Part shown: piece by piece, positions 1-64,000 of the stretch | Layout: each line of letters begins with the position of its first letter | How positions within the stretch are numbered: position 1 is the first letter of the stretch | NCBI RefSeq assembly: GCF_964355755.1 | Contig: NC_092677.1 | Span: forward strand, 21,625,175-21,689,174 | Reading direction: 5' to 3' | DNA: 64,000 bases | Source of the DNA: Antedon mediterranea | Taxonomy: Eukaryota > Animalia > Echinodermata | Notes under the pieces: generated by a model | What the model was told of the DNA's origin: nothing | Database searches by the model: none | What the model saw: only the letters and a program-made list of their open reading frames with translations | Position numbers and translations under genes: made by a program

Positions 1-879
1 TGAAGAGCTGATAATAGTCTATTTATATGAAATGGATGATCAACCAATGAAAAATAATGCCATGCAACTTTGTTTCTGATTTTAAAAAAGGTCCACTTGT
101 TTAGGCCTGACATTTACAACCCTCAAAATATCTCACTTTCAAAAACAATATTTATTTTCAATTAAAAAAAAAAAAAATCCCTAGAGGTTCGAACCCACTA
201 CTGAAAGCACTCAAACCTGAGCATTATCCGTTACGCCACAAACCAGTAGATGACTGCGGAGCTGATAATAGTCCATTTATATGAAATGAATGATCAATCA
301 ATGAAAAATAATGCCATGCAACTTTGTTTCTGATTTTAAAAAAGGTCCACTTGTTTAGGCCTGACATTTACAACCCTCAAAATATCTCGCTTTCAAAAAC
401 AATATTTATTTTCAATTAAAAAAAAAAGAAAAAAAATATTAGTAGAGGTTCGAACCCACTACTGCGAGAACTCAAACCTGAGCACTACCGGTTACGCCAC
501 AAACCAGTAGATGACTGAAGAGCTGATAACAGTCTATTTATATGAAATGAATGATCCATCTATGTAAAATGATGTTATGCAACTTTGTTTCTGATTTTTA
601 AAAAAGGTCTACTTGTTTAGGCCTGACATTTACAACCCTCAAAATATCTCACTTTCAAAAACCATATTTATTTTCAATTTAAAAAAAAAAGTATCCCTAG
701 AGGTTCGACCCACTACTCAGAGCACTCAAACCTGAGCATTACTCGTTACGCCACAAACCAGTAGATAACTGAAGAGCTGATAATAGTCTATTTATATGGA
801 ATTAATGATCAATCAATGAAAAATAATGCCATGCAACTTTGTTTCTGATTTTAAAAAAGGTCCACTTGTTTAGGCCTGA

Positions 880-3800
880 CATTTACAACCCTCAAAATAT
901 CTCACTTTCAAAAACAATATTTTTTTCAATAAAAAAAAAAAAAAAAAAATATTCGTGGAGGTTCGAACCCACTACTGCGAGAACTCAAACCTGAGCATTA
1001 CCCGATACGCCTCAAACCAGTAGATGACTGAAGAGCTGATAATACTCTATTTATATGAAATTAATAATAAATCAATGAAAAATAATGCCATGCAACTTTG
1101 TTTCTGATTTTAAAAAAGGTTCACTTGTTTAGGCCTGACATTTACAACCCTCAAAATATCTCACTTTCAAAAACAATATTTATTTTAAATAAAAAAAAGA
1201 AAGAAACAAAATATCCCTAGAGGTTCGACCCACAACTCAGAGCACTCAAACCTGAGCATAACCCTTTACGCCACAAACCAGTAGATGACTGAAGAGCTGA
1301 TAATAGTCTATTTATATGAAATCAATGATCAATCAATGAAAAATAATGCAATGCAACTTTGTTTCTGATTTTAAAAAATATCCATTTGTTTAGGCCTGAC
1401 ATTCACAACCCTAAAAAATATCTCATTTTCAAAAAAAATATTTATTTTCAATAAGAAAAAAAAAAGCAATATCCCTAGAGGTTCGAACCCACTACTGCGA
1501 GAACTCAAACCTGAGCATTACCCGTTACGCCTCAAACCAGTAGATGACTGAAGAGCTGATAATACTCTATTTATATGAAATTAATAATAAATCAATGAAA
1601 AATAATGCCATGCAACTTTGTTTCTGATTTTAAAAAAAGTTCACTTGTTTAGGCCTGACATTTACAACCCTCAAAATATCTCACTTTCAAAAACAATATT
1701 TATTTTAAATAAAAAAAAAAAAAGAAACAAAATATCCGTAGAGGATCGAACCCACTAGTGAGAGCACTCAAACTTGAGCATTACCCGTTACGCCTCAAAC
1801 CAGTAGATGACTGAAGAGCTGCTAATACTCTATTTATATGAAATAAATAATAAATCAATGAAAAATAATGCCATGCAACTTTGTTTCTGATTTTAAAAAA
1901 GGTCCACTTGTTTAGGCCTGACATTTACAACCCTCAAAATATCTCACTTTCAAAAACAATATTTATTTTCAATAAAAAAAAAAAAAAAAAAAAAAATATT
2001 CGTAGAGGTTCGAACCCACTACTGCGAGAACTCAAACCTGAGCATTACCCGTTACGCCTCAAACCAGTAGATGACTGAAGAGCTGATAATACTCTATTTA
2101 TATGAAATTAATAATAAATCAATGAAAAATAATGCCATGCAACTTTGTTTCTGATTTTAAAAAAGGTTCACTTGTTTAGGCCTGACATTTACAACCCTCA
2201 AAATATCTCACTTTCAAAAACAATATTTATTTTAAATAAAAAAAAAAAGAAACAAAATATCCGTAGAGGATCGAACCCACTAGTGAGAGCACTCAAACTT
2301 GAGCATTACCCGTTACGCCACAAACCAGTAGATGACTGAAGAGCTGATAATACTCTATTTATATGAAATAAATAATAAATCAATGAAAAATAATGCCATG
2401 CAACTTTGTTTCTGATTTTAAAAAAGGTCCACTTGTTTAGGCCTGACATTTACAACCCTCAAAATATCTCACTTTCAAAAACAATATTTATTTTCAATAA
2501 AAAAAAAAAAAAAAAAATATTCGTAGAGGTTCGAACCCACTACTGCGAGAACTCAAACCTGAGCATTACCCGTTACGCCTCAAACCAGTAGATGACTGAA
2601 GAGCTGATAATACTCTATTTATATGAAATTAATAATAAATCAATGAAAAATAATGCAATGCAACTTTGTTTCTGATTATAAAAAAGGTTCATTTGTTTAG
2701 GCCTGTCATTTACAACCCTCAAAATATCTCACTTTCAAAAACAATATTTTTTTCAATAAAAAAAAAAAAAAAAAAATATTCGTGGAGGTTCGAACCCACT
2801 ACTGCGAGAACTCAAACCTGAGCATTACCCGATACGCCTCAAACCAGTAGATGACTGAAGAGCTGATAATACTCTATTTATATGAAATTAATAATAAATC
2901 AATGAAAAATAATGCCATGCAACTTTGTTTCTGATTTTAAAAAAGGTTCACTTGTTTAGGCCTGACATTTACAACCCTCAAAATATCTCACTTTCAAAAA
3001 CAATATTTATTTTAAATAAAAAAAAGAAAGAAACAAAATATCCCTAGAGGTTCGACCCACAACTCAGAGCACTCAAACCTGAGCATTACCCGTTACGCCA
3101 CAAACCAGTAGATGACTGAAGAGCTGATAATAGTCTATTTATATGAAATCAATGATCAATCAATGAAAAATAATGCAATGCAACTTTGTTTCTGATTTTA
3201 AAAAATATCCATTTGTTTAGGCCTGACATTCACAACCCTAAAAAATATCTCATTTTCAAAAAAAATATTTATTTTCAATAAGAAAAAAAAAAGCAATATC
3301 CCTAGAGGTTCGAACCCACTACTGCGAGAACTCAAACCTGAGCATTACCCGTTACGCCTCAAACCAGTAGATGACTGAAGAGCTGATAATACTCTATTTA
3401 TATGAAATTAATAATAAATCAATGAAAAATAATGCCATGCAACTTTGTTTCTGATTTTAAAAAAAGTTCACTTGTTTAGGCCTGACATTTACAACCCTCA
3501 AAATATCTCACTTTCAAAAACAATATTTATTTTAAATAAAAAAAAAAAAGAAACAAAATATCCGTAGAGGATCGAACCCACTAGTGAGAGCACTCAAACT
3601 TGAGCATTACCCGTTACGCCTCAAACCAGTAGATGACTGAAGAGCTGCTAATACTCTATTTATATGAAATAAATAATAAATCAATGAAAAATAATGCCAT
3701 GCAACTTTGTTTCTGATTTTAAAAAAGGTCCACTTGTTTAGGCCTGACATTTACAACCCTCAAAATATCTCACTTTCAAAAACAATATTTATTTTCAATA

Positions 3801-4570
3801 AAAAAAAAAAAAAAAAAAAAAATATTCGTAGAGGTTCGAACCCACTACTGCGAGAACTCAAACCTGAGCATTACCCGTTACGCCTCAAACCAGTAGATGA
3901 CTGAAGAGCTGATAATACTCTATTTATATGAAATTAATAATAAATCAATGAAAAATAATGCCATGCAACTTTGTTTCTGATTTTAAAAAAGGTTCACTTG
4001 TTTAGGCCTGACATTTACAACCCTCAAAATATCTCACTTTCAAAAACAATATTTATTTTAAATAAAAAAAAAAAGAAACAAAATATCCGTAGAGGATCGA
4101 ACCCACTAGTGAGAGCACTCAAACTTGAGCATTACCCGTTACGCCACAAACCAGTAGATGACTGAAGAGCTGATAATACTCTATTTATATGAAATAAATA
4201 ATAAATCAATGAAAAATAATGCCATGCAACTTTGTTTCTGATTTTAAAAAAGGTCCACTTGTTTAGGCCTGACATTTACAACCCTCAAAATATCTCACTT
4301 TCAAAAACAATATTTATTTTCAATAAAAAAAAAAAAAAAAAAATATTCGTAGAGGTTCGAACCCACTACTGCGAGAACTCAAACCTGAGCATTACCCGTT
4401 ACGCCTCAAACCAGTAGATGACTGAAGAGCTGATAATACTCTATTTATATGAAATTAATAATAAATCAATGAAAAATAATGCAATGCAACTTTGTTTCTG
4501 ATTATAAAAAAGGTTCATTTGTTTAGGCCTGTCATTTACAACCCTCAAAATATCTCACTTTCAAAAACAA
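880..4570. repeat. Recent tandem duplication of a 7-monomer block (period 1826 bp)
   Basis: Identical ORF artefacts are offset by exactly 1826 (1881/3707, 2145/3971, 2406/4232). Rare SNPs recur at about the same offset (CGTGGAGG at ~954/2781; GATTATAAAA at ~2674/4500). Confidence 0.9.
1974..2102 (-). ncRNA. Representative putative Pol III tRNA-like transcription unit within the satellite monomer (repeated in essentially every monomer)
   Basis: Minus strand: TATAAATA (2102-2095), A-box-like AGGCGTAACGG (2059-2049; TGGCGTAACGG in other variants), B box GGTTCGAACC (2016-2007), then a T-run (1996-1974). There are 45 nt from the A-box start to the TTC of the B box, matching tRNA positions 8-53. 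Transcription is inferred, not shown. Confidence 0.6.
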
Positions 4571-7500
4571 TATTTATTTTAAATAAAAAAAAAAAAAGAA
4601 ACAAAATATCCGTAGAGGATCGAACCCACTAGTGAGAGCACTCATACTTGAGCATTACCCGTTACGCCTCAAACCAGTAGATGACTGAAGAGCTGCTAAT
4701 ACTCTATTTATATGAAATAAATAATAAATCAATGAAAAATAATGCCATGCAACTTTGTTTCTGATTTTAAAAAAGGTCCACTTGTTTAGGCCTGACATTT
4801 ACAACCCTCAAAATATCTCACTTTCAAAAACAATATTTATTTTCAATAAAAAAAAAAAAAAAAAATATTCGTAGAGGTTCGAACCCACTACTGCGAGAAC
4901 TCAAACCTGAGCATTACCCGTTACGCCTCAAACCAGTAGATGACTGAAGAGCTGATAATACTCTATTTATATGAAATTAATAATAAATCAATGAAAAATA
5001 ATGCCATGCAACTTTGTTTCTGATTTTAAAAAAGGTCCACTTGTTTAGGCCTGACATTTACAACCCTCAAAATATCTCGCTTTCAAAAACAATATTTATT
5101 TTCAATTAAAAAAAAAAGAAAAAAAAAATATTAGTAGAGGTTCGAACCCACTACTGCGAGAACTCAAACCTGAGCACTACCGGTTACGCCACAAACCAGT
5201 AGATGACTGAAGAGCTGATAACAGTCTATTTATATGAAATGAATGATCCATCAATGTAAAATGATGTTATGCAACTTTGTTTCTGATTTTTAAAAAAGGT
5301 CCACTTGTTTAGGCCTGACATTTACAACCCTCAAAATATCTCACTTTCAAAAACAATATTTATTTTCAATTTTAAAAAAAAAGAAAAAAAGTATCCCTAG
5401 AGGTTCGACCCACTACTCAGAGCACTCAAACCTGAGCATTACTCGTTACGCCACAAACCAGTAGATAACTGAAGAGCTGATAATAGTCTATTTATATGGA
5501 ATTAATGATCAATCAGTGAAAAATAATGCCATGCAACTTTGTTTCTGATTTTAAAAAAGGTCCACTTGTTTAGGCCTGACATTTACAACCCTCAAAATAT
5601 CTCACTTTCAAAAACAATATTTTTTTCAATAAAAAAAAAAAAAAAAAAAATATTCGTGGAGGTTCGAACCCACTACTGCGAGAACTCAAACCTGAGCATT
5701 ACCCGATACGCCTCAAACCAGTAGATGACTGAAGAGCTGATAATACTCTATTTATATGAAATTAATAATAAATCAATGAAAAATAATGCCATGCAACTTT
5801 GTTTCTGATTTTAAAAAAGGTTCACTTGTTTAGGCCTGACATTTACAACCCTCAAAATATCTCACTTTCAAAAACAATATTTATTTTAAATAAAAAAAAA
5901 GAAAGAAACAAAATATCCCTAGAGGTTCGACCCACTACTCAGAGCACTCAAACCTGAGCATTACCCGTTACGCCACAAACCAGTAGATGACTGAAGAGTT
6001 GATAATAGTCTATTTATATGAAATGAATGATCAATCAATGAAAAATAATGCCATGCAACTTTGTTTCTGATTTTAAAAAATATCCATTTGTTTAGGCCTG
6101 ACATTCACAACCCTAAAAAATATCTCATTTTCAAAAAAAATATTTATTTTCAATAAGAAAAAAAAAAGCAATATCCCTAGAGGTTCGAACCCACTACTGC
6201 GAGAACTCAAACCTGAGCATTACCCGTCACGCCTCAAACCAGTAGATGACTGAAGAGCTGATAATACTCTATTTATATGAAATTAATAATAAATCAATGA
6301 AAAATAATGCCATGCAACTTTGTTTCTGATTTTAAAAAAGGTTCACTTGTTTAGGCCTGACATTTACAACCCTCAAAATATCTCACTTTCAAAAACAATA
6401 TTTATTTTAAATAAAAAAAAAACAAAAAACAAAATATCCGTAGAGGATCGAACCCACTAGTGAGAGCACTCAAACTTGAGCATTACCCGTTACGCCTCAA
6501 ACCAGTAGATGACTGAAGAGCTGCTAATACTCTATTTATATGAAATAAATAATAAATCAATGAAAAATAATGCCATGCAACTTTGTTTCTGATTTTAAAA
6601 AAGGTCCACTTGTTTAGGCCTGACATTTACAACCCTCAAAATATCTCACTTTCAAAAACAATATTTATTTTCAATAAAAAAAAAAAAAAAAAATATTCGT
6701 AGAGGTTCGAACCCACTACTGCGAGAACTCAAACCTGAGCATTACCCGTTACGCCTCAAACCAGTAGATGACTGAAGAGCTGATAATACTCTATTTATAT
6801 GAAATTAATAATAAATCAATGAAAAATAATGCCATGCAACTTTGTTTCTGATTTTAAAAAAGGTTCACTTGTTTAAGCCTGACATTTACAACCCTCAAAA
6901 TATCTCACTTTCAAAAACAATATTTATTTTAAATAAAAAAAAAAAAAGAAACAAAATATCCGTAGAGGATCGAACCCACTAGTGAGAGCACTCAAACTTG
7001 AGCATTACCCGTTACGCCACAAACCAGTAGATGACTGAAGAGCTGATAATACTCTATTTATATGAAATAAATAATAAATCAATGAAAAATAATGCCATGC
7101 AACTTTGTTTCTGATTTTAAAAAAGGTCCACTTGTTTAGGCCTGACATTTACAACCCTCAAAATATCTCACTTTCAAAAACAATATTTATTTTCAATAAA
7201 AAAAAAAAAAAAAAAAAAAATATTCGTAGAGGTTCGAACCCACTACTGCGAGAACTCAAACCTGAGCATTACCCGTTACGCCTCAAACCAGTAGATGACT
7301 GAAGAGCTGATAATACTCTATTTATATGAAATTAATAATAAATCAATGAAAAATAATGCAATTCAACTTTGTTTCTGATTTTAAAAAAGGTTCATTTGTT
7401 TAGGCCTGTCATTTACAACCCTCAAAATATCTCACTTTCAAAAACAATATTTATTTTAAATAAAAAAAAAGAAAAGAAACAAAGTATCCGTAGAGGATCG

Positions 7501-10500
7501 AACCCACTAGTGAGAGCACTCATACTTGAGCATTACCCGTTACGCCTCAAACCAGTAGATGACTGAAGAGCTGCTAATACTCTATTTATATGAAATAAAT
7601 AATAAATCAATGAAAAATAATGCCATGCAACTTTGTTTCTGATTTTAAAAAAGGTCCACTTGTTTAGGCCTGACATTTACAACCCTCAAAATATCTCACT
7701 TTCAAAAACAATATTTATTTTCAATAAAAAAAAAAAAAAAATATTCGTAGAGGTTCGAACCCACTACTGCGAGAACTCAAACCTGAGCATTACCCGTTAC
7801 GCCTCAAACCAGTAGATGACTGAAGAGCTGATAATACTCTATTTATATGAAATTAATAATAAATCAATGAAAAATAATGCCATGCAACTTTGTTTCTGAT
7901 TTTAAAAAAGGTCCACTTGTTTAGGCCTGATATTTACAACCCTCAAAATATCTCGCTTTCAAAAACAATATTTATTTTCAATTAAAAAAAAAAGAAAAAA
8001 AATATTAGTAGAGGTTCGAACCCACTACTGCGAGAACTCAAACCTGAGCACTACCGGTTACGCCACAAACCAGTAGATGACTGAAGAGCTGATAACAGTC
8101 TATTTATATGAAATGAATGATCCATCAATGTAAAATGATGTTATGCAACTTTGTTTCTGATTTTTAAAAAAGGTCCACTTGTTTAGGCCTGACATTTACA
8201 ACCCTCAAAATATCTCACTTTCAAAAACAATATTTATTTTAAATAAAAAAAAAAAAAGAAACAAAATATCCGTAGAGGATCGAACCCACTAGTGAGAGCA
8301 CTCAAACTTGAGCATTACCCGTTACGCCACAAACCAGTAGATGACTGAAGAGCTGATAATACTCTATTTATATGAAATAAATAATAAATCAATGAAAAAT
8401 AATGCCATGCAACTTTGTTTCTGATTTTAAAAAAGGTCCACTTGTTTAGGCCTGACATTTATTACCCTCAAAATATCTCACTTTCAAAAAAAATATTTAT
8501 TTTCAATAAAAAAAAAAAAAAAAAAATATTCGTAGAGGTTCGAACCCACTACTGCGAGAACTCAAACCTGAGCATTACCCGTTACGCCTCAAACCAGTAG
8601 ATGACTGAAGAGCTGATAATACTCTATTTATATGAAATTAATAATAAATCAATGAAAAATAATGCAATGCAACTTTGTTTCTGATTTTAAAAAAGGTTCA
8701 TTTGTTTAGGCCTGTCATTTACAACCCTCAAAATATCTCACTTTCAAAAACAATATTTATTTTAAATAAAAAAAAAAAAACAAACAAAATATCCGTAGAG
8801 GATCGAACCCACTAGTGAGAGCACTCATACTTGAGCATTACCCGTTACGCCTCAAACCAGTAGATGACTGAAGAGCTGATAATAGTCTATTTTATATGAA
8901 ATGAATGATCAATCAATGAAAAATAATGCCATGCAACTTTGTTTCTGATTTTAAAAAAGGTCCACTTGTTTAGGCCTGACATTTACAACCCTCAAAATAT
9001 CTCACTTTCAAAAACAATATTTATTTTAAAATAAAAAAAAAAAAAAAATATTCGTAGAGGTTCGAACCCACTACTGCGAGAACTCAAACCTGAGCATTAC
9101 CCGTTACGTCTCAAACCAGTAGATGACTGAAGAGCTGATAATACTCTATTTATATGAAATTAATAATAAATCAATGAAAAATAATGCCATGCAACATTGT
9201 TTCTGATTTTAAAAAAGGTTCACTTGTTTAGGCCTGACTTTTACAACCCTCAAAATATCTCACTTTCAAAAACAATATTTATTTTAAATAAAAAAAAAAA
9301 AGAAACAAAATATCCGTAGAGGATCGAACCCACTAGTGAGAGCACTCAAACTTGAGCATTACCCGTTACGCCACAAACCAGTAGATGACTGAAGAGCTGA
9401 TAATACTCTATTTATATGAAATAAATAATAAATCAATGAAAAATAATGCCATGCAACTTTGTTTCTGATTTTAAAAAAGGTCCACTTGTTTAGGCCTGAC
9501 ATTTACAACCCTCAAAATATCTCACTTTCAAAAACAATATTTATTTTCAATAAAAAAAAAAAAAAAAAAAATATTCGTAGAGGTTCGAACCCACTACTGC
9601 GAGAACTCAAACCTGAGCATTACCCGTTACGCCTCAAACCAGTAGATGACTGAAGAGCTGATAATACTCTATTTATATGAAATTAATAATAAATCAATGA
9701 AAAATAATGCAATGCAACTTTGTTTCTGATTTTAAAAAAGGTTCATTTGTTTAGGCCTGTCATTTACAACCCTCAAAATATCTCACCTTCAAAAAAAATA
9801 TTTATTTTCAATAAAAAAAAAAATAGAAAAGAAATATCCCTAGAGGTTCGAACCCACTACTGCGAGCACTCAAACTTGAGCATTACCCGTTACGCCTCAA
9901 ACCAGTAGATGACTGAAGTGCTGATAATACTCTATTTATATGAAATGAATAATAAATCAATGAAAAATAATGCCATGCAACTTTGTTTCTGATTTTAAAA
10001 AAGGTTCCCTTGTTTAGGCCTGACATTTACAACCCTCAAAATATCTCACCTTCAAAAACAATATTTATTTTCAAATAAAAAAAAAAGAAAAAAAATATCC
10101 CTAGAAGTTCGAACCCACTATTGAAATCACTCAAACCTGAGCATTAACCGTTCGCCGCAAACCATTTTATGACTGAAGAGCTGCTAATAGTCTATTAATA
10201 TGAAATGGATGATCAATCAATGAAAAATAATGCCATGCAACTTTGTTTCTGATTTTAAAAAAGGTTCACTTGTTTAGGCCTGACAGTTGCAACCCTCAAA
10301 ATATCTCACTTTCAAAAACAATATTTATTTTCAATTAAAAAAAAAAGAAAAAAAAATACCCGTATAGGTTCGAACCCACTACTGAGGGCACTCAAACCTG
10401 AGCATTACACGTTACGCCACAAACCAGTAGATGACTGAGGAGCTGATAATAGTCTATATATATGAAATGAATGAACAATCAATGAAAAATAATGCCATGC

Positions 10501-13500
10501 AACTTTGTTTCTGATTGAAAAAAATGTTCACTTGTTTAGGCCTGACATTTACAAACCTCAAAATATCTCACTTTCAAAAACAATATTTATTTTCAAATAA
10601 AAAAAAAAAAAAAAAATATCCCTAGAAGTTCGAACCCACTATTGAAATCACTCAAAACTGAGCATTACCCGTTACGCCGCAAACCAGTATATAACTGAAG
10701 AGCTGATAATAGTCTATTTATATGAAATGGATGATCAACCAATGAAAAATAATGCCATGCAACTTTGTTTCTGATTTTAAAAAAGGTCCACTTGTTTAGG
10801 CCTGACATTTACAACCCTCAAAATATCTCACTTTCAAAAACAATATTTATTTTCAATTTAAAAAAAAAAAATCCCTAGAGGTTCGAACCCACTACTGAAA
10901 ACACTCAAACCTGAGCATTATCCGTTACGCCACAAACCAGTAGATGACTGCGGAGCTGATAATAGTCCATTTATATGAAATGAATGATCAATCAATGAAA
11001 AATAATGCCATGCAACTTTGTTTCTGATTTTAAAAAAGGTCCACTTGTTTAGGCCTGACATTTACAACCCTCAAAATATCTCACTTTCAAAAACAATATT
11101 TATTTTCAATAAAAAAAAAAAAAAAAAAAATATTCGTAGAGGTTCGAACCCACTACTGCGAGAACTCAAACCTGAGCATTACCCGTTACGCCTCAAACCA
11201 GTAGATGACTGAAGAGCTGATAATACTCTATTTATATGAAATTAATAATAAATCAATGAAAAATAATGCCATGCAACTTTGTTTCTGATTTTAAAAAAGG
11301 TCCACTTGTTTAGGCCTGACATTTACAACCCTCAAAATATCTCACTTTCAAAAACAATATTTATTTTCAATAAAAAAAAAAAAAAAAAAAATATTCGTAG
11401 AGGTTCGAACCCACTACTGCGAGAACTCAAACCTGAGCATTACCCGTTACGCCTCAAACCAGTAGATGACTGAAGAGCTGATAATACTCTATTTATATGA
11501 AATTAATAATAAATCTATGAAAAATAATGCCATGCAACTTTGTTTCTGATTTTAAAAAAGGTTCACTTGTTTAGGCCTGACATTTACAACCCTCAAAATA
11601 TCTCACTTTCAAAAACAATATTTATTTTAAATAAAAAAAAAAAAAGAAACAAAATATCCGTAGAGGATCGAACCCACTAGTGAGAGCACTCAAACTTGAG
11701 CATTACCCGTTACGCCACAAACCAGTAGATGACTGAAGAGCTGATAATACTCTATTTATATGAAATAAATAATAAATCAATGAAAAATAATGCCATGCAA
11801 CTTTGTTTCTGATTTTAAAAAAGGTCCACTTGTTTAGGCCTGACATTTACAACCCTCAAAATATCTCACTTTCAAAAACAATATTTATTTTCAATAAAAA
11901 AAAAAAAAAAAAAATATTCGTAGAGGTTCGAACCCACTACTGCGAGAACTCAAACCTGAGCATTACCCGTTACGCCTCAAACCAGTAGATGACTGAAGAG
12001 CTGATAATACTCTATTTATATGAAATTAATAATAAATCAATGAAAAATAATGCAATGCAACTTTGTTTCTGATTTTAAAAAAGGTTCATTTGTTTAGGCC
12101 TGTCATTTACAACCCTCAAAATATCTCACCTTCAAAAAAAATATTTATTTTCAATAAAAAAAAAAAGAAAAGAAATATCCCTAGAGGCTCGAACCCACTA
12201 CTGCGAGCACTCAAACTTGAGCATTACCCGTTATGCCTCAGACCAGTAGATGACTGAAGAGCTGATAATACTCTATTTATATGAAATAAATAATAAATCA
12301 ATCAAAAATAATGCCATGCAACTTTGTTTCTGATTTTAAAAAAGGTTCACTTGTTTAGGCCTGACATTTACAACCCTAAAAATATCTCACCTTCAAAAAC
12401 AATATTTATTTTCAAATAAAAAAAAAAGAAAAAAAATATCCCTAGAAGTTCGAACCCACTATTGAAATCACTCAAACCTGAGCATTAACCGTTCGCCGCA
12501 AACCATTTTATGACTGAAGAGCTGATAATAGTCTATTAATATGAAATGGATGATCAATCAATGAAAAATAATGCCATGCAACTTTGTTTCTGATTTTTAA
12601 AAAGGTTCACTTGTTTAGGCCTGACAGTTGCAACCCTAAAAATATCTCACTTTCAAAAACAATATTTATTTTCAATTAAAAAAAAAAGAAAAAAAAATAC
12701 CCGTATAGGTTCGAACCCACTACTGAGAGCACTCAAACCTGAGCATTACACGTTACGCCACAAACCAGTAGATGACTGAGGAGCTGATAATAGTCTATAT
12801 ATATGAAATAAATGATCAATCAATGAAAAATAATGCCATGCAACTTTGTTTCTGATTGAAAAAAATGTTCACTTGTTTAGGCCTGACATTTACAACCCTC
12901 AAAATATCTCACTTTCAAAAACAATATTTATTTTCAAATAAAAAAAAAAAAAAAAAATATCCCTAGAAGTTCGAACCCACTATTGAAATTACTCAAAACT
13001 GAGCATTACCCGTTACGCCGCAAACCAGTATATAACTGAAGAGCTGATAATAGTCTATTTATATGAAATGGATGATCAACCAATGAAAAATAATGCCATG
13101 CAACTTTGTTTCTGATTTTAAAAAAGGTTCACTTGTTTAGGCCTGACATTTACAACCCTAAAAATATCTCACTTTCAAAAACAATATTTATTTTCAATTT
13201 AAAAAAGAAAATCCCTAGAGGTTCGAACCCACTACTGAGAGAACTCAAACCTGAGCATTATCCGTTACGCCACCAACCAGTAGGTGACTGAGGAGCTGAT
13301 AATAGTCTATTTATATGAAATAAATGATCAATCAATGAAAAATAATGCCATGCAACTTTGTTTCTGATTTTAAAAAAGGTTCACTTGTTTTGGCCTGACA
13401 TTTACAACCCTCAAAATATCTCACTTTCAAAAACAATATTTTTTCAATTAAAAAAAAAAAAGAAATAAAATATCAGTAGAGGTTCGAACCCTCTATTGAA

Positions 13501-16500
13501 ATCACTCAAACCTGAGCATTACCCGTTCGCCGCAAACCATTTTATGACTGAAGAGCTGATAATAGTCTATTTATATGAAATGGATGATCAATCAATGAAA
13601 AATAATGCCATGCAACTTTGTTTCTGATTTTAAAAAAGGTTCACTTGTTTAGGCCTGACAGTTGCAACCCTAAAAAAATCTCACTTTCAAAAACAATATT
13701 TATTTTCAATTAAAAAAAAAAGAAAAAAAAATACCCGTATAGGTTCGAACCCACTACTGAGAGCACTCAAACCTGAGCATTACACGTTACGCCACAAACC
13801 AGTAGATGACTGAGGAGCTGATAATAGTCTATATGAAATAAATAATCAATCAATGAAAAATAATGCCATGCAACTTTGTTTCTGATTGAAAAAAATGTTC
13901 ACTTGTTTAGGCCTGACATTTACAACCCTCAAAATATCTCACTTTCAAAAACAATATTTATTTTCAAATAAAAAAAAAAAAAAAATATCCCTAGAAGTTC
14001 GAACCCACTATTGAAATCACTCAAAACTGAGCATTACCCGTTACACCGCAAACCAGTATATAACTGAAGAGCTGATAATAGTCTATTTATATGAAATGGA
14101 TGATCAACCAATGAAAAATAATGCCATGCAACTTTGTTTCTGATTTTAAAAAGGTTCACTTGTTTAGGCCTGACATTTACAACCCTAAAAATATCTCACT
14201 TTCAAAAACAATATTTATTTTCAATTTAAAAAAGAAAATCCCTAGAGGTTCGAACCCACTACTGAGAGAACTCAAACCTGAGCATTATCCGTTACGCCAC
14301 CAACCAGTAGGTGTCTGAGGAGCTGATAATAGTCTATTTATATGAAATGAATGATCAATCAATGAAAAATAATGCCATGCAACTTTGTTTCTGATTTTAA
14401 AAAAGGTTCACTTGTTTTGGCCTGACATTTACAACCCTTAAAATATCTCACTTTCAAAAACAATATTTTTTCAATTAAAAAAAAAAAAGAAATAAACTAT
14501 CAGTAGAGGTTCGAACCCACTAGTGAGAGCACTCAAACTTGAGCATTACCCGTTACGCCACGAACCAGTAGATGACTGAAGAGCTGATAATACTCTATTT
14601 ATATGAAATAAATAATAAATCAATGAAAAATAATGCCATGCAACTTTGTTTCTGATTTTAAAAAAGGTCCACTTGTTTAGGCCTGACATTTACAACCCTC
14701 AAACTATCTCACTTTCAAAAACCATATTTATTTTAAATTTAAAAAAAAAAAGAAAAAAAATATTCGTAGAGGTTCGAACCCACCACTGCGAGAACTCAAA
14801 CCTGAGCACTACCAGTTACGCTACAAACCAGTAGATGACTGAAGAGCTGATAATAGTCTATTTATATGAAATTAATAATAAATCAATGAAAAATAATGCC
14901 ATGCAACTTTGTTTCTGATTTTAAAAAAGGTTCACTTGTTTAGGCCTGACATTTACAACCCTCAAAATATCTCACTTTCAAAAACAATATTTATTAAAAA
15001 AAAAAAAAAAAAAGAAACAAAATATCCGTAGAGGTTCGAACCCACTAGTGAGAGAACTCAAACTTGAGCATTACCCGTTACGCCACAAACCAGTAGATGA
15101 CTGAAGAGCTGATAATACTCTATTTATATGAAATAAATAATAAATCAATGAAAAATAATGCCATGCAACTTTGTTTCTGATTTTAAAAAAGGTCCACTTG
15201 TTTAGGCCTGACATTTACAACCCTCAAAATATCTCACTTTCAAAAACCATATTTATTTTCAATTTAAAAAAAAAAGAAAAAAATATCCCGAGAGGTTCGA
15301 CCCACTACTGCGAGAACTCAAACCTGAGCATTACCCGTTACGCCACAAACCAGTAGATGTCTGAAGAGCTGATAATAGTCTATTTATATGAAATGAATGA
15401 TCAATCAATGAAAAATAATGCCATGCAACTTTGTTTCTGATTTAAAAAAAGGTTCACTTGTTTAGGCCTGACATTTACAACCCTAAAAATATCTCACTTT
15501 CAAAAACAATATTTATTTTCAATTTAAAAAAAAAAATCCCTAGAGGTTCGAACCCACTACTGAGAGAACTCAAACCTGAGCATTATCCGTTACGCCACCA
15601 ACAAGTAGGTGACTGAGGAGCTGATAATAGTCTATTTATATGAAATGAATGATCAATCAATGAAAAATAATGCCATGAAGCTTTGTTTCTGATTTTAAAA
15701 AAGGTTCACTTGTTTTGGCCTGACTTTTACAACCCTCAAAATATCTCACTTTCAAAAACAATATTTTTTCAATTAAAAAAAAAAAAGTAATAAAATATCA
15801 GTAGAGGTTCGAACCCACTAGTGAGAGCACTCAAACTTGAGCATTACCGGTTACGCCACAAACCAGTAGATGACTGAAGAGCTGATAATAGTCTATTTAT
15901 ATGAAATGAATGATCAATCAATGAAAAATAATGCCATGCAACTTTGTTTCTGATTTTAAAAAAGGTTCACTTGTTTAGGCCTGATATTTACAACCCTCAA
16001 AATATCTCACTTTCAAAAACCATATTTATTTTCAATTTAAAAAAAAAAGAAAAAAAATATCCCTAGAGGTTCGACCCACTACTCAGAGCACTCAAAACTG
16101 AGCATTACCCGTTACGCCACAAACCAGTAGATGACTGAAGAGCTGATAATAGTCTATTTATATGAAATGAATGATCAATCAATGAAAAATAATGCCATGC
16201 AACTTTGTTTCTGATTTAAAAAAAGGTTCACTTGTTTAGGCCTGACATTTACAACCCTCAAAATATCTCACTTCCAAAAACAATATTTATTTTCAATTAA
16301 AAAAAAAAGAAAAAAAATATTCGTAGAGGTTCGAACCCACTACTGCGAGAACTCAAACCTGAGCACTACCGGTTACGCCACAAACCAGGAGATGACTGAA
16401 GAGCTGATAACAGTCTATTTATTTGAAATGAATGATCCATCAATGTAAAATGATGTTATGCAACTTTGTTTCTGATTTTAAAAAAAGGTCCACTTGGTTA

Positions 16501-18558
16501 GGCTTGACATTTAAAACCCTCAAAATATCTCACTTTCAAAAACCATATTTATTTTCAATTTAAAAAAAAAAATCCCTAGAGGTTCGAACCCACTACTGAG
16601 AGAACTCAAACTTGAGCATTATCCGTTACGCCACCAACCAGTAGGTGACTGAGGAGCTGATAATAGTCTATTTATATGAAATGAATGATCAATCAATTAA
16701 AAATAATGCCATGAAGCTTTGTTTCTGATTTTAAAAAAGGTTCACTTGTTTTGGCCTGACATTTACAACCCTCAAAATATCTCACTTTCAAAAACAATAT
16801 TTTTTCAATTAAAAAAAAAAAAGTAATAAAATATCAGTAGAGGTTCGAACCCACTAGTGAGAGCACTCAAACTTGAGCATTACCGGTTACGCCACAAACC
16901 AGTAGATGACTGAAGAGCTGATAATAGTCTATTTATATGAAATGAATGATCAATCAATGAAAAATAATGCCATGCAACTTTGTTTCTGATTTTAAAAAAG
17001 GTTCACTTGTTTAGGCCTGATATTTACAACCCTCAAAATATCTCACTTTCAAAAACCATATTTATTTTCAATTTAAAAAAAAAAGAAAAAAAATATCCCT
17101 AGAGGTTCGACCCACTACTCAGAGCACTCAAACCTGAGCATTACCCGTTACGCCACAAACCAGTAGATGAATGAAGAGCTGATAATAGTCTATTTATATG
17201 AAATGAATGATCAATCAATGAAAAATAATGCCATGCAACTTTGTTTCTGATTTTAAAAAAGGTCCACTTGTTTAGGCCTGACATTTACAACCCTCAAAAT
17301 ATCTCACTTCCAAAAACAATATTTATTTTCATTTAAAAAAAAAAGAAAAAAAATATTCGTAGAGGTTCGAACCCACTACTGCGAGAACTCAAACCTGAGC
17401 ACTACCGGTTACGCCACAAACCAGTAGATGACTGAAGAGCTGATAACAGTCTATTTATTTTAAATGAATGATCCATCAATGTAAAATGATGTTATGCAAC
17501 TTTGTTTCTGATTTTAAAAAAAGGTCCACTTGGTTAGGCTTGACATTTAAAACCCTCAAAATATCTCACTTTCAAAAACCATATTTATTTTCAATTTAAA
17601 AAAAAAAGAAAAAAAATATCCCTTGAGGTTCGACCCACTACTCAGAGCACTCAAACCTGAGCATTACCCGTTACGCCACAAACCAGTAGATGACTGAAGA
17701 GCTGATAATAGTCTATTTATATGAAATGAATTATCAATCAATGAAAAATAATGCCATGCAACTTTGTTTCTGATTTTAAAAAAGGTCCACTTGTTTAGGC
17801 CTGACATTTACAACCCTCAAAATATCTCACTTTCAAAAACCATATTTATTTTCAATTTAAAAAAAAAAGAAAAAAAGTATTCTAGAGGTTCGACCCACTA
17901 CTCAGAGCACTCAAACCTGAGCATTACTCGTTACGCCACAAACCAGTAGATGACTGAAGAGCTGGTAATAGTCTATTTATATGAAATGAATTATCAATCA
18001 ATGAAAAATAATGCCATGCAACTTTGTTTCTGATTTTAAAAAAGATCCATTTGTTTAGGCCTGACATTTACAACCCTAAAAAATATCTCATTTTCAAAAA
18101 AAATATTTATTTTCAATAAGAAAAAAAAAAGCAATATCCCTAGAGGTTGGAACCCGCTACTGAGAGCACTCAAACCTGGGTATTACCCGTTACGCCACAA
18201 ACCAGTAGATAACTGAAGAGCTGATAATAGTCTATTTATATGAAATGAATGATCAATCAATGAAAAATAATGCCATGCAACTTTGTTTCTGATTTCAAAA
18301 AAGGTCCACTTGTTTAGGCCTGACATTTACAAACCTCAAAATATCTCACTTTCAAAAACAATATTTTTTTCAATAAAAAAAAAAAAAAAAAAAAATATTC
18401 GTAGAGGTTCGAACCCCTACTGCGAGAACTCAAACCTGAGCATTACCCGTTACTCCTCAAACCAGTAGATGACTGAAGAGCTGATAATACTCTATATATA
18501 TGAAATTAATAATAAATCAATGAAAAATAATGCCATGCAACTTTGTTTCTGATTTTAA

Positions 18559-18904
18559 ACAAGCACGAATGTGCAATACTCGGGGTACAGCGAAAGAAGC
18601 TGTAATGACGTCATAAGACCGGATGTAACGTCACATACACATCAAAAACCGCGCTACCAAATACGGCTATACGATACCATCTTCGAGACGTCATATGGCT
18701 GCATCCGGTATGAAATTAAAAAATCCGGCTCTCTATAGCTTTGAGGACATGTCCCTGTAGTATATTCATGCTAAATCCGAGCTCAATACTACAACGAATA
18801 AGGGAGGAGTAGTACTTTATAAATTGCACTTTTTGCTCAATAGTGTCCGGATGGAAGAAGAAGAGGAAAAGATGAGAGAGTCCTAGACTCAGGTACCCCG
18901 ACTA
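18559..18904 (-). mobile_element. Complete ~345-bp short HINE unit forming one arm of composite copy 1
   Basis: It has both termini: hairpin plus subTIR at 18563-18588, and a diverged palindromic end ACTCAGGTACCCCGACTA at 18887-18904. Its segment 18714-18904 is homologous to 19927-20108. Confidence 0.7.
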
Positions 18905-18973
18905 ATAAAACGATATATACTCTATATCATTTTACGCATACAGTATATTTCACCATAAAGTTAAAGAAAAATA

Positions 18974-19044
18974 GGTTTCGCCAGGGCTCGAACCGGGACC
19001 TTCTGCGAGTTAAGCAGACTTGACAACCACTACACTACGAAAGT
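18974..19044 (-). pseudogene. tRNA-Val(AAC)-derived pseudogene
   Basis: Reverse complement: ACTTTCGTAGTGTAGTGGTTGTCAAGTCTGCTTAACTCGCAGAAGGTCCCGGTTCGAGCCCTGGCGAAACC followed by TATTTTT. The anticodon stem TCTGC/GCAGA is intact; the acceptor, D and T stems have mismatches. Confidence 0.8.
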
Positions 19045-19256
19045 TCTTACACCAAAAATGTGGGTTACACAAAGTTTTTTAATCCATTTAAATTACAAAT
19101 AAATTATTATGTAATAAGCACAAAGCAAGATAAACATGTGTAAAAGTGATAATTACCGATTACACAAAATAAATATTTTTAAAAATAATAAAAATAAGAT
19201 ATACTGTATATCATATTACCTTATCAGTACTTTTTACCATAAAGTTGAAAAAAAAA

Positions 19257-19328
19257 GGTTTCGCCCGGGCTCGAACCGGGGACCTTCTGCGTGTTAAGCA
19301 GACGTGATAACCACTACGCCAAGAAGCC
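19257..19328 (-). tRNA. tRNA-Val(AAC)-like sequence, probably a pseudogene
   Basis: Reverse complement: GGCTTCTTGGCGTAGTGGTTATCACGTCTGCTTAACACGCAGAAGGTCCCCGGTTCGAGCCCGGGCGAAACC followed by T9. Anticodon arm (AAC) and T arm (CCCGG/CCGGG) are perfect. Two acceptor-stem mismatches and a C-A mismatch in the D stem. Confidence 0.75.
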
Positions 19329-19487
19329 GCATATAACTACATAACGCTGTGGTGTGTTTCACACATTGTGGCTTCTTAATTAAACAAATTAATTAACAAA
19401 AAAGCACGAATGTGCAATACAGAATACAGAATGTACAGCGAAAGAAGCTGTATACAGACGTATACAGTTTGAAAGTAAAGAAAAATA

Positions 19488-19558
19488 GGTATCGCCAGGG
19501 CTCGAACCGGGACCTTCTGCGTGTTAAGCAGACTTGAAAACCACTACACTACGAAACC
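19488..19558 (-). pseudogene. tRNA-Val(AAC)-derived pseudogene
   Basis: Reverse complement: GGTTTCGTAGTGTAGTGGTTTTCAAGTCTGCTTAACACGCAGAAGGTCCCGGTTCGAGCCCTGGCGATACC. Paralog of 18974-19044. Confidence 0.8.
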
Positions 19559-19773
19559 TCTTACATTAAAAATGTGGGTTACAGAAAGTTTTTTAATCCA
19601 TTTAAATTACAAATAAATGGTAATAAGCACAAAGCAAAATAACCATGTGTAAAAGTGATAATTACCGATTACACAAAATAAGTGTTTAAAAAAATAATAA
19701 AAATAAAATATACTCTGTATAATTATCATATTGCGTATACAGTACTTTTCACCATAAAGTTTAAAAAAAAAAA

Positions 19774-19845
19774 GGTTTCGTCCGGGCTCGAACCAGGTAC
19801 CTTCTGCGTGTTAAGCAAACGTGATAACCACCACGCCAAGAAGCC
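19774..19845 (-). pseudogene. tRNA-Val(AAC)-derived pseudogene
   Basis: Paralog of 19257-19328 with extra substitutions (TTTGCTTAACACGCAGA arm; CCTGGTTCGAGCCCGGA), followed by T11. Confidence 0.8.
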
Positions 19846-20108
19846 CCATATAACCATATAACTACATAACGCCGTGGTGTGTGTCACACATTGTGGCTTC
19901 TTAATTAAACAAATTAATTAACAAAAAATTAAAAATCCGGCTCTATAGATTTGAGAACATGTCCCTGTAGTATATTCATGCCAAATCCCAGCTCAATACT
20001 ACAACGAATAAGGGAGGAGTAGTACTTTAAAAATCGCACTTTTTACTCAATAGTGTCCAGATGGTGGAGGAGAAAATGAGTAAGTACTAGACTCGGGTAC
20101 CCCGAGTA

Positions 20109-23100
20109 AAAAGGTTCACTTGTTTAGGCCTGACATTTACAACCCTCAAAATATCTCACTTTCAAAAACAATATTTATTTTAAATAAAAAAAAAAAAAAA
20201 ATATCCGTAGAGGTTCGAACCCACTAGTGAGAACACTCAAACTTGAGCATTATCCGTTACGCCTCAAACCAGTAGATGACTGAAGAGCTGATAATAGTCT
20301 ATTTATATGAAATGAATGATCAATCAATGAAAAATAATGCCATGCAACTTTGTTTCTGATTTTAAAAAAGGTCCACTTGTTTAGGCCTGACATTTACAAC
20401 CCTCAAAATATCTCACTTTCAAAATCAATATTTATTCTCAATTTAAAAAAAAAAGAAAAAAAATATTCGTAGAAGTTCGAACCCACTACTGCGAGAACTC
20501 AAACCTGAGCATTACCCGTTACGCCTCAAGCCAGTAGATGACTGAAGAGCTGATAATACTCTATTTATATGAAATTAATAATAAATCAATGAAAAATAAT
20601 GCCATGCAACTTTGTTTCTGATTTTAAAAAAGGTTCACTTGTTTAGGCCTGACATTTACAACCCTCAAAATATCTCACTTTCAAAAACAATATTTATTTT
20701 AAATATAAAAAAAATAAAAAAAAAAATACCCGCAGAGGTTCGAACCCACTAGTGAGAGCACTCAAACTTGATCATTACCCGTTACGCCACAAACCAGTAG
20801 ATGACTGAAGAGCTGACAATACTCTATTTATATGAAATAAATAATAAATCAATGAAAAATAATGCCATGCAACTTTGTTTCTGATTTTAAAAAAGGTCCA
20901 CTTGTTTAGGCCTGACATTTACAACCCTCAAAATATCTCACTTTCAAAATCCATATTTATTCTCAATTTAAAAAAAAAAGAAAAAAAATATCCCTAGAGG
21001 TTCGACCCACTACTCAGAGCACTCAAACCTGAGCATTACCCGTTACGCCACAAACCAGTAGATGACTGAAGAGCTGATAATAGTCTATTTTATATGAAAT
21101 GAATGATCAATCAATGAAAAATAATGCAATGCAACTTTGTTTCTGATTTTAAAAAAGGTCCACTTGTTTAGGCCTGACATTTACAACCCTCAAAATATCT
21201 CACTTTCAAAAACCATATTTATTTTCAATTTAAAAAAAAAAGAAAAAAAATATCCCTAGAGGTTCGACCCACTACTCAGAGCACTCAAAACTGAGCATTA
21301 CCCGTTACGCCACAAATCAGTAGATGACTGAAGAGCTGATAATAGTCTATTTATATGAAATGAATGATCAATCAATAAAAAATAAAGCCATGCAACTTTG
21401 TTTCTGATTTAAAAAAAGGTTCACTTGTTTAGGCCTGACATTTACAACCCTAAAAATATCTCACTTTCAAAAACAATATTTATTTTCAATTTTAAAAAAA
21501 AATTCCCTAGAGGTTCGAACCCACTACTGAGAGAACTCAAATCTGAGCATTATCCGTTACGCCACCAACCAGTAGGTGACTGAGGAGCTGATAATAGTCT
21601 ATTTATATGAAATGAATGATCAATCAATGAAAAATAATGCCATGCAACTTTGTTTCTGATTTTAAAAAAGGTTCACTTGTTTTGGCCTGACATTTACAAC
21701 CCTCAAAATATCTCACTTTCAAAAACAATATTTTTTCAATTAAAAAAAAAAAGAAATAAAATATCAGTAGAGGTTCGAACCCACTAGTGAGAGCACTCAA
21801 ACTTGAGCATTACCCGCTACGCCACAAACCAGTAGATGACTGAAGAGCTGATAATACTCTATTTATATGAAATAAATAATAAATCAATGAAAAATAATGC
21901 CATGCAACCTTGTTTCTGATTTTAAAAAAGGTTCATTTGTTTAGGCCTTTCATTTACAACCCTCAAAATATCTCACCTTCAAAAAAAATATTTATTTTCA
22001 ATAAAAAAAAAAGAAAAGAAATATCCCTAGAGGTTCGAACCCACTACTGCGAGCACTCAAACTTGAGCATTACCCGTTACGCCTCAAACCAGTAGATGAC
22101 TGAAGAGCTGATAATACTCTATTTATATGAAATGAATAATAAATCAATGAAAAATAATGCCATGCAACTTTGTTTCTGATTTTAAAAAAGGTTCACTTGT
22201 TTAGGCCTGACATTTACAACCCTCAAAATATCTCACCTTCAAAAACAATATTTATTTTCAAATAAAAAAAAAAGAAAAAAAATATCCCTAGAAATTCGAA
22301 CCCACTATTGAAATCACTCAAACCTGAGCATTACCCGTTCGCCGCAAACCATTTTATGACTGAAGAGCTGATAATAGTATATTTATATGAAATTAATAAT
22401 AAATCAATGAAAAATAATGCCATGCAACTTTGTTTCTGATTTCAAAAAATGTTCACTTGTTTAGGCCTGACAGTTGCAACCCTCAAAATATCTCACTTTC
22501 AAAAACAATATTTATTTTCAATTAAAAAAAAAATAAAAAAAAAATACCCGTATAGGTTCGAACCCACTACTGAGAGCACTCAAACCTGAGCATTACACGT
22601 TACGCCACAAACCAGTAGATGACTGAGGAGCTGATAATAGTCTATATATATGAAATGAATGAACAATCAATGAAAAATAATGCCATGCAACTTTGTTTCT
22701 GATTGAAAAAAATGTTCACTTGTTTAGGCCTGACATTTACAACCCTCATAATATCTCACTTTCAAAAACAATATTTTTTAAATTAAAAAAAAAAAGAAAT
22801 AAAATATCAGTAGAGGTTCGAACCCACTAGTGAGAGCACTCAAACTTGAGCATTACCCGCTACGCCACAAACCAGTAGATGACTGAAGAGCTGATAATAC
22901 TCTATTTTTATGAAATAAATAATAAATCAATGAAAAATAATGCCATGCAACTTTGTTTCTGATTTTAAAAAAGGTCCACTTGTTTAGGCCTGATATTTAC
23001 AACCCTCAAAATATCTCAATTTCAAAAACCATATTTATTTTCAATTTAAAAAAAAAAGAAAAAAAATATCCCTAGAGGTTCGACCCACTACTCAGAGCAC

Positions 23101-26100
23101 TCAAACCTGAGCATTACCCGTTACGCCACAAACCAGTAGATGACTGAAGACCTGATAATAGTCTATTTATATGAAATGAATGATCAATCAATGAAAAATA
23201 ATGCCATGCAACTTTGTTTCTGATTTTAAAAAAGGTCCACTTGTTTAGGCCTGACATTTACAACCCTCAAAATATCTCACTTTCAAAAACCATATTTATT
23301 TTCAATTTAAAAAAAAAGAAAAAAAATATCCCTAGAGGTTCGACCCACTAATCAGAGCACTCAAAACTGAGCATTACCCGTTACGCCACAAACCAGTAGA
23401 TGACTGAAGAGCTGATAACAGTCTATTTATATGAAATGAATGATCCATCAATGTAAAATGATGTTATACAACTTTGTTTCTGATTTTAAAAAAAGGTCCA
23501 CTTGGTTAGGCTTGACATTTAAAACCCTCAAAATATCTCACTTTCAAAAACCATATTTATTTTCAATAAAAAAAAAAAAAAAAAAATATTCGTAGAGGTT
23601 CGAACCCACTACTGCGAGAACTCAAACCTGAGCATTACCCGTTACGCCTCAAACCAGTAGATGACTGAAGAGCTGATAATACTCTATTTATATGAAATTA
23701 ATAATAAATCAATGAAAAATAATGCCATGCAACTTTGTTTCTGATTTTAAAAAAGGTTCACTTGTTTAGGCCTGACATTTACAACCCTCAAAATATCTCA
23801 CTTTCAAAAATAATATTTATTTTAAATAAAAAAAAAAAAAAATATCCGTAGAGGTTCGAACCCACTAGTGAGAGCACTCAAACTTGAGCATTACCCGTTA
23901 CGCCACAAACCAGTAGATAACTGAAGATCTGATAATAGTCTATTTATATGAAATGAATGATCAATCAATGAAAAATAATGCCATGCAACTTTGTTTCTGA
24001 TTTTAAAAAAGGTCCACTTGTTTAGGCCTGACATTTACAACCCTCAAAATATCTCACTTTCAAAAACAATATTTTTTTCAATAAAAAAAAAAAAAGAAAA
24101 AAAATATTCGTAGAGGTTCGAACCCACTACTGCGATAACTCAAACCTGAGCATTACCCGTTACGCCTCAAACCAGTAGATGACTGAAGAGCTGATAATAC
24201 TCTATTTATATGAAATTAATAATAAATCAATGAAAAATAATGCCATGCAACTTTGTTTCTGATTTTAAAAAAGGTTCACTTGTTTAGGCCTGACATTTAC
24301 AACCCTCAAAATATCTCACTTTCAAAAACAATATTTATTTTAAATTAAAAAAAAAAAGGAACAAGATATCCGTAGAGGTTCGAACCCACTAGTGAGAGCA
24401 ATCAAACTTGAGCATTACCCGTTACGCCACAAACCAGTAGATGACTGAAGAGCTGATAATACTCTATTTATATGAAATAAATAATAAATCAATGAAAAAT
24501 AATGCCATGCAACTTTGTTTCTGATTTTAAAAAAGGTCCACTTGTTTAGGCCTGATATTTACAACCCTCAAAATATCTCACTTTCAAAAACCATATTTAT
24601 TTTCAATTTAAAAAAAAAAGAAAAAGAATATCCCTAGAGGTTCGAACCCACTACTGGGAGAACTCAAACCTGAGCACCACCGGTTACGCCACAAACCAGT
24701 AGATGACTGAAGAGCTGATAACAGTCTATTTATATGAAATGAATGATCCATCAATGGAAAATGATGTTATGCAACTTTGTTTCTGATTTTAAAAAAAGGT
24801 CCACTTGGTTAGGCTTGACATTTAAAACCCTCAAAATATCTCACTTTCAAAAACCATATTTATTTTCAATTTAAAAAAAAAGAAAAAAAATATCTCTTGA
24901 GGTTCGACCCACTACTCAGAGCACTCAAACCTGAGCATTACCCGTTACGCCACAAACCAGTAGATGACTGAAGAGCTGATAATAGTCTATTTATATGAAA
25001 TAAATTATCAATCAATGAAAAATAATGCCATGCAACTTTGTTTCTGATTTTAAAAAAGATCCATTTGTTTAGGCCTGACATTTACAACCCTAAAAAATAT
25101 CTCATTTAAAAAAAAAAATATTTATTTTCAATAAGAAAAAAAAAGCAATATCCCTAGAGGTTGGTACCCGCTACTGAGAGCACTCAAACCTGGGTACTAC
25201 CCGTTACGCCACAAACCAGTAGATAACTGAAGAGCTGATAATAGTCTATTTATATGAGATTAATGATCAATCAATGAAAAATAATGCCATGCAACTTTGT
25301 TTCTGATTTTAAAAAAGGTCCACTTGTTTAGGCCTGACATTTACAACCCTCAAAATATCTCACTTTCAAAAACAATATTTTTTTCAATAAAAAAAAAAAA
25401 AAAAAAAAAAAAATATTCGTAGAGGTTCGAACCCACTACTGCGAGAACTCAAACCTGAGCATTACCCGTTACGCCTCAAACCAGTAGATGACTGAAGAGC
25501 TGATAATACTCTATTTATATGAAATTAATAATATATCAATGAAAAATAATGCCATGCAACTTTGTTTCTGATTTTAAAAAAGGTTCACTTGTTTAGGCCT
25601 GACATTTACAACCCTCAAAATATCTCACTTTCAAAAACAATATTTATTTTAAATAAAAAAAAAAAAAATATCCGTAGAGGTTCGAACCCACTAGTGAGAG
25701 CACTCAAACTTGAGCATTACCCGTTACGCCACAAACCAGTAGATAACTGAAGATCTGATAATAGTCTATTTATATTAAATGAATGATCAATCAATGAAAA
25801 ATAATGCCATGCAACTTTGTTTCTGATTTTAAAAAAGGTCCACTTGTTTAGGCCTGACATTTACAACCCCCAAAATATCTCACTTTCAAAAAAAACATTT
25901 TTTTCAATAAAAAAAAAAAAGAAAAAAAATATTCGTAGAGGTTCGAACCCACTACTGCGATAACTCAAACCTGAGCATTACCCGTTACGCCTCAAACCAG
26001 TAGATGACTGAAGAGCTGATAATACTCTATTTATATGAAATTAATAATAAATCAATGAAAAATAATGCCATGCAACTTTGTTTCTGATTTTAAAAAAGGT

Positions 26101-29100
26101 TCACTTGTTTAGGCCTGACATTTACAACCCTCAAAATATCTCACTTTCAAAAACAATATTTATTCTAAATAAAAAAAAAAAAGAAACAAGATATCCGTAG
26201 AGGTTCGAACCCACTAGTGAGAGCAATCAAACTTGAGCATTACCCGTTACGACACAAACCACTAGATGACTGAAGAGCTGATAATACTCTATTTATATGA
26301 AATAAATAATAAATCAATGAAAAATAATGCCATGCAACTTTGTTTCTGATTTTAAAAAAGGTCCACTTGTTTAGGCCTGATATTTACAACCCTAAAAATA
26401 TCTCACTTTCAAAAACCATATTTATTTTCAATTTAAAAAAAAAAGAAAAAAAATATCCCTAGAGGTTCGAACCCACTACTGGGAGAACTCAAACCTGAGC
26501 ACCACCGGTTACGCCACAAACCAGTAGATGACTGAAGAGCTGATAACAGTCTATTTATATGAAATGAATGATCCATCAATGTAAAATGATGTTATGCAAC
26601 TTTGTTTCTGATTTTAAAAAAAGGTCCACTTGGTTAGGCTTGACATTTAAAACCCTCAAAATATCTCACTTTCAAAAACCATATTTATTTTCAATTTAAA
26701 AAAAAAGAAAAAAAATATCCCTTGAGGTTCGACCCACTACTCAGAGCACTCAAACCTGAGCATTACCCGTTACGCCACAAACCAGTAGATGACTGAAGAG
26801 CTGATAATAGTCTATTTATATGAAATAAATTATCAATCAATGAAAAATAATGCCATGCAACTTTGTTTCTGATTTTAAAAAAGATCCATTTGTTTAGGCC
26901 TGACATTTACAACCCTAAAAAATATCTCATTTTCAAAAAAAATATTTATTTTCAATAAGAAAAAAAAAAAGCAATATCCCTAGAGGTTGGTACCCGCTAC
27001 TGAGAGCACTCAAACCTGGGTACTACCCGTTACGCCACAAACCAGTAGATAACTGAAGAGCTGATAATAGTCTATTTATATGAAATTAATGATCAATCAA
27101 TGAAAAATAATGCCATGCAACTTTGTTTCTGATTTTAAAAAAGGTCCACTTGTTTAGGCCTGACATTTACAACCCTCAAAATATCTCACTTTCAAAAACC
27201 ATATTTTTTTCAATAAAAAAAAAAAAAAAAAAAAAAAAATATTCGTAGAGGTTCGAACCCACTACTGCGAGAACTCAAACCTGAGCATTACCCGTTACGC
27301 CTCAAACCAGTAGATGACTGAAGAGCTGATAATACTCTATTTATATGAAATTAATAATAAATCAATGAAAAATAATGCCATGCAACTTTGTTTCTGATTT
27401 TAAAAAAGGTTCACTTGTTTAGGCCTGACATTTACAACCCTCAAAATATCTCACTTTCAAAAACAATATTTATTTTAAATAAAAAAAAAAAAAAATATCC
27501 GTAGAGGTTCGAACCCACTAGTGAGAGCACTCAAACTTGAGCATTACCCGTTACGCCACAAACCAGTAGATAACTGAAGAGCTGATAATAGTCTATTTAT
27601 ATGAAATGAATGATCAATCAATGAAAAATAATGCCATGCAACTTTGTTTCTGATTTTAAAAAAGGTCCACTTGTTTAGGCCTGACATTTACAACCCTCAA
27701 AATATCTCACTTTCAAAAACAATATTTTTTTTCAATAAAAAAAAAAAAGAAAAAAAAAATTCGTAGAGGTTCGAACCCACTACTGCGAGAACTCTAACCT
27801 GAGCATTACCCGTTACGCCTCAAACCAGTAGATGACTGAAGAGCTGATAATACTCTATTTATATGAAATTAATAATAAATCAATGAAAAATAATGCCATG
27901 CAACTTTGTTTCTGATTTTAAAAAAGGTTCACTTGTTTAGGCCTGACATTTACAACCCTCAAAATATCTCACTTTCAAAAACCATATTTATTTTCAATTT
28001 AAAAAAAAAGAAAAAAAATATCCCTTGAGGTTCGACCCACTACTCAGAGCACTCAAACCTGAGCATTACCCGTTACGCCACAAACCAGTAGATGACTGAA
28101 GAGCTGATAATAGTCTATTTATATGAAATGAATGATCAATCAATGAAAAATAATGCCATGCAACTTTGTTTCTGATTTTAAAAAAGGTCCACTTGTTTCG
28201 GCCTGACATTTACAACCCTCAAAATATCTCACTTTCAAAAACAATATTTTTTTCAATAAAAAAAAAAAAGAAAACAAATATTCGTAGAGGTTCGAACCCA
28301 CTACTGCGAGAACTCAAACCTGAGCATTACCCGTTACGCCTCAAAGCAGTAGATGACTGAAGAGCTGATAATACTCTATTTATATGAAATTAATAACAAA
28401 TCAATGAAAAATAATGCCATGCAACTTTGTTTCTGATTTTAAAAAAGGTTCACTTGTTTAGGCCTGACATTTACAACCCTCAAAATATCTCACTTTAAAA
28501 AACAATATTTATTTTAAATAAGAAAAAAAAGAAACAAAATATCCGTAGAGGTTCGAACCCACTAGTGAGAGCACTCAAACTTGAGCATTACCCGTTACGC
28601 CACAAACCAGTAGATGACTGAAGAGCTGACAATACTCTATTTATATGAAATGAATGATCAATCAATGAAAAATAATGCCATGCAACTTTGTTTCTGATTT
28701 TAAAAAAGGTCCACTTGTTTAGGCCTGACATTTACAACCCTCAAAATATCTCACTTTCAAAAACAATATTTATTTTCAATAAAAAAAAAAAAAAAAAAAA
28801 AAATATTCGTAGAGGTTCGAACCCACTACTGCGAGAACTCAAACCTGAGCATTACCCGTTACGCCTCAAACCAGTAGATGACTGAAGAGCTGATAATACT
28901 CTATTTATATGAAATTAATAATAAATCAATGAAAAATAATGCAATGCAACTTTGTTTCTGATTTTAAAAAAGGTTCATTTGTTTAGGCCTGTCATTTACA
29001 ACCCTCAAAATATCTCACCTTCAAAAAAAATATTTATTTTCAATAAAAAAAAAAAAGAAAAGAAATATCCCTAGAGGTTCGAACCCACTAGTAAGAGCAC

Positions 29101-32100
29101 TCAAACTTGAGCATTACCCGTTACGCCACAAACCAGTAGATGACTGAAGAGCTGATAATACTCTATTTATATGAAATAAATAATAAATCAATGAAAAATA
29201 ATGCCATGCAACTTTGTTTCTGATTTTAAAAAAGGTTTACTTGTTTTGGCCTGACATTTACAACCCTCAAAATATCTCACTTTCAAAAACAATATTTTTT
29301 CAATTAAAAAAAAAAAAGAAATAAAATATCAGTAGAGGTTTGAACCCACTAGTGAGAGCACTCAAACTTGAGCATTACCCGCTACGCCACAAACCAGTAG
29401 ATGACTGAAGAGCTGATAACAGTCTATTTATATGAAATGAATGATCCATCAATGTAAAATGATGTTATGCAACTTTGTTTCTGATTTTAAAAAAAGGTCC
29501 ACTTGGTTAGGCTTGCCATTTAAAACCCTCAAAATATCTCACTTTCAAAAACCATATTTATTTTCAATTTAAAAAAAAAGAAAAAAAATATCCCTTGAGG
29601 TTCGACCCACTACTCAGAGCACTCAAACCTGAGCATTACCCGTTACGCCACAAACCAGTAGATGACTGAAGAGCTGATAATAGTCTATTTATATGAAATA
29701 AATTATCAATCAATAAAAAATAATGCCATGCAACTTTGTTTCTGATTTTAAAAAAGATCCATTTGTTTAGGCCTGACATTTACAACCCTAAAAAATATCT
29801 CATTTTCAAAAAAAATATTTATTTTCAATAAGAAAAAAAAAAAGCAATATCCCTAGAGGTTGGTACCCGCTACTGAGAGCACTCAAACCTGGGTACTACC
29901 CGTTACGCCACAAACCAGTAGATAACTGAAGAGCTGATAATAGTCTATTTATATGAAATTAATGATCAATCAATGAAAAATAATGCCATGCAACTTTGTT
30001 TCTGATTTTAAAAAAGGTCCACTTGTTTAGGCCTGACATTTACAACCCTCAAAATATCTCACTTTCAAAAACCATATTTTTTTCAATAAAAAAAAAAAAA
30101 AAAAAAAAAAAATATTCGTAGAGGTTCGAACCCACTACTGCGAGAACTCAAACCTGAGCATTACCCGTTACGCCTCAAACCAGTAGATGACTGAAGAGCT
30201 GATAATACTCTATTTATATGAAATTAATAATAAATCAATGAAAAATAATGCCATGCAACTTTGTTTCTGATTTTAAAAAAGGTTCACTTGTTTAGGCCTG
30301 ACATTTACAACCCTCAAAATATCTCACTTTCAAAAACAATATTTATTTTAAATAAAAAAAAAAAAAAATATCCGTAGAGGTTCGAACCCACTAGTGAGAG
30401 CACTCAAACTTGAGCATTACCCGTTACGCCACAAACCAGTAGATAACTGAAGAGCTGATAATAGTCTATTTATATGAAATGAATGATCAATCAATGAAAA
30501 ATAATGCCATGCAACTTTGTTTCTGATTTTAAAAAAGGTCCACTTGTTTAGGCCTGACATTTACAACCCTCAAAATATCTCACTTTCAAAAACAATATTT
30601 TTTTTCAATAAAAAAAAAAAAGAAAAAAAATATTCGTAGAGGTTCGAACCCACTACTGCGAGAACTCTAACCTGAGCATTACCCGTTACGCCTCAAACCA
30701 GTAGATGACTGAAGAGCTGATAATACTCTATTTATATGAAATTAATAATAAATCAATGAAAAATAATGCCATGCAACTTTGTTTCTGATTTTAAAAAAGG
30801 TTCACTTGTTTAGGCCTGACATTTACAACCCTCAAAATATCTCACTTTCAAAAACAATATTTATTTTCAATAAAAAAAAAAAAAAAAAAAAAAATATTCG
30901 TAGAGGTTCGAACCCACTACTGCGAGAACTCAAACCTGAGCATTACCCGTTACGCCTCAAACCAGTAGATGACTGAAGAGCTGATAATACTCTATTTATA
31001 TGAAATTAATAATAAATCAATGAAAAATAATGCAATGCAACTTTGTTTCTGATTTTAAAAAAGGTTCATTTGTTTAGGCCTGTCATTTACAACCCTCAAA
31101 ATATCTCACCTTCAAAAAAAATATTTATTTTCAATAAAAAAAAAAAAGAAAAGAAATATCCCTAGAGGTTCGAACCCACTAGTAAGAGCACTCAAACTTG
31201 AGCATTACCCGTTACGCCACAAACCAGTAGATGACTGAAGAGCTGATAATACTCTATTTATATGAAATAAATAATAAATCAATGAAAAATAATGCCATGC
31301 AACTTTGTTTCTGATTTTAAAAAAGGTTTACTTGTTTTGGCCTGACATTTACAACCCTCAAAATATCTCACTTTCAAAAACAATATTTTTTCAATTAAAA
31401 AAAAAAAAGAAATAAAATATCAGTAGAGGTTTGAACCCACTAGTGAGAGCACTCAAACTTGAGCATTACCCGCTACGCCACAAACCAGTAGATGACTGAA
31501 GAGCTGATAATACTCTATTTATATGAAATAAATAATAAATCAATGAAAAATAATGCCATGCAACTTTGTTTCTGATTTTAAAAAAGGTTCATTTGTTTAG
31601 GCCTGTCATTTACAACCCTCAAAATATCTCACCTTCAAAAAAAAATTTATTTTCAATAAAAAAAAAAAGAAAAGAAATATCCCTAGAGGTTCGAACCCAC
31701 TACTGCGAGCACTCAAACTTGAGCATTACCCGTTACGCCTCAAACCAGTAGATGACTGAAGAGCTGATAATACTCTATTTATATGAAATGAATAATAAAT
31801 CAATGAAAAATAATGCCATGCAACTTTGTTTCTGATTTTAAAAAAGGTTCACTTGTTTAGGCCTGACATTTACAACCATCAAAATATCTCACCTTCAAAA
31901 ACAATATTTATTTTCAAATAAAAAAAAAAGAAAAAAAATATCCCTAAAAGTTCGAACCTACTATTGAAATCACTCAAACCTGAGCATTACCCGTTCGCCG
32001 CAAACCATTTTATGACTGAAGAGCTGATAATAGTCTATTTATATGAAATGGATGATCAATCAATGAAAAATAATGCCATGCAACTTTGTTTCTGATTTAA

Positions 32101-35100
32101 AAAAAGATCCATTTGTTTAGGCCTGACATTTACAACCCTAAAAAATATCTCATTTTCAAAAAAAATATTTTTTTTCAATAAGAAAAAAAAAAGCAATATC
32201 CCTAGAGGTTGGAACCCGCTACTGAGAGCACTCAAACCTGGGTATTACCCGTTACGCCACAAACCAGTAGATAACTGAAGAGCTGATAATAGTCTATTTA
32301 TATGAAATTAATGATCAATCAATGAAAAATAATGCCATGCAACTTTGTTTCTGATTTTAAAAAAGGTCCACTTGTTTAGGCCTGACATTTACAACCCTCA
32401 AAATATCTCACTTTCAAAAACAATATTTTTTTCAATAAAAAAAAAAAACAAAATATTCGTAGAGGTTCGAACCCACTACTGCGAGAACTCAAACCTGAGC
32501 ATTACCCGTTACGCCTCAAACCAGTAGATGACTGAAGAGCTGATAATACTCTATTTATATGAAATTAATAATAAATCAATGAAAAATAATGCCATGCAAC
32601 TTTGTTTCTGATTTTAAAAAAGGTTCACTTGTTTAGGCCTGACATTTACAACCCTCAAAATATCTTACTTTCAAAAACAATATTTATTTTAAATAAAAAA
32701 AAAAAAAAAGAATATCCGTAGAGGTTCGAACCCACTAGTGAGAGCACTCAAACTTGAGCATTACCCGTTACGCCACAAACCAGTAGATAACTGAAGAGCT
32801 GATAATAGTCTATTTATATGAAATGAATGATCAATCAATGAAAAATAATGCCATGCAACTTTGTTTCTGATTTTAAAAAAGGTCCACTTGTTTAGGCCTG
32901 ACATTTACAACCCTCAAAATATCTCACTTTCAAAAACAATATTTTTTTCAATAAAAAAAAAAAAAGAAAAAAAATATTCGTAGAGGTTCGAACCCACTAC
33001 TGCGAGAACTCAAACCTGAGCATTACCCGTTACGCCTCAAACCAGTAGATGACTGAAGAGCTGATAATACTCTATTTATATGAAATTAATAATAAATAAA
33101 TGAAAAATAATGCAATGCAACTTTGTTTCTGATTTTAAAAAAGGTTCACTTGTTTAGGCCTGACATTTACAACCCTCAAAATATTTCACTTTCAAAAACA
33201 ATATTTATTTTAAATAAAAAAAAGAAAGAAACAAAATACCCGTAGAGGTTCGAACCCACTAGTGAGAGCACTCAAACTTGAGCATTACCCGTTACGCCAC
33301 AAACCAGTAGATGACTGAAGAGCTGACAATACTCTATTTATATGAAATAAATAATAAATCAATGAAAAATAATGCCATGCAACTTTGTTTCTGATTTTAA
33401 AAAAGGTCCACTTGTTTAGGCCTGACATTTACAACCCTCAAAATATCTCACTTTCAAAAACCATATTTATTTTCAATTTAAAAAAAAAAGAAAAAAAATA
33501 TCCCTAGAGGTTCGACCCACTACTCAGAGCACTCAAACCTGAGCATTACCCGTTACGCCACAAACCAGTAGATGACTGAAAAGCTGATAATAGTCTATTT
33601 ATATGAAATGAATGAACAATCAATGAAAAATAATGCCATGCAACTTTGTTTCTGATTTTAAAAAATATCCATTTGTTTAGGCCTGACATTCACAACCCTA
33701 AAAAATATCTCATTTTCAAAAAAAATATTTATTTTCAATAAGAAAAAAAAAAGCAATATCCCTAGAGGTTCGAACCCACTACTGCGAGAACTCAAACCTG
33801 AGCATTACCCTTTACGCCTCAAACCAGTAGATGACTGAAGAGCTGATAATACTCTATTTATATGAAATTAATAATAAATCAATGAAAAATAATGCCATGC
33901 AACTTTGTTTCTGATTTTAAAAAAGGTCCACTTGTTTAGGCCTGACATTTACAACCATCAAAATATCTCCCTTTAAAAAACCATATTTATTTTCAATTTA
34001 AAAAAAAAGAAAAAAAATATCCCTAGAGGTTCGACCCACTACTCAGAGCACTCAAAACTGAGCATTACCCGTTACGCCACAAACCAGTAGATGACTGAAG
34101 AGCTGATAATAGTCTATTTATATGAAATGAATGATCAATCAATGAAAAATAATGCCATGCAACTTTGTTTCTGATTTAAAAAAAGGTTCACTTGTTTAGG
34201 CCTGACATTTACAACCCTAAAAATATCTCACTTTCAAAAACAATATTTATTTTCAATTTAAAAAAAAAATCCCTAGAGGTTCGAACCCACTACTAAGAGA
34301 ACTCAAACCTGAGCATTATCCGTTACGCCACCAACCAGTAGGTGACTGAGGAGCTGATAATAGTCTATTTATATGAAATAAATGATCAATCAATGAAAAA
34401 TAATGCCATGCAACTTTGTTTCTGATTTTAAAAAAGGTTCACTTGTTTTGGCCTGACATTTACAACCCTCAAAATATCTCACTTTCAAAAACAATATTTT
34501 TTCAATTAAAAAAAAAAAAGAAATAAAATATCAGTAGAGGTTTGAACCCACTAGTGAGAGCACTCAAACTTGAGCATTACCCGCTACGCCACAAACCAGT
34601 AGATGACTGAAGAGCTGATAATACTCTATTTATATGAAATAAATAATAAATCAATGAAAAATAATTCCATGCAACTTTGTTTCTGATTTTAAAAAAGGTT
34701 CATTTGTTTAGGCCTGTCATTTACAACCCTCAAAATATCTCACCTTCAAAAAAAATATTTATATTCAATAAAAAAAAAAAAGAAAAGAAATATCCCTAGA
34801 GGTTCGAACCCACTACTGCGAGCACTCAAACTTGAGCATTACCCGTTACGCCTCAACCCAGTAGATGACTGAAGAGCTGATAATACTCTATTTATATGAA
34901 ATGAATAATAAATCAATGAAAAATAATGCCATGCAACTTTGTTTCTGATTTTAAAAAAGGTTCACTTGTTTAGGCCTGACATTTACAACCCTCAAAATAT
35001 CTCACCTTCAAAAACAATATTTATTTTCAAATAAAAAAAAAGAAAAAAAATATCCCTAGAAGTTCGAACCCACTATTGAAATCACTCAAACCTGAGCATT

Positions 35101-38100
35101 ACCCGTTCGCCGCAAACCATTTTATGACTGAAGAGCTGATAATAGTCTATTTATATGAAATGGATGATCAATCAATGAAAAATAATGCCATGCAACTTTG
35201 TTTCTGATTTTAAAAAAGGTTCATTTGTTTAGGCCTGACAGTTGCAACCCTCAAAATATCTCACTTTCAAAAACAATATTTATTTTCAATTAAAAAAAAA
35301 AGAAAAAAAAATACCCGTATAGGTTCGAACCCACTACTGAGAGCACTCAAACCTGAGCATTACACGTTACGCCACAAACCAGTAGATGACTGAGAAGCTG
35401 ATAATAGTTTATATATATGAAATGAATGATCAATCAATGAAAAATAATGCCATGCAACTTTGTTTCTGATTGAAAAAAAGGTCCACTTGTTTAGGCCTGA
35501 CATTTACAACCCTCAAAATATCTCACTTTCAAAAACAATATCTTTTCAATTAAAAAAAAAAAGAAATAAAATATCAGTAGAGGTTCGAACCCACTAGTGA
35601 GAGCACTCAAACTTGAGCATTACCCGCTATGCCACAAACCAGTAGATGACTGAAGAGCTGATAATACTCTATTTATATGAAATAAATAATAAATCAATGA
35701 AAAATAATGCCATGTAACTTTGTTTCTGATTTTAAAAAAGATCCATTTGTTTAGGCCTGACATTTACAACCCTAAAAAATATCTCATTTTCAAAAAAAAT
35801 ATTTATTTTCAATAAGAAAAAAAAAAGCAATATCCCTAGAGGTTGGAACCCGCTACTGAGAGCACTCAAACCTGGGTATTACCCGTTACGCCACAAACCA
35901 GTAGATGACTGAAGAGCTGATAATAGTCTATTTATATGAAATGAATGATCAATCAATGAAAAATAATGCCATGCAACTTTGTTTCTGATTTTAAAAAAGG
36001 TCCACTTGTTTAGGCCTGACATTTACAACCCTCAAAATATCTCACTTTCAAAAACAATATTTATTTTCAATTTAAAAAAAAAATCCCTAGAGGTTCGAAC
36101 CCACTACTAAGAGAACTCAAACCTGAGCATTATCCGTTACGCCACCAACCAGTAGATGACTGAGGAGCTGATAATAGTCTATTTATATGAAATGAATGAT
36201 CAATCAATGAAAAATAATGCCATGCAACTTTGTTTCTGATTGAAAAAAATGTTCACTTGTTTTGGCCTGACATTTACAACCCTCAAAATATCTCACTTTC
36301 AAAAACAATATTTTTTCAATTAAAAAAAAAAAGAAATAATATATCAGTAGAGGTTCGAACTCACTAGTGAGAGCACTCAAACTTGAGCATTACCCGTTAC
36401 GCCACAAACCAGTAGATGACTCAAGAGCTGATAATACTCTATTTATATGAAATAAATAATAAATCAATGAAAAATAATACCAGGCAACTTTGTTTCTGAT
36501 TTTAAAAAAGGTTCACTTGTTTAGGCCTGTCATTTACAACCCTCAAAATATCTCACCTTCAAAAAAAATATTTATTTTCAATAAAAAAAAAAAAGAAAAG
36601 GAATATCCCTAGAGGTTCGAACCCACTACTGCGAGCACTCAAACTTGAGCATTACCCGTTACGCCTCAAACCAGTAAATGACTGAAGAGCTGATAATACT
36701 CTATTTAAATGAAATGAATAATAAATCAATCAAAAATAATGCCATGCAACTTTGTTTCTGATTTTATAAAAGGTTCACTTGTTTAGGCCTGACATTTACA
36801 ACCCTCAAAATATCTCACCTTCAAAAACAATATTTATTTTCAAATAAAAAAAAAAGAAAAAAAATATCCCTAGAAGTTCGAACCCACTATTGAAATCACT
36901 CAAACCTGAGCATTACCCGTTCGCCGCATACCATTTTATGACTGAAGAGCTGATAATAGTCTATTTATATGAAATGGATGATCAATCAATGAAAAATAAT
37001 GCCATGCAACTTTGTTTCTGATTTTAAAAAAGGTTCACTTGTTTAGGCCTGACAGTTGCAACCCTAAAAATATCTCACTTTCAAAAACAATATTTATTTT
37101 CAATTAAAAAAAAAAGAAAAAAAAATACCCGTATAGGTTCGAACCCACTACTGAGAGCACTCAAACCTGAGCATTACACGTTACGCCACAAACCAGTAGA
37201 TGACTGAGGAGCTGATAATAGTCTATATATATGAAATGAATGATCAATCAATGAAAAATAATGCCATGCAATTTGTTTCTTATTGAAAAAAATGTTCACT
37301 TGTTTAGGCCTGACATTTACAACCCTCAAAATATCTCACTTTCAAAAACAATATTTATTTTCAAATAAAAAAAAAAAAAAAAAAATATCCCTAGAAGTTC
37401 GAACCCACTATTGAAATCACTCAAAACTGAGCATTACCCGTTACGCCGCAAACCAGTATATAACTGAAGAGCTGATAATAGTCTATTTATATGAAATGGA
37501 TGATCAACCAATGAAAAATAATGCCATGCAACTTTGTTTCTGATTTTAAAAAAGGTCCACTTGTTTAGGCCTGACATTTACAACCCTCAAAATATCTCAC
37601 TTTCAAAAACAATAATTTTTCAATTAAAAAAAAAAAAGAAATAAAATATCAGTAGAGGTTCGAACCCTCTAGTGAGAGCACTCAAACTTGAGCATTACCC
37701 GCTACGCCACAAACCAGTAGATGACTGAAGAGCTGATAATACTCTATTTATATGAAATAAATAATAAATCAATGAAAAATAATGCCATGCAACTTTGTTT
37801 CTGATTTTAAAAAAAGTTCATTTGTTTAGGCCTGTCATTTACAACCCTCAAAATATCTCACCTTCAAAAAAAATATTTATTTTCAATAAAAAAAAAGAAA
37901 GAAAAGGAATATCCCTAGAGGTTCGAACCCACTACTGCGAGCACTCAAACCTGAGCATTACCCGTTCGCCGCAAACCATTTTATGACTGAAGAGCTGATA
38001 ATAGTCTATTTATATGAAATGAATAATAAATCAATCAAAAATAATGCCATGCAACTTTGTTTCTGATTTTAAAAAAGGTTCACTTGTTGAGGCCTGACAT

Positions 38101-41100
38101 TTACAACCCTCAAAATATCTCACCTTCAAAAACAATATTTATTTTCAAATAAAAAAAAAAGATAAAAAAATATCCCTAGAAGTTCGAACCCACTATTGAA
38201 ATCACTCAAACCTGAGCATTACCCGTTCGCCGCAAACCATTTTATGACTAAAGAGCTGATAATAGTCTATTTAGATGAAATGGATGATCAATCAATGAAA
38301 AATAATGCCATGAAACTTTGTTTCTGATTTTAAAAAAGGTTCACTTGTTTAGGCCTGACAGTTGCAACCCTAAAAATATCTCACTTTCAAAAACAATATT
38401 TATTTTCAAATAAAAAAAAAAAAAAAAAAAATATCCCTAGAAGTTCGAACCCACTATTGAAATCACTCAAAACTGAGCATTACCCGTTACGCCGCAAACC
38501 AGTATATAACTGAAGAGCTGATAATAGTCTATTTATATGAAATGGATGATCAACCAATGAAAAATAATGCCATGCAACTTTGTTTCTGATTGAAAAAAAT
38601 GTTCACTTGTTTAGGCCTGACATTTACAACCCTCAAAATATCTCACTTTCAAAAACAATATTTATTTTCAAATAAAAAAAAAAAAAAAAAAAATATCCCT
38701 AGAAGTTCGAACCCACTATTGAAATCACTCAAAACTGAGCATTACCCGTTACGCCGCAAACCAGTATATAACTGAAGAGCTGATAATAGTCTATTTATAT
38801 GAAATGGATGATCAACCAATGAAAAATAATGCCATGCAACTTTGTTTCTGATTTTAAAAAAGGTCCACTTGTTTAGGCCTGACATTTACAACCCTCAAAA
38901 TATCTCACTTTCAAAAACAATATTTTTTCAATTAAAAAAAAAAAAGAAATAAAATATCAGTAGAGGTTCGAACCCTCTAGTGAGAGCACTCAAACTTGAG
39001 CATTACCCGCTACGCCACAAACCAGTAGATGACTGAAGAGCTGATAATACTCTATTTATATGAAATAAATAATAAATCAATGAAAAATAATGCCATGCAA
39101 CTTTGTTTCTGATTTTAAAAAAGGTTCATTTGTTTAGGCCTGTCATTTACAACCCTCAAAATATCTCACCTTCAAAAAAAATATTTATTTTCAATAAAAA
39201 AAAAAAGAAAAGGAATATCCCTAGAGGTTCGAACCCACTACTGCGAGCACTCAAACCTGAGCATTACCCGTTACGCCTCAAACCAGTAGATGACTGAAGA
39301 GCTGATAATACTCTATTTATATGAAATTAATAATAAATCAATGAAAAATAATGCAATGCAACTTTGTTTCTGATTTTAAAAAAGGTTCACTTGTTTAGGC
39401 CTGACATTTACAACCCTCAAAATATCTCACTTTCAAAAACAATATTTATTTTAAATAAAAAAAAAAAGAAACAAAATACCCGTAGAGGTTCGAACCCACT
39501 AGTGAGAGCACTCAAACTTGAGCATTACCCGTTACGCCACAAACCAGTAGATGACTGAAGAGCTGACAATACTCTATTTATATGAAATAAATAATAAATC
39601 AATGAAAAATAATGCCATGCAACTTTGTTTCTGATTTTAAAAAAGGTCCACTTGTTTAGGCCTGACATTTACAACCCTCAAAATATCTCACTTTCAAAAA
39701 CCATAATTATTTTCAATTTAAAAAAAAAAGAAAAAAAATATCCCTAGAGGTTCGACCCACTACTCAGAGCACTCAAACCTGAGCATTACCCGTTACGCCA
39801 CAAACCAGTAGATGACTGAAAAGCTGATAATAGTCTATTTATATGAAATGAATGATCAATCAATGAAAAATAATGCCATTCAACTTTGTTTATGATTTAA
39901 AAAAATATCCATTTGTTTAGGCCTGACATTCACAACCCTAAAAAATATCTCATTTTCAAAAAAAATATTTATTTTCAATAAGAAAAAAAAAAGCAATATC
40001 CCTAGAGGTTCGAACCCACTACTGCGAGAACTCAAACCTGAGCATTACCCGTTACGCCTCAAACCAGTAGATGACTGAAGAGCTGATAATACTCTATTTA
40101 TATGAAATTAATAATAAATCAATGAAAAATAATGCCATGCAACTTTGTTTCTGATTTTAAAAAAGGTCCACTTGTTTAGGCCTGACATTTACAACCCTCA
40201 AAATATCTCCCTTTAAAAAACCATATTTATTTTCAATTTAAAAAAAAAAGAAAAACAATATCCCTAGAGGTTCGACCCACTACTCAGAGCACTCAAAACT
40301 GAGCATTACCCGTTACGCCACAAACCAGTAGATGACTGAAGAGCTGATAATAGTCTATTTATATGAAATGAATGATCAATCAATGAAAAATAATGCCATG
40401 CAACTTTGTTTCTGATTTAAAAAAAGGTTCACTTGTTTAGGCCTGACATTTACAACCCTAAAAATATCTCACTTTCAAAAACAATATTTATTTTCAATTT
40501 TAAAAAAAAAATCCCTAGAGGTTCGAACCCACTACTGAGAGAACTCAAACCTGAGCATTATCCGTTACGCCACCAACCAGTAGGTGACTGAGGAGCTGAT
40601 AATAGTCTATTTATATGAGATAAATGATCAATCAATGAAAAATAATGCCATGCAACTTTGTTTCTGATTTTAAAAAAGGTTCACTTGTTTTGGCCTGACA
40701 TTTACAACCCTCAAAATATCTCACTTTCAAAAACAATATTTTTTCAATTAAAAAAAAAAAAGAAATAAAATATCAGTAGAGGTTTGAACCCACTAGTGAG
40801 AGCACTCAAACTTGAGCATTACCCGCTACGCCACAAACCAGTAGATGACTGAACAGCTGATAATACTCTATTTATATGAAATAAATAATAAATCAATGAA
40901 AAATAATGCCATGCAACTTTGTTTCTGATTTTAAAAAAGGTTCATTTGTTTAGGCCTGTCATTTACAACCCTCAAAATATCTCACCTTAAAAAAAAAATT
41001 TATTTTCAATAAAAAAAAAAAGAAAAGAAATATCCCTAGAGGTTCGAACCCACTACTGCGAGCACTCAAACTTGAGCATTACCCGTTCGCCGCAAACCAT

Positions 41101-44100
41101 TTTATGACTGAAGAGCTGATAATAGTCTATTTATATGAAATGAATAATAAATCAATCAAAAATAATGCCATGCAACTTTGTTTCTGATTTTAAAAAAGGT
41201 TCACTTGTTGAGGCCTGACATTTACAACCCTCAAAATATCTCACCTTCAAAAACAATATTTATTTTCAAATAAAAAAAAAAGAAAAAAAAATATCCCTAG
41301 AAGTTCGAACCCACTATTGAAATCACTCAAACCTGAGCATTACCCGTTCGCCGCAAACCATTTTATGACTAAAGAGCTGATAATAGTCTATTTAGATGAA
41401 ATGGATGATCAATCAATGAAAAATAATGCCATGAAATTTTGTTTCTGATTTTAAAAAAGGTTCACTTGTTTAGGCCTGACAGTTGCAACCCTAAAAATAT
41501 CTCACTTTCAAAAACAATATTTATTTTCAATTTAAAAAAAAAGAAAAAAAAATACCCGTATAGGTTCGAACCCACTACTGAGAGCACTCAAACCTGAGCA
41601 TTACACGTTACGCCACAAACCAGTAGATGACTGAGGAGCTGATAATAGTCTATATATATGAAATGAATGATCAATCAATGAAAAATAATGCCATGCAACT
41701 TTGTTTCTGATTGAAAAAAATGTTCACTTGTTTAGGCCTGACATTTACAACCCTCAAAATATCTCACTTTCAAAAACAATATTTATTTTCAAATAAAAAA
41801 AAAAAAAAAAAAAATATCCCTAGAAGTTCGAACCCACTATTGAAATCACTCAAAACTGAGCATTACCCGTTACGCCGCAAACCAGTATATAACTGAAGAG
41901 CTGATAATAGTCTATTTATATGAAATGGATGATCAACCAATGAAAAATAATGCCATGCAACTTTGTTTCTGATTTTGAAAAAGGTCCACTTGTTTAGGCC
42001 TGACATTTACAACCCTCAAAATATCTCACTTTCAAAAACAATATTTTTTCAATTAAAAAAAAAGAAAGAAATAAAATATCAGTAGAGGTTCGAACCCTCT
42101 AGTGAGAGCACTCAAACTTGAGCATTACCCGCTACGCCACAAACCAGTAGATGACTGAAGAGCTGATAATACTCTATTTATATGAAATAAATAATAAATC
42201 AATGAAAAATAATGCCATGCAACTTTGTTTCTGATTTTAAAAAAGGTTCATTTGTTTAGGCCTGTCATTTACAACCCTCAAAATATCTCACCTTCAAAAA
42301 CAATATTTATTTTCAAATAAAAAAAAAAGAAAAAAAATATCCCTAGAAGTTCGAACCCACTATTGAAATCACTCAAACCTGAGCATTACCCGTTCGCCGC
42401 AAACCATTTTATGACTGAAGAGCTGATAATAGTCTATTTATATGAAATGGATGATCAATCAATGAAAAATAATGCCATGCAACTTTGTTTCTGATTTTAA
42501 AAAAGGTTCACTTGTTTAGGCCTGACAGTTGCAACCCTAAAAATATCTCACTTTCAAAAACAATATTTATTTTCAATTAAAAAAAAAAGAAAAAAAAATA
42601 CCCGTATAGGTTCGAACCCACTACTGAGAGCACTCAAACCTGAGCATTACACGTTACGCCACAAACCAGTAGATGACTGAGGAGCTGATAATAGTCTATA
42701 TATATGAAATGAATGATCAATCAATGAAAAATAATGCCATGCAACTTTGTTTCTGATTGAAAAAAATGTTCACTTGTTTAGGCCTGACATTTACAACCCT
42801 CAAAATATCTCACTTTCAAAAACAATATTTATTTTCAAAAAAAAAAAATTAAAAAAAAAATTTCCCTAGAAGTTCGAACCCACTATTGAAATCACTCAAA
42901 ACTGAGCATTACCCGTTACGCCGCAAACCAGTAGATGACTGAAGAGCTGATAATACTCTATTTATATGAAATGAATAATAAATCAATCAAAAATAATGCC
43001 ATGCAACTTTGTTTCTGATTTTAAAAAAGGTTCACTTGTTTAGGCCTGACATTTACAACCCTCAAAATATCTCACTTTCAAAAACAATATTTATTTTCAA
43101 TTTAAAAAAAAAAAAAATCCCTAGAGGTTCGAACCCACTACTGAAAGCACTCAAACCTGAGCATTATCCGTTACGCCACAAACCAGTAGATGACTGCGGA
43201 GCTGATAATAGTCCATTTATATGAAATGAATGATCAATCAATGAAAAATAATGCCATGCAACTTTGTTTCTGATTTTAAAAAAGGTCCACTTGTTTAGGC
43301 CTGACATTTACAACCCTCAAAATATCTCGCTTTCAAAAACAATATTTATTTTCAATTAAAAAAAAAGGAAAAAAAATATTCGTAGAGGTTCGAACCCACT
43401 ACTGCGAGAACTCAAACCTGAGCACTACCGGTTACGCCACAAACCAGTAGATGACTGAAGAGCTGATAACAGTCTATTTATATGAAATGAATGATCCATC
43501 AATGTAAAATGATGTTATGCAACTTTGTTTCTGATTTTTAAAAAAGGTCCACTTGGTTAGGCTTGACATTTAAAACCCTTAAAATATCTCACTTTCAAAA
43601 ACCATATTTATTTTCAATTTAAAAAAAAAGAAAAAAAATATCCCTTGAGGTTCGACCCACTACTCAGAGCACTCAAACCTGAGCATTACTCGTTACGCCA
43701 CAAACCAGTAGATGACTGAAGAGCTGGTAATAGTCTATTTATATGAAATGAATTATCAATCAATGAAAAATAATGCCATGCAACTTTGTTTCTGATTTTA
43801 AAAAAGATCCATTTGTTTAGGCCTGACATTTACAACCCTAAAAAATATCTCATTTTCAAAAAAAATATTTATTTTCAATAAGAAAAAAAAAAGCAATATC
43901 CCTAGAGGTTGGAACCCGCTACTGAGAGCACTCAAACCTGGGTATTACCCGTTACGCCACAAACCAGTAGATAACTGAAGAGCTGATAATAGTCTATTTA
44001 TATGAAATTAATGATCAATCAATGAAAAATAATGCCATGCAACTTTGTTTCTGATTTTAAAAAAGGTCCACTTGTTTAGGCCTGACATTTACAACCCTCA

Positions 44101-47100
44101 AAATATCTCACTTTCAAAAACAATATTTTTTTCAATAAAAAAAAAAAACAAAATATTCGTAGAGGTTCGAACCCACTACTGCGAGAACTCAAACCTGAGC
44201 ATTACCCGTTACGCCTCAAACCAGTAGATGACTGAAGAGCTGATAATACTCTATTTATATGAAATTAATAATAAATCAATGAAAAATAATGCCATGCCAC
44301 TTTGTTTCTGATTTTAAAAAAGGTTCACTTGTTTAGGCCTGACATTTACAACCCTCAAAATATCTCACTTTCAAAAACAATATTTATTTTAAATAAAAAA
44401 AAAAAAAAAGAATATCCGTAGAGGTTCGAACCCACTAGTGAGAGCACTCAAACTTGAGCATTACCCGTTACGCCACAAACCAGTAGATAACTGAAGAGCT
44501 GATAATAGTCTATTTATATGAAATGAATGATCAATCAATGAAAAATAATGCCATGCAACTTTGTTTCTGATTTTAAAAAAGGTCCACTTGTTTAGGCCTG
44601 ACATTTACAACCCTCAAAATATCTCACTTTCAAAAACAATATTTTTTTCAATAAAAAAAAAAAAGAAAAAAAATATTCGTAGAGGTTCGAACCCGCTACT
44701 GCGAGAACTCAAACCTGAGCATTACCCGTTACGCCTCAAACCAGTAGATGACTGAAGAGCTGATAATACTCTATTTATATGAAATTAATAATAAATCAAT
44801 GAAAAATAATGCAATGCAACTTTGTTTCTGATTTTAAAAAAGGTTCACTTGTTTAGGCCTGATATTTACAACCCTCAAAATATCTCACTTTCAAAAACAA
44901 TATTTATTTTAAATAAAAAAAAAAGAAACAAAATACCCGAAGAGGTTCGAACCCACTAGTGAGAGCACTCAAACTTGAGCATTACCCGTTACGCCACAAA
45001 CCAGTAGATGACTGAAGAGCTGACAATACTCTATTTATATGAAATAAATAATAAATCAATGAAAAATAATGCCATGCAACTTTGTTTCTGATTTTAAAAA
45101 AGGTCCACTTGTTTAGGCCTGACATTTACAACCCTCAAAATATCTCACTTTCAAAAACCATATTTATTTTCAATTTAAAAAAAAAAAGAAAAAAAATATC
45201 CCTAGAGGTTCGACCCACTACTCAGAGCACTCAAACCTGAGCATTACCCGTTACGCCACAAACCAGTAGATGACTGAAGAGCTGATAATAGTCTATTTAT
45301 ATGAAATGAATGATCAATCAATGAAAAATAATGCCATGCAACTTTGTTTCTGATTTAAAAAAAGGTTCACTTGTTTTGGACTGACATTTACAACCCTAAA
45401 AATATCTCACTTTCAAAAACAATATTTATTTTCAATTTAAAAAAAAAAAGAAAAAAAATATCCCTAGAGGTTCGACCCACTACTCAGAGCACTCAAACCT
45501 GAGCATTACCCGTTACGCCACAAACCAGTAGATGACTGAAGAGCTGATAATAGTCTATTTATATGAAATGAATGATCAATCAATGAAAAATAATGCCATG
45601 CAACTTTGTTTCTGATTTTAAAAAATATCCATTTGTTTAGGCCTGACATTCAAAACCCTAAAAATATCTCATTTTCAAAAAAAATATTTATTTTCAATAA
45701 GAAAAAAAAAAGCAATATCCCTAGAGGTTCGAACCCACTACTGCGAGAACTCAAACCTGAGCATTACCCGTTACGCCTCAAACCAGTAGATGACTGAAGA
45801 GCTGATAATACTCTATTTATATGAAATGAATGATCAATCAATGAAAAATAATGCCATGCAACTTTGTTTCTGATTTAAAAAAAGGTTCACTTGTTTAGGC
45901 CTGACATTTACAACCCTAAAAATATCTCACTTTAAAAAACAATATTTATTTTCAATTTAAAAAAAAATCCCTAGAGGTTCGAACCCACTACTGAGAGAAC
46001 TCAAACCTGAGCATTATCCGTTACGCCACCAACCAGTAGGTGACTGAGGAGCTGATAATAGTCTATTTATATGAAATAAATGATCAATCAATGAAAAATA
46101 ATGCCATGCAACTTTGTTTCTGATTTTAAAAAAGGTTCACTTGTTTTGGCCTGACATTTACAACCCTCAAAATATCTCACTTTCAAAAACAATATTTTTT
46201 CAATTAAAAAAAAAAAGAAATAAAATATCAGTAGAGGTTTGAACCCACTAGTGAGAGCACTCAAACTTGAGCATTACCCGCTACGCCACAAACCAGTAGA
46301 TGACTGAAGAGCTGATAATACTCTATTTATATGAAATAAATAATAAATCAATGAAAAATAATGCCATGCAACTTTGTTTCTGATTTTAAAAAAGGTTCAT
46401 TTGTTTAGGCCTGACATTTACAACCCTCAAAATATCTCACTTTCAAAAACCATATTTATTTTCAATTTAAAAAAAAAAGAAAAAAAATATCCCTAGAGGT
46501 TCGACCCACTACTCAGAGCACTCAAACCTGAGCATTACCCGTTACGCCACAAACCAGTAGATGACTGAAGAGCTGATAATAGTCTATTTATATGAAATGA
46601 ATGATCAATCAATGAAAAATAATGCCATGCAACTTTGTTTCTGATTTAAAAAAAGGTTCACTTGTTTTGGACTGACATTTACAACCCTAAAAATATCTCA
46701 CTTTCAAAAACAATATTTATTTTCAATTTAAAAAAAAAAATCCCTAGAGGTTCGAACCCACTACTGAGAGAACTCAAACCTGAGCATTATCCGTTACGCC
46801 ACCAACCAGTAGGTGACTGAGGAGCTGATAATAGTCTATTTATATGAAATAAATGATCAATCAATGAAAAATAATGCCATGCAACTTTGTTTCTGATTTT
46901 AAAAAAGGTTCACTTGTTTTGGCCTGACATTTACAACCCTCAAAATATCTCACTTTCAAAAACAATATTTTTTCAATTAAAAAAAAAAAAAGAAATAAAA
47001 TATCAGTAGAGGTTTGGACCCACTAGTGAGAGCACTCAAACTTGAGCATTACCCGCTACGCCACAAACCAGCAGATGACTGAAGAGCTGATAATACTCTA

Positions 47101-47424
47101 TTTATATGAAATAAATAATAAATCAATGAAAAATAATGCCATGCAACTTTGTTTCTGATTTTAAAAAAGGTTCATTTGTTTAGGCCTGACATTTACAACC
47201 CTCAAAATATCTCACTTTCAAAAACCATATTTATTTTCAATTTAAAAAAAAAAGAAAAAAAATATCCCTAGAGGTTCGACCCACTACTCAGAGCACTCAA
47301 ACCTGAGCATTACCCGTTACGCCACAAACCAGTAGATGACTGAAGAGCTGATAATAGTCTATTTATATGAAATGAATGATCAATCAATGAAAAATAATGC
47401 CATGCAACTTTGTTTCTGATTTAA
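20109..47424. repeat. ~261-bp tandem satellite array, segment 2 (~105 monomers)
   Basis: Same monomer and orientation. It resumes mid-monomer (AAAAGGTTCACTTG) exactly where it was interrupted at 18558. Confidence 0.99.
23828..23948 (-). promoter_or_regulatory. Representative monomer with consensus Pol III type-2 promoter elements, upstream TATA and oligo-T terminator
   Basis: TATAAATA at 23948-23941. A box TGGCGTAACGG at 23905-23895 fits TRGYNNARYGG. B box GGTTCGAACC at 23862-23853. T15 run at 23842-23828. Confidence 0.6.
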
Positions 47425-47839
47425 ACAAGCACGAATGTGCAATACTCGGGGAACAGCGAAAGAAGCTGTAATGACGTCATAAGACCGGATGTAACGTCAC
47501 ATACACATCAAAAACCGCGCTACCAAATACGGCTATACGATACCATCTTCGAGACGTCATATGGCTGCATCCGGTATGAAATTAAAAAATCCGGCTCTCT
47601 ATAGCTTTGAGGACATGTCCCTGTAGTATATTCATGCTAAATCCGAGCTCAATACTACAACGAATAAGGGAGGAGTAGTACTTTATAAATTGCACTTTTT
47701 GCTCAATAGTGTCCGGATGGAAGAAGAAGAGGAAAAGATGAGAGAGTCCTAGACTCAGGTACCCCGACTAATAAAACGATATATACTCTATATCATTTTA
47801 CGTATACAGTATATTTCACCATAAAGTTAAAGAAAAATA

Positions 47840-47913
47840 GGTTTCGCCAGGGCTCGAACCGGGACCTTCTGCGAGTTAAGCAGACTTGACAACCACTACA
47901 CTACTACGAAAGT
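47840..47913 (-). pseudogene. tRNA-Val(AAC)-derived pseudogene
   Basis: Counterpart of 18974-19044, with a 3-bp duplication (CTACTAC) near its 5' end. Confidence 0.8.
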
Positions 47914-48126
47914 TCTTACACCAAAAATGTGTGTTACACAAAGTTTTTTAATCCATTTAAATTACAAATAAATTATTATGTAATAAGCACAAAGCAAGAT
48001 AAACATGTGTAAAAGTGATAATTACCGATTACACAAAATAAATATTTTTTAAAATAATAAAAATAAGATATACTGTAAATCATATTACCTTATCAGTACT
48101 TTTTACCATAAAGTTGAAAAAAAAAA

Positions 48127-48198
48127 GGTTTCGCCCGGGCTCGAACCGGGGACCTTCTGCGTGTTAAGCAGACGTGATAACCACTACGCCAAGAAGCC
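48127..48198 (-). tRNA. tRNA-Val(AAC)-like sequence, probably a pseudogene
   Basis: Identical by eye to 19257-19328. Intact anticodon and T arms, mismatched acceptor stem, T10 terminator. Confidence 0.75.
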
Positions 48199-48350
48199 GC
48201 ATATAACTACATAACGCTGTGGTGTGTGTCACACATTGTGGCTTCTTAATTAAACAAATTAATTAACAAAAAAGCACGAATGTGCAATACTCGGGGTACA
48301 GCGAAAGAAGCTGTATACAGACGTATACAGTTTGAAAGTAAAGAAAAATA

Positions 48351-48421
48351 GGTTTCGCCAGGGCTCGAACCGGGACCTTCTGCGTGTTAAGCAGACTTGA
48401 CAACCACTACACTACGAAACC
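48351..48421 (-). tRNA. tRNA-Val(AAC)-like sequence, the copy with the best acceptor stem
   Basis: Reverse complement: GGTTTCGTAGTGTAGTGGTTGTCAAGTCTGCTTAACACGCAGAAGGTCCCGGTTCGAGCCCTGGCGAAACC. Perfect 7-bp acceptor stem GGTTTCG/CGAAACC and perfect anticodon arm. G10-A25 and T-stem mismatches remain. Confidence 0.7.
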
Positions 48422-48635
48422 TCTTACATTAAAAATGTGGGTTACAGAAAGTTTTTTAATCCATTTAAATTACAAATAAATGGTAATAAGCACAAAGCAA
48501 AATAAACATGTGTAAAAGTGATAATTACCGATTACACAAAATAAGTATTTAAAAAAATAATAAAAATAAAATATACTCTGTATAATTATCATATTGCGTA
48601 TACAGTACTTTTCACCATAAAGTTTAAAAAAAAAA

Positions 48636-48707
48636 GGTTTCGTCCGGGCTCGAACCAGGTACCTTCTGCTTGTTAAGCAAACGTGATAACCACTACGCCA
48701 AGAAGCC
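48636..48707 (-). pseudogene. tRNA-Val(AAC)-derived pseudogene
   Basis: Counterpart of 19774-19845. The nested element sits ~6 bp upstream of its 5' end. Confidence 0.8.
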
Positions 48708-48716
48708 GCATATTAT

Positions 48717-48878
48717 ACAAATAATGAATGTTTATGAGTGTAATGGTACAAATAATGGCACTTGGTGAATGATGAAAGGTTATATCAACGAGGCAAAGCC
48801 GAGTTGATATAACCTTTCATCATTCACCAAGTGCCATTATTTGTACCATTACACGAATACAAAACATTCATTATTTGT
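48717..48878. repeat. Long inverted repeat / hairpin
   Basis: Perfect 52-bp arms (48738-48789 and 48803-48854) around GAGGCAAAGCCGA, plus 17-bp outer arms (48717-48733 and 48862-48878). Confidence 0.97.
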
Positions 48879-49083
48879 TTTATATAACATCTAAATAAAT
48901 TCTAGTTATTTGAATCAAATAAAAGGTAGCCCTAACCAAAGCTTACTACATTTCATTCACACACATTTGATTAAAAACAGTAACATTTGGTTTTTAATAA
49001 TGTTATATTAAATGTTATATTTATATGGATTTCGTAAACACACCTACTTTTGTGTTAATTATGTCAACAAACGACCAAACAAT

Positions 49084-49183
49084 CCTAGGCCTAGCAAGGC
49101 TAAAACGCCTAGGCTAGGCCTAGCCTAATACTAGCATGGCCTAAGGCTAGGCCTAGACCTAGTAGCCTAGTACTAGCTTGGCT
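49084..49183. repeat. Low-complexity cluster of CTAG/TAGGCCTA palindromic motifs
   Basis: Sequence reads CCTAGGCCTAGC...GCCTAGGCTAGGCCTAGCCTA...GGCTAGGCCTAGACCTAGTAGCCTAGTACTAGC. Confidence 0.85.
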
Positions 49184-49795
49184 GAAAGGCAAAACATCGA
49201 CAGACAATTGGAACTTATCTAAGCTAATTATGGTTTTTCCAACAATTCCACGTCTTGTAGGGATGTCCCCATTAATTAATCAAAATCCTAAAAACGATCT
49301 AAAGCTAATTTAAATGCCTTTTTACAAAGGTGGCGCTGTTGTATTTCACAGTACATAGCCATATCATAGGATAATTTGTGTACTAGATTTTTTTTCATCC
49401 GCGAGACGATTTTTTTTCGTACACAAAAATGTTTCAAAAAGTACTATTTAACGATCGTTGAATAGTGCGTACTATTGCACGCCATGTGACCCACAATCAT
49501 CCAATCAAATGACAGGAATTTATTTAGGTGTTATATAAAACCATATAACTACATAACGCTGTGGTGTGTGTCACACATTGTGGCTTCTTAATTAAACAAA
49601 TTAATTAACAAAAAATTAAAAATCCGGCTCTATAGATTTGAGAACATGTCCCTGTAGTATATTCATGCCAAATCCCAGCTCAATACTACAACGAATAAGG
49701 GAGGAGTAGTACTTTAAAAATCGCACTTTTTACTCAATAGTGTCCAGATGGTGGAGGAGAAAATGAGTAAGTACTAGACTCGGGTACCCCGAGTA

Positions 49796-52700
49796 AAAAA
49801 TATCCATTTGTTTAAGCCTGACATTCACAACCCTAAAAAATATCTCATTTTCAAAAAAAATATTTATTTTCAATAAGAAAAAAAAAGCAATATCCCTAGA
49901 GGTTCGAACCCACTACTGCGAGAACTCAAACCTGAGCATTACCCGTTACGCCTCAAACCAGTAGATGACTGAAGAGCTGATAATACTCTATTTATATGAA
50001 ATTAATAATAAATCAATGAAAAATAATGCCATGCAACTTTGTTTCTGATTTTAAAAAAGGTTCACTTGTTTAGGCCTGACATTTACGACCCTCAAAATAT
50101 CTCACTTTCAAAAACAATATTTATTTTAAATAAAAAAAAAAAGAAACAAAATATCCGTAGAGGTTCGAACCCACTAGTGAGGGCACTCAAACTTGAGCAT
50201 TACCCGTTACGCCACAAACCAGTACCGTAGATGACTGAAGAGCTGATAATACTCTATTTATATGAAATAAATAATAAATCAATGAAAAATAATGCCATGC
50301 AACTTTGTTTCTGATTTTAAAAAAGGTCCACTTGTTTACGCATGATATTTACAACCCTCAAAATATCTCACTTTCAAAAACCATATTTATTTTCAATTTA
50401 AAAAAAAAAGAAAAAAAACATCCCTAGAGGTTCGACCCACTACTCAGAGCACTCAAACCTGAGCATTACCCGTTACGCCACAAACCAGTAGATGACTGAA
50501 GAGCTGATAATAGTCTATTTATATGAAATGAATGATCAATCAATGAAAAATAATGCCATGCAACTTTGTTTCTGATTTTAAAAAAGGTTCACTTGTTTTG
50601 GCCTGACATTTACAACCCTCAAAATATCTCACTTTCAAAAACAATATTTTTTACATTAAAAAAAAAAAAGAAATACAATATCAGTAGAGGTTCGAACCCA
50701 CTAGTGAGAGCACTCAATCTTGAGCATTACCCGCTACGCCACAAACCAGTAGATGACTGAAGAGCTGATAATACTCTATTTATATGAAATAAATAATAAA
50801 TAAATGAAAAATAATGCCATGCAACTTTGTTTCTGATTTTAAAAAAGGTTCATTTGTTTAGGCCTGTCATTTACAACCCTCAAAATATCTCACCTTCAAA
50901 AAAAATATTTATTTTCAATAAAAAAAAAAAGAAAAGAAATATCCCTAGAGGTTCGAACCCACTACTGCGAGCACTCAAACTTGAGCATTACCCGTTACGC
51001 CTCAAACCAGTAGATGACTGAAGAGCTGATAATACTCTATTTATATGAAATGAATAATAAATCAATGAAAAATAATGCCATGCAACTTTGTTTCTGATTT
51101 TAAAAAAGGTTCACTTGTTTAGGCCTGACATTTACAACCCTCAAAATATCTCACCTTCAAAAACAATATTTATTTTCAAATAAAAAAAAAAGAAAAAAAA
51201 TATCCCTAGAAGTTCGAACCCACTATTGAAATCACTCAAACCTGAGCATTACCCGTTCGCCGCAAACCATTTTATGACTGAAGAGCTGATAATAGTCTAT
51301 TTATATGAAATGGATGATCAATCAATGAAAAATAATGCCATGCAACTTTGTTTCTGATTTTAAAAAAGGTTCACTTGTTTAGGCCTGACAGTTGCAACCC
51401 TCAAAATATCTCACTTTCAAAAACAATATTTATTTTCAATTAAAAAAAAAATAAAAAAAAAATACCCGTATAGGTTCGAACCCACTACTGAGAGCACTCA
51501 AACCTGAGCATTACACGTTACGCCACAAACCAGTAGATAACTGAGGAGCTGATAATAGTCTATATATATGAAATGAATGATCAATCAATGAAAAATAATG
51601 CCATGCAACTTTGTTTCTAATTGAAAAAAATGTTCACTTGTTTAGGCCTGACATTTACAACCCTCAAAATATCTCACTTTCAAAAACAATATTTTTTCAA
51701 TTAAAAAAAAAAAAGAAATAAAATATCAGTAGAGGTTCGAACCCACTAGTGAGAGCACTCAAACTTGAGCATTACCCGTTACGCCACAAACCAGTAGATG
51801 ACTGAAGAGCTGATAATACTCTATTTATATGAAATAAATAATAAATCAATGAAAAATAATGCCATGCAACTTTGTTTCTGATTTTAAAAAAGGTCCACTT
51901 GTTTAGGCCGGATATTTACAACCCTCAAAATATCTCACTTTCAAAAACCATATTTATTTTCAATTTAAAAAAAAAAGAAAAAAAATATCCCTAGAGGTTC
52001 GACCCACTACTCAGAGCACTCAAACCTGAGCATTACCCGTTACGCCACAAACCAGTAGATGAGTGAAGAGCTGATAATAGTCTATTTATATGAAATGAAT
52101 GATCAATCAATGAAAAATAATGCCATGCAACTTTGTTTCTGATTTTAAAAAAGGTCCACTTGTTAAGGCCTGACATTTACAACCCTCAAAATAACTCACT
52201 TTCAAAAACCATATTTATTTTCAATTTAAAAAAAAAAGAAAAAAAATATCCCTAGAGGTTCGACCCACTACTCAGAGCACTCAAAACTGAGCATTCAAAA
52301 CTGAGCATTACCCGTTACGCCACAAACCAGTAGATGACTGAAGAGCTGATAATAGTCTATTTATATGAAATGAATGATCAATCAATGAAAAATAATGCCA
52401 TACAACTTTGTTTCTGATTTTAAAAAAGACCCATTTGTTTAGGCCTGACATTCACAACCCTAAAAAATATCTCATTTTCAAAAAAAATATTTATTTTCAA
52501 TAAGAAAAAAAAAGCAATATCCCTAGAGGTTGGAACCCGCTACTGAGAGCACTCAAACCTGGGTATTACCCGTTACGCCACAAACCAGTAGATAACTGAA
52601 GAGCTGATAATAGTCTATTTATATGAAATCAATGATCAATCAATGAAAAATAATGCCATGCAACTTTGTTTCTGATTTTACAAAAGGTTCACTTGTTTAG

Positions 52701-55700
52701 GCCTGACAGTTGCAACCCTCAAAATATCTCACTTTCAAAAACAATATTTATTTTCAATTAAAAAAAAAATATCCTTACAGGTTGGAACCCGCTACTGAGA
52801 GCACTCAAACCTGGGTATTACCCGTTACGCCACAAACCAGTAGATAACTGAAGAGCTGATAATAGTCTATTTATATGAAATTAATGATCAATCAATGAAA
52901 AATAATGCCATGCAACTTTGTTTCTGATTTTAAAAAAGGTTCACTTGTTTAGGCCTGACATTTACAACCCTCAAAATATCTCACTTTCAAAAACAATATT
53001 ATTTTCAATTAAAAAAAAGAAAGAAACAAAATATCAGTAGAGGTTCGAACCCACTAGTGAGAGCACTCAAACTTGAGCATTACCCGTTACGCCACAAACC
53101 ATTAGATGACTGAAGAGCTGATAATACTCTATTTATATGAAATAAATAATAAATCAATGAAAAATAATGCCATGCAACTTTGTTTCTGATTTTAAAAAAA
53201 GTCCACTTGTTTAGGCCTGACATTTACAACCCTCAAAATATCTCACTTTCAAAAACCATATTTATTTTCAATTTAAAAAAAAAAAGAAAAAAAATATCCC
53301 TAGAGGTTCGACCCACTACTCAGAGCACTCAAACCTGAGCATTACCCGTTACGCCACAAACCAGTAGATGACTGAAGAGCTGATAATAGTCTATTTATAT
53401 GAAATGAATTATCAATCAATGAAAAATAATGCCATGCAACTTTGTTTCTGATTTTAAAAAAGGTCCACTTGTTTAGGCCTGACATTTACAACCCTCAAAA
53501 TATCTCACTTTCAAAAACCATATTTATTTTCAATTGAAAAAAAAAAGAAAAAAAATATCCCTAGAGGTTCGACCCACTACTCAGAGCACTTAAAACTGAG
53601 CATTACTCGTTACGCCACAAACCAGTAGATGACTGAAGAGCTGATGTTTGTTTCTGATTTTAAAAAAGGTCCACTTGTTTAGGCCTGACATTTACAACCC
53701 TCAAAATATCTCACTTTGAAAAAAAATATTTATTTTCAATTAAAAAAAAAAAGAAGAAATATCCCTAGAGGTTCGAACCCACTACTGCGAGCACTCAAAC
53801 TTGAGCAATACTCGTTATGCCTCAAACCAGTAGATGACTGAAGAGCTGATAATACTCTATTTATATTGAATGAATAATAAATCAATGAAATTTAAAAAAA
53901 AAGGTTCACTTGTTTACAACCCTCAAAATATCTCACTTTCAAAAACAATATTTATTTTCAAATAAAAAAAAATTTAAAAAAAAATACCCGTATAGGTTCG
54001 AACCCACTACTGAGAGCACTCAAACCTGAGCACTACCCGTTACGCCACAAACCAGAAGATGACTGAGGAGCTGATAATAGTCTATATATATGAAATGAAT
54101 CATCAATCAATGAAAAATAATGCCATGCAACTTTGTTTCTGATTGAAAAAAATGTTCACTTGTTTAGGCCTGATATTTACAACCCTCAAAATATCACACT
54201 TTCAAAAACAATATTTATTTTCAAATAAAAAAAAAATATCCTTACAGGTTGGAACCCGCTACTGAGAGCACTCAAACCTGCGTATTACCCGTTACGCCAC
54301 AAACCAGTAGATAACTGAAGAGCTGATAATAGTCTATTTATATGAAATTAATGATCAATCAATGAAAAATAATGCCATGCAACTTTGTTTCTGATTTAAA
54401 AAAAGATCCATTTGTTTAGGCCTGACATTCACAACCCTCAAAATATCTCACTTTCAAAAACAATATTATTTTCAATAAAAAAAAAACAAAATACAAAATA
54501 TCCGTAGAGGTTCGAACCCACTAGTGAGAGCACTCAAACTTGAGCATTACCCGTTACGCAACAAACCAGTAGATGACTGAAGAGCTGATAATACTCTATT
54601 TATATGAAATTAATGATCAATCAATGAAAAATAATGCCATGCAACTTTGTTTCTGATTTTAAAAAAGGTTCATTTGTTTAGGCCTGACATTTACAACCCT
54701 CAAAATATCTCACTTTCAATAAAAATATTTATTTTCAATTAAAAAAAAAAGAAATAACCCTAGAGGTTCGAACCCACTACTGCGAGCACTCAAACTTGAG
54801 CATTACTCGTTACGCCTCAAACCAGTAGATGACTGAAGAGCTGATAATACTCTATTTATATGAAATGAATAATAAATCAATGAAAAATAATGCCATGCAA
54901 CTTTGTTTCTGATTTTAAAAAAGATCCATTTGTTTAGGCCTGACATTCACAACCCTAAAAAATATCTCATTTTCCCAAAAAATATTTATTTTCAATAAGA
55001 AAAAAAAAAGCAATATCCCTAGAGGTTGGAACCCGCTACTGAGAGCACTCAAACCTGGGTATTACCCGTTACGCCACAAACCAGTAGATACCTGAAGAGC
55101 TGATAATAGTCTATTTATATGAAATTAATGATCAATCAATGAAAAATAATGCCATGCAACTTTGTTTCTGATTTTAAAAAAGGTTCACTTGTTTAGGCCT
55201 GACATTTACAACCCTCAAAATATCTCACTTTCAAAAACAATATTTATTTTCAATAAAAAAAAAAAAAAAAAAAAATATTCGTAGAGGTTCGAACCACTAC
55301 TGCGAGAACTCAAACCTGAGCATTACCCGTTACGCCACAAACCAGTAGATGACTGAAGAGCTGATAATAGTCTATTTATATGAAATGAATAATAAATCAG
55401 TGAAAAATAATGCCATGCAACTTTGTTTCTGATTTAAAAAAAGGTTCACTTGTTTAGGCCTTACATTTACAACCCTAAAAATATCTCACTTTCAAAAACA
55501 ATATTTATTTTCAATTTAAAAAAAAAAATCCCTAGAGGTTCGAACCCACTACTGAGAGAACTCAAACCTGAGCATTATCCGTTACGCCACCAACCAGTAG
55601 GTGACTGAGGAGCTGATAATAGTCTATTTATATGAAATAAATGATCAATCAATGAAAAATAATGCCATGCAACTTTGTTTCTGATTTTAAAAAAGGTTCA

Positions 55701-58700
55701 CTTGTTTTGGCCTGACATTTACAACCCTCAAAATATCTCACTTTCAAAAACAATATTTTTTCAATTAAAAAAAAAAAGAAATAAAATATCAGTAGAGGTT
55801 TGAACCCACTAGTGAGAGCACTCAAACTTGAGCATTACCCGCTACGCCACAAACCAGTAGATGACTGAAGAGCTGATAATACTCTATTTATATGAAATAA
55901 ATAATAAATCAATGAAAAATAATGCCATGCAACGTTGTTTCTGATTTTAAAAAAGGTTCATTTGTTTAGGCCTGTCATTTACAACCCTCAAAATATCTCA
56001 CCTTAAAAAAAAATATTTATTTTCAATAAAAAAAAAAAGAAAAGAAATATCCCTAGAGGTTCGAACCCACTACTGCGAGAACTCAAACTTGAGCATTACC
56101 CGTTACGCCTCAAACCAGTAGATGACTGAAGAGCTGATAATACTCTATTTATATGAAATGAATAATAAATCAATGAAAAATAATGCCATGCAACTTTGTT
56201 TCTGATTTTAAAAAAGGTTCACTTGTTTAGGCCTGACATTTACAACCCTCAAAATATCTCACCTTCAAAAACAATATTTATTTTCAAATAAAAAAAAAAG
56301 AAAAAAAATATCCCTAGAAGTTCGAACCCACTATTGAAATCACTCAAACCTGAGCATTAACCGTTCGCCGCAAACCATTTTATGACTGAAGAACTGATAA
56401 TAGTCTATTTATATGAAATGGATGATCAATCAATGAAAAATAATGCCATGCAACTTTGTTTCTGATCTTAAAAAAGGTTCACTTGTTTAGGCCTGACATT
56501 TACAACCCTCAAAATATCTCAATTTCAAAAACAATATTTATTTTAAATAAAAAAAAAAAGAAACAAAATATCCGTAGAGGTTCGAACCCACTAGTGAGAG
56601 CACTCAAACTTGAGCATTACCCGTTACGCCACAAACCAGTAGATGACTGAAGAGCTGACAATACTCTATTTATATGAAATGAATGATCAATCAATGAAAA
56701 ATAATGCCATGCAACTTTGTTTCTGATTTTAAAAAAGGTCCACTTGTTTAGGCCTGTCATTTACAACCCTCAAAATATCTCACCTTCAAAAAAAATATTT
56801 ATTTTCAATAAAAAAAAAAAAGAAAAGAAATATCCCTAGAGGTTCGAACCCACTACTGCGAGCACTCAAACTTGAGCATTACCCGTTACGCCTCAAACCA
56901 GTAGATGACTGAAGAGCTGATAATACTCTATTTATATGAAATGAATAATAAATCAATGAAAAATAATGCCATGCAACTTTGTTTCTGATTTAAAAAAAGG
57001 TTCACTTGTTTAGGCCTGACATTTACAACCCTCAAAATATCTCACTTTCAAAAACAATATTTATTTTAAATAAAAAAAAAAAAGAAACAAAATATCCGTA
57101 GAGGATCGAACCCACTAGTGAGATCACTCAAACTTGAGCATTACCCGTTACGCCACAAACCAGTAGATGACTGAAGAGCTGATAATACTCTATTTATATG
57201 AAATAAATAATAAATCAATGAAAAATAATGCCATGCAACTTTGTTTCTGATTTTAAAAAAGGTCCACTTGTTTAGGCCTGACATTTACAACCCTCAAAAT
57301 ATCTCACTTTCAAAAACAATATTTATTTTCAATAAAAAAAAAAAAAAAAAAAATATTCGTAGAGGTTCGAACCCACTACTGCGAGAACTCAAACCTGAGC
57401 ATTACCCGTTACGCCTCAAACCAGTAGATGACTGAAGAGCTGATAATACTCTATTTATATGAAATTAATAATAAATCAATGAAAAATAATGCAATGCAAC
57501 TTTGTTTCTGATTTTAAAAAAGGTTCATTTGTTTAGGCCTGTCATTTACAACCCTCAAAATATCTCACCTTCAAAAAAAATATTTATTTTCAATAAAAAA
57601 AAAAGAAAAGAAATATCCCTAGAGGTTCGAACCCACTACTGCGAGCACTCAAACTTGAGCATTACCCGTTACGCCTCAAACCAGTAGATGACTGAAGAGC
57701 TGATAATACTCTATTTATATGAAATGAATAATAAATCAATGAAAAATAATGCCATGCAACTTTGTTTCTGATTTTAAAAAAGGTTCACTTGTTTAGGCCT
57801 GACATTTACAACCCTCAAAATATCTCACCTTCAAAAACAATATTTATTTTCAAATAAAAAAAAAAAGAAAAAAAATATCCCTAGAAGTTCGAACCCACTA
57901 TTGAAATCACTCAAACCTGAGCATTAACCGTTCGCCGCAAACCATTTTATGACTGAAGAGCTGCTAATAGTCTATTAATATGAAATGGATGATCAATCAA
58001 TGAAAAATAATGCCATGCAACTTTGTTTCTGATTTTAAAAAAGGTTCACTTGTTTAGGCCTGACAGTTGCAACCCTCAAAATATCTCACTTTCAAAAACA
58101 ATATTTATTTTCAATTAAAAAAAAAAGAAAAAAAAAATACCCGTATAGGTTCGAACCCACTACTGTGAGCACTCAAACCTGAGCATTACACGTTACGCCA
58201 CAAACCAGTAGATGACTGAGGAGCTGATAATAGTCTATATATATGAGATGAATGATCAATCAATGAAAAATAATGCCATGTAACTTTGTTTCTGATTGAA
58301 AAAAATGTTCACTTGTTTAGGCCTGACATTTACAACCCTCAAAATATCTCACTTTCAAAAACAATATTTATTTTCAAATAAAAAAAAAAAAAAAAAATAT
58401 CCCTAGAAGTTCGAACCCACTATTGAAATCACTCAAAACTGAGCATTACCCGTTACGCCGCAAACCAGTATATAACTGAAGAGCTGATAATAGTCTATTT
58501 ATATGAAATGGATGATCAACCAATGAAAAATAATGCCATGCAACTTTGTTTCTGATTTTAAAAAAGGTCCACTTGTTTAGGCCTGACATTTACAACCCTC
58601 AAAATATCTCACTTTCAAAAACAATATTTATTTTCAATTTAAAAAAAAAAAATCCCTAGAGGTTCGAACCCACTACTGAAAGCACTCAAACCTGAGCATT

Positions 58701-61700
58701 ATCCGTTACGCCACAAACCAGTAGATGACTGCGGAGCTGATAACAGTCTATTTATATGAAATGAATGATCCATCAATGTAAAATGATGTTATGCAAATTT
58801 GTTTCTGATTTTTAAAAAAGGTTCACTTGGTTAGGCTTGACATTTAAAACCCTCAAAATATCTCACTTTCAAAAACCATATTTATTTTCAATTTAAAAAA
58901 AAGAAAAAAAATATCCCTTGAGGTTCGACCCACTCCTCACAGCACTCAAACCTGAGCATTACCCGCTACGCCACAAACCAGTAGATGACTGAAGAGCTGA
59001 TAATAGTCTATTTATATGAAATGAATTATCAATCAATGAAAAATAATGCCATGCAACTTTGTTTCTGATTTTAAAAAAGGTCCACTTGTTTAGGCCTGAC
59101 ATTTACAACCCTCAAAATATCTCCCTTTCAAAAACCATATTTATTTTCAATTTAAAAAAAAAAGAAAAAAAATATCCCTAGAGGTTCGACCCACTACTCA
59201 GAGCACTCAAAATTGAGCATTACCCGTTACGCCACAAACCAGTAGATGACTGAAGAGCTGATAATAGTCTATTTATATGAAATGAATGATCAATCAATGA
59301 AAAATAATGCCATGCAACTTTGTTTCTGATTTAAAAAAAGGTTCACTTGTTTAGGCCTGACATTTACAACCCTAAAAATATCTCACTTTCAAAAACAATA
59401 TTTATTTTCAATTTAAAAAAAAAAATCCCTAGAGGTTCGAACCCACTACTGAGAGAACTCAAACCTGAGCATTATCCGTTACGCCACCAACCAGTAGGTG
59501 ACTGAGGAGCTGATAATAGTCTATTTATATGAAATAAATGATCAATCAATGAAAAATAATGCCATGCAACTTTGTTTCTGATTTTAAAAAAGGTTCACTT
59601 GTTTTGGCCTGACATTTACAACCCTCAAAATATCTCACTTTCAAAAACAATATTTTTTCAATTAAAAAAAAAAGAAATAAAATATCAGTAGAGGTTTGAA
59701 CCCACTAGTGAGAGCACTCAAACTTGAGCATTACCCGCTACGCCACAAACCAGTAGATGACTGAAGAGCTGATAATACTCTATTTATATGAAATAAATAA
59801 TAAATCAATGAAAAATAATGCCATGCAACTTTGTTTCTGATTTTAAAAAAGGTTCATTTGTTTAGGCCTGTCATTTACAACCCTCAAAATATCTCACCTT
59901 AAAAAAAATATTTATTTTCAATAAAAAAAAAAGAAAAGAAATATCCCTAGAGGTTCGAACCCATTACTGCGAGCACTCACACTTGAGCATTACCCGTTAC
60001 GCCTCAAACCAGTAGATGACTGAAGAGCTGATAATACTCTATTTATATGAAATGAATAATAAATCAATGAAAAATAATGCCATGCAACTTTGTTTCTGAT
60101 TTTAAAAAAGGTTCACTTGTTTAGGCCTGACATTTACAACCCTCAAAATATCTCACCTTCAAAAACAATATTTATTTTCAAATAAAAAAAAAAGAAAAAA
60201 AATATCCCTAGAAGTTCGAACCCACTATTGAAATCACTCAAACCTGAGCATTAACCGTTCGCCGCAAACCATTTTATGACTGAAGAGCTGATAATAGTCT
60301 ATTTATATGAAATGGATGATCAATCAATGAAAAATAATGCCATGCAACTTTGTTTCTGATTTTAAAAAAGGTTCACTTGTTTAGGCCTGACATTTACAAC
60401 CCTCAAAATATCTCAATTTCAAAAACAATATTTATTTTAAATAAAAAAAAAAAAGAAACAAAATATCCGTAGAGGTTCGAACCCACTAGTGAGAGCACTC
60501 AAACTTGAGCATTACCCGTTACGCCACAAACCAGTAGATGACTGAAGAGCTGACAATACTCTATTTATATGAAATGAATGATCAATCAATGAAAAATAAT
60601 GCCATGCAACTTTGTTTCTGATTTTAAAAAAGGTCCACTTGTTTAGGCCTGACATTTACAACCCTCAAAATATCTCACTTTCAAAAACAATATTTATTTT
60701 CAATAAAAAAAAAAAAAAAAAAAAAAATATTCGTAGAGGTTCGAACCCACTACTGCGAGAACTCAAACCTGAGCATTACCCGTTACGCCTCAAACCAGTA
60801 GATGACTGAAGAGCTGACAATACTCTATTTATATGAAATGAATGATCAATCAATGAAAAATAATGCCATGCAACTTTGTTTCTGATTTTAAAAAAGGTCC
60901 ACTTGTTTAGGCCTGACATTTACAACCCTCAAAATATCTCACCTTCAAAAAAAATATTTATTTTCAATAAAAAAAAAAAAGAAAAGAAATATCCCTAGAG
61001 GTTCGAACCCACTACTGCGAGCACTCAAACTTGAGCATTACCCGTTACGCCTCAAACCAGTAGATGACTGAAGAGCTGATAATACTCTATTTATATGAAA
61101 TGAATAATAAATCAATGAAAAATAATGCCATGCAACTTTGTTTCTGATTTTAAAAAAGGTTCACTTGTTTAGGCCTGACATTTACAACCCTCAAAATATC
61201 TCACCTTCAAAAAAAATATTTATTTTCAATAAAAAAAAAAAAGAAAAGAAATATCCCTAGAGGTTCGAACCCACTACTGCGAGCACTCAAACTTGAGCAT
61301 TACCCGTTACGCCTCAAACCAGTAGATGACTGAAGAGCTGATAATACTCTATTTATATGAAATGAATAATAAATCAATGAAAAATAATGCCATGCAACTT
61401 TGTTTCTGATTTTAAAAAAGGTTCACTTGTTTAGGCCTGACATTTACAACCCTCAAAATATCTCACCTTCAAAAACAATATTTATTTTCAAATAAAAAAA
61501 AAAGAAAAAAAATATCCCTAGAAGTTCGAACCCACTATTGAAATCACTCAAAACTGAGCATTACCCGTTACGCCGCAAACCAGTATATAACTGAAGAGCT
61601 GATAATAGTCTATTTATATGAAATGGATGATCAACCAATGAAAAATAATGCCATGCAACTTTGTTTCTGATTTTAAAAAAGGTCCACTTGTTTAGGCCTG

Positions 61701-64000
61701 ACATTTACAACCCTCAAAATATCTCACTTTCAAAAACAATATTTATTTTCAATTTAAAAAAAAAAAAATCCCTAGAGGTTCGGACCCACTACTGAAAGCA
61801 CTCAAACCTGAGCATTATCCGTTACGCCACAAACCAGTAGATGACTGCGGAGCTGATAATAGTCCATTTATATGAAATGAATGATCAATCAATGAAAAAT
61901 AATGCCATGCAACTTTGTTTCTGATTTTAAAAAAGGTCCACTTGTTTAGGCCTGACATTTACAACCCTCAAAATATCTCGCTTTCAAAAACAATATTTAT
62001 TTTCAATTAAAAAAAAAAGAAAAAAAATATTAGTAGAGGTTCGAACCAACTACTGCGAGAACTCAAACCTGAGCACTACCGGTTACGCCACAAACCAGTA
62101 GATGACTGAAGAGCTGATAATACTCTATTTATATGAAATTAATAATAAATCAATGAAAAATAATGACATGCAACTTTGTTTCTGATTTTAAAAAAGGTTC
62201 ACTTGTTTAGGCCTGACATTTACAACCCTCAAAATATCTCACTTTCAAAAACAATATTTATTTTAAATAAAAAAAAAAAAGAAACAAAATATCCCTAGAG
62301 GTTCGACCCACTACTCAGAGCACTCAAACCTGAGCATTACCCGTTACGCCACAAACCAGTAGATGACTGAAGAGCTGATAATAGTCTATTTATATGAAAT
62401 GAATGATCAATCAATGAAAAATAATGCCATGCAACTTTGTTTCTGATTTTAAAAAATATCCATTTGTTTAGGCCTGACATTCACAACCCTAAAAAATATC
62501 TCATTTTCAAAAAAAATATTTATTTTCAATAAGAAAAAAAAAAGCAATATCCCTAGAGGTTCGAACCCACTACTGCGAGAACTCAAACCTGAGCATTACC
62601 CGTTACGCCTCAAACCAGTAGATGACTGAAGAGCTGATAATACTCTATTTATATGAAATTAATAATAAATCAATGAAAAATAATGCCATGCAACTTTGTT
62701 TCTGATTTTAAAAAAGGTTCACTTGTTTAGGCCTGACATTTACAACCCTCAAAATATCTCACTTTCAAAAACAATATTTATATTAAATAAAAAAAAAAAG
62801 AAACAAAATATCCGTAGAGGATCGAACCCACTAGTGAGAGCACTCAAACTTGAGCATTACCCGTTACGCCTCAAACCAGTAGATGACTGAAGAGCTGCTA
62901 ATACTCTATTTATATGAAATAAATAATAAATCAATGAAAAATAATGCCATGCAACTTTGTTTCTGATTTTAAAAAAGGTCCACTTGTTTAGGCCTGACAT
63001 TTACAACCCTCAAAATATCTCACTTTCAAAAACCATATTTATTTTCAATTTAAAAAAAAAAGAAAAAAATATCCCTAGAGGTTCGACCCACTACTCAGAG
63101 CACTCAAAATTGAGCATTACCCGTTACGCCACAAACCAGTAGATGACTGAAGAGCTGATAATAGTCTATTTATATGAAATGAATGATCAATCAATGAAAA
63201 ATAATGCCATGCAACTTTGTTTCTGATTTAAAAAAAGGTCCACTTGTTTAGGGCTGACATTTACAACCCTCAAACTATCTCACTTTCAAAAACCATATTT
63301 ATTTTAAATTTAAAAAAAAAAGAAAAAAAATATTCGTAGAGGTTCGAACCCACCACTGCGAGAACTCAAACCTGAGCACTACCAGTTACGCTACAAACCA
63401 GTAGATGACTGAAGAGCTGATAATAGTCTATTTATATGAAATTAATAATAAATCAATGAAAAATAATGCCATGCAACTTTCTTTCTGATTTTAAAAAAGG
63501 TTCACTTGTTTAGGCCTGACATTTACAACCCTCAAAATATCTCACTTTCAAAAACAATATTTATTTAAAAAAAAAAAAAAAAAACAAAATCTTCGTAGAG
63601 GTTCGAACCCACTAGTGAGAGAACTCAAACTTGAGCATTACCCGTTACGCCACAAACCAGTAGATGACTGAAGAGCTGATAATACTCTATTTATATGAAA
63701 TAAATAATAAATCAATGAAAAATAATGCCATGCAACTTTGTTTCTGATTTTAAAAAAGGTCCACTTGTTTAGGCCTGACATTTACAACCCTCAAAATATC
63801 TCACTTTAAAAAACCATATTTATTTTCAAATTAAAAAAAAAAGAAAAAAATATCCCTAGAGGTTCGACCCACTACTCAGAGCACTCAAAACTGAGCATTA
63901 CCCGTTACGCCACAAACCAGTAGATGACTGAAGAGCTGATAATAGTCTATTTATATGAAATGAATGATCAATCAATGAAAAATAATGCCATGCAACTTTG
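49796..64000. repeat. ~261-bp tandem satellite array, segment 3 (~54 monomers)
   Basis: Same monomer, resuming mid-monomer (AAAAATATCCATTTG) after the second insertion and running off the end of the window. Confidence 0.99.

Follow-up and report, generated by a model that had tools for sequence, protein, structure and literature searches.

The locus examined here, a 64,000-nucleotide stretch of the Antedon mediterranea genome (hereafter the window), raises the question of whether a satellite whose monomer resembles a Pol III gene is an amplified small-RNA family, a TFIIIC-binding chromatin domain, or a tRNA relic that was multiplied passively.

Array organization and interrupting cassettes

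Tandem repeat analysis (TRF) of the 64-kb window revealed a 261-bp period at positions 1-18563 and 20108-64000, and 231 anchors of the tRNA-like unit were located window-wide, every one of them on the minus strand (0 on plus), in agreement with the original prediction of ~230 head-to-tail minus-strand copies. Our alignment comprises 223 full-length monomers, with 4 of 227 anchor intervals excluded for their odd length. The array forms three minus-strand blocks of the 261-bp repeat at 1..18560 (~71 copies), 20108..47430 (from TRF and the monomer alignment) and 49795..64000 (with rearranged short monomers near 53440-54140), and both of its borders fall beyond the window edges. Among the monomers we found no fixed higher-order repeat, with weak enrichment at lags 7, 9, 11 and 18. 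Pattern scans for the repeat gave 0 matches in metagenome contigs, viral contigs and prokaryote genomes, and a topic-based literature search, made without the species name, returned no paper on this repeat, of which a description may exist.

A cassette bearing tRNA-Val(AAC)-like copies, absent from the original prediction, breaks the blocks at ~18560-20107 and 47430-49794. Cassette copy 1 (18560..20107, minus strand, 1.55 kb) has ends resembling those of Helentrons/HINEs and, on the minus strand, four tRNA-Val(AAC) copies in degenerate form (18972-19045, 19256-19328, 19486-19559, 19772-19846), whereas copy 2 (47430..49794, minus strand), which matches copy 1 at 97.8% over 1312 bp and occupies the same monomer site, carries minus-strand tRNA-Val-like copies at 47839-47913, 48126-48198, 48349-48422 and 48635-48707 as well as a nested element at ~48713-49535. 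The traits of HINEs were found in the cassette, namely 11-bp subterminal inverted repeats (one mismatch in the 3' repeat of copy 2), a palindromic 5' repeat, a short 3' hairpin, insertion in a T-run and internal repeats. Set beside the HINE / DINE-1 non-autonomous Helentrons as PMC4067079 describes them, the cassette is alike in its ends, hairpin, T-rich target and internal repeats, but it adds tRNA-Val pseudogenes and its 3' repeat lies ~28 nt from the end versus 38-60 bp in mite HINEs. Helentron-type inverted repeats are confined to the cassettes, and no autonomous Helentron partner is in view, the window containing no ORF of at least 80 aa.

A Pol III promoter layout around a tRNA relic

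On the minus strand, the majority consensus places TATAAATA (TATA) at columns 50-57, a CA at 79-80, the A box from column 93, the B-box G53 at column 137 and a T-run from ~156, such that G53 lies 44 nt past T8, the A-to-B spacing of a tRNA, as had been claimed. When the consensus was dinucleotide-shuffled 20,000 times, the full TATA-A-B-T4 arrangement arose in 0 cases (A followed by B at 25-60 nt in 4, A alone in 1074, B alone in 1035), which is evidence from one monomer and not from 230 independent cases. Columns and shuffles thus agree with the predicted type-2 layout with an upstream TATA, and the TATA-like box at ~-30, internal A and B boxes and oligo-T end together are the layout of 4.5SH, snaR, 7SL and vault-type genes.

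A near-consensus monomer with intact boxes, taken from the alignment at 32609..32867 (minus strand, as are all features that follow), serves as our example. Its TATAAATA TATA lies at 32811..32818 (columns 50-57; intact in 200/223 copies), its A box at 32765..32775 (columns 93-103; strict pattern in 105/223, or 188/223 with position 8 free) and its B box at 32723..32732 (columns 136-145; pattern intact in 152/223). The tRNA-like unit at 32713..32789 is predicted to give a transcript of ~77-80 nt that would run from columns 79-80, a start we infer from the TATA distance, to the T-run. The predicted Pol III terminator, an oligo-T run seen in the sequence, occupies 32695..32712 (ends approximate), and across the 222 copies with a located B-like site the longest stretch of T downstream of the B box measures 6-25 nt. 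The spacer block at 32837..32947 (columns 183-263 plus 1-31) has near-identical contigs in other sequencing runs, where a second junction type continues differently. No Sm site, CRE-like motif or PPT was found in the monomer consensus, and an ATF/CRE element near -50 is absent from both the consensus and the array.

A complete promoter (TATA plus strict A box plus B box) is retained by 57 of the 223 copies, or by 71 under a more flexible A-box pattern, and A and B boxes are both kept in 121 when A-box position 8 is left free. The description of the monomer as a complete Pol III gene therefore stands for 57-71 copies and fails for the remainder, which are incomplete, and given this many complete promoters, Pol III transcription of array copies is possible on the sequence. 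The exact monomer string first quoted occurs in 0/223 monomers, being a composite of subfamilies, and the variant B box GGTTCGATCC, then called common, is indeed present (14/223) but is outnumbered by a T-deleted form (35/223). That deletion is the commonest of five recurrent box-damaging alleles, each found in 11-35 copies, one or another of which is carried by 82/223 copies. Grouping the monomers gave 28 clusters with a mean divergence of 7.4%, through which the damaged-box alleles are interspersed; at position 8 of the A box, most members of the subfamily ending TCTACGAATA carry A in place of T.

The claim that the unit is tRNA-like yet no tRNA was upheld: neither ARAGORN nor the Rfam scan of the window called a monomer as a tRNA at its normal threshold, and Rfam, including RF00005, gave no match for the unit at E up to 10 in the three stretches searched. 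Without a complete cloverleaf by either ARAGORN or RF00005, we rejected a functional tRNA gene array. With its threshold lowered to 80%, ARAGORN listed 119 genes; 7 correspond to the Val copies, and the majority of the others to minus-strand units whose loop is centred on TGA, the most frequent loop in these low-threshold calls. Stem pairing within the unit is 98% for the D stem, as anticipated, and 67% for the anticodon stem, with the T stem cut to 3 pairs. The acceptor stem, which together with the anticodon stem had been said not to form, persists as a remnant of 4-5 pairs, mostly G-U, so that this part of the description needs qualifying. The unit is a tRNA relic, its D stem intact and its other stems partial. 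Derivation from the neighbouring tRNA-Val is unsupported, since a model built from the tRNA-Val copies of the window gives the unit no more than 12 bits and 108-122 of 2000 box-fixed shuffles align to Val as well as the unit does. The unit may resemble elongator-Met, Gln, Lys and Ile tRNAs, and likewise a nematode spliced leader.

Other candidates were set aside. No vault RNA was matched by Rfam, whether at the gathering score in the window or in the three stretches at E up to 10, and the three weak Rfam matches obtained (13-16 bits, where the gathering scores are 50-88) were attributed to chance. A hammerhead-ribozyme satellite (retrozyme) was considered for a core-like string on the plus strand and rejected, as its helices fail to close on inspection, loose contig ends from two other organisms (C and D, below) have a different core, and Rfam finds no hammerhead in the window.

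Evaluating variation along the monomer, we found the box columns to be no better kept than others. Mean column diversity of the A+B core was 0.110 against 0.093 in base-matched columns, with 70% of 20,000 resamples as low or lower; such an outcome was one of the two named beforehand as counting against the original prediction. Diversity of the whole unit (0.106) exceeds both the ~0.06 of the rest of the monomer and the 0.076 of base-matched columns (p ~0.03 for higher), and 99 variant alleles lie in 75 unit columns versus 154 in 161 other columns. These within-array figures come from columns that are not independent and from subfamilies mixed by recombination, and the test is low in power because weak per-copy selection in a redundant family resembles neutrality. 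Transcription-associated mutagenesis, whose expected signature we took from the account in PMC6130373, was rejected as the source of unit diversity, in a test of low power, for want of a C>T excess on the RNA-like strand (per C, 0.60 within the unit and 0.63 outside it); G>A on that strand was 0.74 in the unit versus 0.62 outside.

RNA structure likewise left no signature. The 28 cluster representatives reduce to 26 distinct rows, among which there was no covariation (242/500 shuffles reach the score; RNAalifold covariation term -0.24), four units fold differently (z -1.2 to +0.1), and RNA sequence and fold conservation above that of the flanks was not seen in array units. With box columns no better kept and damaged subfamilies amplified and interspersed, the reading of the array as a functional small-RNA family or TFIIIC domain is not borne out, and the fallback of a passively amplified tRNA relic fits the array best.

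A longer form in related organisms

Contigs from 8 of 18 sequencing runs were compared with the monomer; such contigs cannot show transcript start, end, strand or level. None of the 18 runs was listed as RNA, a blank that carries no weight on expression either way. One contig comparison left out 27913-28025 and is hence silent on the downstream spacer. Only organisms A and C were counted as species, because organisms B, D and E carry the repeat at low depth that may reflect carry-over of A- or C-like DNA. Summed depth is very high in runs X8 and X5, which is not copy number and cannot rank parts of the repeat; contigs of X5 (RNA, at a guess) and X16 cover upstream or spacer sequence besides the unit. 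Aquatic-metagenome rows account for small shares only. A tandem junction with a T-run was found in runs X8, X18 and X6, and the tandem is present in at least one related species.

In contigs of organism C, no alternative letter reaches 10% in the spacer block (32833-32947), all listed differences falling within 32745-32832. The cross-species contrast is small, as the reference copy alone accounts for two of the unit differences; once these are set aside, 1 fixed and 3 polymorphic unit positions remain versus 0 in the spacer. In contigs of organisms C and D the B box is kept behind several-base insertions, and some organism C loose ends have broken B boxes.

Six runs contain a longer form in which the same TATA-plus-unit follows a different upstream flank, and its similarity to the short form begins exactly at the first TATA base. 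This longer form is known from ends of at most 30 letters, loose at the edge of the TATA and at column 31, and from a single X5 contig that joins both parts. Upstream, three of the six runs possess an ATF/CRE-like motif: a TTACGTA(A) motif at ~-44 in X8, X18 and X6, and, at ~-59/-52 in X18, an 8-mer that exactly matches the CRE given for human 7SL-3 (both positions by arithmetic). A CRE-like 8-mer occurred by chance in 402 of 200,000 random 30-mers, a figure to be read with the motif having been picked after it was seen. The 261-bp array is likely a shortened offshoot of this longer repeat, whose CRE-like motif leaves the small-RNA reading in play for the array's ancestor. Similarity that starts at the TATA and a B box kept behind insertions form the pattern that promoter selection would leave.

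Origin of the array and its significance

We consider the array to be, more probably than anything else, a 261-bp satellite with a decayed tRNA-like unit, spread by ordinary satellite turnover without selection on promoter or RNA fold. The unit would descend from a tRNA gene, and the 261-bp monomer would have been cut from the longer repeat by the joining of two short direct repeats starting AAATAGAC, an event proposed to have retained the TATA and lost the upstream ATF/CRE-like element. Unequal exchange would then have built the array and mixed its subfamilies. Box-intact copies (a quarter to a half) would be expected, from their sequence, to bind TFIIIC/TFIIIB and to yield an ~80 nt RNA if chromatin is open, by analogy with amphibian Pol III satellites that yield RNA in vitro or in oocytes, and any such RNA would be a by-product without conserved structure. 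As counterpoints to this passive account, we note the TATA intact in 200/223 copies and both boxes in 121/223 with position 8 free, along with the short/long similarity edge at the TATA and the B box kept in organisms C and D.

The array likely joins the tRNA-derived Pol III satellites, a kind already known from amphibians, of which PMC10702118 describes PolIII/TAN (newt Cynops, ~360 nt, transcribed in vitro), Rana/polIII (~250 nt), Xenopus OAX / satellite I and Hy/polIII. As portrayed there, these share with our array a short tandem monomer bearing one tRNA-like unit with Pol III boxes, very high copy number and no matching SINE known, and the Rana/polIII period is nearly equal; the likeness is one of description, not of sequence relationship. 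The present array differs in its canonical TATA at ~-30, long oligo-T and longer sister form with a CRE-like motif.

A second comparison is with 4.5SH (rodents) and snaR (apes), which PMC10137851, PMC7279448 and PMC3045588 present as tandem Pol III genes with A/B boxes and a TATA-like box at ~-31/-24, 7SL-derived via B1 or Alu, in repeats of several kb and with RNAs demonstrated. The 4.5SH genes have a CRE near -50, and the longer form appears to have one too. A functional family of this type, in which the long form and intact copies would make a working 80-90 nt RNA and damaged copies would be tolerated pseudogenes, strikes us as unlikely, though it would account for the TATA at ~-30, the CRE-like 8-mer of X18 (rare in random 30-mers, if chosen post hoc), the TTACGTA(A) of X8, X18 and X6, and a homology edge coinciding with the TATA; PMC7279448 gives this layout as marking 7SL, vault, EBER and 4.5S genes and as absent from tRNA genes and SINE copies. 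Weighing against it are a unit that varies more than its spacer, the lack of conserved fold or covariation and of any Rfam family at E up to 10, the broken B boxes of some organism C loose ends, and a window monomer that is tRNA-derived, missing the CRE-like motif, box-damaged in many copies and 261 bp long where 4.5SH repeats, as reported, span 4-5 kb. Improbable too, to our minds, is the fuller proposal built on contig sequence, by which the longer repeat of organisms A, C and other runs would be a small-RNA gene of tRNA origin, transcribed by Pol III from a CRE-TATA-A-B promoter of 7SL/vault/4.5SH type and as yet undescribed, present in very many tandem copies across related species, with the 261-bp satellite its promoter-truncated offshoot, in transition from gene array to satellite and a third of its copies still transcribable.

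Two further readings assign the boxes other roles. We think it very unlikely that the monomer forms the repeating part of a mobile element with a tRNA-derived promoter, either a tandem Helenus-type miniature LTR element or an internal Helentron repeat, whose boxes would serve transposition. Helenus / TRIMp3 elements as described in PMC10886601 do share the reduction of tRNA-like sequence to A/B boxes, located in Helenus in the LTRs, with one family in tandem arrays; the long form might represent an LTR joined to an internal part, and Helentron-like cassettes do sit inside the array. But no PBS, PPT or LTR ends were found in the monomer: of 4 minus-strand TGG sites in the consensus, 3 lie in the unit and 1 precedes an AT-rich run that does not resemble the 3' end of a tRNA (PBS being judged by composition of TGG sites, without a tRNA library), purine runs of at least 8 are absent from the minus strand and those of the plus strand are not followed by TG, and the cassettes alone hold Helentron-type inverted repeats. 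That the array acts as DNA, its dense B boxes binding TFIIIC without transcription to form a boundary or anchoring domain, appears highly improbable. A B-box pattern kept in 152/223 copies, one per 261 bp, the same-orientation tRNA-Val pseudogenes with B boxes and the TFIIIC-bound B-box boundaries described in yeasts would suit such a domain, whereas B-box columns no better kept than others, the T deletion as commonest damaging allele (35/223) and the lack of any marked boundary position within the window would not.

If the array is the ordinary satellite we favour, it adds one more tRNA-derived satellite to a kind described mostly from amphibians, and it cautions that Pol III satellite arrays inflate tRNA and small-RNA annotation. 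Because its intact and damaged subfamilies are interleaved and separable by sequence, it offers a clean case for how a genome copes with a satellite that carries Pol III promoters by the hundreds to thousands. Should the long form be a real CRE-TATA-A-B gene, it would represent a new multicopy small RNA of 4.5SH type, with the route from gene to satellite visible.

Promoter layout of the satellite monomer

Running TRF on the window revealed a single 261-bp family across nearly all of the 64 kb, with a G+C content of ~31% and no ORF of at least 80 aa anywhere in the window. Cutting the minus strand at 228 anchors yielded 223 aligned intervals of 230–300 bp, with 4 longer intervals excluded: two contained insertions, and two were either rearranged or had a missed anchor. 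A second anchor inside the unit, the decayed tRNA-like segment of each monomer, counted 231 copies, every one in minus orientation, in agreement with the ~230 tandem minus-strand copies of the original prediction. Monomers diverged pairwise at a mean of 17.5 of 236 columns (7.4%), and the 223 aligned copies fell into 28 intermixed clusters, among which no fixed higher-order period was found. Two internally deleted monomers at 53440–54140 have periods of ~206 and ~225 bp, the TATA region being lost in one.

On the minus-strand consensus, the layout comprises TATAAATA (TATA, columns 50–57), CA (columns 79–80; the putative start site), an A box from column 93, B-box G53 at column 137 and a T-run 8–19 nt past the B box. 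This TATA/A/B/T-run geometry had been predicted and is correct on the consensus, the complete arrangement arising in 0 of 20,000 dinucleotide shuffles (A..B at 25–60 nt spacing in 4 of 20,000); the monomer string quoted with it turned out to be a composite, found exactly in 0/223 copies. Individual copies vary, with TATA intact in 200/223, a strict A box in 105/223 and a B box in 152/223, and all three together in 57 (71 under a more flexible A pattern). Both boxes are kept in 121/223 when A-box position 8 is left free.

The tRNA-like unit and its variation among copies

Stem pairing, scored on 26 distinct rows from the 28 cluster representatives, reached 98% for the D stem, 96% for the three-pair T stem, 83% for a wobble-rich acceptor remnant and 67% for the anticodon stem, and ARAGORN at 80% of threshold returned 119 genes, mostly minus-strand units with a TGA-centred loop. 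Because the D and T stems are near-fully paired, the acceptor and anticodon stems partially so, and ARAGORN matches at lowered threshold, the unit is a tRNA relic. The array is not a tRNA gene array, since the only genes called in the window were tRNA-Val copies (ARAGORN 7, Rfam 5); Rfam at E up to 10 gave no relevant match in 1–6000, 27913–28172 or 32690–32830, nor did it identify the array as vault RNA. Descent from the adjacent tRNA-Val genes was not demonstrable: a model of 7 of the Val copies gave scores no higher than 12 bits, and the alignment was equalled by 108–122 of 2,000 box-fixed shuffles. An 11-copy subfamily with a 12-nt A box (e.g., 435–509, 5127–5201, 8001–8075, 62026–62100) scored highest against that model and may be nearest to the ancestral tRNA.

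Within the array, we saw no sign of selection on RNA or promoter. Diversity across the 223 copies was 0.106 in the unit versus 0.056–0.063 in flanking regions and 0.076 in base-matched columns (p about 0.03 for higher, columns not being independent), and TATA was not significantly below its base-matched columns (0.027 versus 0.047). The per-column check on box conservation went against the original prediction, the A+B core reaching 0.110 versus 0.093 in base-matched columns, and five recurrent box-damaging alleles (11–35 copies each) affect 82/223 copies. There was no covariation in the unit (242/500 shuffles matched the score; covariation term −0.24), no stable common fold (four units gave four different folds, z −1.2 to +0.1) and no transcription signature in the array's mutation spectrum. 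The retention of both boxes in 121/223 copies speaks against this reading, and weak per-copy selection in a redundant gene family would be hard to distinguish from neutrality with such data. A 5-bp hairpin, GCTCA/TGAGT (columns 109–122, e.g., 32746–32759), has each pair formed in 212–223 of 223 copies; its loop is variable, it competes with the D stem, and no compensatory change supports it among array copies.

Inserted cassettes

Both interruptions (18560–20107 and 47430–49794) are one cassette, 97.8% identical over 1312 bp and inserted at the same monomer site in the T-run; they are most simply explained by a single insertion that was later duplicated as part of the array. The cassette has an 11-bp subterminal inverted repeat, its 5' end is palindromic and its 3' end bears a short hairpin, features that fit HINE/DINE-1 elements as described in PMC4067079. 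Each cassette holds four tRNA-Val(AAC)-like genes of two alternating types, mostly with mispaired stems and oriented as the satellite units. On the single-insertion reading, this shows passive capture and amplification of tRNA sequences at the array locus. The best-formed copy (48349–48422), which scores 47.4 bits with Rfam and has a full acceptor stem and a single T-stem mismatch, could be the least decayed. Just upstream of a tRNA-Val copy in the second cassette is a nested ~830-bp element (~48713–49535) with a 37-bp inverted repeat pair (49505–49541 with 48877–48913), a 176-bp near-palindrome (48710–48885) and a CTAGG-rich simple repeat. Close to its 3' end, each of the two cassette copies also contains a perfect CRE palindrome (18606–18613, 47472–47479).

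A longer form of the repeat and the origin of the array

We compared contigs from 7 of the 18 sequencing runs with the repeat. Organism C (organisms being coded A–E) is a distinct holder because column 82 differs from the array in 152,488 of 152,637 covering depth and column 36 differs too; the monomer junction with the T-run is bridged by contigs of organism C and of runs X18 and X6, and in organism C the tandem arrangement is therefore shared. Every listed organism C difference falls in 32745–32832, with no alternative letter at ≥10% in the spacer block (32833–32947) of its contigs; since two differences are peculiarities of the reference copy, the contrast is small, but it lends no support to a better-conserved unit. 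Organisms B, D and E have the repeat at low depth, which may reflect carry-over.

Other junction types occur at contig loose ends. In X5, X8, X16, X17, X18 and X6 homology ends exactly at the first TATA base, beyond which different sequence (plus strand beginning CGTGTATT) lies upstream, and in the first five the spacer block runs at ~column 31 into AAATAGAC and then different sequence, of which 30 letters are visible (junction at 32837) and which could represent either the body of a second gene or the linker of the long form. One X5 contig (record 11, 322 nt) joins spacer part to unit part. Together, these ends suggest a longer repeat in which the upstream flank precedes TATA, the unit and its T-run, and the spacer block is followed by a second AAATAGAC and further sequence. 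The upstream flank contains TGACGTAA in X18 (about −59/−52) and TTACGTA(A) in X8, X18 and X6 (about −44), 8 letters being shown in X5, X16 and X17, too few to read these motifs; a CRE-like 8-mer arose in 402/200,000 random 30-mers, the motif having been chosen after being seen, and such motifs are absent from the window's array. PMC7279448 gives TGACGTAA at −50/−43 for human 7SL-3 and makes CRE plus a TATA-like box a mark of 7SL, vault, EBER and 4.5S genes, not of tRNA genes or SINE copies. The B box is retained behind insertions between hairpin and box in contigs of C and D, and is broken in other loose ends of C. Judged from contig ends no longer than 30 letters, the long form is the best lead to a putative real RNA gene; that it is a multicopy gene for a so far undescribed Pol III RNA, with the array as its offshoot, seems doubtful.

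We consider it probable that a tRNA-derived Pol III cassette from the longer repeat was amplified as satellite: the 261-bp monomer would have been cut out by joining two AAATAGAC copies and spread by turnover blind to promoter state, and transcription of box-intact copies could take place but would give no conserved product. A functional 4.5SH-like small-RNA family is unlikely; the monomer shares the TATA/A/B layout of such genes but differs in lacking CRE and conservation. That the monomer is a mobile-element repeat is quite improbable, and it did not qualify as Helenus, a miniature LTR element, as characterised in PMC10886601; we give slightly less credence to a TFIIIC domain, the boxes being present and their columns no better conserved. 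The summary in PMC10702118 lists PolIII/TAN (~360 nt, tRNA-like, transcribed in vitro) and Rana/polIII (~250 nt), with OAX and Hy/polIII grouped alongside, and the array shares the tandem arrangement and tRNA-like unit of the PolIII/TAN and Rana/polIII kind. A literature search without the organism name found no published description of the 261-bp repeat. The array is a real feature, and a further case of the known tRNA-derived Pol III satellite type.
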